Shown here: positions 1-64,000 of the stretch, in pieces
How the letters are laid out: each line of letters begins with the position of its first letter
Numbering within the stretch: position 1 is the first letter of the stretch
From: Actinomycetota bacterium
Lineage (GTDB): Bacteria > Actinomycetota > JAHEXW01 > JAGVPG01
DNA: 64,000 bases
Direction: 5' to 3'
Assembly (NCBI GenBank): GCA_020052375.1
Contig: JAGVPG010000034.1
Span: forward strand, 7,660 to 71,659
Program-made: the position numbers and the translations under genes
The notes under the pieces: model-generated
The model's database searches: none
Told to the model about the DNA's origin: nothing
The model's input: only the letters and a program-made list of their open reading frames with translations

Positions 1-1
1 C

Positions 2-88
2 CTTGGCGTCGCGCCGAAGATCATCGGCAAGGCTTGCGATGAGCTGGATATCAAGATAAAAGACTGCGAGCTCGGCTGTTTTTAGTTA
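2..88 (+). CDS. 3' end of an upstream CDS (partial; ...KIIGKACDELDIKIKDCELGCF*). It may be the periplasmic substrate-binding protein of the downstream ABC transporter.
   Basis: An open frame runs off the 5' edge and ends at TAG 86-88. The position immediately upstream of the ABC permease supports the guess; no domain was recognised. Confidence 0.25.
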
Positions 89-98
89 AGGGGTAGCA

Positions 99-791
99 AT
101 GAATGTGATCTGGCAGGGATTGGTCGAAGCCGTCAAGCTTATAATCCGGCTTGATCCGGAAGTGCTCACAGTCCTTTTTCTGACACTGCGCGTGACTGGA
201 ACAGCTACATTGATCGCCCTGGTCCTGGGGTTGCCGATAGGCACATACCTCGCATTAAATGAGTTTCCAGGGCGCCAGCCCATAATAGCGCTTATAAACA
301 CGGGTATGGGATTGCCGCCCGTAGTCGTCGGATTGTTCGTGTTCCTCTTCCTGGCGAGATCGGGTCCTTTTGGATCCTTCGAGGTCCTTTACACGCCGAC
401 GGCGATGATCATCGCCGAGATCATTATAGCGACACCGATGGTCATGGGCGTTACGGTCGCGGCCATCCAGGCTCTGGACCCGCGACTCCAATTACAGATC
501 ATGTCACTCGGAGCAAATCGCTGGCAGTTCTTCTGGACGCTCGTCAAAGAGGCGCGCCTGTCCTTACTGGCTGCGGTCGCCGCCGGGTTTGGGGCGATCA
601 TCTCCGAAGTGGGCGCGGTCATGATGGTCGGCGGCAATATCAAGGGAGAGACTCGCGTGTTGACGACCGCCATCGTTCTGGCGACAAGACAGGGCCAGGT
701 CAGCCTGGCGATTGCTTTAAGCATCATCTTGCTCGGCTTGACGTTCTTTGTAAACATATTTATCACGAAAGCCCAACAGGGAAAAAGATAA
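99..791 (+). CDS. ABC transporter permease, ModB/TupB-type (tungstate/molybdate family)
   Basis: A 230-aa polytopic membrane protein with an MMVGGNIKGETRVLTTAIVL-type C-terminal motif. It is followed directly by a TOBE-domain ATPase and then the Moco biosynthesis genes. Confidence 0.7.
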   Translation: MNVIWQGLVEAVKLIIRLDPEVLTVLFLTLRVTGTATLIALVLGLPIGTYLALNEFPGRQPIIALINTGMGLPPVVVGLFVFLFLARSGPFGSFEVLYTPTAMIIAEIIIATPMVMGVTVAAIQALDPRLQLQIMSLGANRWQFFWTLVKEARLSLLAAVAAGFGAIISEVGAVMMVGGNIKGETRVLTTAIVLATRQGQVSLAIALSIILLGLTFFVNIFITKAQQGKR

Positions 792-792
792 G

Positions 793-1941
793 ATGACAGA
801 TACGCTGCTCGAACTCGAAAAAGTAGTCCATTCATACGCTGGGCGGCAAGTCCTCGAAGTAGAACGCCTGGAGGTCAAGGAGGGGGAGATGCTTGTCGTT
901 CTCGGACAGACCGGCACTGGTAAGAGCACGCTCCTTAGGGTGTTGAATCTTCTTGAACAGCCCGAACAGGGAGTCATACGGTGGAGAGGGCAGGAACTTC
1001 CGGCGAATCATGCCCGGCTGGAGATACGCCGCCGGATCGCCATGGCTTTTCAAGACCCGCTTCTTTTCAGGGCGAGCGTTTTTGACAACGTCGCGTATGG
1101 CTTGCGCTTAAGGCATCGGCCGAAGACGGAGATCGAAGAAAAAGTCGGTAAGATCCTGGGTTTGTTCAAGATCGGTCATCTGGCGACAAGAAACCCTAAC
1201 CAGACGTCGGGCGGGGAGGCGCAGAGAGTCGCTCTGGCGAGAGCATTGGTGATAGAACCGGACCTTCTTCTTCTTGACGAGCCGCTGGCGTCGCTGGACC
1301 CGGTCATCAAAGAGGAGCTGGCGAAGGATCTGATCGAGGTCCTGCACTCGCTGAATGTCAGTTGCGTATACGTGACTCACAGCAGGGAAGAGGCTTTCAT
1401 GGTGGCGGACAGGGTGGCCATCATCGAGCAGGGTAAGATAGCTCAGATAGGCGACCTGGAGGACGTTTTCTATAGACCCGCCAGCGTATCAGTCGCCGGT
1501 TTTGTAGGCGTGGATACGATCATTAAAGGGGAGGTCACAGAGCAAGAAAAAGGCCTTGCCGTCATCCGGATAGACCACGGGCAGATAGAAGCGATAACGG
1601 AATATCGACCGGGTGATAAGGTATTCGTCTGTATCAGGCCGGAAGATATAGTAGTAGAATCCTTTGACTCGGAGGTTCATGCCGGACACAAAGCTAGCGC
1701 CAGAAATCACCTGAAGGGAAAGGTCACGGGTATACGTACGCTGGGCGCTATTGCGAAGGTCAATATCGACTGCGGTGCGCCTCTGGTGGCCACGATCACC
1801 AAGCGTTCGCTGGATGACCTTGGGATAAAAAAAGATGACGAGGTCATTGCTAGTTTCAAGGCAACGTCTGTGCATGTCATAAAGAGTGAGGTGATACCCC
1901 CACCTAAATCCTCCCCCCTGCCTGCCGGCAGGCAGGCTTAA
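793..1941 (+). CDS. ABC transporter ATP-binding protein with C-terminal TOBE/MOP domain (ModC/TupC-like)
   Basis: Walker A GQTGTGKST, the signature LSGGEAQR and Walker B LLLLDEP are present, with a C-terminal TOBE-like ~70 aa. The last ~17 codons read through the 76-bp palindromic repeat at 1891-1966, so the true C-terminus is uncertain. Confidence 0.8.
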   Translation: MTDTLLELEKVVHSYAGRQVLEVERLEVKEGEMLVVLGQTGTGKSTLLRVLNLLEQPEQGVIRWRGQELPANHARLEIRRRIAMAFQDPLLFRASVFDNVAYGLRLRHRPKTEIEEKVGKILGLFKIGHLATRNPNQTSGGEAQRVALARALVIEPDLLLLDEPLASLDPVIKEELAKDLIEVLHSLNVSCVYVTHSREEAFMVADRVAIIEQGKIAQIGDLEDVFYRPASVSVAGFVGVDTIIKGEVTEQEKGLAVIRIDHGQIEAITEYRPGDKVFVCIRPEDIVVESFDSEVHAGHKASARNHLKGKVTGIRTLGAIAKVNIDCGAPLVATITKRSLDDLGIKKDDEVIASFKATSVHVIKSEVIPPPKSSPLPAGRQA

Positions 1942-1966
1942 AGGGGGAGGAATAAAAGGAGGGGGT
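1891..1966. repeat. 76-bp nested palindromic element (family A): CCTCCCCCC - central perfect palindrome CCTGCCTGCCGGCAGGCAGG - GGGGGAGG, ending in an AGGAGGGGGT...AAGGAG RBS-like tail
   Basis: An identical 76-bp copy lies at 4771-4846 and a copy without the central palindrome at 5309-5362. Diverged copies occur at 21725, 24343, 25274, 26605, 27053, 46281, 47354 and 49694. Confidence 0.85.
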
Positions 1967-1992
1967 AAAAAAGTAAGGAGTGAAGACGTTTT

Positions 1993-3234
1993 ATGATCAC
2001 GACTGATCAGGCACTTGAGATCATACTTAAGAAGGCGAAAAGGCTGGAACCGGTGAGTGTTCCTTTGATAGAGTCGTTAGGCAAAGTCCTGGCGGAGGAT
2101 ATCGTATCCGGTGACGACATACCGCCGTTCGCCAATTCCGCGATGGACGGATACGCGGTAGTGGCGTCAGATACTAAAGACGCGTCGGAAGACACTCCGG
2201 TCGAGCTTGAGGTGCTGGAAGACCAGCCGGCCGGGACTGTGGCGACGCAAGCAGTTAGAAAAGGAACAGCGATCCGGATCATGACCGGCGCTCCTCTGCC
2301 GGACGGCGCGGACGCCGTTGTACAGGTGGAGAACACCATCTCCGGCAAGGACCAGCGTGTACGGCACGGTTTTGTTAAGATCCTGAAACCCGTCAGAGCA
2401 ACCAATAATGTCAGAGAGGCCGGCGAGGATGTGAAGCGCGGCGAGATCGTCCTCACGGTGGGCACCCTTTTGGGACCGGCGGCGCTGGGGCTTCTCGCGT
2501 CTCTGGGTCATCCTCATGTCAAAGTATTCAGACCGGCGCGAATAGCGATCATAACGACCGGAGATGAACTTCTTGAGATAGACCAGCCTTTGCAGCCGGG
2601 TAAGATACGCAACTCGAATGCGTATTCCCTGTATGCCCAGGTCGAACAGACAGGAGCGGTACCGGTCAAGGCGGGTATAAGCGTCGATACAAAGGAAGCG
2701 CTGGCACGAATCCTTAAAACCGCTTTAGGTGATGCCGACATCATAATGACAACGGGCGGTGTTTCTGTGGGAGACTATGACCTGGTCAAAGATGTCTTGG
2801 ACTTGCTGGGTGCGAAACTCGAGTTTTGGAGGGTCGCGCAGAAACCGGGTAAGCCGTTCGGGTTCTGGACATATGAGGGCAAGTCGATATTCGGCCTGCC
2901 GGGAAACCCGGTAGCGACGATGGTCTGTTTTGAAGAGTACGTCCGCCCGGCAGCAAGAAAGATGATGGGGTATGACCTGCTGTTCCGGCCGGAAGTCGAG
3001 GCGACGACCACGAACGACATCAAAAAGAAACCGGGGCGCATCCATTTCATACGTGTGATCGTCGAAAAAAATGACAACGTTTATACGGTATCTTCAACGG
3101 GACCGCAAGGCTCGGGCATCTTGAAAAGCATGGTGCTGGCGAACGGCCTGGCATTGATCCCGGCGGACATTGAATTTGTCCAAGCGGGTGGAAAGGTAAA
3201 GGCTCATCTCATCGACCAACCGGAGGACCATTGA
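1993..3234 (+). CDS. moeA: Molybdopterin molybdenumtransferase MoeA
   Basis: The N-terminus ...DIPPFANSAMDGYAV is the classic MoeA motif. Length of 413 aa fits and a C-terminal MoeA_C-like domain is present. Confidence 0.9.
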   Translation: MITTDQALEIILKKAKRLEPVSVPLIESLGKVLAEDIVSGDDIPPFANSAMDGYAVVASDTKDASEDTPVELEVLEDQPAGTVATQAVRKGTAIRIMTGAPLPDGADAVVQVENTISGKDQRVRHGFVKILKPVRATNNVREAGEDVKRGEIVLTVGTLLGPAALGLLASLGHPHVKVFRPARIAIITTGDELLEIDQPLQPGKIRNSNAYSLYAQVEQTGAVPVKAGISVDTKEALARILKTALGDADIIMTTGGVSVGDYDLVKDVLDLLGAKLEFWRVAQKPGKPFGFWTYEGKSIFGLPGNPVATMVCFEEYVRPAARKMMGYDLLFRPEVEATTTNDIKKKPGRIHFIRVIVEKNDNVYTVSSTGPQGSGILKSMVLANGLALIPADIEFVQAGGKVKAHLIDQPEDH

Positions 3235-3275
3235 GGAAGGCAAGAGGCAAGAGGCAAGAAGCAAGAGGGAAAAAA

Positions 3276-4247
3276 GTGCTTAGAGATGCTTGTGGGAGAA
3301 GGATAGATTATTTGCGGATATCGGTCATCGACCGGTGCAACCTACGGTGTGTTTATTGTACGCCGGAACAGGGCGTCGACCTTCTTCCCCGCGATCGCAT
3401 CCTTGCTTACGAAGAGATGCTGGCGTTCTCGAAAGTCGCCGTCATAAACGGGATTGACAAGATCCGGTTGACCGGCGGTGAGCCGCTTATCAGGAGGGAT
3501 ATAATCGGCTTCGTGGAGAGGATGGCCAAGATACCCGGCCTTAAGGACCTGTCTATGACCACGAACGCTATACTTCTAGAGGAACTTGCTCTACCGCTTT
3601 ATGATGCCGGGTTGCACCGCCTGAACATCGGCATCGACACGCTCGACCCCGGGAAGTTCAAGGAGATAACAAGAGGCGGCGATGTCAACCAGGCGATCAA
3701 GGGGATCGAGAAAGCGTTGGAAATCGGTTTTTCACCCGTCAAGATAAACGTCGTCATCATGAAAGGCGTCAGCGAAGACATAACCCCGTTTGTCAAGTTC
3801 ATCAAGGACTATCCGATACACGTAAGGTTCATCGAGTATATGCCTGTAAGCAACGGGTTAAAGTCCAAGTTCTTTGTGCCCATATCCAAGGTGCGAGACC
3901 AACTGAAGAACGTTGAAGGTGTGCATAAAGCTCCGGCGCCGGTCGGGTTCGGACCGGCCAGGGAGTATTATAAGGTCGGTGATTCGGCCGGCACGATAGG
4001 TTTTATCCCCGCCATGAGCGAGCATTTTTGCGAGGAATGCAGCCGGCTGCGTTTGACGGCCGATGGGAAGCTCAGACTTTGTCTTTTCTCAGATACAGAG
4101 GTCGACATCCTCGGCGGATTAAGGCCCAAAGTGGATGACAAAAAGTTGACCGCGCTGCTCAAAGAGGCTGTGAAACTCAAGCCGGCGGAGTATAGTATTG
4201 TAAAGCGTGACGGTAAAGGCCGCACGATGAGCCAGATAGGCGGCTAA
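3276..4247 (+). CDS. moaA: GTP 3',8-cyclase MoaA (radical SAM)
   Basis: IDYLRISVIDRCNLRCVYC is the MoaA CxxxCxxC cluster motif. A C-terminal second cluster region (CEECSRLRLTADGKLRLCLF) is present. The start is called at GTG 3276 after a purine-rich stretch; the longer ORF from ATG 3231 adds an Arg/Lys-rich leader encoded by GCAAGA tandem repeats. Confidence 0.9.
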   Translation: MLRDACGRRIDYLRISVIDRCNLRCVYCTPEQGVDLLPRDRILAYEEMLAFSKVAVINGIDKIRLTGGEPLIRRDIIGFVERMAKIPGLKDLSMTTNAILLEELALPLYDAGLHRLNIGIDTLDPGKFKEITRGGDVNQAIKGIEKALEIGFSPVKINVVIMKGVSEDITPFVKFIKDYPIHVRFIEYMPVSNGLKSKFFVPISKVRDQLKNVEGVHKAPAPVGFGPAREYYKVGDSAGTIGFIPAMSEHFCEECSRLRLTADGKLRLCLFSDTEVDILGGLRPKVDDKKLTALLKEAVKLKPAEYSIVKRDGKGRTMSQIGG

Positions 4248-4288
4248 AAAAGAGCTGAAGGATGAAGGATGAAGGCTGAAGGAGCGAC

Positions 4289-4771
4289 GTGGATAAGAAA
4301 AAGCTGAGTCATGTGGATGACAAGGGGCGGGCGAAGATGGTGGATGTGAGCGGCAAAGAGATCACCGTCCGCGAAGCGACCGCCAGGGGTGAAGTCAGGA
4401 TGACCGCCGGCACCTTGAAGCTCATCCAGGAGAAAGGCATCCCCAAAGGCGATGTCCTTCCGGTCGCCCAGCTCGCCGGCATCATGGCGGCCAAGAAGAC
4501 GCACGAACTCATACCGATGTGTCATCCCCTTGCTCTGACCGGCGTCGACGTCGACTTCGAGATACGCGAGGATGAGCCGGTGATCGATGTGATATCCCAT
4601 GTCAAAACGCGGGACCGGACGGGTGTCGAGATGGAGGCCCTGACGGCCGTCTCGGTGGCGGCATTGACAATATACGATATGTGCAAAGCCGTAGAGAGAG
4701 GCATAAAGATAACAAACATAAGACTAGTAAGCAAAAGTGGTGGAAAAAGCGGTGAATATATTAGTGAGTAG
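4289..4771 (+). CDS. moaC: Cyclic pyranopterin monophosphate synthase MoaC
   Basis: 160 aa; ...[17 protein letters not shown]...[12 protein letters not shown] is the MoaC family. A GTG start follows the GAAGGAG RBS. Confidence 0.9.
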
Positions 4772-4846
4772 TGATACCCCCACCTAAATCCTCCCCCCTG
4801 CCTGCCGGCAGGCAGGCTTAAAGGGGGAGGAATAAAAGGAGGGGGT
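4771..4846. repeat. Family A nested palindromic element (identical to 1891-1966)
   Basis: Exact 76-bp match. It starts 0 nt after the moaC stop, and its tail supplies AAGGAG upstream of the next gene's GTG at 4867. Confidence 0.85.
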
Positions 4847-4866
4847 GGCTAAATAAGGAGTGAAGA

Positions 4867-5310
4867 GTGAAGGAACCAGAAGTTCTTGCTGTAAATGTAA
4901 GTGATAAGAAGGGGACGAAGAAGAAGACGGTCGAGAAATGCGTAGTCCTGAAAGAACACGGTATCGAGGGAGACGCCCACGCCGGTAAATGGCACAGGCA
5001 GGTAAGCCTGCTGGCCGTCGAGAGCATCGATAAGATGCAGGCGAAACTTACGAACATAACGCTGGAATACGGCGATTTCGCGGAGAATATAACCACGCGG
5101 GGCATCGACCTTAAGAACCTTCCCATCGGCACAAGATTGAAGGTCGGCGACGACGTGCTCCTGGAAGTCACGCAGATCGGCAAGGAATGCCATCTCGCGT
5201 GTGACATCAGGAAGCAGGTCGGTGACTGCATCATGCCGAGAGAAGGCATCTTCGCCAAAGTGCTGGAAGAAGGCGAAATAAAGGCCGGAAACAAAATACA
5301 AATAAGTTAG
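4867..5310 (+). CDS. MOSC domain-containing protein
   Basis: 147 aa; the KEHGIEGDAHAG...RQVSLL pattern is typical of MOSC beta-barrel proteins. Its position inside the Moco operon supports the call. Confidence 0.65.
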   Translation: MKEPEVLAVNVSDKKGTKKKTVEKCVVLKEHGIEGDAHAGKWHRQVSLLAVESIDKMQAKLTNITLEYGDFAENITTRGIDLKNLPIGTRLKVGDDVLLEVTQIGKECHLACDIRKQVGDCIMPREGIFAKVLEEGEIKAGNKIQIS

Positions 5311-5362
5311 TACCCCCACCTAAATCCTCCCCCTTAAAGGGGGAGGAATAAAAGGAGGGGGT
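5309..5362. repeat. Family A palindromic element, short variant lacking the central CTGCCTGCCGGCAGGCAGG module
   Basis: GTACCCCCACCTAAATCCTCCCCCTTAAAGGGGGAGGAATAAAAGGAGGGGGT. It is followed by the AGGAG RBS of mogA. Confidence 0.8.
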
Positions 5363-5382
5363 GGCCAGAATAGGAGCGAAAA

Positions 5383-5856
5383 ATGCGCGTTGCGGTACTG
5401 ACGATCAGCGACAAGGGGTCGCGCGGTGAGCGGGTCGACGAGAGCGGTCCTTACATAAAGGATAAGATGCTCGAGAAAGGCGCTAAGATCGTCGCCTTTG
5501 AGATCGTCCCCGATGAACTGGAGCAAATAATAGACAAGCTTATACACTATGCCGATGATGTCGGAGCGGATGTCGTGCTTACAACCGGAGGCACTGGCCT
5601 TTCACCCAGAGACGTGACACCGGAAGCGACACTGGCCGTCATAGACCGGAAAGCGTCCGGTTTTACGGAAGCCATCCGCGTTGAAAGTCTTAAAGCAACG
5701 CCTAATGCCATGCTGTCCAGGGCTGAAAGCGGCCTGCGCGGCTCGACGATCATCATAAACCTTTCGGGCAGCCTGAAAGCGGTCCGGGAACAACTGGATG
5801 TCCTTATCCCTGTCCTTCCGCATGCGCTCGAGATGCTGCAGGGAAAGGAGCACTAA
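5383..5856 (+). CDS. mogA: Molybdenum cofactor biosynthesis protein MogA/MoaB
   Basis: VLTISDKGSRGERVDESG...VVLTTGGTGLSPRDVTPEAT is the MogA/MoaB GGTG motif. Confidence 0.85.
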   Translation: MRVAVLTISDKGSRGERVDESGPYIKDKMLEKGAKIVAFEIVPDELEQIIDKLIHYADDVGADVVLTTGGTGLSPRDVTPEATLAVIDRKASGFTEAIRVESLKATPNAMLSRAESGLRGSTIIINLSGSLKAVREQLDVLIPVLPHALEMLQGKEH

Positions 5857-5864
5857 TAAGAGAG

Positions 5865-6476
5865 ATGACAAACAAGCGGATCATCCTCGGAGCGCTCATC
5901 GCCGCCTGCTTTGTCGCGGCTCTGACAATTGCCGTGTTCGCGCCTGCGGAGCAGACTCTAGGCAACGCGGCCAAGGTAGTCTACGTCCATGCCGGTCTCA
6001 TCTTCGTAAGTATGTGTCTGGTCACGGTCGTCGGGATAATGGGGCTTCTCTACCTGATCACCGGCCGCGACATCTTTTATAAATGGGCCAAACCGGCAAA
6101 ACGGGTTACGCTTATCTTCTGGGGCATCTATCTGATCTCGGGGATCGCCGCCATGTGGCTTGCCTGGGGCGGAATGATATGGCAAGAACCCCGGATGCTG
6201 CTCGGTTTCTCGATATTCATCCTCTTGATCGCCATATATATCCTGGCGACGACGGTACACGCGCCGAAACTGGTCTCATTGTTCAATGTCATCATGGGGG
6301 CGTCCGTCTGGCTCCTTCTGTCGCAAGTCCCGGCGATCTTGCATCCCACCACCAGGCCGATCAACAACAGCTCTTCGTTATGGATCAAACTGTCCACCCT
6401 CGCGATCCTGGTCCTTTTCGCGGTCGCCGCGGCGCTTTCCGTAGTATTATCCAAAGATTTTGAACAAAAAACCTAA
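5865..6476 (+). CDS. CcmC-like membrane protein with a degenerate WWD motif (paralog of CcmC)
   Basis: LAWGGMIWQEPRMLLGFSIF aligns with LAWGVWWTWDPRLVTYLILL of the bona fide CcmC at 11059-11751, but the WDP core is replaced by QEP. It is polytopic. Confidence 0.5.
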   Translation: MTNKRIILGALIAACFVAALTIAVFAPAEQTLGNAAKVVYVHAGLIFVSMCLVTVVGIMGLLYLITGRDIFYKWAKPAKRVTLIFWGIYLISGIAAMWLAWGGMIWQEPRMLLGFSIFILLIAIYILATTVHAPKLVSLFNVIMGASVWLLLSQVPAILHPTTRPINNSSSLWIKLSTLAILVLFAVAAALSVVLSKDFEQKT

Positions 6477-6546
6477 GACAAATCCTCCAATATGCCGAAA
6501 ATTGTTACAAAGCGTTGGAACACGAAGAGGCGGGGGATGATGCGTT

Positions 6547-7131
6547 ATGGACGAAAACAAGGAGCTTAAGGAATTGAGGAAGAAACCTGTAAGAAGAACC
6601 ACAAAACACCTGTTCGTGCCCATTATGGGCTTACTCTTTTTGGCTGTGCTCGTAGTCGGCGTGCCTTTCTACTGGACGTCACAGCCGGGCTTCTGCGGCA
6701 GCTGTCATATAATGAAGCCGTATTACAGCACGTGGCACACATCCACCCACGCCAAGCTAGGGTGCTTAAACTGTCATGAAGAGTCCGGCACGATGGGGCT
6801 GGTAAAAAGCCGGATCAACATAACCAAGAATATCCTCGTCAACTTTACGAAAAGACCTGACAAGGTGACTGTAAGTACAAAGATCGACAACACAAAGTGC
6901 TACGAATGCCATAACTCGAAAAGGAAAGTCACGCCGGCCGGCGATCTCAAGCTTCCTCCGAGGCACCACCTGGTGAAAGACAACAAGCTACAGTGTGTCC
7001 AGTGTCACCGGAAGCTGGTCCATAACGAGAAGCCGACGGGCAAGAACAAACCGCGCGAGGCCGTATGTGTCAAGTGCCATCAGGAGCAGAAGATATCGAC
7101 CGAGTGCAGGACGTGCCATTACGAGAAATAA
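6547..7131 (+). CDS. Membrane-anchored multiheme c-type cytochrome (NapC/NirT/NrfH-like), six CXXCH motifs
   Basis: An N-terminal TM helix precedes CGSCH, CLNCH, CYECH, CVQCH, CVKCH and CRTCH. It shares the N-terminal module TSQPGFCGSCHIMKPYYSTWHTSTHAK with the ORFs at 52906, 53758 and 57057. Confidence 0.75.
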   Translation: MDENKELKELRKKPVRRTTKHLFVPIMGLLFLAVLVVGVPFYWTSQPGFCGSCHIMKPYYSTWHTSTHAKLGCLNCHEESGTMGLVKSRINITKNILVNFTKRPDKVTVSTKIDNTKCYECHNSKRKVTPAGDLKLPPRHHLVKDNKLQCVQCHRKLVHNEKPTGKNKPREAVCVKCHQEQKISTECRTCHYEK

Positions 7132-7244
7132 CTACACCATGTAGTATTGTTATTTGACTGTTATTCTGATAATATTTAAAGTAGGTGCTGGTGTTTGGAT
7201 ATCTGGCATCTACTTTTTTGTTAACCGGGAGTGTGCATATATAA

Positions 7245-7643
7245 ATGGAAGCGCGTAGTAGAAATAGACTGATCATAGTCACAGGGATCGTTCTGGTACT
7301 TTTGGCGGTACTTTTATGGCGCTCGTCCACCGGCTCTTTGTCTTACTTCAAGACGGTCACGGAACTGAAAGCCGAAAAAGGGTTGATCGGGAAGACGGTC
7401 AAGGTCGGCGGCGAGGTCGTCAAGGGATCGGTCAAGAGGAGAGAAGACGGCGTCGACTTCACTATCAGCGACAAGAAGAGTACTATAAAGATCAGTTATG
7501 ACGGCACGATACCGTCGACTTTCGGTGAGGGCATCCAGGTCATCGCGGATGGTAAGTATGACAAGGAAGATCTGGTCAAGGCCGACTCACTGGTGACTAA
7601 ATGTCCGTCTAAATACAAAAGCGAAAAGATCGAAACCAAATAA
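7245..7643 (+). CDS. ccmE: Cytochrome c-type biogenesis heme chaperone CcmE
   Basis: 132 aa with an N-terminal TM; LSYFKTVTELKAE...VKVGGEVVKGSV matches the CcmE OB-fold pattern. It lies upstream of ccmF. Confidence 0.8.
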   Translation: MEARSRNRLIIVTGIVLVLLAVLLWRSSTGSLSYFKTVTELKAEKGLIGKTVKVGGEVVKGSVKRREDGVDFTISDKKSTIKISYDGTIPSTFGEGIQVIADGKYDKEDLVKADSLVTKCPSKYKSEKIETK

Positions 7644-7655
7644 GGAGAAGAGCTT

Positions 7656-9671
7656 TTGGTATACCTCGGCAATGTCGTTCTCATCGCCGCCGTGCTGGCC
7701 GCGATCGGCGTACTCGCCTTCTTTGTGATCCGCTTAAAAAGCGACTATTATAAGCCCGATGATCTGAAAGCTCCGTATCAGTCCCTGTATGTCCTGTTCG
7801 GGCTGATCTCGCTGGCCACCCTGGTTCTTCTCTACGGATTCATAACCAACGATTATAACTTCGATTATGTAGTAAAGAACTCCAGTTCGGATATGATCAT
7901 CTGGTACCGTATGAGCGCCTTATGGGCCGGGCACGAGGGCTCTTTCCTTTTCTGGATCTGGTTGCTGTCCGGATTCACAGCCATCCTCGCGTTCACAAGA
8001 AGCAAGACCTGCGACAAACTGACATCTTACGCGCTCGGCATCCTTTCAGGGATCCAGCTGTTCTTCCTGGCGTTTCTGATGATCGCGACCAATCCGTTCG
8101 TCGTGAACCCGACCAACTTCGGCATCGGAGAGGGTATAAACCCGCTGCTTCTTCACTGGGCGATGATCATCCACCCGCCTACCCTTTTCATCGGGTACGC
8201 GGGTATGACGATACCTTTTGCTTATGCTATCGCCGCTTTGATGAACCGGGACACTTCGGCAGAATGGGTCGATCGGGCATATAAATGGACTCTTTTTGCC
8301 TGGTTGTTCCTAAGTATCGGTATCTTGCTGGGTTCCGTATGGGCGTATGTCGTCCTCGGTTGGGGCGGTTACTGGGGATGGGATCCGGTGGAGAACGCGT
8401 CGCTCCTGCCGTGGCTCGGAGGAGTCGCTTTACTTCACTCATTCCATATATACAGACAGAGAAAAAGCTTCAAGCACTGGGCGCTCTCGATGAGCGTCTT
8501 TTCATTCCTTATGGTCATAATCGCCGCGTTCATAACCCGCGGAGGCATAATCCAGTCGGTCCACGCGTTCGAACGGAACACGACGGTCGTCGGGTTCTTC
8601 GTGACCGTGATCATCGCCATCATAGCGAGCAGTATCTATCTGATCTCCACGAGATGGCAGATATATGCAAGTGAACACGAGTTCACGTCCCTGTTCTCGC
8701 GGGATATCATGTACCACTTCAACAACATATTCATGGTGTTCGGCGCCACGATCATACTGATCGGCGCGTTTCTGCCACTGTTCGCCGGCGGCATGAGCAT
8801 CGGCCCGGCCGTGTATAACCGGATAGCCCAGCCTCTCGGCATCATCCTTCTTTTCATAATATCGATATGCGCGCTGATCCCGTTCGGGAAGACGGATATG
8901 ACGGAGTTCGCCAAGCGCATGGCTGCGCCGGTGGGCGCGGTCGTACTGGCGGCCTTCCCTCTGTTTCTATACTGGCAAAGCTTGAATAAGCTGATAACCG
9001 ATGTAAATCCGAAAGCGAGCCCGCCGGGAGCCGGTTGGCTGGGGTATGTCGGCCTTCTGGTCGCGGCTTTCGGAGTGGTGGCCGTCATCGAGGCCATCAT
9101 CCTTAAGATAGCGACCAGGATGAAGGCGTCGGAACAGGGATTGCTTTCCGCTATCGTCGGGTATTTCAGGACGCAGGGCGGTGCGGCCGGCGGTTTTATC
9201 GCGCACTTCGGCATGGCCGTCATAGTCGCCGGTCTGGTCGGTTCGACGTTATACACGGCATCGGTCAAGAAGACCATCCCCGATAAGACCGGGGCGACCA
9301 TCACCGTGGCCGATTTCCAGCTGAGGTACAAGGGCTCGAAATCCGAGACCTCCGCGACGCAGGAGAAATTCCGGACCTCTTTCGATGTCCTCGAGAAATC
9401 TTCGGGCAAAGTCATCGGGCAGATCGCCCCGCGGATGGTCTTCCATAAGGATAAAGAGACTACGACCAGCGAGGTCGACATAGTCTATCAACCGCAGCGG
9501 GACATCTTTGTCGTGTTGAGAGCAATCGACGAAAAAGGCGCCATGAACTTCGAGATCAAAGTCAACCCGCTTATATCGTTTGTCTGGGCCGGCTCCATCA
9601 TGCTGGTCCTGGGGACCATCATCGCTTACTGGCCCAGGCGAAAGAAAAGTCCTCAAAATGAACCAGGATAA
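7656..9671 (+). CDS. ccmF: Cytochrome c-type biogenesis protein CcmF
   Basis: 671-aa polytopic protein with the WWD domain WGGYWGWDPVENASLLPW. A TTG start follows the AAGGAGAAG RBS. Confidence 0.9.
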   Translation: MVYLGNVVLIAAVLAAIGVLAFFVIRLKSDYYKPDDLKAPYQSLYVLFGLISLATLVLLYGFITNDYNFDYVVKNSSSDMIIWYRMSALWAGHEGSFLFWIWLLSGFTAILAFTRSKTCDKLTSYALGILSGIQLFFLAFLMIATNPFVVNPTNFGIGEGINPLLLHWAMIIHPPTLFIGYAGMTIPFAYAIAALMNRDTSAEWVDRAYKWTLFAWLFLSIGILLGSVWAYVVLGWGGYWGWDPVENASLLPWLGGVALLHSFHIYRQRKSFKHWALSMSVFSFLMVIIAAFITRGGIIQSVHAFERNTTVVGFFVTVIIAIIASSIYLISTRWQIYASEHEFTSLFSRDIMYHFNNIFMVFGATIILIGAFLPLFAGGMSIGPAVYNRIAQPLGIILLFIISICALIPFGKTDMTEFAKRMAAPVGAVVLAAFPLFLYWQSLNKLITDVNPKASPPGAGWLGYVGLLVAAFGVVAVIEAIILKIATRMKASEQGLLSAIVGYFRTQGGAAGGFIAHFGMAVIVAGLVGSTLYTASVKKTIPDKTGATITVADFQLRYKGSKSETSATQEKFRTSFDVLEKSSGKVIGQIAPRMVFHKDKETTTSEVDIVYQPQRDIFVVLRAIDEKGAMNFEIKVNPLISFVWAGSIMLVLGTIIAYWPRRKKSPQNEPG

Positions 9672-10389
9672 GCTTGCGCTGGATGTCCGGTCCGTCAGTA
9701 AGATGTTCGGCCGCAGGCAGATACTCACAGACATATCATTCACCTTAAAGACAGGCGAATTCCTTTTGATAGTCGGCCCGAACGGCGCCGGAAAGACTAC
9801 CCTATTAAAGATATTGGCCACGCTCCTTTCCCCCGGTTCCGGAGACGCTTTTGTGTCCGGTTTCTCGGTCAAGAAGAACCCGACAAAAGTGCGGGAAAGG
9901 ATCGGCTTCATATCCCACAATCATCTCCTGTATCGAGACCTCACGACCTATGAGAACCTGAAGTTCTACGGTGAGATGTACGGGGTGAAGGACCTAGACG
10001 CCCGGATAGACGAACTTCTGAATATGGTCGAGTTGAATCACCGCAGATACGACACGGTGCGGAACTTCTCGCGGGGCATGTTCCAGCGGCTGGCCATCGC
10101 CCGGGCGCTTTTGCATAAGCCGGAGATCATGTTCCTGGATGAGCCGCATACAGGGCTGGATCCGCACGCCGTCGACATCCTCGACGGGATGATGCGGGAT
10201 ATGTCGAGCACGACCACGTTCGTGATGGTGACTCACCACATCGAAAGCACACTCTCGCTCGGCACTCAAGCACTGATACTCGACGAGGGTAAGATACAGT
10301 ATTGTTCCGACACCGGCATCGATCTGGAAAGGTTCAGGTCGATCTACGGCAAGGTCTGCGGACGGGGGATCGAACATGACTGCGATTAG
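9658..10389 (+). CDS. ccmA: Heme exporter ABC ATPase CcmA
   Basis: Walker A GPNGAGKTT, signature FSRGMFQRL and Walker B IMFLDEP are present. The start is called at ATG 9658 (MNQDKL...), overlapping the ccmF end; the track ORF starts upstream at 9580. Confidence 0.8.
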   Translation: MNQDKLALDVRSVSKMFGRRQILTDISFTLKTGEFLLIVGPNGAGKTTLLKILATLLSPGSGDAFVSGFSVKKNPTKVRERIGFISHNHLLYRDLTTYENLKFYGEMYGVKDLDARIDELLNMVELNHRRYDTVRNFSRGMFQRLAIARALLHKPEIMFLDEPHTGLDPHAVDILDGMMRDMSSTTTFVMVTHHIESTLSLGTQALILDEGKIQYCSDTGIDLERFRSIYGKVCGRGIEHDCD

Positions 10390-11059
10390 GCAAGGATGGG
10401 CGATCCTAAGAAAAGACCTGCTCCTCGAGATGCGGAGCAAAGAGGTCTTTACGTCCCAGTTCCTTTTTGTCGTAATGGCCATGGTCATCTTCTACTTCGC
10501 CTTCTCACCCAACATCAAGAACCTGACTACGGTCGGCGCCGGCATGCTGTGGGTCGCGATCACATTCACTTCGCTATTGGGGCTGAACCGCTCGTTCGTC
10601 CATGAGAAGGACGAGGAATGCCTGGACGGGCTGCTTCTTTGCCCGGTCGACCGGGCGACCATATTCGCGGCCAAGTTCATAGGCAACTTCTTCTTCTTAA
10701 CGACTCTCGAAGTGATAGCCGTTCCGATCTTCGCGTTCTTCTTCCTGACCGGGACGTTCCTACCGAACCTCGGCTGGTTCTTGCTTATACTTTTGCTGGG
10801 CAATGTCGGCATTTGCGGCGTCGGTACGCTTCTCGCGACCATCTCGATGAACACCCGGGCAAGAGACCTGCTTTTACCAGTGCTTTTCTTACCCGTCATG
10901 GTACCTGTGATCATCCCGATGGTACTGGCGACCAACTATATTTTCACGCAGGGCGAGTCCATGTCTGAACTGTCTGTTTGGCTATATACGATGGCGATTT
11001 TTGATATAATGTACGTCGTGGCCGGGTATGTGCTGTATGACTTCGTGATAGGAGACTGA
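10376..11059 (+). CDS. ccmB: Heme exporter protein CcmB
   Basis: A 227-aa six-TM protein directly after ccmA with overlapping start and stop. The organisation is typical of CcmB. Confidence 0.75.
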   Translation: MTAIRQGWAILRKDLLLEMRSKEVFTSQFLFVVMAMVIFYFAFSPNIKNLTTVGAGMLWVAITFTSLLGLNRSFVHEKDEECLDGLLLCPVDRATIFAAKFIGNFFFLTTLEVIAVPIFAFFFLTGTFLPNLGWFLLILLLGNVGICGVGTLLATISMNTRARDLLLPVLFLPVMVPVIIPMVLATNYIFTQGESMSELSVWLYTMAIFDIMYVVAGYVLYDFVIGD

Positions 11060-11751
11060 TGAAAAAGGGTGTTGTGTGGGTACTGGGAGCGATCTCGGTT
11101 GTTGCGCTGGCGGTGTCGTTATACTGGATATTCGTCGTGCTGCCGATCGTGTCCAGGGAACAGACCGGTTTCAGCCAGAAGATATTCTATTTCCATATGC
11201 CGGCCGCCATCATCTCGTTCGTCGCCTTCATGGTGACCTTCATCGCTAGCATACTTTTCCTGGCCAAGAAGGATTTCAAATACGACATCCTGGCTTATAG
11301 TTCAGCGGAGATCGGCCTGGTCTTCGGTGTCGTCCTGATGATATTCGGAATCACCTGGGACAAACTGGCATGGGGCGTGTGGTGGACCTGGGACCCGCGC
11401 CTGGTCACATACCTGATCCTCCTGTTCCTTTTCGGCGCGTATTTCTTCTTGCGTTCGATGGTGTCCGAACGGATGAAGCAGGCCAGGTTCGCGGCGGTGT
11501 TCGGTATCATCGCGGCGCTCGACGTGCCCGTCTCGTTCTTCTCGACACGCTTGATAAAGAACGTGCTGCACCCGGTGATATTCTCACGCGAGGGTTTCGG
11601 GCTGGATATGAACATGACCATAGCGCTGCTGCTGGCGTTCGCCGGCATGACAGCTTTGTATGTATTGATGCTGATGCTCAAACTGAAGGTCGAGCACATG
11701 ATGGAAGACGTACATGTCTTGAAAGACATGATCGAATCGAGGAGGGATTAG
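11059..11751 (+). CDS. ccmC: Heme exporter protein CcmC
   Basis: The WWD motif WGVWWTWDPRLV is present; 230 aa and polytopic. Confidence 0.85.
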   Translation: MKKGVVWVLGAISVVALAVSLYWIFVVLPIVSREQTGFSQKIFYFHMPAAIISFVAFMVTFIASILFLAKKDFKYDILAYSSAEIGLVFGVVLMIFGITWDKLAWGVWWTWDPRLVTYLILLFLFGAYFFLRSMVSERMKQARFAAVFGIIAALDVPVSFFSTRLIKNVLHPVIFSREGFGLDMNMTIALLLAFAGMTALYVLMLMLKLKVEHMMEDVHVLKDMIESRRD

Positions 11752-11754
11752 AGC

Positions 11755-11904
11755 GTGCCTGATATAGAGATGGCTCCGTATGTCTTGGCGGCTTATGTTC
11801 TGGGCTGGGCCGTCCTGGTCGGATACTGTGTCTACCTTGCGGCGAAGATGTCGAAGATCGGCAAGGAAGTAGATCACCTGAAAGAACTTCTTAAGAAGGA
11901 ATAA
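11755..11904 (+). CDS. ccmD: CcmD-like small single-TM protein (not in the ORF track because it is under 60 aa)
   Basis: GTG 11755 sits 9 nt after a GGAGGG RBS. The product MPDIEMAPYVLAAYVLGWAVLVGYCVYLAAKMSKIGKEVDHLKELLKKE is one TM helix plus a charged tail, directly after ccmC. This is a hand-translated call. Confidence 0.5.
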   Translation: MPDIEMAPYVLAAYVLGWAVLVGYCVYLAAKMSKIGKEVDHLKELLKKE

Positions 11905-11925
11905 TAAAAGCTTAAGGCGGCTTGC

Positions 11926-12783
11926 TTGAACACATATATCACCATCGCCTTCTGGCTGGCCATACTGACGACGGCGGTCAGCGGGCTCCTGTATATCAGA
12001 AACTTCTTCACCGTCTCCGAAAGCGAGCGCATCAATGCCCTAGCGAGTGATTTCGCTGTCGCAAGTTTCGTCTTGATGTGCGTGTCGCTTATTCTACAGT
12101 GGTCGTATCTCGGAGTCAGCGAATTCGGCATCCCCTTTATAACACGGGCGGTCTATGTCATCTCGCTGTTGGGCGCTTATCTCCTGGTCGAGTCCCTGTA
12201 TTCATCTCGGTCGGCGAAGGTGAAGGTCGTCGGGATGTTCGTCATGCCGTTCGCTCTTGTACTGGAGTTCTATGCCTGGGCAGGTTACCGCCTGGAACAC
12301 GGGATCACCCCGGCGCTTCAAAGCGGATGGGTGGTGCTCCACGTGATATTCGCCATCATCTCGTATGGTGCTTTCACCATAGCTTTAGTCATGGCGGTAC
12401 TGCATATAGTCGAGGAGAGACGCCTCAAGAACAAGTTATCGCTTGCGAAAACGTTTAAGAAGTTTCCGTCCCTGGAGACCCTGGACAGTCTGGCATATAA
12501 GTCTGTATCCGTTGGATTTCTATTTCTTACACTCGTCATAATCGCCGGGACCGTAAGGGCGCAGATGCTGCCCGCTTGGCAGAAGTTCTATCTTGACCCG
12601 AAGATCATATCCGCTGGCGTGACCTGGGTCCTGTTCGGCATCTATATGCTGGCCCGGCTGGCGCTGGGCTGGAGAGGGCGGCGGGCCAACATGCTGATAA
12701 TCGCAGGCTACTCGCTGGCCATCTTTACATACCTGGTAAATTACATACTGCCTACTATCCATCAATACGGGCGAGGTTTTTAA
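11926..12783 (+). CDS. Cytochrome c assembly protein, CcsA/HemX family
   Basis: A 285-aa polytopic protein; the HVIFAIISYGAFTIALVMAVLHIVEER region resembles the CcsA/ResC C-terminal core. It sits immediately upstream of hemA, as hemX does in hemAXCDBL operons. TTG start. Confidence 0.65.
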   Translation: MNTYITIAFWLAILTTAVSGLLYIRNFFTVSESERINALASDFAVASFVLMCVSLILQWSYLGVSEFGIPFITRAVYVISLLGAYLLVESLYSSRSAKVKVVGMFVMPFALVLEFYAWAGYRLEHGITPALQSGWVVLHVIFAIISYGAFTIALVMAVLHIVEERRLKNKLSLAKTFKKFPSLETLDSLAYKSVSVGFLFLTLVIIAGTVRAQMLPAWQKFYLDPKIISAGVTWVLFGIYMLARLALGWRGRRANMLIIAGYSLAIFTYLVNYILPTIHQYGRGF

Positions 12784-12799
12784 AGGGTGGCTAGCTAGA

Positions 12800-14104
12800 A
12801 TGCACATACTGGTCACCGGATTGAGTCATAAGACAGCCCCCATCGAGATACGCGAGAAGATGGCCTTCCCCATCGAATCCCAGGAGTCGGCGCTGGAAGA
12901 GCTTATAAAATCACGTTTTATAAGCGAAGGCGTCATCCTTTCGACATGCAACCGGACGGAAGTCTACACGGCGGTCACCGACCCGGATCGGGCCGCTGAT
13001 GATGTAGTCGCCTTCTTGTGCGATTTCTGCGGCATAAAAAAAGTCGACTTGAACAGGCATCTTTATTCGTACGCGCGTGAGCGCTCCATCCATCACCTGT
13101 TTCGCGTAGTCTCATCGCTCGATTCGATGGTACTGGGCGAGGCGCAGATCTTAGGCCAGGTCAAAGAGGCCTATACGACAGCACTCGAGAGGGGAGCCAC
13201 TAGCGTCATCTTAAACAAGTTATTCACAAACGCCCTGCGGGTCGGCAAAAGAGCGCGGACGGAGACGGCGATAGGCGAAAGCGCGGTGTCCGTCAGCAGC
13301 GTAGCTGTCGAGCTGGCCAAGAACGTCTTCGAGGATTTGAGAGGACGAGTGGTAATGATCGTCGGGGCGGGAGAGATGAGCGAGCTTACGGCACAGTCAT
13401 TGAGGGACAGCGGCGTGACTTCGTTCCTGGTGGCCAACCGGACTTATGAAAAAGCCGTCGATTTCTCGCAGCGGTTCAAAGCGGAACCGGTCAGGTTCGA
13501 AGACCTCCATGCATACATGATAAGAGCGGATATAGTCATATCATCGACCGGCGCGCAAGAAGCGGTCATCACCAGGTCCGGCATGCACAAGATCATGCAG
13601 GAGCGGCGGCACTCGCCGATATTCCTGATCGACATAGCCGTCCCGCGGGACGTAGAACCGGACGCCGGCGATGTACAGAACGTCTTTCTATATAACATCG
13701 ACGACCTTAAGGCCGTAGTGGATGCCAACTTAAGCGAAAGGCAGACCGAAGCTGAGAAGGTCGAGGTGCTGATCCTGGAAGAGATCGAGGATTTCACCGA
13801 ATGGCTATCTTCTCTGGATGTCGTGCCGACTATCGCAGAGCTGAAAGAGATGGCCGAATCGATCAGGAACGAGGAAGTCGAGAAGGTGTTGAACAAGCTC
13901 GGCGACCTGTCGGATAAGGATAAGAACGAGATCGGCGCCATGGCGAAGGTCATCTTGTCGAAGATGCTCCACGAGCCGGTGATACGGCTGAAAGCCAAGG
14001 GCGAGGATAAAGACCAGTATCTTTATGTTGAGACGCTGCGCTACCTGTTCGGCCTGGAAAAAGGCAATCCAGATGACGATATGAAAAAAAGGAAGAGAAG
14101 ATGA
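12800..14104 (+). CDS. hemA: Glutamyl-tRNA reductase HemA
   Basis: MHILVTGLSHKTAPIEIREK...STCNRTEVY is the HemA N-terminal and active-site Cys region; the NADP-binding GAGEM motif is also present. Confidence 0.92.
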   Translation: MHILVTGLSHKTAPIEIREKMAFPIESQESALEELIKSRFISEGVILSTCNRTEVYTAVTDPDRAADDVVAFLCDFCGIKKVDLNRHLYSYARERSIHHLFRVVSSLDSMVLGEAQILGQVKEAYTTALERGATSVILNKLFTNALRVGKRARTETAIGESAVSVSSVAVELAKNVFEDLRGRVVMIVGAGEMSELTAQSLRDSGVTSFLVANRTYEKAVDFSQRFKAEPVRFEDLHAYMIRADIVISSTGAQEAVITRSGMHKIMQERRHSPIFLIDIAVPRDVEPDAGDVQNVFLYNIDDLKAVVDANLSERQTEAEKVEVLILEEIEDFTEWLSSLDVVPTIAELKEMAESIRNEEVEKVLNKLGDLSDKDKNEIGAMAKVILSKMLHEPVIRLKAKGEDKDQYLYVETLRYLFGLEKGNPDDDMKKRKRR

Positions 14105-15036
14105 GGGTAAGCCTGACGATCGGAACGCGCGGCAGCCAGCTCGCTTTATGGCAGGCGGAACTTGTCCGCTCGAGGATGATCGAAACATATGGCTGCGAAG
14201 TGGTACTAAAGAAGATAAAAACGACGGGCGACAAGATACTCGACTCTCCCCTGGCGAAGATCGGGGACACAGGGCTTTTCGTGAAAGAGATCGAGGTCGC
14301 TCTGGCCAAAGGTGAAGTGGATCTGGCCGTGCATTCAATGAAAGACCTGCCTACCGAACTGCTGCCGGAGCTCACGATCGGAGCGTACCTGAAACGCGAC
14401 AACCCGGCCGATGCCTTGATCTCTCGTGAAGGCCTTCTTTTGGTCGACCTCCCGGAAGGCGCGGTCATCGGGACAAGCAGTCTAAGGCGTAAAGCGCAGC
14501 TCATGGCATACCGCCCGGACTTCCGCTTCGTGGATATGAGGGGCAACGTCGATACCCGTTTGCGCAAGCTCGAGGAACAGAAGCTGGACGCGATCCTTCT
14601 TTCCGGCGCCGGGCTGACGCGCCTCGGCTGGGAAGATAAAATAACCGAAAGGCTGCCCGCGGAGGTCGTCGTTCCGGCAGTGGGACAGGGAGTCATAGCC
14701 GTTGAGATCAGGCGGGACGACGAAGAAATGATAGAACTGGCGGATCAGTTGAACGATGTAGAGACGGAATATTGCGTAGTCGCCGAACGCTCCTTCTCCC
14801 TGGCTATCGAGGGCGGATGTCAGATACCGATGGGGGCTCTGGCCATTCTGGATGGAGGAGTCTTAAGCTTAAGAGCGGTAGTGGCCAGTCTCGATGGAAA
14901 ACGGGTCGTTAAGGACCGGATAGAAGGCGATCCGTCCGAAGGTGATGAACTTGGAAGAAAGCTGGCTTCAAGAATGCTTGCAGCAGGCGCGGATAAAATA
15001 CTCGAGGAGATAAGATGCGAGACTACAGGAGAGTGA
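14101..15036 (+). CDS. hemC: Hydroxymethylbilane synthase (porphobilinogen deaminase) HemC
   Basis: IGTRGSQLALWQAELV...AVHSMKDLP are hallmark HemC motifs. Confidence 0.92.
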   Translation: MRVSLTIGTRGSQLALWQAELVRSRMIETYGCEVVLKKIKTTGDKILDSPLAKIGDTGLFVKEIEVALAKGEVDLAVHSMKDLPTELLPELTIGAYLKRDNPADALISREGLLLVDLPEGAVIGTSSLRRKAQLMAYRPDFRFVDMRGNVDTRLRKLEEQKLDAILLSGAGLTRLGWEDKITERLPAEVVVPAVGQGVIAVEIRRDDEEMIELADQLNDVETEYCVVAERSFSLAIEGGCQIPMGALAILDGGVLSLRAVVASLDGKRVVKDRIEGDPSEGDELGRKLASRMLAAGADKILEEIRCETTGE

Positions 15037-15043
15037 TCTAGAC

Positions 15044-16579
15044 TTGCCGGGCAAAGTGTACTTCGTCGGAGCGGGACCGGGAGACCATAACCTGATCACC
15101 AGCAAAGGACTTGATCTGGTGAGGAAGGCGGATGTGATAATAGCGGACCGGCTCGTCTCCAACAAGCTTCTGGCCGAAGCGCGTGAAGACGCGGAGATCC
15201 TTTTAAGCGAATCGGTCGAAGGCACCGACAAATACGATTTCGAGGGTACGGCCGTAAAGATCATCGGGCAAGCGAAGGAAAACAAGCTGGTGGTCCGCTT
15301 GAGAAATGGCGATCCCTTGATGTTCAGCCGCGGCGGCGAGGAAGCCGTCCGGCTGGCGGACGAAGGAATACCGTTCGAGATAGTGCCGGGAGTCACTGCG
15401 GCCGCCGCCGTCCCGTCCTACGCCGGCATACCGACGACACAAAAAGGGTATACGGACAGTGTGCGGATCATGTCCGGCCAGGGCGATCCCGAGCGCATCG
15501 CGCAATATGCCTGGGAAGACATCGCTCGCGGCAGCGACACACTTATTTTTCTAGCCGCACCCGAGAACTTGCCGGTCATCGTCGAACATCTTTTAAAAGG
15601 CGGAAAAGACCCTGAGACACCGGCGGCCCTCATCAAATGGGGCACGCTTCCCAAACAGCAGACGTTCACAGCTATGCTGGGCAATCTTATCCGGGAAGCG
15701 CCGCAGGAGATCATAGACTATCCTCTGATCCTTGTTGTCGGTAAAGTAGTCGAACTCCGCGAGAAGCTTAACTGGTTCGAAAAGAAACCGCTCTTCGGCA
15801 GGCAGATAATAATAACAAGGTCCAAGGACCAGTCGGCCGGCTTCACAAAACGGCTGGAGATGCTGGGCGCGGACGTCGTCGAGATCCCGACGATCAAGAC
15901 TGTGCCTGTGGACGACTACAGCAGACTTGACGCGGCCATCCAGAACATGAGCCGTGATGAACAGAGAAAAGCCCACTACGACTGGATCATATTCACCAGC
16001 GCCAACGGTGTCGACTACTTTATGGACCGGCTTCACGAGCAAGGAAAAGACTTCCGTGTTCTGTCGGGCGCCCTTCTGGCGGCCGTAGGACCGGCAACCG
16101 CCCAGAGATTAAGAGACCTGGGCCTGATGGTCGATTTCATCCCCAAGGATTTTGTGGCGGAAGGCCTGATCGCTTACTTCCTGACGACCGACATGCACGG
16201 CAGACGTGTCCTCCTGCCGACCGCGAAAGTGACCAGAGACGTTCTTCAGTCGGAGCTACTGACGATGGGCGCTGAAGTGGAACAGGTGCCTTGCTATGAG
16301 ACGATCCCGGATACATCCCGGCTGGAGATTCTCCGTAAGGTACTGGCAGATTCCCGGTTGGACGTCGTCACCTTCACAAGTTCATCTACAGTCAAGAACT
16401 TCATGAAGATGCTTGATGATAACGGCCTGAACGGCGCCATTTCTAATATCAAGATAGTCTGCATCGGTCCGGTAACAGCCAAAACGGCGCAAGAGCTGGG
16501 CCTCGAAGTCGACGCCGTCGCGGAGAAATCAACAATTCCCGGCCTGGTCGACGCCGTTACGCGAGCCCTCGGCTTATAG
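15044..16579 (+). CDS. cobA: Fused uroporphyrinogen-III C-methyltransferase / uroporphyrinogen-III synthase (CobA-HemD)
   Basis: The N-terminal VYFVGAGPGDHNLIT...PLMFSRGGEE is a SUMT domain (~250 aa). The C-terminal ~250 aa is HemD-like (IIITRSKDQ...). TTG start. Confidence 0.85.
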   Translation: MPGKVYFVGAGPGDHNLITSKGLDLVRKADVIIADRLVSNKLLAEAREDAEILLSESVEGTDKYDFEGTAVKIIGQAKENKLVVRLRNGDPLMFSRGGEEAVRLADEGIPFEIVPGVTAAAAVPSYAGIPTTQKGYTDSVRIMSGQGDPERIAQYAWEDIARGSDTLIFLAAPENLPVIVEHLLKGGKDPETPAALIKWGTLPKQQTFTAMLGNLIREAPQEIIDYPLILVVGKVVELREKLNWFEKKPLFGRQIIITRSKDQSAGFTKRLEMLGADVVEIPTIKTVPVDDYSRLDAAIQNMSRDEQRKAHYDWIIFTSANGVDYFMDRLHEQGKDFRVLSGALLAAVGPATAQRLRDLGLMVDFIPKDFVAEGLIAYFLTTDMHGRRVLLPTAKVTRDVLQSELLTMGAEVEQVPCYETIPDTSRLEILRKVLADSRLDVVTFTSSSTVKNFMKMLDDNGLNGAISNIKIVCIGPVTAKTAQELGLEVDAVAEKSTIPGLVDAVTRALGL

Positions 16580-16586
16580 ATGTTGC

Positions 16587-16661
16587 TGGTGGAGGTGGGG
16601 GGATTCGAACCCCCGACCTCTGCGATGCGAACGCAGCGCTCTCCCGCTGAGCTACACCCCC
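16587..16661 (-). tRNA. tRNA-Ala (anticodon CGC)
   Basis: The reverse complement folds by hand into a cloverleaf: acceptor GGGGGTG/CACCTCC with G3:U70, D-arm GCTC...GAGC, anticodon stem CTGCG/CGCAG, loop TTCGCAT and T-arm GGGGG-TTCGAAT-CCCCC. A CCA end is encoded. Confidence 0.8.
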
Positions 16662-16690
16662 ACAGATGATAATTCTAACATATGTATTCC

Positions 16691-16752
16691 CGTGTCGTTG
16701 CGAGGGAGCGAAGCGACCGAAGCAAACTACGCAAAAAGTGAGTGCTCCAACG
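16691..16752. repeat. Family C repeat CGTGTCGTTGCGAGG-(hairpin)-GAAGCAAACTACGCAAAAAGTGAGTGC, left copy
   Basis: Inverted copies lie at 44540-44612 and 47505-47587. A partial copy with a CCCCCGAAGGGGG hairpin lies at 16788-16830. Confidence 0.7.
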
Positions 16753-16994
16753 CACAGCATGTTTATGTAGCCGCCGACCCGACGACTCTGTCGTCGTTGC
16801 GAGCCCCCGAAGGGGGTGAAGCAATCTCATGCTCCTCTAAGAATTACCTCTCGTTTGACGAGGGAGGATTAAGGCGGGGTGGCTTCCTGTTTGAGGTTCC
16901 AAAATGGAACCTCAATAAGTCAATGCGCTCCCTTTCTATTCGCGTAGACTATAGTCTATAGTGGAACCATGAAAAACACCTTGACTGTAGGCAC

Positions 16995-17483
16995 ATGAAA
17001 CCTCTTGTCAGTATATTGCTCGTAGCCGGTTGCGGATTGTGGGTGTTTATCGGATGGCGTATAAATCCGGAAAAGACGCGGCTGGCCTTGAAGGAAGCGT
17101 TAAGGCAATTCATCCTCATCCTCCCGTTTCTTATCGCGGCGTTCATCCTCGTCGGGATCATCAAGGTCTTTCCTCCCAAGGAATATCTGCACTTTGACCT
17201 CAAGTCGGTTCGCGGCACCATCCTGGGATTGATCATTGCGGCGTTTGCCGGAAGCATCCTATCCGGACCGCCGGTTGCTGTGTACCCGCTGGCAAAGACG
17301 ATCCTCGCGAACGGCGCCGGAGTGGCGGGTGTTGCTACATTCATTCTCGCCTGGACCGCGGTCGGTACTGTGACACTGCCTCTGGAGATCAAGCTTTTCG
17401 GCACGAAGTTTGCGCTGACCAGATGGCTTGTCATGCTCGTGATATCAGTTGTCATCGGGCTTCTGATGGGGCTGATATTATGA
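16995..17483 (+). CDS. Predicted permease, N-terminal half (DUF318/ArsP-like split permease)
   Basis: A four-TM 162-aa protein whose GAGVAGVATFILAWTAVGTVTLPLEIKLFG region is paralogous to the following ORF. Such permeases usually exist as one ~300-aa protein. Confidence 0.45.
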   Translation: MKPLVSILLVAGCGLWVFIGWRINPEKTRLALKEALRQFILILPFLIAAFILVGIIKVFPPKEYLHFDLKSVRGTILGLIIAAFAGSILSGPPVAVYPLAKTILANGAGVAGVATFILAWTAVGTVTLPLEIKLFGTKFALTRWLVMLVISVVIGLLMGLIL

Positions 17484-17980
17484 AGTTCAAACAGTTCGCC
17501 CGCGACAACTGGCCGATTGTATTGGTGCTCATCGCGTTGCTGGTCGTGATCTCCAGAAGGTTCGACAAGGTCGGAGAGACACTTTCCATCGGTTTCAAAG
17601 CCATGTGGGATATCACAGCCATCCTTCTCCCCATCTTTCTATTCATCGGGTTCTTCTCCGCCTGGATGGACGAGAAACGCCTTGTCAGGATGTTCGGCGG
17701 AAAGGTCACTATCAGAGAGTTTTTCTACGCGTCGGTTGTCGGCACGTCCTGGGTCGGACCGCTTGCCAGCTTGATGCCGCTTTTAAAGACCATGCTCGAC
17801 AAAGGCGCAAGCACAGCGGTCGTCGCAACCATCCTGGCGACCTTTGCCATCAAAGTCCCCTTCATCCCGCTGGAGATCAAACTGCTCGGCTGGCAGTTCA
17901 CCGCCCTACATAACGGCTTGATGCTAGCCGCCGCCCCCCTCGTCGGCCTCATCATGCAACGCGTGTCAGTAAGAAAGTGA
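17480..17980 (+). CDS. Predicted permease, C-terminal half (paralogous to 16995-17483)
   Basis: GASTAVVATILATFAIKVPFIPLEIKLLG aligns with the preceding ORF. The start is called at ATG 17480 overlapping its stop (ATGA). Confidence 0.45.
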   Translation: MKFKQFARDNWPIVLVLIALLVVISRRFDKVGETLSIGFKAMWDITAILLPIFLFIGFFSAWMDEKRLVRMFGGKVTIREFFYASVVGTSWVGPLASLMPLLKTMLDKGASTAVVATILATFAIKVPFIPLEIKLLGWQFTALHNGLMLAAAPLVGLIMQRVSVRK

Positions 17981-18021
17981 GTGCCGCAACGCACATCAAT
18001 ATTTCAAAACACCTTATAAGC

Positions 18022-19236
18022 TTAAATGAGTGGATTGGTTCCTTCATTAAGTATCTCTAAGTATCGGCTATACGCATAGTACCTGTTGCGTGATTTACCG
18101 GTTATTTCCTTTAAGATACCTATCTTCTCAAGTTTAGAAATAAGTGTTGTGGCCGTCTGTTTTGTAACGTCGAGTTTATGGGCGACCTCACTCACATTTA
18201 CTATCGGTGCTGTAAACAACCAGTCAAGAAGTATGATAGCGGAAGAACTGGAGATGCCGGAGTTCACTATTTTTTGTGTATCGGCTTTTTGGAGCGAGAT
18301 TATTTGCTTCGCGGAGGATGCTGCCTGGTCTGACACTTCAAGAATACCTTTCAGGAAGAAATCGACCCACTCTTCATAAGCGTCTTTATCTCGCACCTTA
18401 GACAGTAGATCGTAGTATTCCTGGCGGTTACGTTTCAGGTAGTAACTTAAGTAAAGAAGGGGTCGGTTTAGAATATCCTGCCAGCATAGATAGAAAGTGA
18501 TCAACAGTCTCCCTATACGTCCGTTACCGTCCAGGAATGGATGGATCGTCTCAAACTGATAATGTATTAGCGCGCATTTGACCAGTGGCGGCATCTTACT
18601 ATCTGAATGGACGAACTTCTCAAAGTCACTCATCGCGTCGATAACATCTACCGGAGGTGGCGGAACGAATGTCGCGTCGGCAAGCAGAGCTCCGCTAGGC
18701 CCGATCCAATTCTGGCTTTTTCTGAATTGGCCGGGGTCTTTATCGCTGCCGCGGACACCTGCCATTAAGACACCATGTATCTCACGGATCAGTCTAAGAG
18801 AAAACGGCAGATCCTGAAGTCTTTCTAAACCATGGTTCATCGCTTTTACATAGTTTATTACCTCTGCAACGTCATCGACACCTTTTATCGGTTTAGTGAG
18901 AGCTTCAAACTCAAGTACATCTATAAGTGATGATTGTGTTCCTTCTATTTGTGAGCTTAGTACCGCTTCTTTTTTTACAAACATAGCGACAAAAAGATCT
19001 GCATTGGGAAGGATGTAGGAAATACCGTCTAGTCTTGCAAGAGCTCGATCGGCATTCGATAAAAGAACAAGCATATCCTGGTCCAGAGCGATTTGCGGTA
19101 CCGGGGGTAAAGATTTTGGTATGAATGCCGAGTATCCGGCAGATTGCTGTACATAATAGCCACTTCGTTCGCCCAAGATGCCTCCTTCTATTCTAGTTAG
19201 TAAAGTAAAATTGATGATACTTGTATTTTGAGTCAT
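18022..19236 (-). CDS. Fic family protein (adenylyltransferase/AMPylator family) with a C-terminal winged-helix domain
   Basis: The canonical Fic motif HPFLDGNGRIGRLL is present. The C-terminal ~70 aa, ...VSEVAHKLDVTKQTATTLISKLEKIGILKE, is wHTH-like. Confidence 0.85.
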   Translation of the reverse strand: MTQNTSIINFTLLTRIEGGILGERSGYYVQQSAGYSAFIPKSLPPVPQIALDQDMLVLLSNADRALARLDGISYILPNADLFVAMFVKKEAVLSSQIEGTQSSLIDVLEFEALTKPIKGVDDVAEVINYVKAMNHGLERLQDLPFSLRLIREIHGVLMAGVRGSDKDPGQFRKSQNWIGPSGALLADATFVPPPPVDVIDAMSDFEKFVHSDSKMPPLVKCALIHYQFETIHPFLDGNGRIGRLLITFYLCWQDILNRPLLYLSYYLKRNRQEYYDLLSKVRDKDAYEEWVDFFLKGILEVSDQAASSAKQIISLQKADTQKIVNSGISSSSAIILLDWLFTAPIVNVSEVAHKLDVTKQTATTLISKLEKIGILKEITGKSRNRYYAYSRYLEILNEGTNPLI

Positions 19237-19277
19237 ATAATCAAGATGTCTTTATTATAGTACCCTTAAGCAAGTGC

Positions 19278-19299
19278 TTAGTCAAGATATCTTGACTAA
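19278..19299. promoter_or_regulatory. Perfect 22-bp palindrome TTAGTCAAGATATCTTGACTAA in the Fic / 19341 divergent promoter region, a putative operator
   Basis: Read directly from the sequence. The same TCAAGA-NN-TCTTGA core occurs twice upstream of the DUF169 gene (20907-20926 and 20947-20966). Confidence 0.5.
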
Positions 19300-19340
19300 T
19301 ATATATTGCAACTATTTAAGTACTAGCTTAATGTGGAACC

Positions 19341-19715
19341 ATGAAAAGTATCTTTTTTTACATGGCTGGGGCTTTGACGATGATCTGGGGCATAGCGCAC
19401 TTGTTCCCGACCAGGAATGTGGTCAGGGATTTCGGGGAAATCAGTCAGGATAACAAACACATAATCACCATGGAATGGATCATCGAAGGTGTCATACTGA
19501 TCTTCTTGGGCGTGCTATTGATCCTGGTGACATCGATCAGTCCGATGGCTGCGGTTTCTACCGCTGTTTACTGGTCCGTCTTCGTTATGCTGAACGTTCT
19601 TTCAATAGTATCGATATTTACCGGTTTCAAAGTGAACTTCCTTCCGTTCAAACTCTGTCCGGTCATATTCACGATCTCCGCAGCACTGATCCTCATCGGC
19701 ATCATAATTAAATGA
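19341..19715 (+). CDS. Small four-TM membrane protein, function unknown
   Basis: A 124-aa hydrophobic ORF divergent from Fic. It ends in a family B hairpin. Confidence 0.4.
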   Translation: MKSIFFYMAGALTMIWGIAHLFPTRNVVRDFGEISQDNKHIITMEWIIEGVILIFLGVLLILVTSISPMAAVSTAVYWSVFVMLNVLSIVSIFTGFKVNFLPFKLCPVIFTISAALILIGIIIK

Positions 19716-19763
19716 TCTTGTAGCAGCCGACCTTCAGGTCGGTCACATCTTGCCTCATATCTG

Positions 19764-20621
19764 CTAAGGAGTTGTATCTTCTATAATTACCGGTTGTGGA
19801 GGCGGGCTGGAAGGCATGGGCGGGTAGCGAGTTCTGGACGGGACTGTACCCGAGTAACCGCTGTTAGAACTAGAAGTACTCGATGACCCACTGCTAGAAC
19901 TGGTGATTACTAATGATTCGGTTGTGAAACTATTTACGCCGTCTGTCCAGCTGCCATCATCTGCCAAAGCTGTCCAGGTTATAGTGTAATCAGTTCCATA
20001 GCTAAGTTGCCCGAATGTGAAAGTGACTTGCTTTTTATCCGGACTCCACTGCGGTGCGCCAAGCGGAACCGGACTCATCATGATCATGTCTTTGAGTGGC
20101 TTATCAGAGGTATAAGTGATCTTGCCGACATCTATGCTAATCCCTTGAGAGCCATTCGGGATATCGGTCGTTATTTGGGGTGAAGTAGGTGTCCTGAACT
20201 CCACAATGAATGGTTTTTTCTCCAGCAAAGAATCGGGACATTCTCCAAGAAGTCCGCTATAGTCTTCTAGTTTAACCCTCATCGTCCGGCCTTGTGGCCA
20301 GTAGTTAAGGCGAGAAATATAGATAGTCCTTTTGTTTACTGACAAGCTGTATTTAAACGGTATTTCTATTTCCGCGTTCTTCTCATCGACGTAGCATGCT
20401 TTTAGGATCAGTTTATCCGGATCGAGGCAACAAGAGGTTTCGATCTCGACAGTAGTTGTGGCTTTTACGACCTTATTTTTTTCCGGCTGGAATTTAACAA
20501 CATACGCTAGCGCTGGTAGCGAGGTAGCTTGATTGTTGTTCAGCGCAATAAAAGTAATTATTACTGCCGGTAGTGCAATCACTAAAGCTACCGGCCAGAT
20601 CAATTTCGGATTATTAAACAT
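19764..20621 (-). CDS. Membrane-anchored secreted protein with a Ser/Pro-rich C-terminal tail, function unknown
   Basis: An N-terminal TM or signal (LIWPVALVIALPAVIITFIAL) and a C-terminal SSSGSSSTSSSNSGYSG...PPMPSSPPPQP low-complexity tail. Confidence 0.4.
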   Translation of the reverse strand: MFNNPKLIWPVALVIALPAVIITFIALNNNQATSLPALAYVVKFQPEKNKVVKATTTVEIETSCCLDPDKLILKACYVDEKNAEIEIPFKYSLSVNKRTIYISRLNYWPQGRTMRVKLEDYSGLLGECPDSLLEKKPFIVEFRTPTSPQITTDIPNGSQGISIDVGKITYTSDKPLKDMIMMSPVPLGAPQWSPDKKQVTFTFGQLSYGTDYTITWTALADDGSWTDGVNSFTTESLVITSSSSGSSSTSSSNSGYSGTVPSRTRYPPMPSSPPPQPVIIEDTTP

Positions 20622-20906
20622 TCAACCACCATCCGCTCATTATTTGTTATATCTTATGAAAACCACAAATATATGTCAACGCTCTATCGTAGAATCAGGA
20701 TTAATCCAGGTTAGCGAGTGTGGAATGTTCCCCGAATTGCAGTTTGCGAATCGCCAATTATTTTCTAATTGCCGACCTTCAGGTCGGCTGATCTCTGTAT
20801 GTAAAAAGACCAAATAAGTATTTTTTAAGTCATGAAATATGAGTTTGACCTATTTCAACTTAAACCTAAAACTTGAAATAAGAAACCGAAGTACTTACTA
20901 CCGCTA

Positions 20907-20966
20907 TATTCAAGACATCTTGAATACAAATGTGATTAGGCTTCCTTATTCAAGACATCTTGAATA
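20907..20966. promoter_or_regulatory. Two copies of the 20-bp inverted repeat TATTCAAGACATCTTGAATA, spaced 40 bp apart, upstream of the DUF169 gene
   Basis: Copies at 20907-20926 and 20947-20966. The arms TATTCAAGA/TCTTGAATA are perfect complements. Confidence 0.5.
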
Positions 20967-21010
20967 AGCCACCTGCTCCACTCTACTGCGCTCTATGCTA
21001 GACTTTTCCC

Positions 21011-21751
21011 ATGAAGAGCAATCTCGCACGTATGATTAAACTCAAGACATCGCCAGTCGTTGTTCTTTGGACCGATGAGAAACCGGCTGACGCGATCCAG
21101 TGCAAGGAAGGGAAATGGGCTTGCGTCATATCGTTCCTCGTCCAAGCCGCCAAGGGAAAAACGGTCGTATTCGATGAGAGGACGGTCACCTGCCGAGGAG
21201 GCAAGACTGGCTTAGGATTCGGCCGCTACGAGCCCGGCTCGATAGAATATTTCCTCTCAACAGGGGAAAAGGGCGAGGAAGGCGAGCGCTACTGGAAAAC
21301 TCCTGAACTCGCTAGGTCCTTCATCGAAAGCCTGCCCGAATTGAAAGTGCCCACAAAATACGTCGTCTTGAAACCTCTCGAGCAGCTTGAAGAAGGCGAG
21401 ACACCCAAAGCGGTCGTTTTCCTTGTAAACCCGGACCAGCTATCGGCTCTCATCACGCTATCCAACTACGACCGGCCTACAGGCGACAATGTGGTCCACT
21501 ACGCCGGCGCCGGCTGCCACAGCACGGTCCTGTTCCCGATCCTCGAAGCAGATTCCAATCAACCAAAAGCAATAATCGGCCTGACCGATATCTCCGCCCG
21601 CAAAGTCATCGACAAAGACATCCTCTCCTTCAGCGTCCCCTACAAACGCTTCCTCGAACTGGAATCAAACGCAGAAGACAGCTTCCTGAGGACAGATGAA
21701 TGGAAAAGCATAGCTAGGCGGTCTTCCTCCCCCTTGAAGGGGGAGGAATAA
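21011..21751 (+). CDS. DUF169-family protein (uncharacterised, COG2043-like)
   Basis: WTDEKPADAIQCKEGKWACVISFLVQAAKGKTVVFDERTVTCRGGKTGLGFG is a Cys pattern and GLGFG motif recalled from DUF169 proteins. The C-terminus reads into a family A repeat. Confidence 0.55.
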   Translation: MKSNLARMIKLKTSPVVVLWTDEKPADAIQCKEGKWACVISFLVQAAKGKTVVFDERTVTCRGGKTGLGFGRYEPGSIEYFLSTGEKGEEGERYWKTPELARSFIESLPELKVPTKYVVLKPLEQLEEGETPKAVVFLVNPDQLSALITLSNYDRPTGDNVVHYAGAGCHSTVLFPILEADSNQPKAIIGLTDISARKVIDKDILSFSVPYKRFLELESNAEDSFLRTDEWKSIARRSSSPLKGEE

Positions 21752-21779
21752 AGGTGGGGGTGGGTTTTCTTTCCGTTTC

Positions 21780-24209
21780 CTAACTCTTGTCTTTTATCTT
21801 AGAGAGGAACCTGTCAAATATTTTCTCAGACATCTGAAACCAGCTTCCGACTAATATCAGGTAGAAACCGGCGAAGCCGACGAATGGCGCAAGACGGAAC
21901 TGAACAGAAGAAACGTTGGTCAAATAGGCGATGGTAAGAAGTATTGCCGGCCCGACGATGACGCCGAACTGGTCAGCCCTTTCAGCCCACTTAGGATCTT
22001 TGACTGTGATCTTCGCTCTTCCTTTTCTGATCAATGATATGAACGGCAGAGCGGTCAGAAAGCCGCCTACAGTTATCGCGTAGAAGATCCACCAATTTTC
22101 GAATGGGAAGGGCCTGGGTTCGCTCATTCCCAGATGAACAAGCTCGGCGCCGTAGACGCCGATTATCAAGGCCTCCAGGAACTCCAAAGTAAACTGGGCC
22201 GAGCGCGAGCCCTCTTGGACCAGCAAGCTTGAATACTGTTGAACATTCTGACTCACGTGCATGCCAAGCATATCAAGACGCTCGACTTTATGAAGAAGGT
22301 TCCGGTAGAGGCTTTCCAGATGGAACACGTGATTGGTCTTCTCGATCAAATCGAAGAAGAGAGAACTGCCGCCCTTTCTGCTTAGCGGATCCTCGATAGT
22401 CTCCGCGAGAGCTATTTTACGATGGTCGATCCCCCTGGTGACATCGGCAAGTCCCTCGATCACTTCGGAAAACTCTTCTTCTAAGCTCTTCTCCTTGAGA
22501 ACCTCAAGCGCGGCTGAGATGCTCCTTATATCATGGGTCACTAAATGGTCTGAAGTGGCATACGCGTACCAGAGGATCCGCTGCCACTGAATGGTGTCAC
22601 TCAGTTCATCCAGATACTTATACACATTGGCCATCTCTGGTACGAGCCGCACCTCATTTGCGTTACCGGGTGCGTAGTATACACATAGCGCGCTTCTTAT
22701 GTGGACGGCCATATGGACGAGATCGGAATAAAAAACATTCTCGAGAGACCTGATAGCGGGCTCCCAGTCCGATCTGATTACTACCCATTTTGATTTCATG
22801 AGGACTCTGACAAGATCTTTCTTGTATCTCGCAAACGTGTTACTGAAGTGCTCAACGACTTGGTCTGGTGTTGAGGCCGAGTTCTTGAAGGGACTCGGAG
22901 CGCTTAATAATGTTGATACATAGGGGTGCTCCTCAATGCTTGGAGATAAGGATGGAAAGGTCAGGTTTGGTATTGTGCTCATCAGTTGTTCTTTAAGGAT
23001 GATCTCGCTGCGCTCCGGGCGTTTCCTTCGCTCGGGCCGGTTGACAAACCGGACTATGTCTTCATCCTGCAGCAATGCTTGACTTAGTTCCGCCAAAAAG
23101 ACGTCCCGGGTGATGTGCTGGAAATACTCAAACATGGAAGACGCTGAATCCCTCGATTCTTTCCAGAGAAGGCGCGGCATATGTTCGCGAGAGAAGCCAC
23201 GATCAAGGTTCTCGATGTCTACGATGTCGTCGACCGTTAGCTCTCCATTTATTAGTGTTACCTGGTCAACAGCGGTACGTAGACGGTTCCGGATGAGATC
23301 TTTTGTTTCAAGAGATGCGGGGTATTTCTCAAGCAAGGTATCGATGCCAACCATCGATCGCTTCTTTACCGCATCCAAAATCGCCTCTCGTAGCTCTTGG
23401 GCTAGTTTTGTTGTCTTATCGGCAGGAGACGGGATTGCCGCGCTCTTGAGTTCCATGGTTGTGAATATGATCTCGTCGACGAGCTCCTTTAGGCCCTGCT
23501 CATTGGCTAGACGAACTCCCAGTCGTACACAACCGAAGCCCGTAGCCAGTAGTCGAATAGTCGACGCAATACGGATTCCGGGTACGTCTCTAAACTCTGA
23601 ACTGGAAGGGAGCTTTGCACTTATATCGGGGAGTATACTTGGATTCTCTATGGCCAGGCTCGCAGCTTTAAATCTGGTCTCGATGTAAGGCTGTTTGCGC
23701 TCCAGATAACCGCGGGTGCCCTTGCTATGGCCGGAGTGATATTTGGCTTGTGTGAGAAGAGGGACCCGACTTTCGTTTATCTTTTTCGACACGAACTTCA
23801 TCATGTTCTCGGGAGCTTTGGCTTCGTGTTCCCGGATCAGTTCCGATAATTCGAGATAGAGAAGATCCTGTCCGACTTCGCGAAACTCATCAGAAGTGGC
23901 CGGTAGCTCTCTGACCAGCGCCCTGACCTCGCCTGCGAGACTCTGATTTGATCTGCGCCGATTCGGATTGCGACTAGTACCACTAATACACCGGTCCAGT
24001 ATCTCCTTTGCTTTTCTTACAGGAGGCGCTTCTGTACCGAAGGCGGATTCCAAGCGGTCTTGTGCGGCCAGGAGGGACGATTGCAGATCGTATTCTTGTT
24101 CGTTTAGGAAGCCGGTTATGCCGTGGCGAAACGTCTCCCATCGGTCGACTCTGAAAGGATAGAGGAACTGGATAGTCGCCTTGTTAGTGTAAAACTGCTC
24201 GTGCTGCAT
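21780..24209 (-). CDS. Large hypothetical protein (809 aa): a soluble alpha-rich N-terminal ~650 aa plus three C-terminal TM helices
   Basis: A long clean ORF with no motif I can assign. The C-terminus FPFENWWIFYAITVGGFLTALPFISLI...IVGPAILLTIAYL...FVGFAGFYLILVGSWF is hydrophobic. Confidence 0.5.
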   Translation of the reverse strand: MQHEQFYTNKATIQFLYPFRVDRWETFRHGITGFLNEQEYDLQSSLLAAQDRLESAFGTEAPPVRKAKEILDRCISGTSRNPNRRRSNQSLAGEVRALVRELPATSDEFREVGQDLLYLELSELIREHEAKAPENMMKFVSKKINESRVPLLTQAKYHSGHSKGTRGYLERKQPYIETRFKAASLAIENPSILPDISAKLPSSSEFRDVPGIRIASTIRLLATGFGCVRLGVRLANEQGLKELVDEIIFTTMELKSAAIPSPADKTTKLAQELREAILDAVKKRSMVGIDTLLEKYPASLETKDLIRNRLRTAVDQVTLINGELTVDDIVDIENLDRGFSREHMPRLLWKESRDSASSMFEYFQHITRDVFLAELSQALLQDEDIVRFVNRPERRKRPERSEIILKEQLMSTIPNLTFPSLSPSIEEHPYVSTLLSAPSPFKNSASTPDQVVEHFSNTFARYKKDLVRVLMKSKWVVIRSDWEPAIRSLENVFYSDLVHMAVHIRSALCVYYAPGNANEVRLVPEMANVYKYLDELSDTIQWQRILWYAYATSDHLVTHDIRSISAALEVLKEKSLEEEFSEVIEGLADVTRGIDHRKIALAETIEDPLSRKGGSSLFFDLIEKTNHVFHLESLYRNLLHKVERLDMLGMHVSQNVQQYSSLLVQEGSRSAQFTLEFLEALIIGVYGAELVHLGMSEPRPFPFENWWIFYAITVGGFLTALPFISLIRKGRAKITVKDPKWAERADQFGVIVGPAILLTIAYLTNVSSVQFRLAPFVGFAGFYLILVGSWFQMSEKIFDRFLSKIKDKS

Positions 24210-24287
24210 AATAGTCGTCCCGCCGAAATCATCTGCCTGAAAGTCAACCTAATATATTACTTTTGCACATGTGACGTCAATACGTGA

Positions 24288-24403
24288 TGTAGCAGCCGAC
24301 CTTCAGGTCGGCTCCCTAAAAGTGATGACTTTCAATAATATTCCCTCCCCCTTTAAGCCTGCCTGCCGGCAGGCAGGGGGGAGAATCAAAGAGGGGGTAG
24401 CAA
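24288..24403. repeat. Composite repeat unit: family B hairpin TGTAGCAGCCGACCTTCAGGTCGGC + CTCCCTAAAAGTGATGACTTTCAATAATATT + family A C/G palindrome
   Basis: Near-identical composite units occur at 26548-26640 and 26998-27089. Confidence 0.8.
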
Positions 24404-24456
24404 ACGCCAATAAGCATCTGCTGTGATATAATAAATGCAGATAAAAGAGGTATAAG

Positions 24457-24666
24457 ATGATAAAAAACACTAGTGTTTGGAACGATATTGAACGCGAACA
24501 GATGAGAATGAGAACCGTGGACTACGCCTCAAACCTAAGGATCTTCGAATCCTTATGGAAAGAAGCAATAGCACTCCGCGCCCTTCCGCTTTCCGACCCC
24601 CTAGCCGGGATAGAAACAGATATCCAAATGGCCAAGATCCTCAACTCATGTTCCAAGACATCCTAG
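24457..24666 (+). CDS. Small hypothetical protein (69 aa) overlapping the start of the downstream nucleotidyltransferase-fold gene
   Basis: An ORF with a 19-nt overlap onto the 24648 start. No recognisable motif. Confidence 0.3.
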   Translation: MIKNTSVWNDIEREQMRMRTVDYASNLRIFESLWKEAIALRALPLSDPLAGIETDIQMAKILNSCSKTS

Positions 24667-25202
24667 CTCGTCTTGCCGGCATTCTTAAAAAAGCAGATAT
24701 TCCCTATATCGTTATTGGAGGCCAGGCGGTATTACTGTATGGTGAACCGAGGCTGACTGCCGACATAGATATAACGGTAGGACTCGGGATCGATGAGTTA
24801 TCGCGCTTGCTGACTGCAGGGGAGGAAAGCGGTTTGGTTCCGCTAGTTTCCGATATTGAGGCGTTTACCAAAGAAACCATGGTCGTTCCGTTAAAAGACA
24901 AAACGACCGACATCCGGATCGACTTCGTGTTGTCATTCACTACATACGAGGCCGCTGCTATAAAGAGGGCTCGAAAAGTAAAGATAGGTGGCATGGAGGT
25001 CAACTTTGCTTCACCCGAAGATGTTGTAATTCATAAGATATTCGCAGGACGTCCGAGAGACATAGAAGACTTACGCGGGATCTTGCTTAAACAAAAAGAT
25101 ATAGATGTCGGCTACATTGAGACTTCGCTCAAGGAGTTCGATCTCACATTCCCCGATAAGAGATTCTCGAAGACATTCAAAGATCTCATCAGCGAGCTAT
25201 AG
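24648..25202 (+). CDS. Nucleotidyltransferase-fold protein (minimal NTase-like; possible toxin/antitoxin-type component)
   Basis: IVIGGQAVLLYGEPRLTADIDITV fits the G[GS]-x9-13-D-x-[DE] pol-beta NTase motif. The start is called at ATG 24648; the track ORF begins at 24555 with a low-complexity leader. Confidence 0.5.
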   Translation: MFQDILARLAGILKKADIPYIVIGGQAVLLYGEPRLTADIDITVGLGIDELSRLLTAGEESGLVPLVSDIEAFTKETMVVPLKDKTTDIRIDFVLSFTTYEAAAIKRARKVKIGGMEVNFASPEDVVIHKIFAGRPRDIEDLRGILLKQKDIDVGYIETSLKEFDLTFPDKRFSKTFKDLISEL

Positions 25203-25403
25203 AAACAGGTCATTCAGGGGCACCGAAGAATCCACCAAGAAGAGAGTGCTCCATCGCACAATATATTAGTTTTCCTCCCCCTTCAAGGGGGAGAATCAAA
25301 GAGGGGGTGGCTCTCCTCACTTTGTAACCATATCTTAACGATACTGTAACCTTGCCTTAACGGTACTGGTCGATGATGTTATCGTTAAGAAAAGGAGGAC
25401 GAT

Positions 25404-26552
25404 ATGAATATGCGTATTCATAAAACCCACGGCATTCTGCTCGGATGTGTATTCATCTTCTCGGTGCTGATCGGTTCCGGTTGCAGGTCGGACGTATCAA
25501 ATACAAGTCAGAATAAAGTGTCCACGAAATCAGAAACGGCTAATCCTAAAGATTTAAAACTTCAGAAGAAAGTGACGTTTAAGAACGGCGCCAGGCCGGA
25601 AGTCGCGGCGACGGGAGACAGGGTCTTTGTGGTATATCTGGACCCGTCCACACCGGATAGAACGTTCAATGTGAAGATCTACAACAAAGACATGACGCAG
25701 GAACGCACCACGAAAGTCATCGTTCCGACCGATCAGGAATATGGCAGCCCCACGGATATCCGGATCGTGAAAGACGGAAAATACCTTTTCACGTTCTACG
25801 AGACCGTGAAAGGTATGACGACCTTTTTGTTCGGGGCCAAATACTCGCTGGACGATGGTTTCGCCAGAGTCGCGTATACGGGACCGATTGCGCAAAGCAT
25901 GATGTTCAAGGTCACCAAGGCAGGGGATGAGAAACTGGATGACCCGGCGCCGATGGTCACGGGAGATCACGTATATGTGATGACACGATATAAAACATCA
26001 CTGGCCAAAGAAGGGGAAACAAAATATAAGATCCGCCAGTTCGATAAAGAACTGCAACCGGTTTCGGAGTTCGAACTGGACCTATCCGACTATATGGATG
26101 GTGAAGTAAGGCAGTCCAGCCTCATATACGTAAACGGCTACTTCTACATAGTTGGCCCGACTACCACGACTGGTACCGGCAATATCGTCGAGACCGTCGA
26201 ATGGACCGCCCCTTCGGATATCATGCTGATCAAACTGGACAAAGACTGGAAAGTCCGGGAAACAAAAGTCGTCGCCAACGAGGACGGATACACGGAAGGA
26301 TACGTCACAGGGCTTGTCCGGGACGGCAAGTATTTCTACATGACATATAACCGCGTCATCCTAGGGCAGGAATTCTCATCGATGATCAGGATCTTTGATA
26401 AGGACTGGAACCTGGTCAAACAAGAAAAAGTTGAAACCGGAGCCGGCGACCTAAGACCTTCCATCTTCGTGACTGATGACAAGCTCTACACCGGCAACGC
26501 CAACAAACAGTCATTAACCGCCGAGATCCTTGTTTATTATAAGGGTTTGTAG
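25404..26552 (+). CDS. Lipoprotein, function unknown (382 aa)
   Basis: A signal peptide with lipobox LIGSGC is present. The TAG stop lies inside the family B repeat (GTTTGTAGCAGCCGACC). Confidence 0.5.
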   Translation: MNMRIHKTHGILLGCVFIFSVLIGSGCRSDVSNTSQNKVSTKSETANPKDLKLQKKVTFKNGARPEVAATGDRVFVVYLDPSTPDRTFNVKIYNKDMTQERTTKVIVPTDQEYGSPTDIRIVKDGKYLFTFYETVKGMTTFLFGAKYSLDDGFARVAYTGPIAQSMMFKVTKAGDEKLDDPAPMVTGDHVYVMTRYKTSLAKEGETKYKIRQFDKELQPVSEFELDLSDYMDGEVRQSSLIYVNGYFYIVGPTTTTGTGNIVETVEWTAPSDIMLIKLDKDWKVRETKVVANEDGYTEGYVTGLVRDGKYFYMTYNRVILGQEFSSMIRIFDKDWNLVKQEKVETGAGDLRPSIFVTDDKLYTGNANKQSLTAEILVYYKGL

Positions 26553-26852
26553 CAGCCGACCTTCAGGTCGGCTCCCTAAAAGTGATGACTTTCAATAATA
26601 TTTTCTCCCCCTTCAAGGGGGAGAATCAAAGAGGGGGTGGCAAACACCGCAAACGTGCAGCTCAAAGGTGTCATCCTGAGGAAGGTCGCCGAAGGCGACC
26701 GACGAAGGACCTAAGAGAAAGCTTACGTGTCCGAATCAACCCAAGTTAAAGAGAATGTAGCGTTCCTTCGAATTACGGCTTGCCAAGTGCTTTCTTATAG
26801 CTGACTTGCTAAGTGTTACAAAACTGACATTTCTAGACCTGACCCCAAAATC

Positions 26853-27001
26853 ACTGGAACCTGATCAAACAAGAAAAAGCAGAAACCGGAGCCGGCGACC
26901 TAAGACCCTCTATTTTCGTAACAGACGACAAGCTCTACGCCGGCAACGCCAACAAACAGTCATTAACCGCCGAGATCCTCGTATATAACAAGATTTTGTA
27001 G
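26853..27001 (+). pseudogene. Diverged duplicate of the last ~50 codons of the 25404-26552 lipoprotein gene (gene fragment)
   Basis: Translation HWNLIKQEKAETGAGDLRPSIFVTDDKLYAGNANKQSLTAEILVYNKIL* matches DWNLVKQEKVETGAGDLRPSIFVTDDKLYTGNANKQSLTAEILVYYKGL*. The same composite repeat follows it. Confidence 0.6.
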
Positions 27002-27194
27002 CCGCCGACCTTCAGGTCGGCTCCCTAAAAGTGATGACTTTCAATAATATTTTCTCCCCCTTCAAGGGGGAGAATCAAAGAGGGGGTGGCAAATCCCCAT
27101 AACCACTAATAACCGCTTGCGAATAGCAAATTGCCTTGTATTCTGACCTGCCAAGTGTTACAGAACTGATAATTCAAGAAGTGACCTTGTTACT

Positions 27195-28988
27195 CTAGCG
27201 AAGTCTACCCGATGTCCATTCCCACAACCAGAGAACTCTCCTTGTGATGCTCCATTGAGTTTTGATCAATGTTCTAATATGGCTCATTAGTGATCCCTTA
27301 CCAATAGTGTTCAAAAGAACAGACGCTTTTAGCATCCCAGGTCTATCTTGAATTGTTTTAGATCTTAAGAACAACAACTCGATCTCGCTGTCACTTACAT
27401 GTTTTCCCGTATCCAGTCTTTTCTTAATGTCCCATCTTGAAAAGTTGATTAGACCGAGAATACTGTCGGTTTCAGCAAATGAGGACGTTAATGCAGAAGA
27501 ATCTAAAATAATTACTTCAGGTAGTTCAAAATACTTATCTATACCAGTAAGTTCTTGATAGACTCTTGTGATTTGTGCCCTCGCATGAGGATTAACAATA
27601 ACGCGGTCACTAAGATCAGACAGCTTTTGAAAGGCAAAAGTTTCTCGCCCAAAGCTAGCAATTCTGTTATATAGTGTAAATTTTCTAAGATCTCGACGAT
27701 AATGAAGAAAATCAATCAATGCTTGAACGCAGAAATCTAGATATGATGTATCTTTGCAGGTAGCAAGATTCAAGTTATCTATTTGCTTAAGGGTTTTTCT
27801 AAAATACCACCCAGCTCTAGTTATTCTAAAACCGAGCCAGTAATTACCTGCAATTCGATAGTTTCTGAGTAAAGCCATCTTTGGATTTGCGACCAGCGTC
27901 TTTTTCGAGTAGCCTAACGCTTTTTTATATTTACCCAAGTGGCTATAGCCATGATCAAGTAACTCATTTATCAGTAACTTGAAGTCTTGACTATTTGAAG
28001 AATTAAGAAAAGAGTTTGCAGTTTTTTCAAGCCTAATAACCTCATCGCCAATTCCCATTGACGAAAACATTTTCATTGTAGAAATGGTTTTTTGAGAATC
28101 GTGAATGTGAGGACATAGGATGCTCCACTTGTGTTTTTGACTTGGGATGTTCTTCTTGAAGTCAAAAGACCATTTATTTGCAAGATGTTCAAGAAAAGAA
28201 CCATCACTATGTATTTCGTCAACCCAAACATGGACTTTTGCATTACAATTTTGCAGTCCTCTTGTAATCGCGGAAGATATTGAGCTGTTACGACTGTGTT
28301 TCACCCAGATTACTGACAGGTGCTTTAAGTCCATTGTTAGATCTTGAAAAAAAGGATTTACATCAAAGTAGTCGCTACCACTATAGCCAAGAAAGACAAG
28401 AAACCTTACGTTCTTAAGTATTTTCTTAATTCTATCCATGCTTTCTTCTGGTAATCCTTTAGCAACATTGTTTATGGTTATTCCAAGACGAAGTAAAGAC
28501 CTTTGGTCATCCGAGTATTTACCATGGTAGTGGAATAGGTTTGTTGGTTCCGTAGTTATTTTACTTAGACTGAGAGGCTGCTGGTATGCTTTCTCGATGC
28601 ATGTGTCAAAGTTTGCAGTTATGTGATAGCCATTATCAATAATGTGCTGAGCAAAAAACTGGTGATAGTGATTTGGTACCGCGTTTCCGTAACTACTAAG
28701 TGTTTTTAAAGACTCAATACCGTTTACTGAAACGACGCTATTAAGGATAATCTCCAAGCGTGGATATTTTTTCCGGTTCCCCTCGCTATCGACCATTTTG
28801 GCATTTGAGAACCTGTTTAAAATTGTCTCCCATGTTTCAGGAAAACAGAAGTGCTCTATTGTACTGTGGGTTAGCTCAATACCAAGCGGTAAATTAGTTG
28901 GTGCTTCCTTTGAAATTCCAGCACCTGTCCAAAAACAAACCTCTTCAGGATTTCCGATACTTTCTACTAGATCATTGATATAAGTCAC
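27195..28988 (-). CDS. SIR2-like domain protein (SIR2_2/DUF4020-type N-terminal domain + ~350-aa helical C-terminal domain)
   Basis: FWTGAGIS (Rossmann Gly motif), ITANFD (the TTNYD-type motif), HYHG and VFLGYSGSDYFD are the conserved blocks of defence-type SIR2 domains. GTG start. The gene is AT-rich. Confidence 0.7.
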   Translation of the reverse strand: MTYINDLVESIGNPEEVCFWTGAGISKEAPTNLPLGIELTHSTIEHFCFPETWETILNRFSNAKMVDSEGNRKKYPRLEIILNSVVSVNGIESLKTLSSYGNAVPNHYHQFFAQHIIDNGYHITANFDTCIEKAYQQPLSLSKITTEPTNLFHYHGKYSDDQRSLLRLGITINNVAKGLPEESMDRIKKILKNVRFLVFLGYSGSDYFDVNPFFQDLTMDLKHLSVIWVKHSRNSSISSAITRGLQNCNAKVHVWVDEIHSDGSFLEHLANKWSFDFKKNIPSQKHKWSILCPHIHDSQKTISTMKMFSSMGIGDEVIRLEKTANSFLNSSNSQDFKLLINELLDHGYSHLGKYKKALGYSKKTLVANPKMALLRNYRIAGNYWLGFRITRAGWYFRKTLKQIDNLNLATCKDTSYLDFCVQALIDFLHYRRDLRKFTLYNRIASFGRETFAFQKLSDLSDRVIVNPHARAQITRVYQELTGIDKYFELPEVIILDSSALTSSFAETDSILGLINFSRWDIKKRLDTGKHVSDSEIELLFLRSKTIQDRPGMLKASVLLNTIGKGSLMSHIRTLIKTQWSITRRVLWLWEWTSGRLR

Positions 28989-29305
28989 ATCTCATTTCCA
29001 ATATTTCTTTACTGATTGATAAATCTACAGCTCATAGAGTCTGTAGAGTATTTACGCAGACTAGACTCACTATACTATGAAAATGTGATGAGGATTAGTT
29101 TGAAAGGCAACATAAAGGTCCCAGGAAAGGTTCTTTAAGATCGCCAAGGCATAGACAGCTGCTCATAACTAACTGTTAGGAGCAGCTTTTTCATTTATAA
29201 TCCCTTCATATGCTGTTCAAATCCACCCTTCCCATATACGTCATCATAAATTATTGGTATAGTCGAGAAAATAAAGATTTGTAAGAGCGTCTGCTATTTC
29301 TATTA

Positions 29306-32300
29306 ATGAGGTGGCACATCGTGGTAAAACCAAAAAATACTATTGGCAAAATTGCAGGACTTAATACCAACAATGAGAAAATAGCAAATGATGATCAGAT
29401 AGCCAAATTTGTACAAGAATACGGTGAAAGTATACGAGTTCAGGATCCAAAAGAAGCTTTTGTAGATCCACAGATTAAGAACCTAAGCCTTCAATTGGCA
29501 AATTCTATTAGCGAATCATCACAAGGAACAATCTTAGATATAGGTTGTGGTAAAGGTATTATTCTCCAACGACTAGCAGATATCGATGAATTCAAGACTC
29601 GAGAATGGTTCTATATTGGTGTCGACTATCCAGAAAAAACACAAGAAGTTTTAAGACTTGCTGCCGAGCTAGAAGTACATCGAAGAGTAGATGTGATTGC
29701 GCCAGATATCTTATATGCTGATTGGATCTCTTCAGAGGAAACAGAAAATCCGATTCTTGTTATTATTCGTAACGTTTTTCATGAACTAAATATTGAAGAG
29801 ACAGCAAAATGTATTTATACCCTAAGAACGAGACTTTCAAAAAAAGATACTATTTTGATTCAAGACCTACTTGTTTTTCCAATAGTGGAACGAGGTAATG
29901 TTTGCTGGGATGTTAATGCTTTTAAACAGATGCTGATCTCTTGTGGATTTAAGTGCACGATGGTCACTGAGCCAACCACTAGAGGAAATGGATGGTTTTC
30001 CGCATATGTAAAAGTTTCGAATCATTCTCGAATCAGTCTAAGTAATATCCACGCCGAGGTTCTTAATGCAAGACTTGCCCAGTTTAAGCGTTGGCAAGAC
30101 CTTGATACACTAATAGCAGGCAAGACAAAACCGAGGCTTGCACCAATTGCCCGTATCGACTTAGACCTCCAGCGAGCTTCTCTCCAAGCGCAACTAAACG
30201 AGGCAGGTGCATCCGGTGTTTTACCGCTTGATAAAAAAGATCAGGCACGCGTATTTTATCAAACATTTTCGAGCATTTTAGAAAACTTTAATGTCGAGAA
30301 CCTGTTAGGTAGAAAATCCGAACTGAATCTTTCCCCATATTTCCGTGATAGAGCACGACATCAAGATAGCCTCGAGCAGTTCTTATTAGACGATACAAAT
30401 ATTGCGATAATTCAAGGTCATGCTTTGATGGGAAAAAGTGTTCTAACTGCAGAAGTCCTAGCACGAAGGGCACATCGTCGTCAACCAATGATCATCGATG
30501 TCCAAGATACTTCAAGCGTTTGGAGCCTAATCGAAAGGTATTTAGGTGCTCTTGGATGCAACATATCATATGAGATCTTGTCTAAGCTAAAGAGTGCACG
30601 TTTATACGACGCAGTAGATCCACTGTCAGCACTTGTTTATAGAACTGCTTGTCACTCCGTCGTTGTATTTGATCATTTTGAGGCTTTACTAGATCCAGAG
30701 GGATGTCTAATTGATCCTGAGATTAAGACTTTTCTTATAATGCTAGCACGTGCTCCTAAAGCTAAAGTAATAATTACTACACGTCGACAGCCTGATTTTT
30801 GCTTCTTACCACCCGGAACAAAGATAAATGATAAACAAATGCCTGTTAGTAAACTCCCAAAGAACGAAAAGCACGTTATAAATATTTTAAATGACATTGT
30901 TGATTTAGCTTCTTTGGGTATTTCAGAGTACCCAGAAGGATTGATTACTGCTATAGGAGGACATCCATTCTTAGCCGTTACTGCAGCGCAGATAATAAAA
31001 AAAGAGGGTCCATCATCACTCGACGACAAGGAATTCCTTGAAATATTACGTTTGTTTCTCCGTGAAGAGTTGCTGAAAAGGATTGCTACAGATGAAGCAA
31101 TGGCGACAATAGATCTTGCTTCAAAAGTGAGAATACCAATACCTTTGAGAATGTTTGAAGTTCTAGCAGGTAAGCAAAGCGTCAAAGATGCAATAGAACT
31201 TGGACTTATTTACAGATCGTATGATTATTCCAGGGGTGATCTATTTACAGGAATTGGAATACTTCGCGACTCCATGGATGTGAATTATAGGGGATTATCG
31301 TCAGACTCAACTACAGATACGGCAGTCGACGCAAGGCTGAGACAGTTACATGAAAGAATTGCTAACTATTACGAAAAACTCTACAGACAAGATCATGATC
31401 CTCGTTGGATTCGCGAGTTGCACTATCACACCGTTGCTGCTGGTAATATGGAGAGAATTACGCAGTTCGGAATTCTCTACAAGAGCGAGCTTTTTGCAGC
31501 AGGTGAGTACTGGTTCCGCTTAAAGAAATATGACGCCGCTTTTGATATATTCAAAGCAGCAAAGGACTTAGATTTTACATCTTATAGGTTGGATATGCGC
31601 ATCGCCGCTTGTATGATGCGTATTGGTCGGATTGCGGAAGGAGAGAAACTATACGAAGAGCTTATCAAATCCCACCCCACATTCAACGGCATAAAAAGCT
31701 CATTTATTGATAGTCTGCTTTTTATTAAGAGATATTCAGACGCTTATAAAAAGTTAGAGGAATATCAATACAAAATGAGGGACAATACATATGTTGCTAA
31801 TCAATACGGTAGAGCATATTTTGGATTGCGGATGTATCGTAGAGCGATAGAAGCTTTTGACTATAAATGTAAAAATGACCCGGATGAATTTGGCTACTGG
31901 TGGCTAGCTCGCGCGTACCAATATGTTGGTGAACAAAATATGGTTGGAAGTGTTCTTGAAAAAGGTCTTATCATATTTAGTCAGAGTGAGCGTCTTAGTT
32001 TGAGCTACGCTGCGCATCTTTTACGACTTAATACAGCAAAAGATCGCAAAAAGACTATAATGCTTCTCCGCAGCCTTCATACTCTTTCACCTTTAAACGG
32101 AGGTATTCTGCAACAGCTATGTAAGGCATTATGTTTAGATGGAAATAGTTACGAGGCGAGGGGTTTAGCTGCGCAGTTCAATGACAAAATAACACCTGAA
32201 CGTTATAGAATACCAATGTGGATTGAGGTTTATATTGCTGAGGGTAAATATGAAGATGCTCTATCGCTGCTTCGTGAAATCCCAAATGACGATGAGCATT

Positions 32301-32578
32301 TAGTAGGCTTAGTTAAAAAAACATACCTCCGCTGGTCAAAATCTCGTGATAGCGATAAAGACCGGCAAGATATTGCACATCGTGGATTAGGCATACCGAT
32401 AAGTGCTGACCTTAACAACAACATTCCAATCTTAGTTTTGTCACTACGCCTTGCGCATCTCTCCAACAATGAAAAGGCTGCTAAAGACATAGCTGCTGAG
32501 ATTAAAAAAATAAACCCAGCATTTGCGCAGACTATACAGGAAGTTGAAACTCCGTACTTTGAAGATGAACCATACTAA
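29306..32578 (+). CDS. Three-domain protein: class I SAM-dependent methyltransferase (N) + STAND/NB-ARC NTPase (middle) + TPR repeats (C)
   Basis: ILDIGCGKGIIL is MTase motif I. GHALMGKS is Walker A, VVVFDHFE is Walker B, KVIITTRRQ is the hhhTTR motif and GGHPFLAVTAA is GxP-like. The C-terminal ~400 aa holds repeated Tyr/Ala-rich TPR-like helices. It is AT-rich and divergent from the SIR2 gene. Confidence 0.65.
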   Translation: MRWHIVVKPKNTIGKIAGLNTNNEKIANDDQIAKFVQEYGESIRVQDPKEAFVDPQIKNLSLQLANSISESSQGTILDIGCGKGIILQRLADIDEFKTREWFYIGVDYPEKTQEVLRLAAELEVHRRVDVIAPDILYADWISSEETENPILVIIRNVFHELNIEETAKCIYTLRTRLSKKDTILIQDLLVFPIVERGNVCWDVNAFKQMLISCGFKCTMVTEPTTRGNGWFSAYVKVSNHSRISLSNIHAEVLNARLAQFKRWQDLDTLIAGKTKPRLAPIARIDLDLQRASLQAQLNEAGASGVLPLDKKDQARVFYQTFSSILENFNVENLLGRKSELNLSPYFRDRARHQDSLEQFLLDDTNIAIIQGHALMGKSVLTAEVLARRAHRRQPMIIDVQDTSSVWSLIERYLGALGCNISYEILSKLKSARLYDAVDPLSALVYRTACHSVVVFDHFEALLDPEGCLIDPEIKTFLIMLARAPKAKVIITTRRQPDFCFLPPGTKINDKQMPVSKLPKNEKHVINILNDIVDLASLGISEYPEGLITAIGGHPFLAVTAAQIIKKEGPSSLDDKEFLEILRLFLREELLKRIATDEAMATIDLASKVRIPIPLRMFEVLAGKQSVKDAIELGLIYRSYDYSRGDLFTGIGILRDSMDVNYRGLSSDSTTDTAVDARLRQLHERIANYYEKLYRQDHDPRWIRELHYHTVAAGNMERITQFGILYKSELFAAGEYWFRLKKYDAAFDIFKAAKDLDFTSYRLDMRIAACMMRIGRIAEGEKLYEELIKSHPTFNGIKSSFIDSLLFIKRYSDAYKKLEEYQYKMRDNTYVANQYGRAYFGLRMYRRAIEAFDYKCKNDPDEFGYWWLARAYQYVGEQNMVGSVLEKGLIIFSQSERLSLSYAAHLLRLNTAKDRKKTIMLLRSLHTLSPLNGGILQQLCKALCLDGNSYEARGLAAQFNDKITPERYRIPMWIEVYIAEGKYEDALSLLREIPNDDEHLVGLVKKTYLRWSKSRDSDKDRQDIAHRGLGIPISADLNNNIPILVLSLRLAHLSNNEKAAKDIAAEIKKINPAFAQTIQEVETPYFEDEPY

Positions 32579-32775
32579 AGACCAAATACTTCTCATGCCC
32601 CTATTTGCGAAGTTCTGCACTCAAAATCTCAATATCAGCATCAGTAAGATTGTCTACGAAGCATTCAAGTCTTACGTCTGATACTCTGCAAATCATATCG
32701 TCGTCGAGGACTCTAGAAATAAAATTTCTCCGGTTTTGAATGGATTGGTTTTGGGGTGAATGTCTCCCGTATATA

Positions 32776-34230
32776 TTAGTTATCGCTCGAGCAGTCGATT
32801 ATTGATACTGGACTTGGAATCTTGCCCATGAACCAGATGTCATCAGGAAACACATAAGCCTTACAGCCAATATTGAGCTCATCAGTCCAGTGAAATTTCT
32901 GGTTATTAATAAAATTACTGTCCAAGTTTATCTTACCGTCAGAAGACCGAAACCATGCTTGCCAGACTAGTGATGAACAATAGAGTGTCCTACTCGTATT
33001 TTTATTCAACGCTTGCCTAACAGCTATTCTATCCGTCAGAATCTGTTCAATTGTCAGTAGTGGGAAGTCTTTGTACTCAGAGAAAGGATATGGGCTAGAC
33101 ATCAGATTATTATATGCATAACCAACAGATTTTCCCCTAGCTTCATCAGTTGTATTAACGCGAAGCAGAGCCCATTCTTCTTCTAAACCTCTGTTTTGAA
33201 GAGATCTCATAACAGGATTACCATTTCTATAGTCTGCTTCTATAATGTAATGAAGCCCATCGATCTCGCCGAAATATAAGGCACAGTGAGTCCAATAGAC
33301 ATCTGCCAGTAAATGCAGGAGACTAACGATAGTTTTATCTCCTCCTCTCATTATGAGGATATCTCCTTTTTTCAGCTGAGAGTAAGGCCACTCATTTTGC
33401 CTATACATGCCAAAATCTACTCGATAATCACCGGATTCGCTCGATATACTAACAGGTTGAGTTTGCGGGGTACTTGATTTCCAGCCAGAGTTTTGCACTA
33501 TACTGATCGAATAAGAGCCCTCAGTAACATTTGTGAATTCGAAATAACCGTTTGCATCTGTACAAGTTGTTTCACTGAGTGGCCCGAGGTCTTCCTGTTG
33601 CGCTAGTTCTATAGTCCAACCAGGTAAAGTCTTCTCACTAATATTTTCATCCCGTACGCCGTTTGTATTCTTATCTTCAAACACATAACCAGATACTTTG
33701 CTTTTATTAGTCCATATAATTTCTTCAAATGTGTAATGAGTCCAACCTTCATTTGCAGAAGGGACTGGGAATGCATGAGTCTCTGTCCCATCAGGTCCTT
33801 CAAGTATTAGATCGATTGAGTAGTATTCAATGTTACGGCTAAAACTCCAGAAATCAGCTGGATCTGAAAAATAGCTTAATGGTGGATTTAGACCGCCACT
33901 TCCGCCACCCCAACCGACACCATTTAGAAAAACCCAAGTGTATATGCCTTTATTGGTTGAAACTGCCCAAGAGGCTTTAATGTCTTTACCCAAAGCACTT
34001 GTTCGTCTCTTGATTCCGTAGTCTATGTTACGTAGCGAATAATTAGAGTAAACGTCTGCTCTTTGTTGGACCTCAACATAATCAAGATAGAAGCTACTGC
34101 GGGGCTCCTCCGCGGCTCTAACCTTAGAGCTCTGTCCGTTTATGCATAGAAGTATAGTGCATAAAAAAACTAAGAGACCCGCTAATCTAATTGTTTTCAA
34201 CGTCAGCGAAACCACCTCGCAAATTATCAA
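32776..34230 (-). CDS. Secreted protein with an SdrD B-like domain and a C-terminal putative permuted papain-fold (YiiX/DUF830-like) cysteine peptidase domain
   Basis: N-terminal TM or signal. GYVFEDKNTNGVRDE...GWTIEL...TDANGYFEF...GSYSI is the SdrD-B pattern. WTHCALYFGE and LYCSSLVWQAW resemble the YiiX H/C motifs. Confidence 0.45.
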   Translation of the reverse strand: MIICEVVSLTLKTIRLAGLLVFLCTILLCINGQSSKVRAAEEPRSSFYLDYVEVQQRADVYSNYSLRNIDYGIKRRTSALGKDIKASWAVSTNKGIYTWVFLNGVGWGGGSGGLNPPLSYFSDPADFWSFSRNIEYYSIDLILEGPDGTETHAFPVPSANEGWTHYTFEEIIWTNKSKVSGYVFEDKNTNGVRDENISEKTLPGWTIELAQQEDLGPLSETTCTDANGYFEFTNVTEGSYSISIVQNSGWKSSTPQTQPVSISSESGDYRVDFGMYRQNEWPYSQLKKGDILIMRGGDKTIVSLLHLLADVYWTHCALYFGEIDGLHYIIEADYRNGNPVMRSLQNRGLEEEWALLRVNTTDEARGKSVGYAYNNLMSSPYPFSEYKDFPLLTIEQILTDRIAVRQALNKNTSRTLYCSSLVWQAWFRSSDGKINLDSNFINNQKFHWTDELNIGCKAYVFPDDIWFMGKIPSPVSIIDCSSDN

Positions 34231-34560
34231 TGCGGATTTTTATCTGTATGCAAGCGTACTAGTCAATGCTCAAAATATCATAAAGGTCTGCAACTGTAAA
34301 TTGTAAGGATATAACGCAACTGACAAGAATCAATCTACATAGATGTTATCTGTATAATTATACTGCCAGTTAAGATAAACCATTGACGACACCGTATAGG
34401 AAACGCGGTTGACAGCCTCTCTATGTAATGATTCAATGAGGCAAAATAGGAAAACAGCACATTGTGAAAAGTATAGCAATAATATATGAGAATAAAGCAT
34501 TAAACAAATAATAATTTAAAGAATAACTTTCAAATGTATGACTGACAAGGGGGTTGGGAC

Positions 34561-37554
34561 ATGAAAAACAATAAACACGCTTTCCAATGTGCCGGAGGTC
34601 GAATACTCATACTAACCATATTTATGGTTACCTTGTTTCTGCTTCTTACCAGCTCTGTTCAAGCAACTATGGAATTAGTTAGACCTGTCGGGGGATTTCT
34701 AGGATCCTATTATTCGAAGAATCCGAATGTTCAATATGGACCACCTGGTCACAATTGGAATGATTGGGTAGTTGATCCAAATGGAAATGATTATTGGTGG
34801 CAACCAGTTATTAATGCTAACACACCTGTCTTGGCTTTTAATTGGGGGGCACAAGGTTGGATACCGATATATCCTATGGGTGCCTGGTGGAATGGTACGT
34901 TGAGAATACAAAGTACTGGTTACTATGTCTTCAGTTGTGAGAACGATGATGGTCTTTGGGTTTGGCTAGATAGACAGACAAGGCAAAACCCAATCATTGC
35001 TAATCGGATTGGGGTTGCTTATAGTCAACCAATTTTTTTAACTGCTGGCGATCATTCAATCGAGGTAAAGTATTTTGAAGATTTTGAATGGACGGCTCCG
35101 ATTGGTGCCTCAGTGCTCTTTTTAAGTATGGAGGATAGGAACTGTGATTTGTCCGTAGTAAAAAGTGATACATTTGATATCTACAACTATGATCCAAGAC
35201 TACCTGGTCAAGAAATAGTCTATAAAACTGTTGTGACAAACAAGGGTGCGTATACAGCCAGAAATATTTCCCTAACTGATACACCTCCTCTCGCTCTTGA
35301 TAATATTCAATATTCTTATAGTCCACAAGGACCTTGGTTGAACTGGTCGAGTCCATACACGCTGGGCTTGGGTGATCTTCTTCCTACCGAATCTCGTTCA
35401 ATATATATCAAGGGCCGAGTACAAGATGGAACTCGACCCGATACAATCACTAACTCAGTGTCTGTAACAAATTCCGTTTATGACATTGATATGTCTAATA
35501 ACACAGACACTGAAGACACTACAATTATCGGTTACAAAATTAATATCACACCCGAGGACTCTACAAACAAAGTAGGAGACGAACATAAATTTACCGTTCG
35601 CTTGGAGAAAAATGAAGGATTTGGATGGTCGCCAGCACCGGGTGAAAGTGTCGATCTTAGCTGGTCCGGTGTTGGAAACATCATATCCCCTTCCTCACCA
35701 GCTATAACTGACGCGGAGGGTATGATCGAGGTCACCGTACAAAGCAACCTCCCCGGAATGGGTACGCTTATTACTAACTTTTCTAAACAAACTGACGGAG
35801 CGACTATTAATGAACAAGAATCAGCAGATAAGACATGGATTGATTATAATATTTCCGTTACACCAGCTGCCTCAACAAACACAGTCGGTGATGATCATAT
35901 CTTCACAATTAAGCTCTTAAAAGATGAAGGATCCGGCTGGATAGATGCTGCGGGTGAAAGTGTCGATTTTAACTGGACCGGGGTCGGAAATATCATCTTG
36001 TATCCCTCACCAATGACGACAGATGCATCTGGTGAGTTCCAAGTAATTGTTCATAGTGATACTGCTGGCTCAGGTACTCTTTCAGCTAAGTTCCAGAGAC
36101 TAACAGATTCTTCCATGATTGATATATCCGACTCCGGAGAGAAGACATGGATTGGTGGTACTGTGTCCGGATATAAATTCAATGACTTGAACGGTAACGG
36201 TATATGGGAGCCAGGACTTGGTGAGAAAGGTCTGCCTAATTGGACAATTCTCCTAACAAAGGATGGCGATATCAACGAAGGACCTGTTTGGTCAACAGTA
36301 ACTGATGCTGATGGGTACTACGAGTTCCAATCGGTCGGTCTAGGTGACTACAAAATCTACGAGATCATGCAGGATTACTGGAACAATACAACTCCAAAAC
36401 TGAAAGATATCACGATAAGCAAAGAAAACCTTGACGCCAGAGTTGACTTCGGCAATCAACACTATGAACTAGCTAGTATTTCTGGTTCAAAATATGATGA
36501 CTCTAATGGGGATGGTGTATTTAATGTACCACTGGAATTGGGTATTTCCGACTGGCACTCAATTGTTCTAAAGGATTCACTGGGAAATACTATCCAAACT
36601 ACTCAGACTGATCAAAGCGGAAACTACAACTTCAAGAACTTAAATCCGGGAATGTACATTGTAGACGAAGACCCATCAACAGAATCTGCAGTAATCAACC
36701 CTATAGATCCGGGTAACTTGCTGAAATCAGGGTGGTCTAAGACAACACAAACTTTTCAAGTCACTGTTGACTACAACAATAAGGTTGAAAATCTCAACAT
36801 TGGCAATCTTTGGTATGGATGGATTTGGGGACGTGCAACCGATGAGTTTAGTGGTCAGCCTCTATCAGGATTCACCATTACTGTCTTGGAGACCGGCCAA
36901 ACAGCCAAAACTGACAGTAACGGATACTACACTTTCCCAGAGCTATATCCAAACTGGACTCAGCAGTATCCGGGTGAAACTTACACCGTCGAGATTTCAC
37001 TACCAACCGGTTATTCAACACATGACTCGGTGACAAAATTTGCTACAGTCAATGAGCGAGCAGGAACAAGGGTTGACTTTAATGCATATAGAACAGACTG
37101 GGGCAATAATAAAACACCGAGGACAATAGGTTACTGGAAGAATTGGGCAAACCACTATACAAGCACGCAAATGGAAAGTTATATAAGTCTAGTTAAGCAG
37201 GCCAGTGGCTTGTTTACAGATCTAACAGTTGCCAATATATCAACCACATACTTAACGATCACCAAGAATTCTACAATGCAAGATAAAGCACGGGCTCAAT
37301 TATTAGCGTCTTGGTTAAATGTGGTATCTGCTAATTTGGGAGTTGACGTTGTTGTAAACGTTAGTTCTATTGACGGATGGGAGCTTCTGATAAAAAGCGC
37401 CGATACTAGTGGTCAAGTAACAGTGTTTAGCTTGCTAACTGAGGTAGACAGTTACTTTAAAGGAGCAGCAAATGGAACGATATCTTTAACAAAACAATCC
37501 TGGGAGGTTATAAAAGATATACTGGACAAGCTGAACAATGGGCAGTTGTTTTAG
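34561..37554 (+). CDS. Large secreted surface/adhesin-like protein (997 aa): PA14-like N-terminal domain, DUF11-like domain, Ig-like repeats, SdrD B-like domains
   Basis: Signal peptide present. GSYYSKNPNVQYGPPGH...STGYYVFSCENDDGLWVWLD is PA14-like. LTDTPPLALDNIQYSY is DUF11-like. GYKFNDLNGNGIWEPGLGEKGLPNWTILL...TDADGYYEF...GDYKIYE is SdrD-B. Repeated ...TPxxSTNxVGDxHxFT... blocks are present. Confidence 0.55.
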   Translation: MKNNKHAFQCAGGRILILTIFMVTLFLLLTSSVQATMELVRPVGGFLGSYYSKNPNVQYGPPGHNWNDWVVDPNGNDYWWQPVINANTPVLAFNWGAQGWIPIYPMGAWWNGTLRIQSTGYYVFSCENDDGLWVWLDRQTRQNPIIANRIGVAYSQPIFLTAGDHSIEVKYFEDFEWTAPIGASVLFLSMEDRNCDLSVVKSDTFDIYNYDPRLPGQEIVYKTVVTNKGAYTARNISLTDTPPLALDNIQYSYSPQGPWLNWSSPYTLGLGDLLPTESRSIYIKGRVQDGTRPDTITNSVSVTNSVYDIDMSNNTDTEDTTIIGYKINITPEDSTNKVGDEHKFTVRLEKNEGFGWSPAPGESVDLSWSGVGNIISPSSPAITDAEGMIEVTVQSNLPGMGTLITNFSKQTDGATINEQESADKTWIDYNISVTPAASTNTVGDDHIFTIKLLKDEGSGWIDAAGESVDFNWTGVGNIILYPSPMTTDASGEFQVIVHSDTAGSGTLSAKFQRLTDSSMIDISDSGEKTWIGGTVSGYKFNDLNGNGIWEPGLGEKGLPNWTILLTKDGDINEGPVWSTVTDADGYYEFQSVGLGDYKIYEIMQDYWNNTTPKLKDITISKENLDARVDFGNQHYELASISGSKYDDSNGDGVFNVPLELGISDWHSIVLKDSLGNTIQTTQTDQSGNYNFKNLNPGMYIVDEDPSTESAVINPIDPGNLLKSGWSKTTQTFQVTVDYNNKVENLNIGNLWYGWIWGRATDEFSGQPLSGFTITVLETGQTAKTDSNGYYTFPELYPNWTQQYPGETYTVEISLPTGYSTHDSVTKFATVNERAGTRVDFNAYRTDWGNNKTPRTIGYWKNWANHYTSTQMESYISLVKQASGLFTDLTVANISTTYLTITKNSTMQDKARAQLLASWLNVVSANLGVDVVVNVSSIDGWELLIKSADTSGQVTVFSLLTEVDSYFKGAANGTISLTKQSWEVIKDILDKLNNGQLF

Positions 37555-37605
37555 AATCAAGTGATTATAGAAAACACATAGTTTAACAATCAGTGGGGGC
37601 GACTA

Positions 37606-38775
37606 TTGAAGAATGACGAAAGCCTTTTTCATTGGGGCATTCCTGGATGGTGTTTCATAGTTCTATGTGTAAGCCTTTTTGTCGCTGACTATTTTGTTTC
37701 TCCATCAAGTTTCTCGTCCAAGGCAATTGTAGGATTCCTTCAGAATGCACAACCTAATAGAAGTGGTACCATTCTCAGCATTGAAGCTGTTGTAGCGGCT
37801 GGAGGAGTAGGTATTCCAATCGGATTTGTACTCTATCAAATATATTACTGTTGTTTTTGGAAGTTCTTCTTTAGACCAGAACGATGGTTTACGCAAGATG
37901 TGTTTTCTCCAGAGTCTGCTGAGAAACTAGCACTACAACATGGGATGAAACGGGAAGATGACACTAGAATTAGAAGCAGCTTTGATTTTTTAGCACGAAT
38001 TCTCTTTAATATTGCCAAACTATCTCGGCTAATAACGTGGAATGATAGGTGGTTTAGGGATGAAAGGAAGAAAGAACAACAAGGCTCTGCTTTGTTGTTC
38101 GATCTCGAATCAATAAAAAGCAGACTAACGGAAATTGAAATCTCAAAGAGGGTATGGACATTTCTACGAACAAAGTTGGAGATGGAGTTGTATAAGAAAG
38201 ATAAAGCTCGTGTGGAGGAAAGCTTTAAGTCTCTAACAAGAAAATTTCATACTCTTGGAACAACTACTTTCGCTTTTGCTGGAGCTTTTCTTGTTCTTTG
38301 GCTAACTAAAGCCGGAGATATTACATATCTATATATCCAAATATACAGGCAAAGCAACATAACAGACAGTATCGTTATTACCTTAGTACCATTAGGAATC
38401 ATGTTTCTCGAGTGGAAAACACTTTTACGGGTAGGACACTACATCTATGAAAAACAAGCAACAACAGCTATTACAGGTGTCTTCATAATAACGGGAATCT
38501 TCTTAGCACTCATTGAGATGACATCTCTTATGGTGCTGACAGAATTTGCCGGCTCTTTGTTTATATTAATTGTGTTCTTATTTGTGTCTGTGTGCATATA
38601 TATACTTAGAAATAATCGACGAGACATTAGAATACGGATGAATACACTAATGCTAAGAGTTTTTGAGGATATAGATCAAAGAGAATCACAAACAAGTGAG
38701 AAACCACCATTATTAGTGGATCAAATGATTCAAGAGAATTCTAGTCAGAGGGCATACTTTAATGAGTATTACTAG
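37606..38775 (+). CDS. Hypothetical polytopic membrane protein (389 aa)
   Basis: Multiple hydrophobic helices with a central coiled-coil-like charged region. No assignable motif. Confidence 0.4.
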   Translation: MKNDESLFHWGIPGWCFIVLCVSLFVADYFVSPSSFSSKAIVGFLQNAQPNRSGTILSIEAVVAAGGVGIPIGFVLYQIYYCCFWKFFFRPERWFTQDVFSPESAEKLALQHGMKREDDTRIRSSFDFLARILFNIAKLSRLITWNDRWFRDERKKEQQGSALLFDLESIKSRLTEIEISKRVWTFLRTKLEMELYKKDKARVEESFKSLTRKFHTLGTTTFAFAGAFLVLWLTKAGDITYLYIQIYRQSNITDSIVITLVPLGIMFLEWKTLLRVGHYIYEKQATTAITGVFIITGIFLALIEMTSLMVLTEFAGSLFILIVFLFVSVCIYILRNNRRDIRIRMNTLMLRVFEDIDQRESQTSEKPPLLVDQMIQENSSQRAYFNEYY

Positions 38776-39053
38776 AGTCTAAGATTAAGTCTCGAAATCC
38801 TTGGTTTATAAATCATCCTTGATAGAAAAGCAATGAGATATTTGTTATTGTACTAGTTCACATCAATTTATAGAGCCTCGTGGGCACATTTCCAATCCCA
38901 ATCTGATCCTTCCAGTTCTTGAACATGCTCTACAAGATACTTTGAAACATATTTATCCGGTTTGATGATTGTCGATAGAATCGGGTAGTGTTCCTCGAGC
39001 AGCAGGCGTATAAGTGGTTCATGTTCGGTATTAAAAAGGATAACGTACAATAT

Positions 39054-40390
39054 CTTTCGCACATTTGTAAGGACGGTGGCCTCTTTCTGGTTTAATTGGA
39101 AGTGAGAAGACAACCTTTTAGACCAGAGAGGAGAACCACCGCTATGAACAAGTCTACACCAAAAGATCTCGGTAAGGTGATAGAGATCGACGAGGGGAAG
39201 ATCCGCGACCACTTAGGCGAGATCGTCCGGGACACCGTCGAGGAGACATTGAACGGCATGCTCGACGCCGAAGCCGACCGGCTTTGCCAGGCACAACGCT
39301 ACGAGAGAAGCGCAGACAGAACCGACACAAGAGCTGGTCACTACCAAAGAAAGCTTCATACCAAAGCCGGAGAGGTCACTTTGAACATGCCCAAGCTGAG
39401 GAAGCAAACATTCGAGACGGCGATCATTGAACGCTACCGCCGGCGGGAGACCTCGGTCGAGGAAGCCTTGATTGAGATGTATTTGGCCGGTGTTTCCGTC
39501 AGACGAGTCGAGGACATCACAGAAGCCCTCTGGGGTACACGAGTCAGCCCGGGGACGGTATCCAACTTAAACAAGAAGGTCTACTCCCGCATCGAGGAGT
39601 GGAGAAACCAGCCGATAGTCGGCACTCATCCTTATGTCTACCTCGACGGCATCGCCCTCAAGCGTAGCTGGGGTGGCGAGGTGAAGAACGTATCTATCCT
39701 GGTCGCCGTCGGGGTCGCATCCGACGGCTTCCGTGAGATCCTCGGTATTGTCGAGGGCGCCAAGGAGGACAAAGCCGGCTGGACTTCTTTCTTAAGACAC
39801 CTGAAAGAACGCGGCCTCTCCGGTGTCAGGCTGGTCATCTCAGACGCATGTTTAGGTCTTACCGAATCTTTGGCCGACTTCTATCCCGAAGCTAAATGGC
39901 AGAGATGCACCGTCCACTTCTACAGAAACGTCTTTTCTGTAGTCCCGTCCGGCAAGGTGAGAGAAGTCGCCTGCATGCTGAAAGCGATCCACGCCTCCGA
40001 AGACAAAGACGCAGCCCGTGAGAAAGCCGAGGCTGTGATCAGAAAACTTAAGGAAGCGAAGCTCTCTGCCGCCGCCAAGAAAGTAGAAGAGGCCATCGAA
40101 GAAACGCTCACCTACTATGACTTCCCCGCATCTCACTGGGTCCGCATCAGAACAAACAACCCGCTGGAAAGGTTGCTCCGTGAGATCAGAAGAAGGACCA
40201 GAGTCGTCGGATCCTTCCCCGACGGACACTCTGCCCTGATGCTGTCGGCCGCACGCTTAAGACACGTTGCTGGAACTAAATGGGGAACCAGGAGATATCT
40301 AGTAATGGAACTGCTCGCGGACTACGAAGTCGCCGCGGGAGTCGGTGCATAAACGATGCTGGAAGGAGGCCGCCAGATAAAAGTGCGAAA
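39054..40390 (+). mobile_element. IS256-family insertion sequence (~1.34 kb)
   Basis: Imperfect terminal inverted repeats: left CTTTCGCACATTTGTAAGG at 39054 and right ...CCAGATAAAAGTGCGAAAG ending at 40390 (9 terminal nt are perfect complements). It encloses a single IS256/mutator-type transposase ORF. Confidence 0.7.
39144..40352 (+). CDS. IS256 family transposase
   Basis: MNKSTPKDLGKVIEIDEGKIRDHLGEIVRDTVEETLNGMLDAEADRLCQAQRYERS...YLDGIALK...LVAVGVASDGFREILG...QRCTVHFYRN are IS256 (mutator) transposase hallmarks. A DDE region is present. Confidence 0.88.
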   Translation: MNKSTPKDLGKVIEIDEGKIRDHLGEIVRDTVEETLNGMLDAEADRLCQAQRYERSADRTDTRAGHYQRKLHTKAGEVTLNMPKLRKQTFETAIIERYRRRETSVEEALIEMYLAGVSVRRVEDITEALWGTRVSPGTVSNLNKKVYSRIEEWRNQPIVGTHPYVYLDGIALKRSWGGEVKNVSILVAVGVASDGFREILGIVEGAKEDKAGWTSFLRHLKERGLSGVRLVISDACLGLTESLADFYPEAKWQRCTVHFYRNVFSVVPSGKVREVACMLKAIHASEDKDAAREKAEAVIRKLKEAKLSAAAKKVEEAIEETLTYYDFPASHWVRIRTNNPLERLLREIRRRTRVVGSFPDGHSALMLSAARLRHVAGTKWGTRRYLVMELLADYEVAAGVGA

Positions 40391-41047
40391 GATTCTTGAC
40401 ACTACCTTAAAAAGATCGCGATCTATCAGTTTTTTCTTCGTTGCATATAAGACTGAATTGCAGTAGGAAATAAGAAGCTCTACATAACCATAGTATATAG
40501 CCCAAGCCTTATCTTCTTTGGTCTTCTGATCGTAAATAAGTGTGAAACAGTTCGAATTCCACTGCTTGGCGAGCGTTAAGACTTCCGGATACTGCATTCT
40601 ATAATCAACCATCTTGTCATATCGCGCTATTATCTCTTGTTGCATCAGGTTTCTTTGCGACTGTTTGTTCTGGCGAAGTTGTAACCAGGCGATTGTGAGA
40701 GAGACAATAGCAGATACAGAAGCTGCGACAAGTGCCGTGATTATCTGGTTCTTCATTATTCTTCCTCATTTTAGGCGTTGATGTGATTATATAGTCTGAA
40801 CAAACAGAGGGTTGAAAGTCAAGATTCTAGATCTTAACATCCGCTTTGCTCCATTTTGACTGTTTTCCGTGTTCGAGATACTTCCATACGTCAATTAATG
40901 GAAGCGACCATATGATGTGACCTGCGGTGCTTCCATACTCTAGTGTATTGGTGCGTGGAAGTGGGGAGGGAAAGCCGACCTGAAGGTCGGCGGCTACAAG
41001 ATCCTACTGATTGCGGCTTGCGAATCGCTTCTTGCTTCTGGCTCTTT

Positions 41048-41083
41048 CTGTTCACTGTTCATTGTTCACAGTTCACTAATCGC
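41048..41083. repeat. Four direct 7-bp repeats TGTTCAC TGTTCAT TGTTCAC AGTTCAC (family E) upstream of the DUF3795 gene
   Basis: A second copy lies at 44624-44660 and a degenerate inverted copy at 47262-47320, upstream of the minus-strand gene that starts at 47244. Confidence 0.6.
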
Positions 41084-41103
41084 TCCAGTGCTATAATCCT
41101 CCT

Positions 41104-41676
41104 ATGGATGCTCAATACGTTGAAATCGGAGTTTGTGGGCTTTCGTGCAGGTTGTGTCCTGCTTACATAAGGACGACCAAGAGCCGGTGTCCCGGATGTA
41201 AGACCGAATTCCGGTTTGGTGGACCCTGCAAGATGCTTCACTGCAAGCAGCTTAAAGAGCAGGGGATCGAGTTCTGCTGGGATTGCGGTGTTAGCGATAG
41301 CTGTGAGATATGGGCCAAGCATCGCGAAATGGGCAAACAATACGATTCTCCCAAGTGCTACCAGACTTTGGAGAAAGACATAGCTTTTGCTCAAGAACAC
41401 AGAGTCAGGGAGTTCGAGAAGACTCAAAAAGCCCGCGAGAAACTGCTCCGGACTATGATCGACGAGTTCAATGAGGGAAGGTCTAAAAGCTATTTCTGCA
41501 TAGCGGCGACTGTAATGAATATTGACGAGTTGGAGCAGGCGATAAAGAAGGCGAGAACAGATGTCAAGGATGTCAAAGATGTCGAGGATGTCAAGGAGAA
41601 GGCTAAGATTATGCATATGATCCTGGATGAGATAGCGGAAGAGAAAGGATATCTGCTGAAGTTGAGGAAGAGATAA
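41104..41676 (+). CDS. DUF3795-family cysteine-rich protein
   Basis: CGLSCRLCPAY...CPGCK...CKMLHC...CWDCGVSDSCEIW is the DUF3795 Cys pattern. A tandem GCAAGA repeat follows the stop. Confidence 0.55.
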   Translation: MDAQYVEIGVCGLSCRLCPAYIRTTKSRCPGCKTEFRFGGPCKMLHCKQLKEQGIEFCWDCGVSDSCEIWAKHREMGKQYDSPKCYQTLEKDIAFAQEHRVREFEKTQKAREKLLRTMIDEFNEGRSKSYFCIAATVMNIDELEQAIKKARTDVKDVKDVEDVKEKAKIMHMILDEIAEEKGYLLKLRKR

Positions 41677-41900
41677 TAGCAGCAAGAAGCAAGAAGCAAG
41701 AAGCAAAAAACGAGCCGTAATCCGGGGAACATTCTATTCATCACAGGATGCCAATGAATTTAGATTAAACAAAGACAATTAACTTCCGTTGTATGGTGGT
41801 AATTATCGTTGATTATTGCAAGAATATACTTAAATCTGGTATAAACGTAGAACGTAAGAATAATAAAACGACATTGAAAGGCAACTGATAGGCATATCAT

Positions 41901-42917
41901 ATGAATATGACACCAAAGAAGCGTAGCATACTACCCCTGATTATTATCATTGCAGTTATAATGTTGCTTGTCGGGTGTGTGGGCTGCGCTTTCCTCTTCT
42001 ATTGGTTGGCCAAGGAAGCGCCTTTAGACATACCAAGCCAAAGTGTGAAAGTAAAAGCGGAAGAGGTCTTCGAGGTCACTTTAGAAACATCCAATACGAG
42101 TGATAAAAAGATTGTCATCAATCAAGTCGATCTAGTACATAAAGAAATCGACAAGAACATTATCTTTACTGAAACGAAACCGGCCTATGTTAAAGAGCAA
42201 GTTGACGATATTATGGGGCGTACGCAAAGTTTGTACTTCAAACCTGTAGTGACAGTCGAACCGGGTAAGAAGAAGGAAATCACATTTCGGGGGCAGGCAC
42301 TCAAGGAAGGATATTATACGATCGAGGTAACGTTTTGGACAAATGAGGGTCAGGCATCCTCGAATATCAAAGTAATAGTAAAAGGCTCGGCAGGCCAGGG
42401 ATGGAAGACTGTTCAAACTAAAGACGGAGATGTTTCTATCGAGTGTCCAAGTAGCTGGATGGAAATACGAGGAGATAAAACCGAGCTTCCGCCGAGTGTT
42501 CTCTTTGGTGTTATCGGACCGTATGATCCAAACTCACGTTTCTCAACGACGTCGCTCTTATACCGAGTGCCGGTGGCCACACAGGATGTCGAATCTCTCT
42601 TTAAATCATTAGAACAGACATATAGCAGCGGCAAAAGTGGGGATGTGACCGTTAAAGATTTCAAATTAATCGAGGAGAAGCCCATCGAGCTTTCATACGG
42701 TAACGCTCGTAGGAAGGTCTACTCCGCTGTGATTCCGGGACAAAACCAAGAGATAGAGGTGACCATCGACGTTCTGGCCGTTATTGCTGGAGACGCTGGT
42801 TACATTATAGAGATCGATACCGCTCGAGGTGTGTATAACGATCAGTCAGTAATATTCGAAAGGATCTTTAAAAGTCTACGTATCGGGCAAGCGAGTGGCC
42901 AAGAGAAGAGTTTCTAG
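41901..42917 (+). CDS. Membrane-anchored secreted protein, function unknown (338 aa)
   Basis: An N-terminal TM (LPLIIIIAVIMLLVGCVGCAFLFYWL) and a beta-rich extracytoplasmic region. Confidence 0.4.
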   Translation: MNMTPKKRSILPLIIIIAVIMLLVGCVGCAFLFYWLAKEAPLDIPSQSVKVKAEEVFEVTLETSNTSDKKIVINQVDLVHKEIDKNIIFTETKPAYVKEQVDDIMGRTQSLYFKPVVTVEPGKKKEITFRGQALKEGYYTIEVTFWTNEGQASSNIKVIVKGSAGQGWKTVQTKDGDVSIECPSSWMEIRGDKTELPPSVLFGVIGPYDPNSRFSTTSLLYRVPVATQDVESLFKSLEQTYSSGKSGDVTVKDFKLIEEKPIELSYGNARRKVYSAVIPGQNQEIEVTIDVLAVIAGDAGYIIEIDTARGVYNDQSVIFERIFKSLRIGQASGQEKSF

Positions 42918-42947
42918 TAGAGAGCGGAGAAACCTATCGATCAGAGG

Positions 42948-43634
42948 ATGGAATACCCGTTAGCTTTCGATTATCTCTTTAAGGATCCGCACTGGAAGAG
43001 AAAGTATTTCTTTGCTTGTTTTCTGCTTGTTTTAAGCCCTCTGATATTTCCATTATTCTATCTCAATGGATATATAGTAAGAGTGATCAGAGAGGTGCGC
43101 GACGGGCGCAGGCTCGGTCTCCCGGCGTGGAACAAGACAGACGAGCTGCTAGTCGACGGCTTTCGTTACGTTGTCCTATCCTTCTGCTGGTACTTGCCGT
43201 TGATCCTCGCATACCTGACGATGTACATCCTGATATTTGTCTTGATCGCCCGAGAGCCGAACCAGGATTTAGCTACATTCGAGCTTTCCATAATGATTAT
43301 GGCCATTCCTATCGGAATGCTTATAAGTCTTTTTTTTATGCTCGTATCCGGCTTGTTACCGGGAGCGCAGATGGTCTTCGCGAATACAGACTCGCTTGCG
43401 CAAAGTCTTTCGCCTATCCGTACCGTTAAGGCCATATGGGTCGACGCTCTACACTACGCTCCTATACCGTTTATCAGGTATCTTCTGAACATGGTGGCAA
43501 TGCAACTGGGAGTGATATCCTTTTACATCTTACTACCGCCCGCGCTCGTGTACGCAATGTTCGTGAACGCAAATATAAAAGGTCAGACATTGAACGTGTT
43601 AAACAATAATAGTCCAAAAAGGACGCGAATATGA
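42948..43634 (+). CDS. DUF4013-family membrane protein
   Basis: N-terminal YPLAFDYLFKDPHWKRKYFF...VIREVRDGR plus 5-6 TM helices, recalled as the DUF4013 pattern. Confidence 0.5.
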   Translation: MEYPLAFDYLFKDPHWKRKYFFACFLLVLSPLIFPLFYLNGYIVRVIREVRDGRRLGLPAWNKTDELLVDGFRYVVLSFCWYLPLILAYLTMYILIFVLIAREPNQDLATFELSIMIMAIPIGMLISLFFMLVSGLLPGAQMVFANTDSLAQSLSPIRTVKAIWVDALHYAPIPFIRYLLNMVAMQLGVISFYILLPPALVYAMFVNANIKGQTLNVLNNNSPKRTRI

Positions 43635-43650
43635 AAGGGGAAGAGGCGGC

Positions 43651-44364
43651 TTGAGCGATAAAGACATGGTCTACGGCTATAACTGGAGGGAAGCTATCAC
43701 ATATATAATAAAGGACCCGAAGTGGATCTCGACAGTGTTTTTTCTGGGCCTTTGCATGTTGCTGTGGTGGTTGTTATTCCCCGTGTTCGTGTTCAGGGGA
43801 TATATTATCAGGACTATCCGCCATGTCGCTGACGGAAACATAAGCCTGCCTTCTCTTTCCAATTCCGGTGAGATGGTTGAGAAGGGATTCAAGATGTTCT
43901 TGGTTGATCTCGCTTATATGTGGCCCGGGTACCTCCTAACGTTTATTTCCATGATCTTTTCATTTGGCTTCATTGCTTTGATTGCAAGTTCGGAACCGAG
44001 CGCACTAGCTATTATGCTTGTCATGTTTGGTTCGCTTCTACAGATGATCGGCTCCTTACTGCTCATAGTGATCATACCGTTTACATGGACTGCTCTTTTA
44101 TGGTTCACCGCGACCAATAGCATGAAAGCTTGTTTCAGGCCAAAGCTGATGTGGCAATTCTTTAAGAAGTACTTCAAAGACTTTGTCATCATTTATGTGA
44201 TCAATATTGCTGTCGGTTATATCGCGTCATTGGGTATGTTCTTGTTCTTCATAGGTTATGCATTCACGCTAGCCTACGCTACGCTTGTGAGCGCTTACCT
44301 GTACGGCAAGCTTCTAGAGAAATCGCGCACGGACATACCGCCTGTTCAAAGCTTGGCTTCCTAA
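43651..44364 (+). CDS. DUF4013-family membrane protein (tandem paralog)
   Basis: WREAITYIIKDPKWISTVFF...IIRTIRHVADGN parallels the upstream ORF. Confidence 0.5.
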   Translation: MSDKDMVYGYNWREAITYIIKDPKWISTVFFLGLCMLLWWLLFPVFVFRGYIIRTIRHVADGNISLPSLSNSGEMVEKGFKMFLVDLAYMWPGYLLTFISMIFSFGFIALIASSEPSALAIMLVMFGSLLQMIGSLLLIVIIPFTWTALLWFTATNSMKACFRPKLMWQFFKKYFKDFVIIYVINIAVGYIASLGMFLFFIGYAFTLAYATLVSAYLYGKLLEKSRTDIPPVQSLAS

Positions 44365-44539
44365 CATGGGCTAAGATATGGGATCAGATAGAATGATGCA
44401 TTAAGATTTGGGAAAGGGGTATATTAATGGCAGGGGTCATCTATGAAAAAACACCCTCTATCAAGTAGATCACAACCAATTGCCCCACCTTACTGCTTTT
44501 TCGTAGGTCCTTAGTTGGTCGCCTAAAGACGACCTCTCA

Positions 44540-44612
44540 CGGTTACACCTTTTATGCATGTTTACGTAGTTTGCTTCGTCAGCCGCCCTTCGGGCGGCTT
44601 CCTCGCAACGAC
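44540..44612. repeat. Family C repeat (inverted orientation, with GCCGCCCTTCGGGCGGC hairpin), followed by the family E heptamer array at 44624-44660
   Basis: Reverse complement ...GTGTCGTTGCGAGGAAGCCGCCCGAAGGGCGGCTGACGAAGCAAACTACGTAAACATG matches the copies at 16691 and 47505. Confidence 0.7.
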
Positions 44613-44684
44613 ACTTTTTTACCCTGTTCACTGTTCATTGTTCACCGTTCACTAATTGCGGAAGAGAGGAAGCGCGGAACCGGT

Positions 44685-44864
44685 TTATGCTTCTTTGTTC
44701 CTTTGCATGAGATTTTCGAGATTCATAAGAGCGATAAAAGCGATGCCGAGTAAAATAAGACCACTATCGTAGTCTTGTTGAAGAAGATTCCATATTCCAG
44801 GCCCTGCAAGCATAACGATACCAATGCCTAGAACAACAAGAATAACCGGATTGGTCCTTTTCAT
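44685..44864 (-). CDS. Small two-TM membrane protein (59 aa)
   Basis: ATG at 44864 is preceded by a GGGAGG RBS; MKRTNPVILVVLGIGIVMLAGPGIW... The longer track ORF to 44993 lacks an RBS. Confidence 0.4.
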   Translation of the reverse strand: MKRTNPVILVVLGIGIVMLAGPGIWNLLQQDYDSGLILLGIAFIALMNLENLMQRNKEA

Positions 44865-45048
44865 GTATGCCTCCCTTTTTCCTAGATAGTATTGATAATC
44901 AACTGATGTTGTCAAATACGACAATGAAATAGGTGGGGAAGGAAAATGAGGTATTGGATTGACAAGATGGTTGTTAAGGCATAGAATACTCAACGTATTG
45001 AGATAATTAACTCAATACGTTGAGTATATTGTTAAAAGGGGTGTTTAC

Positions 45049-46242
45049 GTGCGCGATCTGTATGTTCGATCGGTCAATAATATTATAAAAAAGAGGCTCC
45101 AAGAGCCTCGTAGATTCATCCAGGTTCTATACGGTCCGAGACAAGTAGGAAAGACTACCGCTATTCTTCAGGTGCTTGAGGGGATCAGGATAGCGCATTC
45201 ATATGCTTCCGCCGACAAACCACTCCTGCAAGATGTCGACTGGGTACAAGATGAATGGCAAAAAGCTCGCGGTCTATTAGCGAAGAATAAACAAGCTGTT
45301 CTTGTGCTCGATGAGATCCAAAAAGTGCCGGAATGGTCGGAAGTAGTGAAACGGCTATGGGATGAAGATACAAGACAAGGCAGACTACTTCATGTTGTAT
45401 TGCTTGGTTCGTCTCCGTTTCTCATCCAAAAGGGTTTAACGGAGAGTTTGGCCGGCCGTTTTGAGGTCATACGCATTCCGCATTGGTCGTTTGTCGAGTG
45501 CCGGGACTATTTCGGTTGGGACGCAGATGTTTATATTTATTATGGCGGGTATCCGGGTGCTGCGCCTCTAATAGAGGACCGCTCACGCTGGGTCAGGTAT
45601 ATAGAGGATGCTTTAATCGAGACGACCGTATCGCGGGACATCTTGCTGTTGACGCGCATCGATAAACCGGCGTTGTTAAGGCGCTTATTCTATCTGGCTT
45701 GCCTGTACTCCGGACAGATTGTGACATATGAGAGTATGCTCGGGCAGCTTCACGAAAAAGGAAACACGACAACCCTAGCACACTATCTAGATCTCCTAGA
45801 CGGTGTCGGTTTTGTGAGAGGTCTTCAAAAATACTCTGGTTCGATAATCCGCCAACGCGCTTCCAGCCCCAAATTGCAGGTCTATAACAACGCTTTGATG
45901 ACTTCTCAATCCGATACAAGCTTTGATGAAGCGCGAGAGGACAAACCGTACTGGGGGAGGCTTGTTGAATCAGCAGTTGGAGCACATCTTCTAAGGGGTG
46001 TTATGGAACACAGATTCGAACTTTTTTATTGGCGCGAGAAGAGCAACGAGGTCGATTTTGTTATCCGTCATAGAAAAGGGGTAACGGCGGTTGAAGTTAA
46101 AACAGGATCGAGTGAACGTGCTCGACGCGGTTTCTCGGCATTCAGCCGGAACTATAAGGCAGATAAAATGATTATTATAGGACCGGAAGGTATACCGGTC
46201 GAAGACTTCCTCTTGGCCGAACCGGACGCTTTTATGAGCTAG
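45049..46242 (+). CDS. AAA-superfamily ATPase with DUF4143 C-terminal domain (COG1373-like)
   Basis: Walker A GPRQVGKTT and Walker B VLVLDEIQ are present. The C-terminal ...WREKSNEVDFVI... region is DUF4143-like. The stop TAG is embedded in a family B repeat. Confidence 0.7.
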   Translation: MRDLYVRSVNNIIKKRLQEPRRFIQVLYGPRQVGKTTAILQVLEGIRIAHSYASADKPLLQDVDWVQDEWQKARGLLAKNKQAVLVLDEIQKVPEWSEVVKRLWDEDTRQGRLLHVVLLGSSPFLIQKGLTESLAGRFEVIRIPHWSFVECRDYFGWDADVYIYYGGYPGAAPLIEDRSRWVRYIEDALIETTVSRDILLLTRIDKPALLRRLFYLACLYSGQIVTYESMLGQLHEKGNTTTLAHYLDLLDGVGFVRGLQKYSGSIIRQRASSPKLQVYNNALMTSQSDTSFDEAREDKPYWGRLVESAVGAHLLRGVMEHRFELFYWREKSNEVDFVIRHRKGVTAVEVKTGSSERARRGFSAFSRNYKADKMIIIGPEGIPVEDFLLAEPDAFMS

Positions 46243-46483
46243 CCGACCTAAAGGTCGGCGGCTACATTTAGTCTACCTAACCCCCTCCCTGGATCCCTCC
46301 CCCTTTGAAATGGGGAGGGAAACGTTTCATTCTCTTTTACCTTTCTAAACAATGTGCATTGTGCGAGGAGTAGGCGAGAGTATGGCATTATACATACTGT
46401 CTCTGGGCTAGGTTGAAGAATTCTTCGAGCGAGATATCTTTAGCGAGAAGATTTACTTCAACCTAGTCCAGGTACACACTTTT
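46243..46483. repeat. Mosaic repeat block: family B hairpin (46246) + family A C/G palindrome (46281) + family D 90-bp element (46390-46483, GGTTGAAGAATTCTTCGAGCG...TTCAACCTAG)
   Basis: The same three modules recur at 47345-47530 on the other side of gene 46552-47244. Confidence 0.75.
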
Positions 46484-46551
46484 CATGTCTTTCGCTGACT
46501 GAGAGCAATCACTTTTAAAGGGAGGCCGACCTGAAGGTCGGCGGCTACGTG

Positions 46552-47244
46552 TTAGATGTTGCGTTGGACGGCGAGCCATTCCTGGCGGATCTCGTCCCGG
46601 AGCCGGCGGTACTCGGCGGCCTTTACGTTCCTGGCCGCGTTGTTCTCATCCAGTTCCTTATCCTCTTCCATGTTCTCGGTTTTGAATTCGTCTGTAGTTA
46701 TTGAGCCGTTGGCCGCATTCCTATAGGTTGTGATGAACTTCCTATCTATGTCGATGCTGGTCTGAAGCAGGGTCCTAAAATCGTTTTCAACGGCATTTCC
46801 CTCGGCTGCTTTGACGGCTAGGTTTGCGGATGATGACTTGAGCGACACGGGCTCGACTTTTGCCGACTCGGATGCCAGTCTCATCACCAGGCCGTTCTCC
46901 TGCATTACAGCGGTGTTTATCTCGTCGACCAATGACTGTTGCTTGTCGACGTTGGCCTCGACATCGTCGATCGCTTTTAAGACCTCGGTGTTGTCGCCGG
47001 CATTGGCGGCGGCCTCCATCTTGTCCACCAGCGTGTTCCGCTCTTGTTCGAGGGTCGAGAATTCGTCGAGCTTTGTGTTGACCTTGTTAGCTGCAGCTAT
47101 GTATTGATTGTAGACGTCCTTGAATCCAAGAGCCGACTGCCTCTGCTGGTTTCGCCTGTTGAGCAGATAGACCGCCCCTGCCAGGCAGCAGGCAAGCAAG
47201 ACAACAACAAGGATGACTGCGATTATGACCAGTATCTTTTTCAT
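46552..47244 (-). CDS. Membrane-anchored coiled-coil protein, function unknown (230 aa)
   Basis: An N-terminal TM (ILVIIAVILVVVLLACCLAGAVYLL) followed by an alpha-helical, Ala/Glu/Asn-rich periplasmic region. The mosaic repeat blocks flank it on both sides. Confidence 0.4.
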   Translation of the reverse strand: MKKILVIIAVILVVVLLACCLAGAVYLLNRRNQQRQSALGFKDVYNQYIAAANKVNTKLDEFSTLEQERNTLVDKMEAAANAGDNTEVLKAIDDVEANVDKQQSLVDEINTAVMQENGLVMRLASESAKVEPVSLKSSSANLAVKAAEGNAVENDFRTLLQTSIDIDRKFITTYRNAANGSITTDEFKTENMEEDKELDENNAARNVKAAEYRRLRDEIRQEWLAVQRNI

Positions 47245-47344
47245 GGCACTCCTTTGTTAGTGAATTAGTGAATGTTGAATTTATTATAGTGTAAAATCGG
47301 TGAACAGTGAATAAAGGGAATAAAGTTAATAAGAGCGGAGAGCG

Positions 47345-47590
47345 GGAAGAACCAACCCCCACCCTTGATCCCTCCCCCTTAGAAAAGGGGAGGGAAACAC
47401 AGAGGAAAGCCGACCTGAAGGTCGGCTGCTACACTATACATACTGTGTTCGGGGAGGTTGAAGAATTCTTCGAGCGGGTATCTTTAGCGAGAAGATTTAC
47501 TTTAACCTAGTCCGGACACTCACTTTTTTACGTTTGCATAGTTTGCTTCGTCGCGCTGGCGGACATTGCTCCTCGCAACGACACGAGGGT
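47345..47590. repeat. Mosaic repeat block: family A (47354) + family B (47405) + family D (47436-47530) + family C inverted copy (47505-47587)
   Basis: Matches the modules at 46243-46483 and 16691-16752. It marks the right edge of the accessory island, immediately upstream of hemB. Confidence 0.75.
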
Positions 47591-47650
47591 AATGTGATAT
47601 CATGTTTGGCGTAGTCATTTAAGCTTTTTACCTTCTAGGAGGCACATATC

Positions 47651-48622
47651 ATGTACTTTCCCGAATACCGTTTGCGGCGTCTGCGTAAGGATGACAACTT
47701 CCGGCGGTTGATCAGGGAGACGAACCTTCTGGTCGACGATCTGATCTACCCGATGTTCGTCGTGCCGGGAAAGAACGTCAAGAAGGAGATCAAGGCGATG
47801 CCGGGAATCTTCCAGATGTCTGTCGACACAGCGCTGGAAGAGGTGAGAGAGGTCGAGTCCCTGGGGATACCGGCGGTCATCCTGTTCGGGATCCCGGAGA
47901 AGAAGGATGAGGCGGCTACGGAAGCTTACGCTGAGAACGGGATCGTACAGACCGCTATAAGAGCCGTCAAACAGGCGAATCTAAGTACACTGGTCGTGAC
48001 GGACGTGTGCCTTTGCGAGTATATGAGCCACGGACATTGCGGCGTGGTGCAGAACGGGCAGATATTGAACGATGTCACGCTCGAGCTGCTGGCGAACGCC
48101 GCGAACTCGCATGTCGAGGCGGGTGCGGACATGGTCGCGCCGTCGGACATGATGGACGGCCGGGTGGCTGCCATAAGAAGCGGCTTGGACCATATCGGAT
48201 ACAACGACACGCCGATCATGAGTTACGCGGCTAAGTACGCGTCTTGTTTCTATGACCCGTTCCGGGAAGCCGCGGAATCGACACCGGAGTTCGGCGACAG
48301 GCGTTCCTACCAGATGGATCCGCCGAACGCCCTTGAGGCGTTGCGCGAGGCGTCTCTGGATATTGAGGAGGGCGCGGACATAATCATGGTCAAGCCGGCG
48401 CTGTCGTATCTAGACGTCATCTACCGGGTAAAAGAGGAGTTCAGATACCCCACGGCTGCCTACAATGTCAGTGGTGAATATTCGACGATCAAGGCAGCGG
48501 CGGCCAATGGATGGATAAACGAAGAGCGCGCCGTGATCGAGATATTGACCTCGATAAAGCGGGCCGGCGCAGATATGATACTTACTTACCATGCGAAGGA
48601 CGCAGCGCAGTGGCTGAAGTAA
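47651..48622 (+). CDS. hemB: Porphobilinogen synthase (delta-aminolevulinic acid dehydratase) HemB
   Basis: [12 protein letters not shown]...DLIYPMFVV...[16 protein letters not shown] (Cys-rich zinc site)...active-site Lys region. 323 aa. Confidence 0.92.
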
Positions 48623-48639
48623 ATTCTGCGCCATTGCGG

Positions 48640-49686
48640 ATGATCGCGTGGGAGGTTACCGGCTCCTGCAACTTGAAGTGTCTGCATTGCCGGGCGTCCG
48701 CCGTGGATAGACCGCTTCCTAATGAATTCTCCACCGAAGAAGCATTCAAGCTGCTCGACGACATCATCTCCTTTTCCAAACCCGTAATAATATTGACGGG
48801 CGGGGAACCGTTGCTTAGAAAAGATGTCTTCGAGATCGCCAGATACGGCACGGATAAAGGCCTGATAATGACCATGGGAAGCAACGGCACGTTGATCACC
48901 CGGGAAGTGGCGGACAAGATAAGGGAAAGCGGCATAAAACGGGTGGCCGTTAGTCTGGAGAGTTCACAGCCTCCGTTGCATGACGCGTTCCGGAACGTTC
49001 CCGGCGCTTATGACGCCACGATGGAAGGCATAAAGAACCTTAAGGCGGCCGGTGTCTCTTTTCAGATCGATCCGACGATCACGGCGAGGAACGTTGACGA
49101 TATCGATAATATAGTGAATCTTAGCGTCGAGCTTGGCGCCGACGCCGTGCATATATTCCTGCTCGTGCCGACCGGCCGGGGAAAAGAACTTGAGGATGAG
49201 GAGATACCTCCGGAGCAGTACGAGAAGGTGCTTGAGTGGTTCTGGGAAAAGCAGCAGACAGTGCCGGTATTCTTAAAAGCTACATGCGCTCCGCATTTCC
49301 ACCGGATAGCCAGGGTGAAGGCCAAGGAAGCGGGTATCGACTTAAAGAAGATGGTGCCTGGTCAGACGCACAGCTTGGAGTCGATGACGCGGGGGTGTCT
49401 TGGAGGCATCTCGTTCTGTTTCATCGGGCATACCGGAGACGTCCAGCCGTGCGGTTATCTCGAACTCAAAGCCGGGAATGTCAGGGAAGAGCCATTCGAG
49501 AAGATATGGAAAGAGTCCAAGCTGTTCACGGACCTAAGAGATTACGAGAAGCTCAAGGGTAAATGCGGCATCTGCGAGTATAAATATGTGTGCGGCGGCT
49601 GCCGCGCCAGAGCGTACACCAAAACAGGAGACTACCTCGAGGAAGAACCGTACTGTATCTATGTGCCGAAAAAGAGCAGGGAATAA
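48640..49686 (+). CDS. Radical SAM/SPASM protein of the AhbD/NirJ family (alternative heme biosynthesis, heme synthase-like)
   Basis: IAWEVTGSCNLKCLHCRA is the CxxxCxxC motif. A C-terminal SPASM-like Cys cluster (CGICEYKYVCGGCRARAY) is present. It sits between hemB and hemL, downstream of a siroheme-type cobA/hemD. The start is called at ATG 48640; the track ORF starts at 48511. Confidence 0.7.
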   Translation: MIAWEVTGSCNLKCLHCRASAVDRPLPNEFSTEEAFKLLDDIISFSKPVIILTGGEPLLRKDVFEIARYGTDKGLIMTMGSNGTLITREVADKIRESGIKRVAVSLESSQPPLHDAFRNVPGAYDATMEGIKNLKAAGVSFQIDPTITARNVDDIDNIVNLSVELGADAVHIFLLVPTGRGKELEDEEIPPEQYEKVLEWFWEKQQTVPVFLKATCAPHFHRIARVKAKEAGIDLKKMVPGQTHSLESMTRGCLGGISFCFIGHTGDVQPCGYLELKAGNVREEPFEKIWKESKLFTDLRDYEKLKGKCGICEYKYVCGGCRARAYTKTGDYLEEEPYCIYVPKKSRE

Positions 49687-49693
49687 CTAATGT

Positions 49694-49782
49694 TTCCCCC
49701 TCCCTTGAGGGGAGGGGGTCAGGGGGAGGGTGGAAATACTACCCCCTCCTTTAATTCCTCCCCCTTAAAAGGGGGAGGAAAA
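49694..49782. repeat. Two adjacent family A C/G-rich palindromes (CCCCCTCCC-TTGA-GGGGAGGGGG ... CCTCCCCC-TTAAAA-GGGGGAGG)
   Basis: Read directly. It lies between the radical SAM gene and hemL. Confidence 0.75.
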
Positions 49783-49796
49783 CGAAAAAGAGAGGA

Positions 49797-51113
49797 ATGG
49801 CGGAAGTGAAGCTGGGGACGGAGAAGTCGGAAGTATTGTTCCGGGAGGCGAAGAAGTACATTCCGGGGGGCGTGAATAGTCCGGTGAGGGCGTTCAAGTC
49901 GGTCGGAATGGACCCCGTGTTTATGGCCAGCGGCAAAGGCGCATATATCATGGACGTGGACGAGAACGAATATATCGACTACATCTCGTCCTGGGGTCCG
50001 CTGATCCTCGGCCACGCCGCTCCCGAAGTCCTCAATTCTGTTAAGAAAGTCATGTCTAAAGGGACCAGTTTCGGAGCGCCTACTCCTTATGAAGTCGAAC
50101 TCGCGCGGATGGTCGTCGAGGCGGTCCCGTCCGTCGAAAAGGTAAGGATGGTCAGCTCCGGCACAGAGGCGGTCATGAGCGCGATCCGCCTGGCCAGGGC
50201 ATATACGGGGCGTTCGAAGATCCTTAAATTCGAGGGCTGTTACCATGGTCATTCCGACGCTCTGCTTGTCAAAGCCGGCTCCGGTGTGGCGACTCTCGGC
50301 TTGCCGGACAGCCCGGGTGTGACGGTAGGCACGGCGTCCGATACGCTGACTGTCCCGTACAACAATATCGACGAGGTCGAAAGGACCGTTGTAAAACAAG
50401 GCAAGGATATCGCCTGCCTGATACTCGAGCCGGTGGCGGCCAATATGGGCGTCGTCCTGCCGAGAAACGGTTTCTTAAAAGCGCTCAGGAAGATAACAAA
50501 GGACAACGGTATAGTCCTGATATTCGATGAAGTGATAACAGGGTTCAGGATGGGATTGAGCGGAGCCCAGGGATACTTTGCCGTAACACCGGACATGACA
50601 TGCATGGGGAAGATAATCGGCGGAGGTTTTCCGGTCGGCGCCTTCGGAGGCAAGGCGGAGATCATGGACATGGTAGCCCCGGACGGTCCCGCGTATCAAG
50701 CAGGCACTTTATCCGGCAATCCGGTCGCGATGGCGGCCGGCATCGCTACGCTAAAAGCACTGGCAAAACCAGGACTTTATGACGAGCTGAACGCGAAAAC
50801 GGAACGGCTTGCCGCCGGCTTGAGGAAGACGGCGGTCGACGCCGGCATCCCGGTTCAGATAAACCATGTGGCGTCTATGCTGACGATGTTCTTTACCGAC
50901 AAGGCGGTGGTCGAGTATAAAAGCGCCAAGACTTCGGATACGGACAGGTACGCGTTATTCTTCAGATCGATGATCGAGAAGAAAGTCTACTTCCCGCCGT
51001 CGCAGTTTGAGGCGGTGTTCACATCCCGGGCGCATTCCGAAAACGATATCGATCTTACAGTCGAGGCAGCGGCCGGAGCGTTTAAAACGCTTGCCAAAGA
51101 CATCGTAGAATAG
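49797..51113 (+). CDS. hemL: Glutamate-1-semialdehyde 2,1-aminomutase HemL
   Basis: [23 protein letters not shown]... and the PLP lysine region [16 protein letters not shown]. 438 aa. Confidence 0.92.
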
Positions 51114-51127
51114 GTTATTATAGAGGC

Positions 51128-52123
51128 ATGAAAGAACCGTTACAAATCATCAAGAAAATCACAGTATTTATACTCATCCTTTCTTTGTGCGTCGGTTTTG
51201 CGTTGACATCTTCCTCATACGCGGCAGACGAGCCCGAACCATCACCGGAATCGAGCAAGGGCAAGCCGAATATCGTCAAAGCGGACAAGGACGATTGTCT
51301 TAAGTGCCACGTGATGAGCAAGAAGATCAAGGTCTCCGAGTTGCTGAAGGAGCAACCATCCAACTTCATCTCGCCGGAGGCGTATATAGAGACCGCTCAT
51401 GGAAAGACGGCATGCACCGACTGCCACACGGGTTACAAACCGGCCGAAAAGCGGCGCATAAAGTCGAAGTTCAGCCGGTCGACGGAGCTGAAGTATTCTC
51501 ACACCGAATCCGAGTACCGGAACTATACGCAGACGGCCAACCAGGCATGCGGCGCGCCGAAGTGCCATCCCAAGCCGCAGAAGGACTATTTAAGAGGCAG
51601 CCATAGCACTAGGCTGGCCAAGGGTACGGAAGATCTGCCGCTATGCACGACTTGCCACGGCTTCCACTACATGACCTCGTTCTTAAAGAAGACGAAGGGC
51701 GGACAGAAGAAGATATCCGCGGCTACCAAGATCGAGTTTTCCCAGATGGTATGCGGAAGCTGCCATCGCAAAGAATATGATCTGTATACCGGAAATTATC
51801 ATTACAAGGCGCTCCGGCTGGGCAACGCGAATGCTCCGATGTGCGACGATTGCCATGGAGGGCATAAAGCTAAGCCGCTTAAGGCGGGTACGGCGGATGC
51901 CGTGGTCGCCTGCAAGAAATGCCACAAGGACGCCAACAAGAACTTCTCTCTTTATGTAGTTCATCTCGATCCGGTGTCCAAGACGGCGCCGCCCGAGGTG
52001 CTCTACGTGAACCTGTTCTATCTGGTGCTGACGGCGCTTATCATAAGTATGGCGACACTCCATACGATAATCCTTCATTACAGGAGAAAAGCGGAAAAGC
52101 GCGCCAAGGAAATGGAGGAATAG
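51128..52123 (+). CDS. Multiheme c-type cytochrome (~7 heme sites) with a C-terminal TM anchor
   Basis: Signal peptide present. Sites: CLKCH, CTDCH, CGAPKCH (CX4CH-type), CTTCH, CGSCH, CDDCH, CKKCH. A C-terminal TM helix is present. Confidence 0.75.
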   Translation: MKEPLQIIKKITVFILILSLCVGFALTSSSYAADEPEPSPESSKGKPNIVKADKDDCLKCHVMSKKIKVSELLKEQPSNFISPEAYIETAHGKTACTDCHTGYKPAEKRRIKSKFSRSTELKYSHTESEYRNYTQTANQACGAPKCHPKPQKDYLRGSHSTRLAKGTEDLPLCTTCHGFHYMTSFLKKTKGGQKKISAATKIEFSQMVCGSCHRKEYDLYTGNYHYKALRLGNANAPMCDDCHGGHKAKPLKAGTADAVVACKKCHKDANKNFSLYVVHLDPVSKTAPPEVLYVNLFYLVLTALIISMATLHTIILHYRRKAEKRAKEMEE

Positions 52124-52795
52124 ATGCAAAAAGAAGCTAAGAAACCGGCGCCTAAAGCGAAGCGGTTCAACCTGTTCCACCGGATCGCCCACGCCGTCGT
52201 GACGATCGGCGTAGTCGGGGCCTGCATAACCGGCTTCCCGCTTAAGTTCAAGGATGTCGCGTACATGGGATTGCTGACACAGAAGATGGGCGGCGTCGCC
52301 CAGATGGCGCTGTACCACAGGATATTCGCCGTCATGATCGGCTCGTATATCGCGACGCAGATGCTATATATGGGGTACTACTTCATCGCCTTGAGAAGGG
52401 GTGTCGACGTCAGCTCGCTGTCATGGGTCCTTCCGCGCAAAAGGGAGACGCTCGACGTGCCGGCTAACGCCATGTATCTCTTAGGGAGGCGAGGCGAGCC
52501 GAGTTTCAAGAAACAAGTCTACTGGGGAGTCTTCGACTGGATCGTCAGCATCGCCGGGATATGGGCTATCGTGGTATCCGGAGCGATGGTATGGTTTCCG
52601 CAAATCGTCGCCAGGTACATCCCGGGCACATGGTTGAATGTAGCATATGTTACACACTCAAACGGGGCCGTTTTACTCATCGTTATCGTCTTTATTACGC
52701 ATTTCTACAACATATATTGGTCGACCGGTCATCTATCGGATTGCAACATTATCATAACTGGTCGAATGACCACGAGACGTAAGAAACTTACATAA
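52124..52795 (+). CDS. b-type cytochrome membrane subunit (Ni/Fe-hydrogenase/FDH cytochrome b-like)
   Basis: FHRIAHAVVTIGVVGACITGFPLKF is the first TM with a conserved His. There are four TMs with additional His residues. The ATG immediately follows the cytochrome c stop. Confidence 0.6.
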   Translation: MQKEAKKPAPKAKRFNLFHRIAHAVVTIGVVGACITGFPLKFKDVAYMGLLTQKMGGVAQMALYHRIFAVMIGSYIATQMLYMGYYFIALRRGVDVSSLSWVLPRKRETLDVPANAMYLLGRRGEPSFKKQVYWGVFDWIVSIAGIWAIVVSGAMVWFPQIVARYIPGTWLNVAYVTHSNGAVLLIVIVFITHFYNIYWSTGHLSDCNIIITGRMTTRRKKLT

Positions 52796-52905
52796 ATAGC
52801 AGATTATTGATATAATTGTTCTTGACAACTTGTGGTCGTTCATAGTAATAATTTATTGACTACGTGAACTGAGACACAAAGATACAAGAAAAAATGAGGT
52901 AAAAT

Positions 52906-53739
52906 ATGGCATTTACCGGCAAAGTCAAGTCTTGGTTTTTCTTCATCAACCGAAGGAACCTTACAAGGCCAGTTTTCTGGTTCGCATTCCTCGGAATGAT
53001 CTTCATAATCGCTCTTATGATATCAGTTCCTATGTATATAACGACACGCAACCAGTATTGCTCGACGTGTCACGCGATGGAATCATACTATTCGTCATGG
53101 GAACATTCGACGCACGCCTACGCGGACTGCGTCAACTGCCACGTGGCTCCGGGTCTGGGCAACGACATAAGGCACGTCTACAGGTCGACCAGAGAGTTAT
53201 ATACGAACTTGATCAGTAGCCCCGAGCATTCGGCCAACTTCTCGCTGCCGACGAATGAGATCTGTTTCTCGTGCCATACCGAGTACCGCAGCGTCTCGGC
53301 CAGCGGGGACCTCTTGATACCGCATAAACAGCATGTTAAGCTGCGCAGTCTGCAGTGCGTCAACTGCCACAGGTATCTGGTCCATTATAAGAACCCTGAA
53401 GGCAAGAACACTCCCAGCATGACCATATGCTACAAATGCCATAACGGCGTACAGGCGCCTAAAGACTGCAAGGCATGTCATACGAAGAAGTCATACCCCG
53501 ATACCCACAAGGCGGCGGAATGGTTCGAGGTGCATGGATCTCTGGCAAAGAAGGAAGGCAAAGAGTGCGCCAAGTGCCACGGCTGGACGCCTAAGTATTG
53601 CGAGGAATGCCATCAGAAGAGACCGCCTTCCCATGCAGGCGTGATATGGCGGACAAACCACAAAGACGCGGGCAAGGAACGAGAGCAGGGTTGTTACGTC
53701 TGTCATGGCAAGACGTTCTGTAAAAACTGTCATGATTAG
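52906..53739 (+). CDS. Membrane-anchored decaheme c-type cytochrome (NapC/NrfH-like N-terminal module)
   Basis: An N-terminal TM and 10 CXXCH motifs. Paralogous to the ORFs at 53758 and 57057. Confidence 0.7.
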   Translation: MAFTGKVKSWFFFINRRNLTRPVFWFAFLGMIFIIALMISVPMYITTRNQYCSTCHAMESYYSSWEHSTHAYADCVNCHVAPGLGNDIRHVYRSTRELYTNLISSPEHSANFSLPTNEICFSCHTEYRSVSASGDLLIPHKQHVKLRSLQCVNCHRYLVHYKNPEGKNTPSMTICYKCHNGVQAPKDCKACHTKKSYPDTHKAAEWFEVHGSLAKKEGKECAKCHGWTPKYCEECHQKRPPSHAGVIWRTNHKDAGKEREQGCYVCHGKTFCKNCHD

Positions 53740-53757
53740 GGGGAATCAGTAAAAGAT

Positions 53758-54624
53758 ATGGCGCGCGAAAAGAAGGATCCGAAAAAGAAAGGCCGAATAA
53801 AAGAACGCTTGAAGAAGATCTTCAATAAAGAGAACGCGAAGAAGCCGATCTTCTGGGGCGGTGTTACCGGCGTGGTGGGTCTACTCATGGCTTTGATCGT
53901 CGGGATGATCGCTTTCACCGAACAACCGGTCTTCTGCAATACATGCCACATCATGAAAGGGCCCTATGAGGTCTGGGAGAAGTCGACACACGCGCGGGTA
54001 AGATGCACGGTATGCCACGTAAAACCCGGCTTGTACGAGATGCTTCTACATAAACCGAAAGGCCTGCTGGAGGTATGGGCCGTCATAACCAGGAATCCGG
54101 CCAAGCCGGCTCAAGTGCATCCGCCGGATAATGAGAACTGCAACCTGTGCCATAAGGCGAAGAGAAAAGTCTCGACGACCGGGGACTTGAAGATGCCGCA
54201 CGAAGCCCATATCAAACTGCGCGGCCTTAAGTGCGTCGATTGTCATCGCAACCTTGTACATACGGTTAATCCGAGGAAGAAGAACCTGCCTACGATGATC
54301 ACGTGTTATAAATGCCACGACGGAAAGAAGGCGCCCAACTCCTGCACCGCTTGCCATACGGAGAAGGCGGTGCCTGAAGACCACAAATCCGCTGAATGGA
54401 CGGTGGTACACAGCTCGGTCCAGCAGGGCGATCCGAGTTACTGCGAGAAGTGCCACGGATGGGTCAAGGACTATTGCTCCGAATGCCACCAGAGACGGCC
54501 GAAGAGCCATATGACGAAGTGGCGCACGAATCATCAGACAAAGATCGCGGCTGACGGTAAACTGAGCTGCGCCAAGTGCCATCAAAACGAGATGTGCATC
54601 AGGTGCCATGGCATAATCCCGTAG
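53758..54624 (+). CDS. Membrane-anchored decaheme c-type cytochrome (tandem paralog)
   Basis: An N-terminal TM and 10 CXXCH motifs. Collinear with the ORF at 52906 (e.g. CYKCHDG / CYKCHNG, CEKCHGW / CAKCHGW). Confidence 0.7.
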   Translation: MAREKKDPKKKGRIKERLKKIFNKENAKKPIFWGGVTGVVGLLMALIVGMIAFTEQPVFCNTCHIMKGPYEVWEKSTHARVRCTVCHVKPGLYEMLLHKPKGLLEVWAVITRNPAKPAQVHPPDNENCNLCHKAKRKVSTTGDLKMPHEAHIKLRGLKCVDCHRNLVHTVNPRKKNLPTMITCYKCHDGKKAPNSCTACHTEKAVPEDHKSAEWTVVHSSVQQGDPSYCEKCHGWVKDYCSECHQRRPKSHMTKWRTNHQTKIAADGKLSCAKCHQNEMCIRCHGIIP

Positions 54625-54669
54625 ATACCTTTTTCTATCATATGCAGCTGGATATGATAGAATTATAAT

Positions 54670-55170
54670 ATGATTCCGAACTGCACCAGGCGTAAGAACC
54701 TGTCTTATTTTCTCACTATTCTGTTGTTCTTAGGGTCATCGGCGTATGTTGCTGCCGGTTGCACCAGGTTCAGCAATTCCGCGGACACGACAAAGACAAA
54801 GACCAAAACAACAAAAGGCAAGACCAGCACCTCCAACAACGGAACAAATAAAGCCGATTGTCCAGGGACGGACATACAGGATTTCAAACGTTACCCGGGC
54901 TCGAGAAGGACCTCCGACATCGTCGTCAAAGGCGAGAACAACAAGCAAAGCGGGACGATCACATACGAAACGGATGCCAAAGTTACTACAGCCATACACT
55001 TCTTCAAGGATGAAGCGGAGCGCCAGGACTGGAAGGTGGGCGAGATCGTCGATACGAAATTCGGACAGATCCTTATAATGAGCAAGGTCACGCGTAAACT
55101 GTCGGTCAGCGTGAGCCGTCGCGAACATGAAGACGTGACCGATGTCGTGTTTGTGTATAGAGAGTATTGA
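54670..55170 (+). CDS. Lipoprotein, function unknown
   Basis: A signal peptide with lipobox AAGC and a Thr/Lys-rich linker. Confidence 0.4.
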   Translation: MIPNCTRRKNLSYFLTILLFLGSSAYVAAGCTRFSNSADTTKTKTKTTKGKTSTSNNGTNKADCPGTDIQDFKRYPGSRRTSDIVVKGENNKQSGTITYETDAKVTTAIHFFKDEAERQDWKVGEIVDTKFGQILIMSKVTRKLSVSVSRREHEDVTDVVFVYREY

Positions 55171-55210
55171 GGGAGCGGAAAGAGGAAAGAGGGAAAAGGA
55201 TGGGGATTCG

Positions 55211-56845
55211 TTGCGTGTAGTAAAGGGATCGGTCCTGGCGGTGGTGTCGGGCGCTCTTCTCGCTCTGTGTTTTCCATATCCGGACCTGGGGTTACTGGCT
55301 TATTTTGCGCTTGTGCCTCTACTGATAGCCCTGTTCGGATCCTCGCCTCGTGACGCGGCCCTTTATGGTTTCCTTACCGGCTGGGTCCTTTTCGCGGCTC
55401 TATCCTACTGGGTAGCCATCTACGGCGCTTTTCCGTTCATCCTGATCGTAAGCTTAGCGGCGTCTTTGATCGCGGTCTTTGCCGCTCTTTCATCGTATGT
55501 GATCAAAAGGACGGGACCGTTACTCCAACTGTTCTTCTTGCCGGTCGTCTGGGTCGTTATCGAATTCTTAAGGAGCGAACTCGGTTCCTACAGTTATCCG
55601 TACGGAGTCCTAGGCTATTCGCAGACGGGTATCCGGCCCGTGCTTCAGATAGCCGGCATCCTCGGCGTTTATGGAATATCCTACCTGATCGTCTTCGTCA
55701 ACACGGGCATAGCCGTATTGATAAAAGGTCGCGATCTTACAGAGAGGAAGAGCCTGTATGCCGTGCAAATATGTGTCGTGCTCATGTTACTCGCCTCCGC
55801 CGGATTTGGCTTTGTAAGGACGGCGTCTTTTAAAGATAAGAGCAAAAACGAGGTCAGCGTAGGGATCGTCCAGCCTTCTGTCCCTCAGAAACTGAAATGG
55901 GATGAGGATATGGCGCCCTCCATCATGAACAAGTATGAAGGATTGGTAAGACCTTTTAGGGTGGACAGCGTCGATATGATAGTCCTTCCGGAGGCTACGC
56001 TTCCCCTGTATGTCGAACCGGACGATCCGCTTCTCTATAGGTTGAAATCGTGGGCGTCGATGACAAAGACACCGCTGCTTGCGGGCGTCCCGCTGATCGA
56101 CGAGGATCTGAAGAGCCGGAACACGGTGCAGCTCATCTATCCCGGGGGCCGGGAGAACGGACGTTATGACAAGATGTACCCGGCGCCGTTCGGTGAGTTC
56201 GTCCCGTTCCGGCCCATATCCGAAAGACTGTGGACCGACTTCACGGCCCGCGGGGACGTGACTCCCGGGAAGAATCCGACGGTCTTCAGGTTAAGGCGTT
56301 CGGGTTCAAATAAGGACCTTCGATTCGGCGTCCTCATATGTTCGGAATCGCTCTATTCCCATCTCGCCCGCCGCGTCGTGCGTGACGGAGCGGAGGCGAT
56401 ATTCGTCATGACGAACGACGCGTGGTTCTACACGACAAACGAGTCCGATCTCCATTTCGATATGAGTGTCTTAAGAGCGGTCGAGAACGGTGTGTACGTC
56501 GCGCAAGCCGCGAACTCCGGCGTATCGGGAGTAGTGGATCCGACGGGACGAGTCGTCGAACAGACCAAGGTGTTCGAGGTGACGACGCTCAAAAGCACTA
56601 TCGGTTTCAACGATACACGGACGTTCTTCAACAAAGCAGGATATCTGTTTCCTTACATCTTATCCGCTCTTCTATTTTTATTCTTACTATTTCTAATATT
56701 CTCCGTAGGTTCCGCCGATACTGTGAGTGAGGATGGGAACGAGCATACGGAGGGTAATAGGCAATGGCGAAAAAATGCACCAGACGGGATATCATCCGGA
56801 TCATCAGACAAAAGGCAAAGAAGGACAAGATCGAACAGGCGATGA
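55211..56845 (+). CDS. lnt: Apolipoprotein N-acyltransferase Lnt
   Basis: Six to seven N-terminal TMs, then a CN-hydrolase domain (...VGIVQPSV..., LICSESLY... containing the catalytic Cys, MTNDAWF) and a C-terminal TM. The start is called at TTG 55211 after a purine-rich stretch; the track ORF from 55142 overlaps the upstream gene. A ~60-aa low-complexity C-terminal extension is present. Confidence 0.7.
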   Translation: MRVVKGSVLAVVSGALLALCFPYPDLGLLAYFALVPLLIALFGSSPRDAALYGFLTGWVLFAALSYWVAIYGAFPFILIVSLAASLIAVFAALSSYVIKRTGPLLQLFFLPVVWVVIEFLRSELGSYSYPYGVLGYSQTGIRPVLQIAGILGVYGISYLIVFVNTGIAVLIKGRDLTERKSLYAVQICVVLMLLASAGFGFVRTASFKDKSKNEVSVGIVQPSVPQKLKWDEDMAPSIMNKYEGLVRPFRVDSVDMIVLPEATLPLYVEPDDPLLYRLKSWASMTKTPLLAGVPLIDEDLKSRNTVQLIYPGGRENGRYDKMYPAPFGEFVPFRPISERLWTDFTARGDVTPGKNPTVFRLRRSGSNKDLRFGVLICSESLYSHLARRVVRDGAEAIFVMTNDAWFYTTNESDLHFDMSVLRAVENGVYVAQAANSGVSGVVDPTGRVVEQTKVFEVTTLKSTIGFNDTRTFFNKAGYLFPYILSALLFLFLLFLIFSVGSADTVSEDGNEHTEGNRQWRKNAPDGISSGSSDKRQRRTRSNRR

Positions 56846-57056
56846 CGGACTCGCGCTTTGAAGACGGTGTGGCCAAGCTCGAGTATATGAGGTTCATGCG
56901 CGATCTCGAAGAAGGACGCATACGCCGCTTGTCTGGTAAAAGAATCGGATAGATAAAGTTTGCACGATAATCGCTCCCACAGATATAATCGTTAATATGT
57001 GAAATTATATTTTATTAGCAGCGCTTTAATCCCTACGTATTCGAGGCAAAGACTAT

Positions 57057-58190
57057 ATGGACGAAACACCAAAGGATATCCAGAATGGGTCGGAAAAGAA
57101 ACCCGCGGGAGATCATGGTGAACAGGAAGAAAATATAGAGAAGAAACTACCGCGGTCTAAACCGGAAGGCGCCAAGCCACCCGGTCAAAGGCCGCCTGGA
57201 GCTCGCCCGCCGGGCGCTCCGGTGCCGAGGCCACGCCCGAAAACGGGACGCGAAGTACGACGCCACCCGATCTTCAGAAGGTTTATCAACATCACAAGCA
57301 TCATAGGCATAATCATGATCCTTCTTCTCTTCTTCGGTCTGCCGAACTTAGTCACATTCCAGCCGGCGTTCTGCGGCCAATGCCATTCGGATGCCAAGAG
57401 ACCCGTATACCAGCAATGGAAGACATCTACGCACGCCAAGATCGGATGTATGCAATGCCATGTCCGGCCGGGGCTTAAGAACATCTTCTTGAGCCGGATC
57501 GGGCTGGCGCAAGAGATCTGGATGCGGGTCGTGCCGTCCGAGAAGAGAGAGAAACCGGTCGGCTTCGACTCGCCGCCGACGAACGAAACGTGTATGCCGT
57601 GCCACGAAGCGCGGAAGAGGATATCTCCCAGTGGCGACATCGTCATACCGCATCAGTCGCATATCAAGATCAGGAAGCTGAACTGCGTCGATTGTCACCA
57701 GAACTTCGTCTGCCGGCGGACGTCGAAGACCAAGGCGCTCGTATCTATGGAAGGATGTTACAGGTGCCACAACGGGCGGAGGGCCACCAACGAGTGTACG
57801 GCTTGTCATACGGAGAAGGGCGTGCCCGCTTCGCACAGGGACAAATGGGTCCTTCAGCACGGAACGGAGGCCCAGACGGATAAAGACACTTGTATGGAAT
57901 GCCACTCGAAACCGAAGGATTTCTGCAAAAGCTGCCACGGCGTCAAACCGCCCTCTCACACGGCGGATTTCGGAATCGCGCATGCGACATACGCCAGAGA
58001 AAATAAAGCGGCTTGCCTGGAATGCCATGATGAAAAAGGCGTCTGCGCCAAGTGCCACGGCGATACGGGGCGCCAGCATAACGAGAACTGGTTGGGCATT
58101 CATCCGAGCGTCGCGAGGAGCGGCATCAGGGATTGTTTTGAATGTCACAGTAAGATACACTGCAATACATGTCATCGTTCACCACATTAA
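57057..58190 (+). CDS. Membrane-anchored dodecaheme c-type cytochrome
   Basis: A Pro/Arg-rich N-terminal region, a TM, then 12 CXXCH motifs. It shares the NapC/NrfH-like N-terminal module with the ORFs at 6547, 52906 and 53758. Confidence 0.7.
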   Translation: MDETPKDIQNGSEKKPAGDHGEQEENIEKKLPRSKPEGAKPPGQRPPGARPPGAPVPRPRPKTGREVRRHPIFRRFINITSIIGIIMILLLFFGLPNLVTFQPAFCGQCHSDAKRPVYQQWKTSTHAKIGCMQCHVRPGLKNIFLSRIGLAQEIWMRVVPSEKREKPVGFDSPPTNETCMPCHEARKRISPSGDIVIPHQSHIKIRKLNCVDCHQNFVCRRTSKTKALVSMEGCYRCHNGRRATNECTACHTEKGVPASHRDKWVLQHGTEAQTDKDTCMECHSKPKDFCKSCHGVKPPSHTADFGIAHATYARENKAACLECHDEKGVCAKCHGDTGRQHNENWLGIHPSVARSGIRDCFECHSKIHCNTCHRSPH

Positions 58191-58847
58191 ATGCTATTGA
58201 AAGGAGCCAAACTGAAGATATCTGAGATCCCCGAACCGACGATCATGCGCTTGACCGTCTACGCGAGGTGTCTTACAGACCTCGTCAAGCAAAATGTGCA
58301 GGTGGTCTCGTCGGAAAAACTGGCGAACGAGGCCGGCGTGAATGCTGCTCAAGTCCGTAAAGACCTGTCTTATCTGGGCAGCTTCGGGCGACGGGGGGTA
58401 GGTTACGAAACGAATCATCTTTTGAACAAGATATCGATCTGCCTCGGGTTGACGAAAGAACGGTCGATAGTGATCGTAGGGGTAGGTAAACTTGGAAGCG
58501 CTCTTTTAGGATATCAAGGGTTCCTGGAAAAAGGTTTCAAGATGGTGGCGGCTTTTGATACGGACAAACGCCGGATCGGCTCGAGCATCGGCGGTATCGA
58601 GGTCATAGATCTTGAGCGTGTCGACGAGATCATCAAGAAGAAGAATGTCGAGATAGGGATCATCGCGGTTCCCGCGGAAGCGGCGCAAAAGGTGGCCGAC
58701 AGGCTAGTCGTAGCCGGGATCAAAAGCATATTGAACTTTGCTCCGGTCGTGATCAAGGTTCCCGAGTCGATCCTCCTGAGAAGGGTGGATCTGTCAAGCG
58801 AACTCGAGATACTATCCCACTATCTGAACTCGTCGCATAAGGAATAA
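58191..58847 (+). CDS. rex: Redox-sensing transcriptional repressor Rex
   Basis: KISEIPEPTIMRLTVYARCL... is the N-terminal wHTH. The Rossmann segment IVIVGVGKLGSALLGY and C-terminal IKSILNFAPVVIKVPE match Rex end to end. Confidence 0.85.
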   Translation: MLLKGAKLKISEIPEPTIMRLTVYARCLTDLVKQNVQVVSSEKLANEAGVNAAQVRKDLSYLGSFGRRGVGYETNHLLNKISICLGLTKERSIVIVGVGKLGSALLGYQGFLEKGFKMVAAFDTDKRRIGSSIGGIEVIDLERVDEIIKKKNVEIGIIAVPAEAAQKVADRLVVAGIKSILNFAPVVIKVPESILLRRVDLSSELEILSHYLNSSHKE

Positions 58848-58861
58848 AGAGATGGTGAGGC

Positions 58862-59635
58862 ATGGCGTTCGAAGAGAAGACCAGGATAACTCTATACATC
58901 TTATTGATCCTCTTCGCGATCTTTCTGCTGGCCGTCGTTCTCGCTTATATCGATAATAACGGCATACTCGTACCGGGCAAGCTGAAGATATATGATGTCC
59001 GCTACAACCGCCCCCTCTATAACAAGGGCTCTTACCACATCTTCAACGTCTACGACTTCAAGAAGAAAAGATTTGAGGGAGTCGCGGCGATCTGTCGCAA
59101 AGTCGGCCGTTTCTCATATGTCTTTGCAGAGAAGGAGCTCGACGTACCTAAAAAAACCGTCGAGTATGTCTCCAGCAATTTCGACACCTACATATATCCC
59201 ACTTTCGACGACGCTTTGACAGGACAGCTGTCAAAAGGCGTTAATGACGACAACCGCGTAGTCATCCTGTTTCTGGACAAGGACCGGGCTTTCCCGCTGG
59301 CGATCAGGGACAAACTGCTGAAAGGCTTCTACACGCAGACAAACGAACGGACCCGCATGTTCTTCGCGCCGTCCAACGAATCGAAAGTCCTGTATGTCTT
59401 CGTGAATCCCCTTATCGATTCGGATGAAGATGTGGTCGAGACCGTCGCGCATGAAGCGAACCATCTAAAAAACTGGAGCATAATCAAGACGAATATCGGG
59501 TTTACCTTTACATCAGCCTTTTTTATAGCTACATTATTCCTGTTGTATCTGGGACTGACAGGCCTTTACTACAGGTTCATGTCGGCCAGGGATGTCGGCC
59601 GAAGAAGGGTGGCTCATGAAGATCGAGACGTATGA
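58862..59635 (+). CDS. Membrane-anchored protein with an HExxH motif (putative zinc metallopeptidase-like)
   Basis: N-terminal TM; VAHEANHL is an HExxH motif. A C-terminal TM is present. Confidence 0.35.
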   Translation: MAFEEKTRITLYILLILFAIFLLAVVLAYIDNNGILVPGKLKIYDVRYNRPLYNKGSYHIFNVYDFKKKRFEGVAAICRKVGRFSYVFAEKELDVPKKTVEYVSSNFDTYIYPTFDDALTGQLSKGVNDDNRVVILFLDKDRAFPLAIRDKLLKGFYTQTNERTRMFFAPSNESKVLYVFVNPLIDSDEDVVETVAHEANHLKNWSIIKTNIGFTFTSAFFIATLFLLYLGLTGLYYRFMSARDVGRRRVAHEDRDV

Positions 59636-61028
59636 CCGGCTGATCATGATCGGCGCTTTTATCGTTTACCTGATCCTTTTCGAATCGTGGCTGCGCGTAG
59701 CGCCCGATCCCGGCTGGGGCAACATCGGCCTTGTATTCCTCATGGTGCCGATGGTGACCGTCGTCGTGTTCTACGGGATCTGGTGGTCGCTATTTTTAGG
59801 GATCTTCCTCTCCGCTCTATACTTGCCCGTGATATGGCCTTCCTTAGTCGTAGGCAAGACGTCCGTCCTGGAAGTGGTGATGAAGTTCGCGCTCGTCTTC
59901 GCCGCGGCTATCGGAGCCGAGCTTTTCCGCAGATACGAGATAAAAAAGAGGATCAAACTGGCGGATCTGGCCGAGCGGTTGGAGAAGAAAGTCGAGCAGC
60001 AGAAGGCGCTGATAAAAGCGCAGCAAGCGCTCGGGACGGATCTTGATTATCACAACCAGCTCCAGGCGTTCATGCATTGGGCGGTCCGCCTCGTATCGTC
60101 GGAAGCCGGGTATCTGATGATCTATGACCGGAAGAAGAAACACATAGAAGTCATCCTACCCGATGAGCCGGAAGAAGAAAAGGAAATGCCGGAACCTTTC
60201 CGGAAAATGGAGTCGATGAAATCCGGGAAGGTCACGGACGAACAGGTATTCGACCTGATCGAAGAGATGAACGAACACAAGCATGTCTTATGCATCCCGC
60301 TTTATGTAGAGAAGCAGCTTGCCGGAAGCTTATGCCTGGTCGGCGGGGAACACCATTTTACGGACAACGACGAGAACCTGGTCAATATGCTGGGCGAGAA
60401 GGCGCAGGTGGCTATAGACAACGCGCGGCTTCATGAGAAGAACACGGAGCTGTTCATAAGCAGTATCATCGCGCTGGCGAAGATCATTAATGCCAGAGAC
60501 CCGCTGACCAAAGACCACTCGGACCGTGTCGCGCGACTGTCCAGCATGCTTGCCACAGAGTTCGGGCTGGAAGACGCGATGGTCTCCGCCATGATGCAAG
60601 CCGGAGAGCTGCATGACATCGGTAGGATCATCATACCTGACCAGATCCTTAAGAAACCTGGATCGCTGACCAAGGACGAATACGAGATCGTCAAGAAACA
60701 TCCGGAAACCGGTTATGAGCTGCTGAAAGGCGTAACCGCCTTCGAAGACATCCTACCGGCGGTCTTACATCATCACGAGAGGTATGACGGCCAGGGCTAT
60801 CCGAAAGGCCTTAAAGGGGCGAAGATACCGCTGATCGCCAGGATCGTATCGGTGGCCGACGTATTCGAGGCGTTGACGTCGGACAGGTCGCATAGGGGCA
60901 GCATAGCTCCGGAGGAAGCGCTCGAAGTCCTTAATGAGGTCTCGGGGAAGCAACTCGACCCTGAACTGGTCGATGTTTTCTGCTCCGCGTATATGAAACA
61001 TAGAGAAAGGTATGCGGTAGAGGTCTAG
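59616..61028 (+). CDS. HD-GYP domain c-di-GMP phosphodiesterase with an N-terminal membrane domain and central GAF-like domain
   Basis: HDIGRI...HHERYDGQGYPKGL are the HD and GYP motifs. Four N-terminal TMs. The start is called at ATG 59616. Confidence 0.8.
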   Translation: MKIETYDRLIMIGAFIVYLILFESWLRVAPDPGWGNIGLVFLMVPMVTVVVFYGIWWSLFLGIFLSALYLPVIWPSLVVGKTSVLEVVMKFALVFAAAIGAELFRRYEIKKRIKLADLAERLEKKVEQQKALIKAQQALGTDLDYHNQLQAFMHWAVRLVSSEAGYLMIYDRKKKHIEVILPDEPEEEKEMPEPFRKMESMKSGKVTDEQVFDLIEEMNEHKHVLCIPLYVEKQLAGSLCLVGGEHHFTDNDENLVNMLGEKAQVAIDNARLHEKNTELFISSIIALAKIINARDPLTKDHSDRVARLSSMLATEFGLEDAMVSAMMQAGELHDIGRIIIPDQILKKPGSLTKDEYEIVKKHPETGYELLKGVTAFEDILPAVLHHHERYDGQGYPKGLKGAKIPLIARIVSVADVFEALTSDRSHRGSIAPEEALEVLNEVSGKQLDPELVDVFCSAYMKHRERYAVEV

Positions 61029-61262
61029 CATCACCATAATGCCAGTTCAACATATATAAAGCACCCTTTTATGTTCTTGCGTCATATTTCCCAATCTGCT
61101 ATAATGTAATTGCTTGAAAAAGCGCCTGTGAAGTGCTGTGAAGTAGAACACTAAAAACCTCCTGACGTATGGTGGTACAGGAAGGGAATGTCTTTTTGTC
61201 TTTAAAAGGCATTATAGGACGCTGCGTGCCCTAAATCATCCCTGCCTGTTATTAGGCTATCT

Positions 61263-62780
61263 GTGGAGCGGGATTTGGCTGACACTGACAAGGGTGACAA
61301 GAAAGAGAAGAAGGAAGAAAAGCCTAAGAAACCGGTAAAGCGTCCCGCGAAGCCAAAGGGGCAGGCAAAACCGGCAGGAGGTTCCGGGGAAAAGAAACCG
61401 GGGACAGAACAAGACAAGAAGCCTTCTGTATCAGGAGCTGCTCCCGGAGGGCAAGCACTGGCGACCACAGGTCAACCGGCACCACGCCCGAAGGGACGCA
61501 ATGGAAACGGGCGCACCAAAGAGGAAGAACGCCGCCGCCGGGTGATCCTAGCCCTATGGCTCCTCATGTTCAGCATCCTTACAGGCGTCTTCGTATTCAT
61601 CTTCCTAAACCTTTTCAGTCCCGCGGGACGCAAAGAGACAGCCAAGAAATGCCTCGATTGTCACGATAAAGGAATGGCCAGGCAACTGAACGCTCAGTAC
61701 AAACACGAGCCGTTCGAGAGGGAAAGATGCACCGAGTGCCACAAGGACGTCGTCTGCGACAAGGAGAAGAAGAAGTTCGCCGTCCTCAAGGGCTCGCTCA
61801 AGACCATCTGTTTCGGTTGTCACACCAAGGCCAAGTCGGATGAGAAAAAGAAAAACGTCCATAAGCCGTTCAAAGGTAAAAGATGTACGGATTGCCATGA
61901 TCCCCATGGGTCCGATTTCGAGAAGATCACCATTCTACCCGCCAACGAACTCTGCGTTTCATGCCACTACGGCAGCAGCTTCACACAGGTATTCAAGCAC
62001 CAACCGGCCGAGATGCGTAACTGCATCGACTGCCATGAGCCTCACTCCAGCGACTACGACAAGCACATGACGATGGACGAGGGCGACCTCTGCTACAGCT
62101 GTCATCTCAGAGTCGCGCAGCAGACTTACCGGCCATTCAAGCACAAACCGTTCGGCGACGAAAAATGTGTGGATTGCCACAAACCGCACAGCGCGGGAGA
62201 AAAGCGTCTGCTGGTCAAGGAGTACAACAGCATGTGCAAGGGTTGCCACCCTATTGTGGAAGGAGAGTTCGGAAAACCGAACCATCATCCGCTGGGGCGG
62301 GCGCCTATCGAGAACTGCGGCAAATGCCACCTGTATCATTCCGCCGACTACGCCAAACTGCTGCCGCTGCCGGGGACCGTCAACTGTTATCAGGCCCCGT
62401 GTCATCCGGGCTTGAGGGAGACATTTGAAGCCTCGGAGCATAACAGCAGCGTAATGGCTATGCTGGCGCAAAGGAACTTTGCCGTGAACTGCAGCGCGTG
62501 CCACTCGCCTCACGGGTCGGATTACACGCGGATGCTGACCAAGAGCAAATATACAGTCTGCCAGACGTGCCACACATTCGCGGGTACGATCGGAGAACAT
62601 ACGGTGTTCACACATGTCAACCAACCACCTGCTCCTGACAGATGGCATGGCGATTATATGTGGTGCGGGAGTTGCCACGCTTTTCACGGGTCGCCGTTTC
62701 CCAACATGAGGCTTGCATGGGGAGATGACCTATGCATAAAATGTCATAACACTGAGCAGATGGAAAACGTGAACAGATGA
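61263..62780 (+). CDS. Membrane-anchored multiheme c-type cytochrome (~14 CXXCH sites, several CXXCH-x-PH doubled-motif type)
   Basis: A Lys-rich N-terminus, a TM, then CLDCH, CTECH, CFGCH, CTDCHDPH, CVSCH, CIDCHEPH, CYSCH, CVDCHKPH, CKGCH, CGKCHLYH, CSACHSPH, CQTCH, CGSCHAFH, CIKCH. Confidence 0.7.
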   Translation: MERDLADTDKGDKKEKKEEKPKKPVKRPAKPKGQAKPAGGSGEKKPGTEQDKKPSVSGAAPGGQALATTGQPAPRPKGRNGNGRTKEEERRRRVILALWLLMFSILTGVFVFIFLNLFSPAGRKETAKKCLDCHDKGMARQLNAQYKHEPFERERCTECHKDVVCDKEKKKFAVLKGSLKTICFGCHTKAKSDEKKKNVHKPFKGKRCTDCHDPHGSDFEKITILPANELCVSCHYGSSFTQVFKHQPAEMRNCIDCHEPHSSDYDKHMTMDEGDLCYSCHLRVAQQTYRPFKHKPFGDEKCVDCHKPHSAGEKRLLVKEYNSMCKGCHPIVEGEFGKPNHHPLGRAPIENCGKCHLYHSADYAKLLPLPGTVNCYQAPCHPGLRETFEASEHNSSVMAMLAQRNFAVNCSACHSPHGSDYTRMLTKSKYTVCQTCHTFAGTIGEHTVFTHVNQPPAPDRWHGDYMWCGSCHAFHGSPFPNMRLAWGDDLCIKCHNTEQMENVNR

Positions 62781-63541
62781 GATTGTCTGATCTTTCCAAC
62801 GAGCAACTGAACAAAGCCACATGGATAGTCGTCGCGCTGATAGTGATCACACTGTCGGCGGCAGGCGGCTATTTTGCGTATAAGAACTATCTGACCGGAA
62901 ACATCCCTCCGCTTATCCAGAAGGAGATGGACAAGGCCAAGCAGGACATCGCCAAGGATCCGAAGAACGTAGAAGCCAGGATCAAACTGGCGAACCTGTA
63001 TATCGGCGAGAACATGAACAGCGAGGCGAAACTCGAACTCGAACAGGTCCTCAAGATAAACAAGAACCACATCGCCGCGCTGACTCTTCTGGGCACCGTT
63101 TACGAATCGACCGGGCAGGACAATCAGGCGGTGACCTATTATAAGAAAGCCATTGCCGTCGCGGAAAAGACCGAGTTCAAGGCCTTGAACATATACCTGT
63201 ACGAAGCGTATTACCGGCTCGGTTCGATCTATCTCAAACAGAAGGCGTATGATAAGGCGATAGAGGTCTTGAAGAAAGACTCGTCGTTGAATCCGATGGA
63301 CTCGGACCTTCACTATCAGCTCGGGCAAGCGTATCTTAAGAAAGGCGACGCGGATACGGCCATCCTCGAGTTCTCGGACGCGCTGAAGTACGTGCCCAAC
63401 TACGCTGAGGCCTATTTCGGCTTGGGGCAGGCGTATGAGAAGAAAGGCGACAAGCCGAAGGCGATAGAGGCTTATCAGAACGCGTTGAAATACAAATCGG
63501 ATTACGAAGACGCCAAGAAAGCGTTGGAGAAGCTGAAATGA
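62777..63541 (+). CDS. TPR-repeat protein with N-terminal TM anchor
   Basis: AYFGLGQAYEKKGDKPKAIEAYQNAL and related 34-aa repeats. Confidence 0.6.
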   Translation: MRLSDLSNEQLNKATWIVVALIVITLSAAGGYFAYKNYLTGNIPPLIQKEMDKAKQDIAKDPKNVEARIKLANLYIGENMNSEAKLELEQVLKINKNHIAALTLLGTVYESTGQDNQAVTYYKKAIAVAEKTEFKALNIYLYEAYYRLGSIYLKQKAYDKAIEVLKKDSSLNPMDSDLHYQLGQAYLKKGDADTAILEFSDALKYVPNYAEAYFGLGQAYEKKGDKPKAIEAYQNALKYKSDYEDAKKALEKLK

Positions 63542-64000
63542 GCATAGTCGACAAAGAGATCGAGAAAGAAGCTCTTAAAGCAAGAAAAAAGAAGATCAAG
63601 ATACTGCTCGGACTGGTGGGTCTGCTGGCTGTTATCATAGCCGTCGTCCTCTTCTTGATCTTTAACAAGAAGCCCGTGATCAACATCATTCCCGGACGCG
63701 TCGGCCCGCCGGCCTACACGGAATCGATCTACGGGGATTTCAACTGGCCCCTGGGTGTTGCGACCAGTCCTGACGGAGGCAAGATCTATGTGGTCGATTC
63801 GAACAACCGGAAGGTCAAGATGTTCGACCGTAATGGCAATGCGCAGGGTGATTTCGGCGGAGAAGCCAAGTCGTCCAGCAAACAGCCCGGTTTTTCCAAC
63901 CCTTTATATATCGCCGTCAATTCGAAAGGGCAGGTATATGTCTCGGACAGGACGATGTCGATGGTCAGCATATTCGACGGCAACGGCAAGTTCATCGAGC
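63538..64000 (+). CDS. NHL-repeat protein (partial, continues beyond the window)
   Basis: N-terminal TM, then PLGVATSPDGGKIYVVDSNNRKVKMFDRNG...PLYIAVNSKGQVYVSDRTMSMVSIFDGNGKF, which are NHL repeats. Confidence 0.55.
   Translation, partial: MSIVDKEIEKEALKARKKKIKILLGLVGLLAVIIAVVLFLIFNKKPVINIIPGRVGPPAYTESIYGDFNWPLGVATSPDGGKIYVVDSNNRKVKMFDRNGNAQGDFGGEAKSSSKQPGFSNPLYIAVNSKGQVYVSDRTMSMVSIFDGNGKFIE

What the first reader, a model, noticed from the sequence alone, without database searches (positions are those of the whole stretch)
19720..47432. Family B hairpin repeat GTAGCAGCCGACCTTCAGGTCGGC positioned exactly at gene ends and supplying the stop codon
Nine copies (19720, 20770, 24289, 26549, 26999, 40975, 46246, 46529, 47405) contain the 18-bp perfect palindrome GCCGACCTGAAGGTCGGC flanked by GTAG/CTAC. 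In at least three genes (25404-26552, 45049-46242, and the fragment ending at ~27001) the TAG stop is the TAG inside GTAGC of the repeat. The others follow stops within a few nt. That is, coding sequences terminate inside a mobile-looking hairpin, as REP/BIME or Correia-like elements do, but with a precise stop-codon relationship.
Basis: seen in the sequence. Interest (0 to 1): 0.5.

Follow-up and report, generated by a model that had tools for sequence, protein, structure and literature searches.

The report
GTAG-tagged REP hairpin repeats at gene ends
The repeat is an ordinary REP element, a short mobile DNA hairpin with a fixed GTAG head that is copied around the genome by a dedicated tyrosine transposase (RAYT). 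Its occasional use as a gene's TAG stop codon is a by-product already described for this class.

Summary
The repeat is real. The window holds nine hairpin copies and a tenth, truncated copy; none is expected by chance. The conserved unit is 26 nt: T-GTAGC-[A/C]-GCCGACC-TTCA-GGTCGGC-T. That is a GTAG head, a 7-8 bp perfect stem and an asymmetric 4-nt loop, which is the anatomy of a GTAG-type REP.

Contigs of a closely related strain from one metagenome carry 17 more copies. They also carry a 163-aa REP-associated tyrosine transposase (NCBIfam NF047646, 113.6 bits against a cut-off of 80; best solved structure E. coli TnpA_REP, 4ER8). Two inverted copies of this same REP flank it, forming a REPtron. 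The window has no RAYT.

The stop-codon claim is only partly right:
- One independent gene (25404-26552), plus its 449-bp tandem duplicate, ends on the TAG inside GTAG.
- Gene 45049-46242 ends on a different TAG, made of TA plus the first G of the hairpin, at the other end of the element.
- Two genes stop 3-4 nt upstream of GTAG.
- Four copies are not next to any gene end. Three of these lie between divergent genes.

Closeness to stops is still enriched (p about 4e-4). Di Nocera et al. 2013 already reported that GTAG REP termini often provide the TAG stop codon to flanking ORFs. This is a new member of a known kind, of low interest.

The parts
16766..16779 (+). Truncated tenth REP copy: TGTAGCC plus the left arm GCCGACC only. 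It is preceded by AAAAGTGAGTGCTCCAACGCACA, the same motif found 5' of the REP upstream of the RAYT gene in L122 and of the REP in L129.
19719..19744 (+). REP copy (T-GTAGCA-hairpin, G-T at the stem base) between convergent genes. It lies 4 nt after the TGA of ORF 19341-19715 and 20 nt from the stop of ORF 19764-20621 (-).
20771..20788 (+). Hairpin copy lacking the GTAG head (CTAATT instead), between divergent genes.
24288..24313 (+). REP copy between divergent genes (orf809 on the minus strand, nucleotidyltransferase on the plus strand), followed by motif C and a family A hairpin. It is orthologous to the copy in related-strain contig L134 (95% identity).
26548..26573 (+). REP copy whose TGTAG supplies the last two nt of the final Leu codon (TTG) and the TAG stop of gene 25404-26552.
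26997..27022 (+). REP copy in the second unit of the tandem duplication. Its TAG closes a 52-codon pseudo-fragment of the same gene.
40973..40998 (-). REP copy in a 751-nt spacer, 621 nt after the IS256/Mutator-type transposase gene and 106 nt before the DUF3795 gene. It is not at a gene end.
46241..46266 (-). REP copy (loop variant TTTA). On the opposite strand, TA plus the first G of the hairpin form the TAG stop of the AAA_14/DUF4143 ATPase gene 45049-46242.
46524..46549 (-). REP copy (CGTAGCC head) 3 nt after the TAA stop of ORF 46552-47244 (-).
47408..47433 (-). REP copy between divergent genes (orf230 on the minus strand, hemB on the plus strand), next to a family A hairpin.
25404..26552 (+). 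Conserved 382-aa protein of unknown function. Its C-terminus aligns within about 2 residues of the ends of most aligned homologues that lack this REP context, so the REP abuts the native end and does not truncate the gene.
45049..46242 (+). AAA_14/DUF4143 ATPase gene whose TAG stop overlaps the hairpin end of REP 46241-46266.
46552..47244 (-). 230-aa ORF, a real but rare protein family: five matches at E up to 0.001 besides itself, four of them of similar length and aligned nearly end to end. It ends 3 nt before a REP.
26404..27093 (+). Tandem duplication with a 449-nt period and 93% identity. It carries the last ~49 codons of the gene, the REP, motif C and a family A hairpin.

Best explanation
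These are GTAG-type repetitive extragenic palindromes (REPs).

**What the element is.** It is a 26-nt non-autonomous unit: T-GTAGC-[A/C]-GCCGACC-TTCA-GGTCGGC-T.

**How it spreads.** A REP-associated tyrosine transposase (RAYT / TnpA_REP, an HUH Y1 enzyme related to IS200/IS605 transposases) encoded elsewhere in the genome recognises the element as a single-stranded DNA hairpin. It binds the hairpin and its loop, and uses the 5' GTAG as recognition and guide sequence for cleavage and strand transfer.

**Why copies sit at gene ends.** Copies persist where they do little harm, mostly just downstream of genes. They therefore pile up within a few nt of stop codons.

**Why it sometimes provides the stop.** The head contains TAG. 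The complementary strand has TGA in the loop. The hairpin also starts with G, so a preceding TA makes TAG. A copy that lands on or against the last codons of a gene can therefore take over as its stop codon in one reading frame.

[quoted passage not shown] By the E. coli precedent this may protect the mRNA 3' end and slow terminating ribosomes.

**Shown here:** repeat anatomy, copy distribution, the RAYT with flanking inverted REPs in a related strain, and the stop-codon overlaps.

**Inferred:** mobilisation by that RAYT, the cleavage site, and any RNA-level effect.
For: **Anatomy**
- Across 27 copies (window plus related-strain contigs), GTAG is invariant in 26. The flanking T, the stem, the TTCA loop and the 3' T are near-invariant.
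- Sequence beyond these 26 nt is not conserved.
- The strand-specific loop and one-sided head fit recognition of a folded single strand rather than a duplex operator. The DNA hairpin is -8 to -10 kcal/mol, z about -3 to -5.

**Cognate enzyme**
- Contigs L122 and L135 come from the metagenome that also holds 88-97% identical relatives of the window.
- They encode a 163-aa protein that hits NCBIfam NF047646 'REP-associated tyrosine transposase' (113.6 bits, cut-off 80) and Pfam Y1_Tnp. Its best solved structure is 4ER8, TnpA_REP.
- It carries the HUH motif (DHLH) and the YIIDNP tyrosine motif.
- It is flanked by two inverted copies of exactly this REP.

**Same hairpin elsewhere**
These are mostly in Acidobacteriota MAGs, with some in Actinomycetota, Eremiobacterota, Chloroflexota and others.
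- One Vicinamibacterales locus (L092) has a RAYT 41% identical to the L122 enzyme, flanked by REPs with this hairpin.

**Literature**
- GTAG and the loop are required for TnpA_REP cleavage. Some REP classes (called group 3) are short perfect palindromes set 0-2 nt from GTAG (PMC8266576).
- REPs less than 16 nt from a stop codon down-regulate translation in E. coli (Liang et al. 2015, as cited in PMC12306157).
Against: - No RAYT gene or remnant is in the window. The link to L122/L135 rests on an identical REP sequence and on co-occurrence with near-identical relatives in one metagenome, not on a shared contig.
- The genome-wide copy number is unknown. All window copies sit in one ~31-kb accessory block.
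- Copies are singletons, not the inverted doublets (REPINs/BIMEs) typical of many REP families.
- No clean empty site was found between strains, so mobility is inferred rather than seen.
- No transcript or activity data are available.
Confidence: 0.9

Rival explanations
1. The hairpins are intrinsic (Rho-independent) transcription terminators that look repeated only because terminators share a GC-rich stem.
For: - GC-rich 7-8 bp stem with a 4-nt loop, stable as RNA.
- Four window copies lie within 10 nt of a stop codon, and several sit between convergent genes.
Against: - No U-tract follows the stem, and the terminator scan of 19-28 kb flags none of the copies.
- Three copies lie between divergent genes.
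- A related-strain copy sits 3 nt after the stop of rplF (ribosomal protein L6) and about 15 nt before a putative next start codon. If that is the usual ribosomal-protein operon, read-through would be needed.
- Terminators do not need an invariant one-sided GTAGC head or an invariant loop.
- The element flanks a RAYT in inverted pairs.
Confidence: 0.03
2. The element has been selected as a stop-codon and translation-termination module. Its stops (TAG in the head, TGA in the complementary loop) and its hairpin just after the stop exist to control termination of the upstream gene, and mobility is secondary.
For: - Stops are significantly close to the element.
- Three different stop contexts were seen: the TAG of GTAG at 26550; TA plus G at 46240 and at the RAYT gene itself in L122; and the TGA of the loop at the L092 RAYT.
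- E. coli REPs less than 16 nt from a stop reduce translation.
Against: - Only 1 of about 25 independent copies clearly uses the GTAG TAG for a long ORF, and 2 use the junction TAG.
- Four of nine window copies are not at gene ends.
- GTAG is explained by transposase recognition.
- TAG is already a common stop here (18 of 53 genes), so no special supply is needed.
Confidence: 0.05
3. The repeat is a duplex-DNA binding site (operator, uptake signal or recombination site such as an integron attC) rather than a REP.
For: - It is a short inverted repeat in intergenic DNA.
- Copies are concentrated in an accessory gene block that contains a transposase.
Against: - The asymmetric conserved loop and one-sided head are not what a dimeric duplex binder needs.
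- No integron integrase or attC-type core sites are in the window.
- A RAYT flanked by the element was found.
Confidence: 0.02

Closest known systems
GTAG-tagged REP super-family (Di Nocera, De Gregorio & Rocco 2013, BMC Genomics 14:522)
   Same: - Unpaired GTAG at one end of a short GC-rich stem-loop.
- Dispersed, mostly extragenic copies close to ORF 3' ends.
- Termini sometimes provide the TAG stop.
- RAYT genes flanked or overlapped by REPs.
   Different: - The consensus (GTAGC-M-GCCGACC-TTCA-GGTCGGC) does not appear in that paper's main text; its figures and supplementary files were not examined.
- The host is an uncultured lineage whose nearest named CcmF relatives are Actinomycetota MAGs at 52% identity or less. 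That paper reports GTAG REPs in Proteobacteria, Cyanobacteria, Chloroflexi and the PVC superphylum.
- Copies here are singletons rather than dimers.
REPtrons with short perfect-palindrome REPs (group 3: Stenotrophomonas maltophilia, Marinomonas sp. MWYL1; Corneloup et al. 2021, NAR 49:6982)
   Same: - Short perfect stem (5-8 bp), small loop with sequence-specific importance, GTAG 0-2 nt from the stem.
- A CT dinucleotide is available at the 3' foot (GGC-T here).
- The RAYT has HUH, WQ and YxxxNP motifs.
   Different: - Different stem and loop sequence.
- RAYT group membership was not determined by phylogeny.
- No biochemical data exist for this element.
E. coli REP/BIME and TnpA_REP (PDB 4ER8)
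   Same: - GTAG head, hairpin and stop-proximal location.
- The RAYT homologue aligns across the catalytic core.
   Different: - E. coli REPs are imperfect palindromes with a required bulge, arranged in BIMEs of alternating orientation. Here the stems are perfect and no BIME arrangement is seen.
Correia elements / MITEs
   Same: Small, repeated, intergenic, and able to overlap gene ends.
   Different: MITEs are 100-160 bp or longer, with terminal inverted repeats and target-site duplications, and are moved by DDE transposases. None of this applies to a 26-nt GTAG hairpin.

Membership tests
GTAG-type REP | Conserved unpaired GTAG tetranucleotide at the 5' foot of the palindrome | tested here: met
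   GTAG is present in 26 of 27 aligned copies and 8 of 9 full window copies. It is followed by C-[A/C] and then the stem.
GTAG-type REP | Short (20-40 nt) GC-rich stem-loop able to fold as a single strand | tested here: met
   7-8 bp perfect stem with a 4-nt loop. DNA -7.9 to -10.1 kcal/mol (z -3.1 to -5.5). RNA -15 to -18.5 kcal/mol.
GTAG-type REP | Many dispersed, mostly extragenic copies per genome | tested here: inconclusive
   Ten copies in 64 kb, all extragenic or overlapping only a stop codon, plus 17 copies on 15 short contigs of a related strain. The whole-genome count is not obtainable because the source genome was not retrievable.
GTAG-type REP | Preferential location close to ORF 3' ends (between unidirectional or convergent genes) | tested here: met
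   Enrichment p = 4e-4 in the window. Five of nine full copies lie between convergent genes, but three lie between divergent genes.
REPtron (RAYT plus REPs) | A RAYT (Y1 HUH transposase of the REP-associated family) flanked by the same REPs in inverted orientation | tested here: met
   Met in related-strain contigs L122 and L135: NF047646 113.6 bits against a cut-off of 80; REPs at L122 1110-1133 (+) and 1648-1671 (-). Not met inside the window: no RAYT there.
REPtron (RAYT plus REPs) | HUH motif and catalytic tyrosine (YxxxNP) in the enzyme | tested here: met
   MPDHLHLLI and GRYIIDNPV. These align with the LPEHMHC and DYIYINPV segments of 4ER8.
REPtron (RAYT plus REPs) | The enzyme binds and cleaves the single-stranded REP in a GTAG-dependent way | not testable with these tools
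   Needs purified protein and oligonucleotide assays as in PMC8266576.
BIME / REPIN | REPs paired in alternating (inverted) orientation at short regular spacing, forming a larger hairpin | tested here: not met
   All window copies are singletons. The nearest neighbours (46242 and 46525) are 283 nt apart in the same orientation. Inverted pairs are seen only around the RAYT gene.
Intrinsic terminator | GC-rich hairpin followed directly by a U-tract, at the ends of transcription units | tested here: not met
   No copy is reported by the terminator scan. The downstream sequence is TCCC, TTAG or similar. Copies occur in divergent promoter regions, and one lies 3 nt after the rplF stop in a related strain.
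MITE / Correia-like element | Terminal inverted repeats, target-site duplication, length about 100 bp or more | tested here: not met
   Conservation ends at the 26-nt unit, and no duplicated flank is seen.

The most novel reading that the evidence does not exclude
This REP/RAYT pair is a distinct, currently active lineage in an uncultured, possibly deep-branching Actinomycetota-related bacterium. It shares an identical 18-nt hairpin with GTAG REPs of Acidobacteriota, Eremiobacterota, Chloroflexota and other phyla because whole REPtrons have moved between phyla. The hairpin is kept unchanged while the RAYTs have diverged to 41% identity. [quoted passage not shown]
Probability: 0.2. Interest if true: 0.35.

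Novelty: new member of a known kind. Interest (0 to 1): 0.2.

Why it matters
It matters little beyond annotation.
- It adds a REP family and its RAYT from an uncultured lineage in which REPs had not been catalogued.
- It shows that one hairpin sequence is shared by GTAG REPs across several phyla, which fits the patchy, horizontally spread distribution already proposed for RAYTs (PMC6006769).
- For genome annotation: stop codons embedded in REPs, duplicated gene-end fragments and mosaic intergenic repeats here are by-products of REP biology and should not be read as new regulatory devices.

Tried and rejected
1. **RAYT in the window.** A motif regex, phmmer with two RAYTs, and tblastn with the L122 RAYT gave only chance hits with E above 0.8. 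Pfam scans of the ORFs flanked by copies (24555-25202, 46552-47244, 41059-41706) found a nucleotidyltransferase or nothing, not a Y1 transposase.
2. **Retrieving the source genome.** Exact-protein look-ups failed four times. Cluster membership only shows a 76,942-nt contig held by NCBI and JGI. Taxonomy therefore rests on CcmF similarity alone.
3. **Testing 'TAG of GTAG is the stop' on the 75 GTAG-tagged copies from other phyla.** Thirteen close an open frame of at least 100 codons, but 51 equally long open frames run through the element in the other two frames. In these high-GC genomes, ORF length is not evidence of a gene, so the test was dropped.
4. **Looking for an empty site between strains to define insertion boundaries.** L121 and L131 diverge from the window exactly at repeat clusters, but the flanks beyond are unrelated. 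No clean filled/empty pair was found.
5. **Rfam.** No family matches the repeats; the only match is to tmRNA at the tRNA-Ala gene.
6. **Other GTAG-hairpin classes in the window.** None was found beyond this family.
7. **Terminator, MITE/Correia, attC and operator readings.** Considered and rejected (see rival explanations and membership test).
Full report
**1. The observation**

A search for GCCGACCTGAAGGTCGGC with up to 2 mismatches finds nine sites in the window and none in 100 shuffles. Hairpins start at 19726, 20771, 24295, 26555 and 27004 in one orientation, and at 40974, 46242, 46525 and 47409 in the other.

The 18-mer is not a true palindrome. Two 7-nt complementary arms enclose a 4-nt loop that reads TTCA on one strand and TGAA on the other, so each copy has an orientation.

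Eight of the nine copies carry TGTAGC[A/C] on the TTCA-strand 5' side. Copy 20771 has CTAATT instead. A generic scan for 'GTAG plus perfect hairpin' finds no second class in the window.

**2. Boundaries of the unit**

A metagenome scan with the 25-mer returned 15 short contigs, all from one JGI metagenome (Ga0214473). Where they overlap the window they are 88-97% identical to it, so they come from a related strain population.

Together with the window this gives 27 copies. Aligned in one orientation, the conserved unit is W-T-GTAGC-M-GCCGACC-TTCA-GGTCGGC-T. GTAG is present in 26 of 27 copies, the preceding T in 26 of 27, and the 3' T in 25 of 27. Nothing is conserved beyond that.

The unit folds as single-stranded DNA at -7.9 to -10.1 kcal/mol (z -3.1 to -5.5) and as RNA at -15 to -18.5 kcal/mol.

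**3. Relation to genes**

Window context:

| Copy | Context |
|---|---|
| 26555 | Its TGTAG supplies the TG of the last Leu codon and the TAG stop of gene 25404-26552 |
| 27004 | Same arrangement, inside a 449-nt-period tandem duplication (93% identity) of the gene's last ~49 codons plus REP and neighbouring repeats; the 52-codon frame is a pseudo-fragment |
| 46242 | The TAG stop of the AAA_14/DUF4143 ATPase gene 45049-46242 is TA plus the first G of the hairpin. This is at the end of the element opposite the GTAG head, on the other strand, not 'the TAG inside GTAGC' |
| 19726 | 4 nt after the TGA of ORF 19341-19715, and 20 nt from the stop of the convergent ORF 19764-20621 |
| 46525 | 3 nt after the TAA of ORF 46552-47244. 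That ORF is a real but rare protein: five matches at E up to 0.001 besides itself, four of similar length aligned nearly end to end |
| 20771, 24295, 47409 | Between divergently transcribed genes |
| 40974 | 621 nt after a transposase gene and 106 nt before the next gene |

So 'exactly at gene ends' holds for five of the nine full copies, which is four of eight independent copies.

Closeness is nevertheless non-random. A co-oriented stop starting at -6 to +2 relative to the G of GTAG occurs at 3 of 8 independent window copies. Random intergenic placement gives 2.0% (p = 4e-4). With the related-strain copies it is 5 of 25 (p = 1e-4).

In the related strain the upstream genes include ribosomal protein L6 (stop 3 nt before TGTAG), a protoporphyrinogen-oxidase-like gene and a leuC-like gene (gene identities read from the translated sequences). 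The element is therefore not restricted to accessory DNA.

Homologues of the 382-aa protein mostly end within about 2 residues of its C-terminus. The REP abuts the ancestral end and does not truncate or extend the gene.

TAG is a common stop here (18 of 53 genes).

**4. What it is**

A GTAG head followed by a short perfect GC-rich hairpin is the signature of GTAG-type REPs, the substrates of REP-associated tyrosine transposases.

The window has no such gene. Related-strain contig L122, and an ENA contig L135 with the identical gene next to a multihaem cytochrome gene, encode a 163-aa protein with these properties:
- It hits NCBIfam NF047646 'REP-associated tyrosine transposase' at 113.6 bits (cut-off 80) and Pfam Y1_Tnp at 6.9e-15.
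- Its best solved relative is E. coli TnpA_REP (4ER8, 3e-8).
- It has the HUH (DHLH), WQ and YIIDNP motifs.

Its gene is bracketed by two inverted copies of exactly this REP:
- Upstream: ...TTA-TGTAGCC-GCCGACCTTTAGGTCGGC-T, 23 nt before the ATG.
- Downstream: the TAG stop is TA plus the first G of GCCGACCTGAAGGTCGGC-GGCTACA.

This is the same junction as at window gene 45049-46242. The arrangement is a canonical REPtron.

**5. The same hairpin elsewhere**

Of the 128 matches in the loci returned, 75 have GTAG 1-3 nt upstream, against roughly 1% expected.

These are mostly in Acidobacteriota MAGs (Vicinamibacterales, Terriglobia). Others are in Actinomycetota classes, Eremiobacterota, Chloroflexota, WOR-3 and Coatesbacteria.

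In Vicinamibacterales locus L092, a Y1_Tnp protein 41% identical to the L122 RAYT is flanked by these REPs. Its TGA stop is the TGA of the REP loop.

The element therefore offers stops in three ways: TAG in the head, TGA in the loop of the complementary strand, and TA plus G at the foot.

**6. Mechanism**

Shown: anatomy, distribution, the REPtron, and the stop overlaps.

Inferred from established RAYT biochemistry (PMC8266576):
- The RAYT binds the folded single strand.
- GTAG and loop bases are needed for cleavage.
- Cleavage is at a CT (or CA) dinucleotide 5' or 3' of the hairpin. The conserved GGC-T foot provides one.
- The REP class with short perfect stems set 0-2 nt from GTAG (group 3) resembles this one.

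Copies survive where insertion is harmless, hence just past stop codons. An insertion on the last codons can replace the stop.

Four window genes have the hairpin base 0-10 nt after the stop. In E. coli, REPs less than 16 nt from a stop reduce translation of the upstream gene, and nearly half of E. coli REPs are positioned so that ribosomes could stall just before the stop (Liang, Rudd & Deutscher 2015, as summarised in PMC12306157). A similar effect here is possible but untested.

A terminator role is unlikely. There is no U-tract, no copy is flagged by the terminator scan, and copies occur in divergent promoter regions. One related-strain copy lies 3 nt after the rplF stop.

**7. Comparison with what is known**

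Di Nocera et al. 2013 (PMC3733652) defined the GTAG REP super-family. They reported:
- location less than 20 bp from ORF 3' ends;
- REPs overlapping RAYT gene ends;

Modestly new points:
- The specific consensus does not appear in that paper's main text; its figures and supplementary files were not examined.
- The host is an uncultured lineage whose closest named CcmF homologues are Actinomycetota MAGs at 52% identity or less. That paper lists GTAG REPs only in Proteobacteria, Cyanobacteria, Chloroflexi and the PVC superphylum.
- The identical hairpin is shared across phyla. This agrees with the horizontal-transfer-and-loss picture proposed for tnpA_REP genes (PMC6006769).

The element fails the tests for BIME/REPIN doublets, intrinsic terminators and MITE/Correia elements.

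**8. Verdict**

The repeat is real and far beyond chance. It is a GTAG-type REP family with an identified cognate RAYT in a sister strain. The stop-codon sharing is real for a minority of copies and is a known by-product.

- Novelty: new member of a known kind.
- Interest: 0.2.
- Confidence in the REP/RAYT explanation: 0.9.

Noticed in passing
window 12800-16661 and 47651-51113, with 16662-47650 between: A haem-biosynthesis cluster is split. hemA, hemC and cobA/hemD are followed by tRNA-Ala(CGC) on the minus strand, and hemB, a radical SAM/SPASM gene and hemL lie on the far side. Between them is a ~31-kb lower-GC block (0.39-0.49 against 0.52-0.55) of accessory genes: Fic, an AbiEii-like nucleotidyltransferase, a SIR2-like gene, a methyltransferase-TPR protein, adhesin-like proteins, an IS256/Mutator transposase and a DUF4143 ATPase. 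All REP copies of the window lie in this block. It looks like an inserted island, but no att-type repeat was sought.
   Followed up: partly
window 1891-1986, 4771-4866, 5323-5385, 21723-21763, 24361-24401, 25271-25311, 26601-26641, 27050-27090, 46279-46323, 47354-47398, 49694-49784: A second interspersed hairpin family ('family A'): inner stem CCTCCCCC/GGGGGAGG, outer arms ACCCCCNCC/GGAGGGGGT, and sometimes a TGCCTGCCGGCAGGCAGG palindrome in the loop. It has no GTAG tag and occurs in both core and accessory regions, often next to the REPs. Three copies carry an AAGGAG Shine-Dalgarno-like motif just upstream of gene starts (1993, 5383). Its nature is unknown and it has no Rfam match.
   Followed up: partly
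window 24318-24336, 26578-26596, 27027-27045, 46498-46516 (-); 16734-16756, 17973-17995: A third short motif, AAAAGTGATGACTTTCAAT, sits between the REP and family A. The order is REP-C-A in the window and C-A-REP in related contig L131. A related motif, AAAAGTGAGTGCTGCAACGCACA, precedes the REP upstream of the RAYT gene in L122 and the REP in L129, and also precedes the truncated REP at 16766. The intergenic regions are mosaics of several repeat families.
   Followed up: partly
window 16695-16726, 16790-16822, about 26680-26720: A fourth repeat type, of the 'GTCGTTGCGAGG...GAAGCGACCGAAGCAA' / 'GTCATCCTGAGGAAGG...CGACGAAGGAC' kind. Similar strings occur in related contigs L126 and L131, and a GTCATCCTGAGCGAAGCGAAGGATC string occurs in Acidobacteriota locus L029. 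Function unknown.
   Followed up: no
window 26404-27093: A 449-nt-period tandem duplication (93% identity) of the last ~49 codons of gene 25404-26552 together with the REP, motif C and family A. It leaves an in-frame 52-codon pseudo-fragment that also ends on the REP's TAG.
   Followed up: yes
L127 3700-3800; L128 about 2100; L123 about 15: In the related strain, REP copies follow core genes. One is 3 nt after the stop of a ribosomal protein L6 (rplF) gene, with a putative next start about 15 nt beyond the hairpin. Others follow a protoporphyrinogen-oxidase-like gene and a leuC-like gene.
   Followed up: partly
L121 about 1046 against window 47397; L131 about 179 against window 44926: Homology between the window and related-strain contigs breaks exactly at clusters of REP and family A repeats, with unrelated sequence beyond. 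The repeat clusters mark rearrangement or variable-segment boundaries between strains.
   Followed up: partly
window 52906-58190: Several multihaem c-type cytochrome genes with repeated CxxCH-coding segments (repeat family D5). Together with ccmB/ccmC/ccmF-type cytochrome maturation genes at 7.6-12.8 kb and a NapC/NirT-type cytochrome at 6547-7131, they suggest an organism invested in extracellular or respiratory electron transfer.
   Followed up: no
window 9672-10375: A 704-nt stretch with no ORF of 100 aa or more, between ccmF and ccmB in an otherwise tightly packed operon. It may hold small ccm genes or something else; not examined.
   Followed up: no

What the first reader, a model, noticed from the sequence alone, without database searches (positions are those of the whole stretch)
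27195..32578. Divergent SIR2-like protein + methyltransferase-STAND(NB-ARC)-TPR protein: candidate two-gene defence/signalling module
The 597-aa minus-strand protein carries the full motif set of defence-type SIR2 (NADase) domains: GAGIS, ITANFD, HG and LGYSGSD. It shares a 317-bp AT-rich promoter region with a 1090-aa protein. In that protein a class I SAM-methyltransferase domain (ILDIGCGKG) is fused to an NB-ARC-like STAND NTPase (Walker A GHALMGKS, Walker B VVVFDHFE, TTR motif KVIITTRR, GxP-like GGHPFLAV) and a long C-terminal TPR array. STAND NTPases with TPR sensors and N-terminal effectors are the architecture of Avs-type antiviral proteins, and SIR2 is a common NAD-depleting effector. 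Here the SIR2 domain sits on a separate protein and the STAND carries a methyltransferase in the effector position. I do not recognise that combination from described systems. Both genes are much more AT-rich than the surrounding core and sit in an island with IS, Fic and repeat elements.
Basis: partly seen in the sequence, partly recalled or inferred. Interest (0 to 1): 0.82.

Follow-up and report, generated by a model that had tools for sequence, protein, structure and literature searches.

The report
Two unrelated defence genes, back-to-back
The two genes are real and their domains are as described, but they are not a pair: each is a stand-alone candidate anti-phage gene lying in a defence island, and the larger one belongs to a rare, undescribed family of NLR-like sensor proteins that carry a methyltransferase where a killing domain normally sits.

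Summary
Observation confirmed. ORFs 27195-28988(-) (597 aa) and 29306-32578(+) (1090 aa) exist, are 317 bp apart, carry every quoted motif and are 38-40% GC against about 53% in the core.

Domain calls hold at family and structure level.

The two-gene-module reading fails its own test. None of 27 loci with a STAND homolog holds a SIR2-like gene. None of 86 loci with a SIR2-like homolog holds the STAND gene. Neither family has any conserved neighbour.

Both families lie among known defence genes elsewhere (BREX, Gabija, Wadjet, AbiE, Dodola, CBASS, DRT, Druantia). The window island itself holds SoFic and PDC-S01.

The methyltransferase module is rare: 201 relatives among 1.84 billion representatives. 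It is nearly always N-terminal in STAND or conflict-type proteins, sometimes with TIR, PNP, CHAT or HD-CE added. No PADLOC Avs model matches, and I found no description in the literature.

Verdict: two independent single-gene candidate defence systems. MTase-STAND-TPR is a new variant of the Avs/NLR kind. Its mechanism is inferred, not shown.

The parts
27195..28988 (-). 597-aa SIR2 + TPR-like protein, a stand-alone candidate NADase defence gene
28164..28988 (-). SIR2 domain (about aa 1-275), with GAGIS, TANFD, HxHG and GYSGSD motifs
27198..28103 (-). All-alpha TPR-like C-terminal domain (about aa 296-597), a putative sensor or autoinhibitory domain
28989..29305 (.). 317-bp intergenic region between the divergent genes (GC 0.353)
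   Evidence: Sequence and GC. The scan found no consensus promoter here.
29306..32578 (+). 1090-aa methyltransferase-STAND-TPR protein, a stand-alone NLR/Avs-like candidate defence gene
   Evidence: ORF and translation. The family has about 48 full-length homologs at 24-44% identity.
29306..30196 (+). N-terminal module (aa 1-297): class I SAM-methyltransferase core (beta1-beta7, aa 73-237) with N-terminal helical lid and C-terminal helical linker
30323..31405 (+). STAND P-loop NTPase with helical/winged-helix region (about aa 340-700): Walker A at aa 371-378, Walker B at 452-459, KVIITTR at 487-493, xxHPxLA at 551-558
   Evidence: Invariant residues are. Family Pfam hits are AAA_22, AAA_16, nSTAND3, ATPase_2 and NACHT. 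The sub-profile's best PDB hit is the STAND-TPR sensor PH0952 (6mfv) at E 0.022, aligned from Walker A through the ViiTtR motif.
31448..32575 (+). C-terminal TPR array (about aa 715-1090), a putative ligand sensor
   Evidence: Pfam finds TPR_19 and TPR_14 and 40 of 41 homologs hit TPR_19. The profile hits TPR and PPR structures at E down to 6e-14.
18022..19236 (-). Context: SoFic-type Fic protein, a known single-gene defence system, in the same island
   Evidence: PADLOC SoFic at E 2.5e-126 over the full length. Pfam finds Fic_N, Fic and SoFic-like_C.
45049..46242 (+). Context: AAA_14/DUF4143 ATPase matching the PADLOC candidate system PDC-S01
   Evidence: PADLOC PDC-S01 at E 1.8e-171. Pfam.
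16587..16661 (-). Context: tRNA-Ala(CGC) just left of the point (about 18 kb) where GC falls from ~0.55 to ~0.43
   Evidence: ARAGORN and composition profile.
39096..40352 (+). Context: IS256/Mutator-family transposase inside the island
   Evidence: Pfam Transposase_mut at E 1e-109.

Best explanation
The region holds two independent, horizontally mobile, single-gene candidate anti-phage systems. They lie back-to-back in a low-GC defence island beside tRNA-Ala.

(1) The 597-aa protein is a self-contained SIR2 NADase.
- Shown: it has a defence-type SIR2 fold with the catalytic Asn/Asp/His set conserved, joined to a TPR-like superhelix of the MalT-domain-III / RRNPP-receptor kind.
- Inferred: the helical domain holds the enzyme off until it binds a phage-derived ligand. 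The SIR2 domain then hydrolyses NAD+ and aborts the infection, as in DSR, ThsA and Avs5.

(2) The 1090-aa protein is an NLR/Avs-like STAND.
- Shown: it has an N-terminal class I SAM-methyltransferase with an intact SAM-binding motif and a strongly conserved putative substrate pocket, a P-loop STAND NTPase, and a C-terminal TPR array.
- Inferred: the TPR array binds a phage protein and the NTPase drives oligomerisation. The clustered N-terminal methyltransferase is the output enzyme and modifies a conserved target. The fold resembles small-molecule methyltransferases most, so a metabolite or nucleotide is a possible target, but nothing here tests that.

The SIR2 gene is not the STAND's effector.
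For: Independence:
- 0 of 27 STAND loci and 0 of 86 SIR2-like loci hold the other gene, by tblastn and by profile HMM. About 12 of the full-length STAND loci have at least 6.5 kb on both sides.
- Clustering of neighbouring ORFs finds no conserved partner for either family.

Defence context of STAND homologs:
- Neighbours match DolB, BrxC/PglZ/BrxL, GajA/GajB, JetD, AbiEii, Cap2 E1-E2, mad2/mad3 and NsnB (gene tables).

Defence context of SIR2-like homologs:
- Neighbours match Cap2 E1-E2, DRT reverse transcriptases, a type II REase, DruF, ShosA and PDC candidates.
- Toxin-antitoxin genes and ubiquitin-like system domains (BubE, ThiF, Multi_ubiq) also lie nearby.

The window island itself holds SoFic (E 2.5e-126) and PDC-S01 (E 1.8e-171).

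Effector-type fusions on the same scaffold:
- TIR+MTase+STAND+TPR (P0010) and PNP+MTase+STAND+TPR (P0045, P0046).
- MTase+CHAT+NB-ARC/AAA_16+TPR (P0116), MTase+NACHT, MTase+NACHT+FGE-sulfatase and MTase+HD-CE.

The methyltransferase module is rare and specific. It has 201 relatives among 1.84 billion representatives, mostly N-terminal in proteins of about 1050-1100 aa.

Structures: for the methyltransferase; for SIR2 + TPR. Catalytic and SAM-binding residues are invariant.

Phyletic spread is patchy. Only 25 loci were found among one genome each of 185,579 species, spanning Proteobacteria, Nitrospirota, Acidobacteriota, Bacteroidota, Hydrogenedentes and Desulfobacterota.
Against: - No experiment exists. 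The defence role rests on guilt by association and on architecture.
- A methyltransferase is not a known abortive-infection effector.
- In the TIR, PNP and CHAT variants the methyltransferase is retained next to a classical effector. That would also fit a non-effector role for it (regulatory, SAM-sensing or adaptor).
- Neither family was found on IMG/VR viral contigs.
- The NTPase has only weak sequence similarity to solved STANDs (best E 0.022). No structure was predicted for that part.
- Non-co-occurrence cannot exclude a lineage-specific functional link in this one genome.
Confidence: 0.6

Rival explanations
1. One reading: a two-gene module. The TPR-STAND protein senses infection and activates the separately encoded SIR2 NADase in trans. 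The two genes are co-regulated from the shared divergent intergenic region.
For: The genes are adjacent and divergent, 317 bp apart, with similar low GC of 0.38-0.40. SIR2 is a common STAND-linked effector, as in Avs5 (paper PMC12931631).
Against: The two genes never co-occur in 27 + 86 related loci, by tblastn and by HMM. Neither family has a conserved neighbour. The SIR2 protein has its own sensor-like TPR domain. Both families occur as solitary genes in unrelated defence islands. No promoter signal was found in the intergenic region.
Confidence: 0.06
2. The STAND protein is a defence sensor, but its methyltransferase domain is not the killing output. The domain could be a SAM-binding regulatory or guard domain, for example one sensing SAM depletion by phage SAM lyases. 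It could instead be an oligomerisation adaptor. It could also methylate the captured phage protein directly to neutralise it, without cell death.
For: The methyltransferase is kept when a classical effector is added. TIR or PNP sits N-terminal to it, and CHAT sits between it and the NTPase. The fold is closest to small-molecule methyltransferases, and no toxin family appears among the hits.
Against: Most family members have no other enzymatic domain, so something must serve as output. Beyond the SAM motif, a set of non-SAM residues is invariant (Y39, Q46, D54, R155, N156, H159, E160, Q186, D187, E195, W201). This holds even across the MTase-NACHT-FGE-sulfatase proteins. It argues for catalysis on one conserved substrate and against mere SAM binding.
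Confidence: 0.22
3. Neither gene is a defence gene. The STAND-TPR protein would be a MalT- or AfsR-like signalling ATPase controlling a methylation step in metabolism. The SIR2 protein would be a protein deacylase with a TPR adaptor.
For: STAND-TPR proteins include regulators such as MalT. MalT domain III is the second-best structural match of the SIR2 protein's C-terminal domain, and PH0952 is the best sequence match of the NTPase. The methyltransferase resembles biosynthetic small-molecule methyltransferases. The window island also carries surface-protein genes.
Against: Homologs have no conserved metabolic or regulatory neighbours. Instead they sit repeatedly next to many different known defence systems. 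TIR, PNP, CHAT and HD-CE fusions occur on the same scaffold. Distribution is rare and patchy. The best SIR2 structural neighbours are defence NADases, ahead of the deacylases.
Confidence: 0.1

Closest known systems
Avs5 / AVAST type 5 (SIR2-nSTAND3-TPR/Sel1 single-protein system; PDB 9nc9, 9jap)
   Different: Here the N-terminal enzyme is a class I SAM-methyltransferase, not SIR2. The NTPase profile does not detect Avs5 chains even at E<=10. No PADLOC Avs model matches any of the 41 members. The SIR2 protein in the window has no NTPase at all.
Avs1-4 and bNACHT bacterial NLR-like proteins
   Same: They are single large proteins in defence islands with an N-terminal output domain, a STAND NTPase and a C-terminal repeat sensor. 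Variants of this family carry typical NLR effectors: TIR, PNP and CHAT.
   Different: I found no methyltransferase described among their effector domains. There is no HMM match. The target they recognise is unknown here.
DSR1/DSR2 (defence-associated sirtuins) and ThsA
   Different: It is much smaller than the DSR proteins (which I recall as about 1000-1200 aa). Its C-terminal domain is TPR-like, of the MalT-domain-III / RRNPP kind, not SLOG (ThsA) or HEAT-like (DSR2). There is no PADLOC hit for the window protein, and only weak SIR2-APAZ hits in 3 of 34 relatives.
PH0952 (PDB 6mfv) / MalT-type STAND-TPR sensors
   Same: PH0952 is the best sequence-profile match of the NTPase region, with Walker A, Walker B and the ViiTtR motif aligned. 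Both have a TPR sensor C-terminal to the NTPase.
   Different: The match is marginal (E 0.022). Those proteins have no methyltransferase domain.
MADS mad2 (PADLOC PDLC04134)
   Same: It is the only PADLOC model hit. 22 of 41 family members match through the methyltransferase domain.
   Different: The match is weak (best E 8e-10) and covers only aa 28-167 against profile positions 250-376 of 492. It is a generic class I methyltransferase similarity. No other mad genes accompany the gene in the window.

Membership tests
Avs (antiviral STAND, types 1-5) | STAND P-loop NTPase core (Walker A, Walker B, conserved Arg after the Walker B strand, helical/winged-helix region) | tested here: met
   G371, G376, K377, D456, E459, K487, T491, R493 and P554 are conserved in 41 homologs. 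Family Pfam hits are AAA_22, AAA_16, nSTAND3, ATPase_2 and NACHT. 6mfv aligns at E 0.022.
Avs (antiviral STAND, types 1-5) | C-terminal TPR-like sensor repeats | tested here: met
   40 of 41 members hit TPR_19. The profile hits TPR and PPR structures at E down to 6e-14.
Avs (antiviral STAND, types 1-5) | N-terminal effector of a known toxic class (nuclease, SIR2, TIR, protease, etc.) | tested here: not met
   The N-terminal domain is a class I SAM-methyltransferase. TIR, PNP or CHAT occur only in a few variants: P0010, P0045/46 and P0116.
Avs (antiviral STAND, types 1-5) | Sequence match to the Avs1-5 models | tested here: not met
   PADLOC v2 gives no Avs hit for the window protein or for any of 41 family members. 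The solved Avs3, Avs4 and Avs5 chains are not detected by the NTPase profile at E<=10. Newer DefenseFinder models could not be queried.
Avs (antiviral STAND, types 1-5) | Demonstrated anti-phage activity triggered by a conserved phage protein | not testable with these tools
   This needs phage challenge and pull-down experiments.
NB-ARC clade of STAND | Significant match to the NB-ARC model (PF00931) | tested here: inconclusive
   There is no NB-ARC hit for the window protein, and NB-ARC is not among the 25 most-matched Pfam families listed for the 41 members. Only sub-threshold NB-ARC hits appear, in the differently built relatives P0116 and P0142.
Class I SAM-dependent methyltransferase | Seven-stranded Rossmann-like fold with a beta6-beta7 hairpin | tested here: met
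Class I SAM-dependent methyltransferase | Motif I (D/E)xGxGxG after beta1 and an acidic residue at the end of beta2 | tested here: met
   D78, G80, G82 and G84 are invariant, and D107 is at least 90% conserved.
Class I SAM-dependent methyltransferase | SAM binding and methyl transfer to a defined substrate | not testable with these tools
   This needs biochemistry. The substrate is unknown.
Defence SIR2 NADases (ThsA, DSR, SIR2-HerA, SIR2-APAZ, Avs5 SIR2) | SIR2 fold with conserved NAD-site Asn/Asp and His | tested here: met
Thoeris ThsA | C-terminal SLOG domain and an adjacent ThsB (TIR) gene | tested here: not met
   The C-terminal domain is all-alpha and TPR-like. There is no conserved neighbour and no PADLOC hit.
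SIR2-HerA (Nezha) / SIR2-APAZ-pAgo (SPARSA) | Obligate adjacent HerA or short pAgo gene | tested here: not met
   There is no conserved neighbour across 86 loci. The window neighbours are unrelated. Only weak SIR2-APAZ hits appear in 3 of 34 members and a weak pAgo hit in 1 of 34.
DSR1/DSR2 | Match to the DSR models, with a large C-terminal sensor domain | tested here: not met
   No PADLOC Dsr hit was found for 34 members. The protein is 597 aa with a TPR-like C-terminal domain.
   0 of 27 and 0 of 86 loci hold both genes. There are no conserved neighbours.

The most novel reading that the evidence does not exclude
The methyltransferase-STAND-TPR family, together with its MTase-NACHT, MTase-NACHT-FGE-sulfatase, MTase-CHAT-NB-ARC and MTase-HD-CE relatives, would be a previously unrecognised class of bacterial NLR-like immune receptors. 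Their output would be SAM-dependent methylation of a conserved cellular small molecule or nucleotide, or of the captured phage protein. That is an effector chemistry not yet known for any STAND/NLR immune protein.
Probability: 0.3. Interest if true: 0.8.

Novelty: new variant of a known kind. Interest (0 to 1): 0.55.

Why it matters
Known bacterial NLR-like (Avs, bNACHT) proteins kill or arrest the infected cell with nucleases, NADases, proteases or pore-formers. A conserved family with a catalytically intact-looking methyltransferase in the output position would add a new effector chemistry to NLR-type immunity. It would also raise a concrete, testable question: what is methylated, and how does that stop a phage?

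The family is small and well defined, at about 200 clusters at 50% identity. Natural variants that add TIR, PNP or CHAT offer ready-made comparisons.

The SIR2 + TPR protein is a compact (597 aa) sensor-plus-NADase. It could be a tractable minimal model for ligand-gated SIR2 activation.

The result also warns against reading adjacency inside a defence island as functional coupling.

Tried and rejected
- Single-sequence searches of both proteins against PDB sequences found nothing useful. NCBIfam gave only noise-level hits.
- PADLOC gave nothing for the SIR2 protein and only a generic methyltransferase hit (mad2) for the STAND protein.
- IMG/VR viral contigs held no relative of either family.
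- Literature searches for a methyltransferase in STAND, Avs or bNACHT effector positions, for 'SIR2-TPR' and for MTase/NACHT/FGE-sulfatase returned nothing relevant. Two Aravind-lab surveys of STAND conflict systems do not mention such a fusion. The Gao 2022 Avs paper is not held in the library, so I could not check its effector list.
- I looked for a partner gene that might explain the methyltransferase through its ~500-aa stand-alone relatives. Contexts L114 and L115 are the same locus in related genomes, and L116 differs. No conserved partner emerged, so I dropped that lead.
- I tried to identify the source organism. The cluster look-up gave no names, and the window's genome is not among the GTDB species representatives that matched.
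- The sigma-70 promoter and terminator scan was no better than shuffles.
Full report
**1. The observation**

ORFs 27195-28988(-) (597 aa, GTG start) and 29306-32578(+) (1090 aa) exist as stated. They are divergent and separated by 317 bp.

The two genes and the spacer are 35-40% GC, against about 53-54% in the flanking core. They lie in a low-GC stretch of roughly 18-47 kb that begins just right of a tRNA-Ala gene. This stretch contains a Fic gene, an IS256-type transposase and repeated hairpin elements.

On the single sequences, Pfam evidence is weak. SIR2_2 scores 22.1 bits against a cut-off of 24.5. Methyltransf_31 scores 23.6 against 27. Only the TPR hits pass, and no NTPase model hits. 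I therefore tested the domain calls at family and structure level.

**2. The 1090-aa protein**

The large database holds about 48 full-length homologs at 24-44% identity. In an alignment of 41 of them, several sets of residues are invariant or nearly so:
- the SAM motif I residues D78, G80, G82 and G84
- the Walker A residues G371, G376 and K377
- the Walker B region D456 and E459
- K487, T491 and R493 (the 'KVIITTR' motif) and P554

Scanning all 41 members against Pfam gave Methyltransf_23 in 34, TPR_19 in 40, AAA_22 in 13, AAA_16 in 12, nSTAND3 in 11, ATPase_2 in 9 and NACHT in 5.

A profile of the NTPase region alone finds the STAND-TPR sensor PH0952 (6mfv) as its best solved relative. Walker A, Walker B and the ViiTtR motif are aligned, but only at E 0.022. 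The solved Avs chains are not detected.

So methyltransferase + STAND + TPR is confirmed. 'NB-ARC-like' is more specific than the evidence allows.

**3. The 597-aa protein**

It has 49 homologs, nearly all 560-670 aa. G22, A23, G24, S26, N126, D128, H153, H155, G201, Y202, S203 and D206 are invariant or nearly so. The family profile hits archaeal and bacterial sirtuins at E about 1e-5 and SIR2-APAZ at 2e-3. Its C-terminal part hits TPR proteins.

The AF2 model (pLDDT 88.3) has two parts.

The protein therefore carries its own sensor-like domain. No PADLOC model matches it. Among 34 relatives, only three give weak SIR2-APAZ hits and one a weak pAgo hit.

**4. Is it a two-gene module?**

I collected three sets of loci:
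- two contexts of STAND homologs by exact look-up
- 25 STAND-related loci from one genome per species of GTDB, with up to 10 kb flanks
- six contexts of SIR2-like homologs and 80 from metagenomes

tblastn with both window proteins and hmmsearch with both family profiles on all ORFs of at least 70 aa give the same answer. None of 27 STAND loci has a SIR2-like gene. None of 86 SIR2-like loci has a STAND gene. Only the window has both.

All-against-all clustering of ORFs within 5 kb finds no neighbour family conserved around either gene, beyond redundancy between near-identical contigs.

The adjacency here is best explained by co-residence in a defence island.

**5. Are they defence genes?**

Shown by association only.
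- Neighbours of STAND homologs (128 proteins, 6 kb either side) match Dodola DolB, BREX BrxC/PglZ/BrxL, Gabija GajA/GajB, Wadjet JetD, AbiEii, CBASS Cap2, MADS mad2/mad3 and Menshen NsnB.
- Neighbours of SIR2-like homologs (137 proteins) match CBASS Cap2, several DRT reverse transcriptases, a type II restriction enzyme, Druantia DruF, Shosta ShosA and several PADLOC candidate systems. Toxin-antitoxin pairs and ubiquitin-like system domains (BubE, ThiF, Multi_ubiq) also lie nearby.
- In the window, the Fic gene is a full-length SoFic (E 2.5e-126) and the AAA_14/DUF4143 gene is PDC-S01 (E 1.8e-171). A DUF6036/AbiEii-like nucleotidyltransferase lies at 24555-25202.

The STAND family is rare and patchy. 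Only 25 loci were found among 185,579 species genomes, scattered over many phyla.

**6. The methyltransferase module**

phmmer of aa 1-297 against 1.84 billion representatives finds only 201 relatives at E<=1e-3, of which 67 are at E<=1e-30. Among the best hits the module is nearly always at the N-terminus of proteins of about 1040-1100 aa, that is, the same architecture.

Other architectures carry the same module at 28-43% identity:
- TIR+MTase+STAND+TPR (P0010)
- PNP+MTase+STAND(+TPR) (P0045, P0046)
- MTase+NACHT+FGE-sulfatase (P0049, P0051)
- MTase+NACHT (P0050, P0142, P0178)
- MTase+CHAT+AAA_16/NB-ARC+TPR (P0116)
- MTase+HD-CE (P0197)
- a group of ~500-aa proteins with an uncharacterised C-terminal domain

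Beyond the SAM motif, a set of non-SAM residues is invariant even across the NACHT-FGE-sulfatase relatives: Y39, Q46, D54, R155, N156, H159, E160, Q186, D187, E195 and W201. This suggests an active enzyme with one conserved substrate.

**7. Mechanism**

My best reading is as follows, with each step marked.
- Shown: the domain architecture and the conservation of catalytic motifs.
- Inferred by analogy with Avs and NLR proteins: the TPR array binds a phage-derived ligand, the NTPase oligomerises, and the N-terminal enzyme is activated by clustering.
- Inferred: the methyltransferase is the output enzyme.

The weak point is that a methyltransferase has no precedent as an abortive effector. It also persists alongside TIR, PNP and CHAT in the variants, which fits a regulatory or guard role equally well. 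I give that role 0.22 as a rival.

For the SIR2 protein, ligand-gated NAD+ hydrolysis is the natural inference from its closest structural relatives.

**8. Comparison with known systems and novelty**

The STAND protein works like an Avs, and Avs5 is the nearest analogue. It fails two membership tests: there is no match to any Avs model, and it has no known toxic effector. I therefore file it as a new variant of the Avs/NLR kind, not as a member.

The SIR2 + TPR protein is DSR- or ThsA-like in logic but belongs to none of the tested families.

I found no description of either architecture in PADLOC v2 or in the searchable literature. Current DefenseFinder models and the Gao 2022 paper could not be checked.

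**9. Verdict**

- Interest is moderate (0.55). The proposed module is not real. The methyltransferase-STAND family is a genuine, small, undescribed and experimentally tractable variant whose output chemistry is an open question.

Noticed in passing
window 18022-19236 (-): The Fic protein (Fic_N, Fic, HTH_13/SoFic-like_C) is a full-length match to the known defence system SoFic (PADLOC E 2.5e-126). In Seleniivibrio woodruffii (L001:11204-12388) a Fic gene abuts the STAND homolog tail-to-tail.
   Followed up: partly
window 45049-46242 (+): The AAA_14 + DUF4143 ATPase is a full-length match to the PADLOC candidate system PDC-S01 (E 1.8e-171). It lies near the right-hand end of the low-GC island.
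   Followed up: partly
window 5325, 21725, 25273, 26603, 27052 (23 nt each): A GC-rich palindromic hairpin, TTCTCCCCCTTGAAGGGGGAGAA or close variants, occurs at five sites against 0 expected by chance. Four sit within about 100 bp of the end of an ORF or in an intergenic stretch (5325, 25273, 26603, 27052) and one lies inside the 3' end of an ORF (21725). It looks like a REP-like or terminator element of this genome.
   Followed up: partly
window 26404-26644 and 26853-27093: A 241-nt direct repeat at 93% identity. The first copy overlaps the 3' end of the 382-aa ORF 25404-26552, and each copy includes one of the hairpins. It suggests a local duplication in the 643-bp gap downstream of the SIR2-like gene.
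   Followed up: no
window 21780-24209 (-), 25404-26552 (+), 24555-25202 (+): The 809-aa and 382-aa proteins have no Pfam or PADLOC hit. They flank a DUF6036/DUF2204/AbiEii-like nucleotidyltransferase. They may be further uncharacterised island cargo.
   Followed up: no
window 16995-17483 (+) and 17423-17980 (+): Two overlapping ORFs both match roughly the first 135 positions of the 294-position ArsP_1 permease model. This may be a tandemly duplicated or disrupted permease gene. They lie between tRNA-Ala and the SoFic gene.
   Followed up: no
window 32776-34230 (-), 34561-37554 (+), 37606-38775 (+): These are low-GC genes for large surface or adhesin-like proteins. The first two carry SdrD_B, CarboxypepD_reg and SpaA; the 34561-37554 protein also carries DUF11, Big_1 and PA14, and the 32776-34230 protein a weak (sub-threshold) Peptidase_C92 hit. 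A BA5345-family protein follows. They lie immediately downstream of the STAND gene and are not conserved next to its homologs.
   Followed up: partly
window 39096-40352 (+): An IS256/Mutator-family transposase (E 1e-109) with GC 0.54. It stands out as a high-GC insertion in the low-GC island.
   Followed up: no
P0183, P0187, P0172 and about 30 others; loci L114-L116: A group of ~500-aa proteins carries the same rare methyltransferase module, including the VVVRNVFHEL motif, plus an uncharacterised ~230-aa C-terminal domain. One locus lies beside McrBC and a TCAD9-domain gene. Another has an HD gene upstream and a gene with a weak NTP_transf_3 hit downstream.
   Followed up: partly
P0116 (1367 aa), P0197 (769 aa), P0049/P0051: The methyltransferase module is also fused to CHAT + NB-ARC/AAA_16 + TPR, to HD-CE, and to NACHT + FGE-sulfatase. 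It behaves as a mobile N-terminal module of conflict-type proteins.
   Followed up: partly
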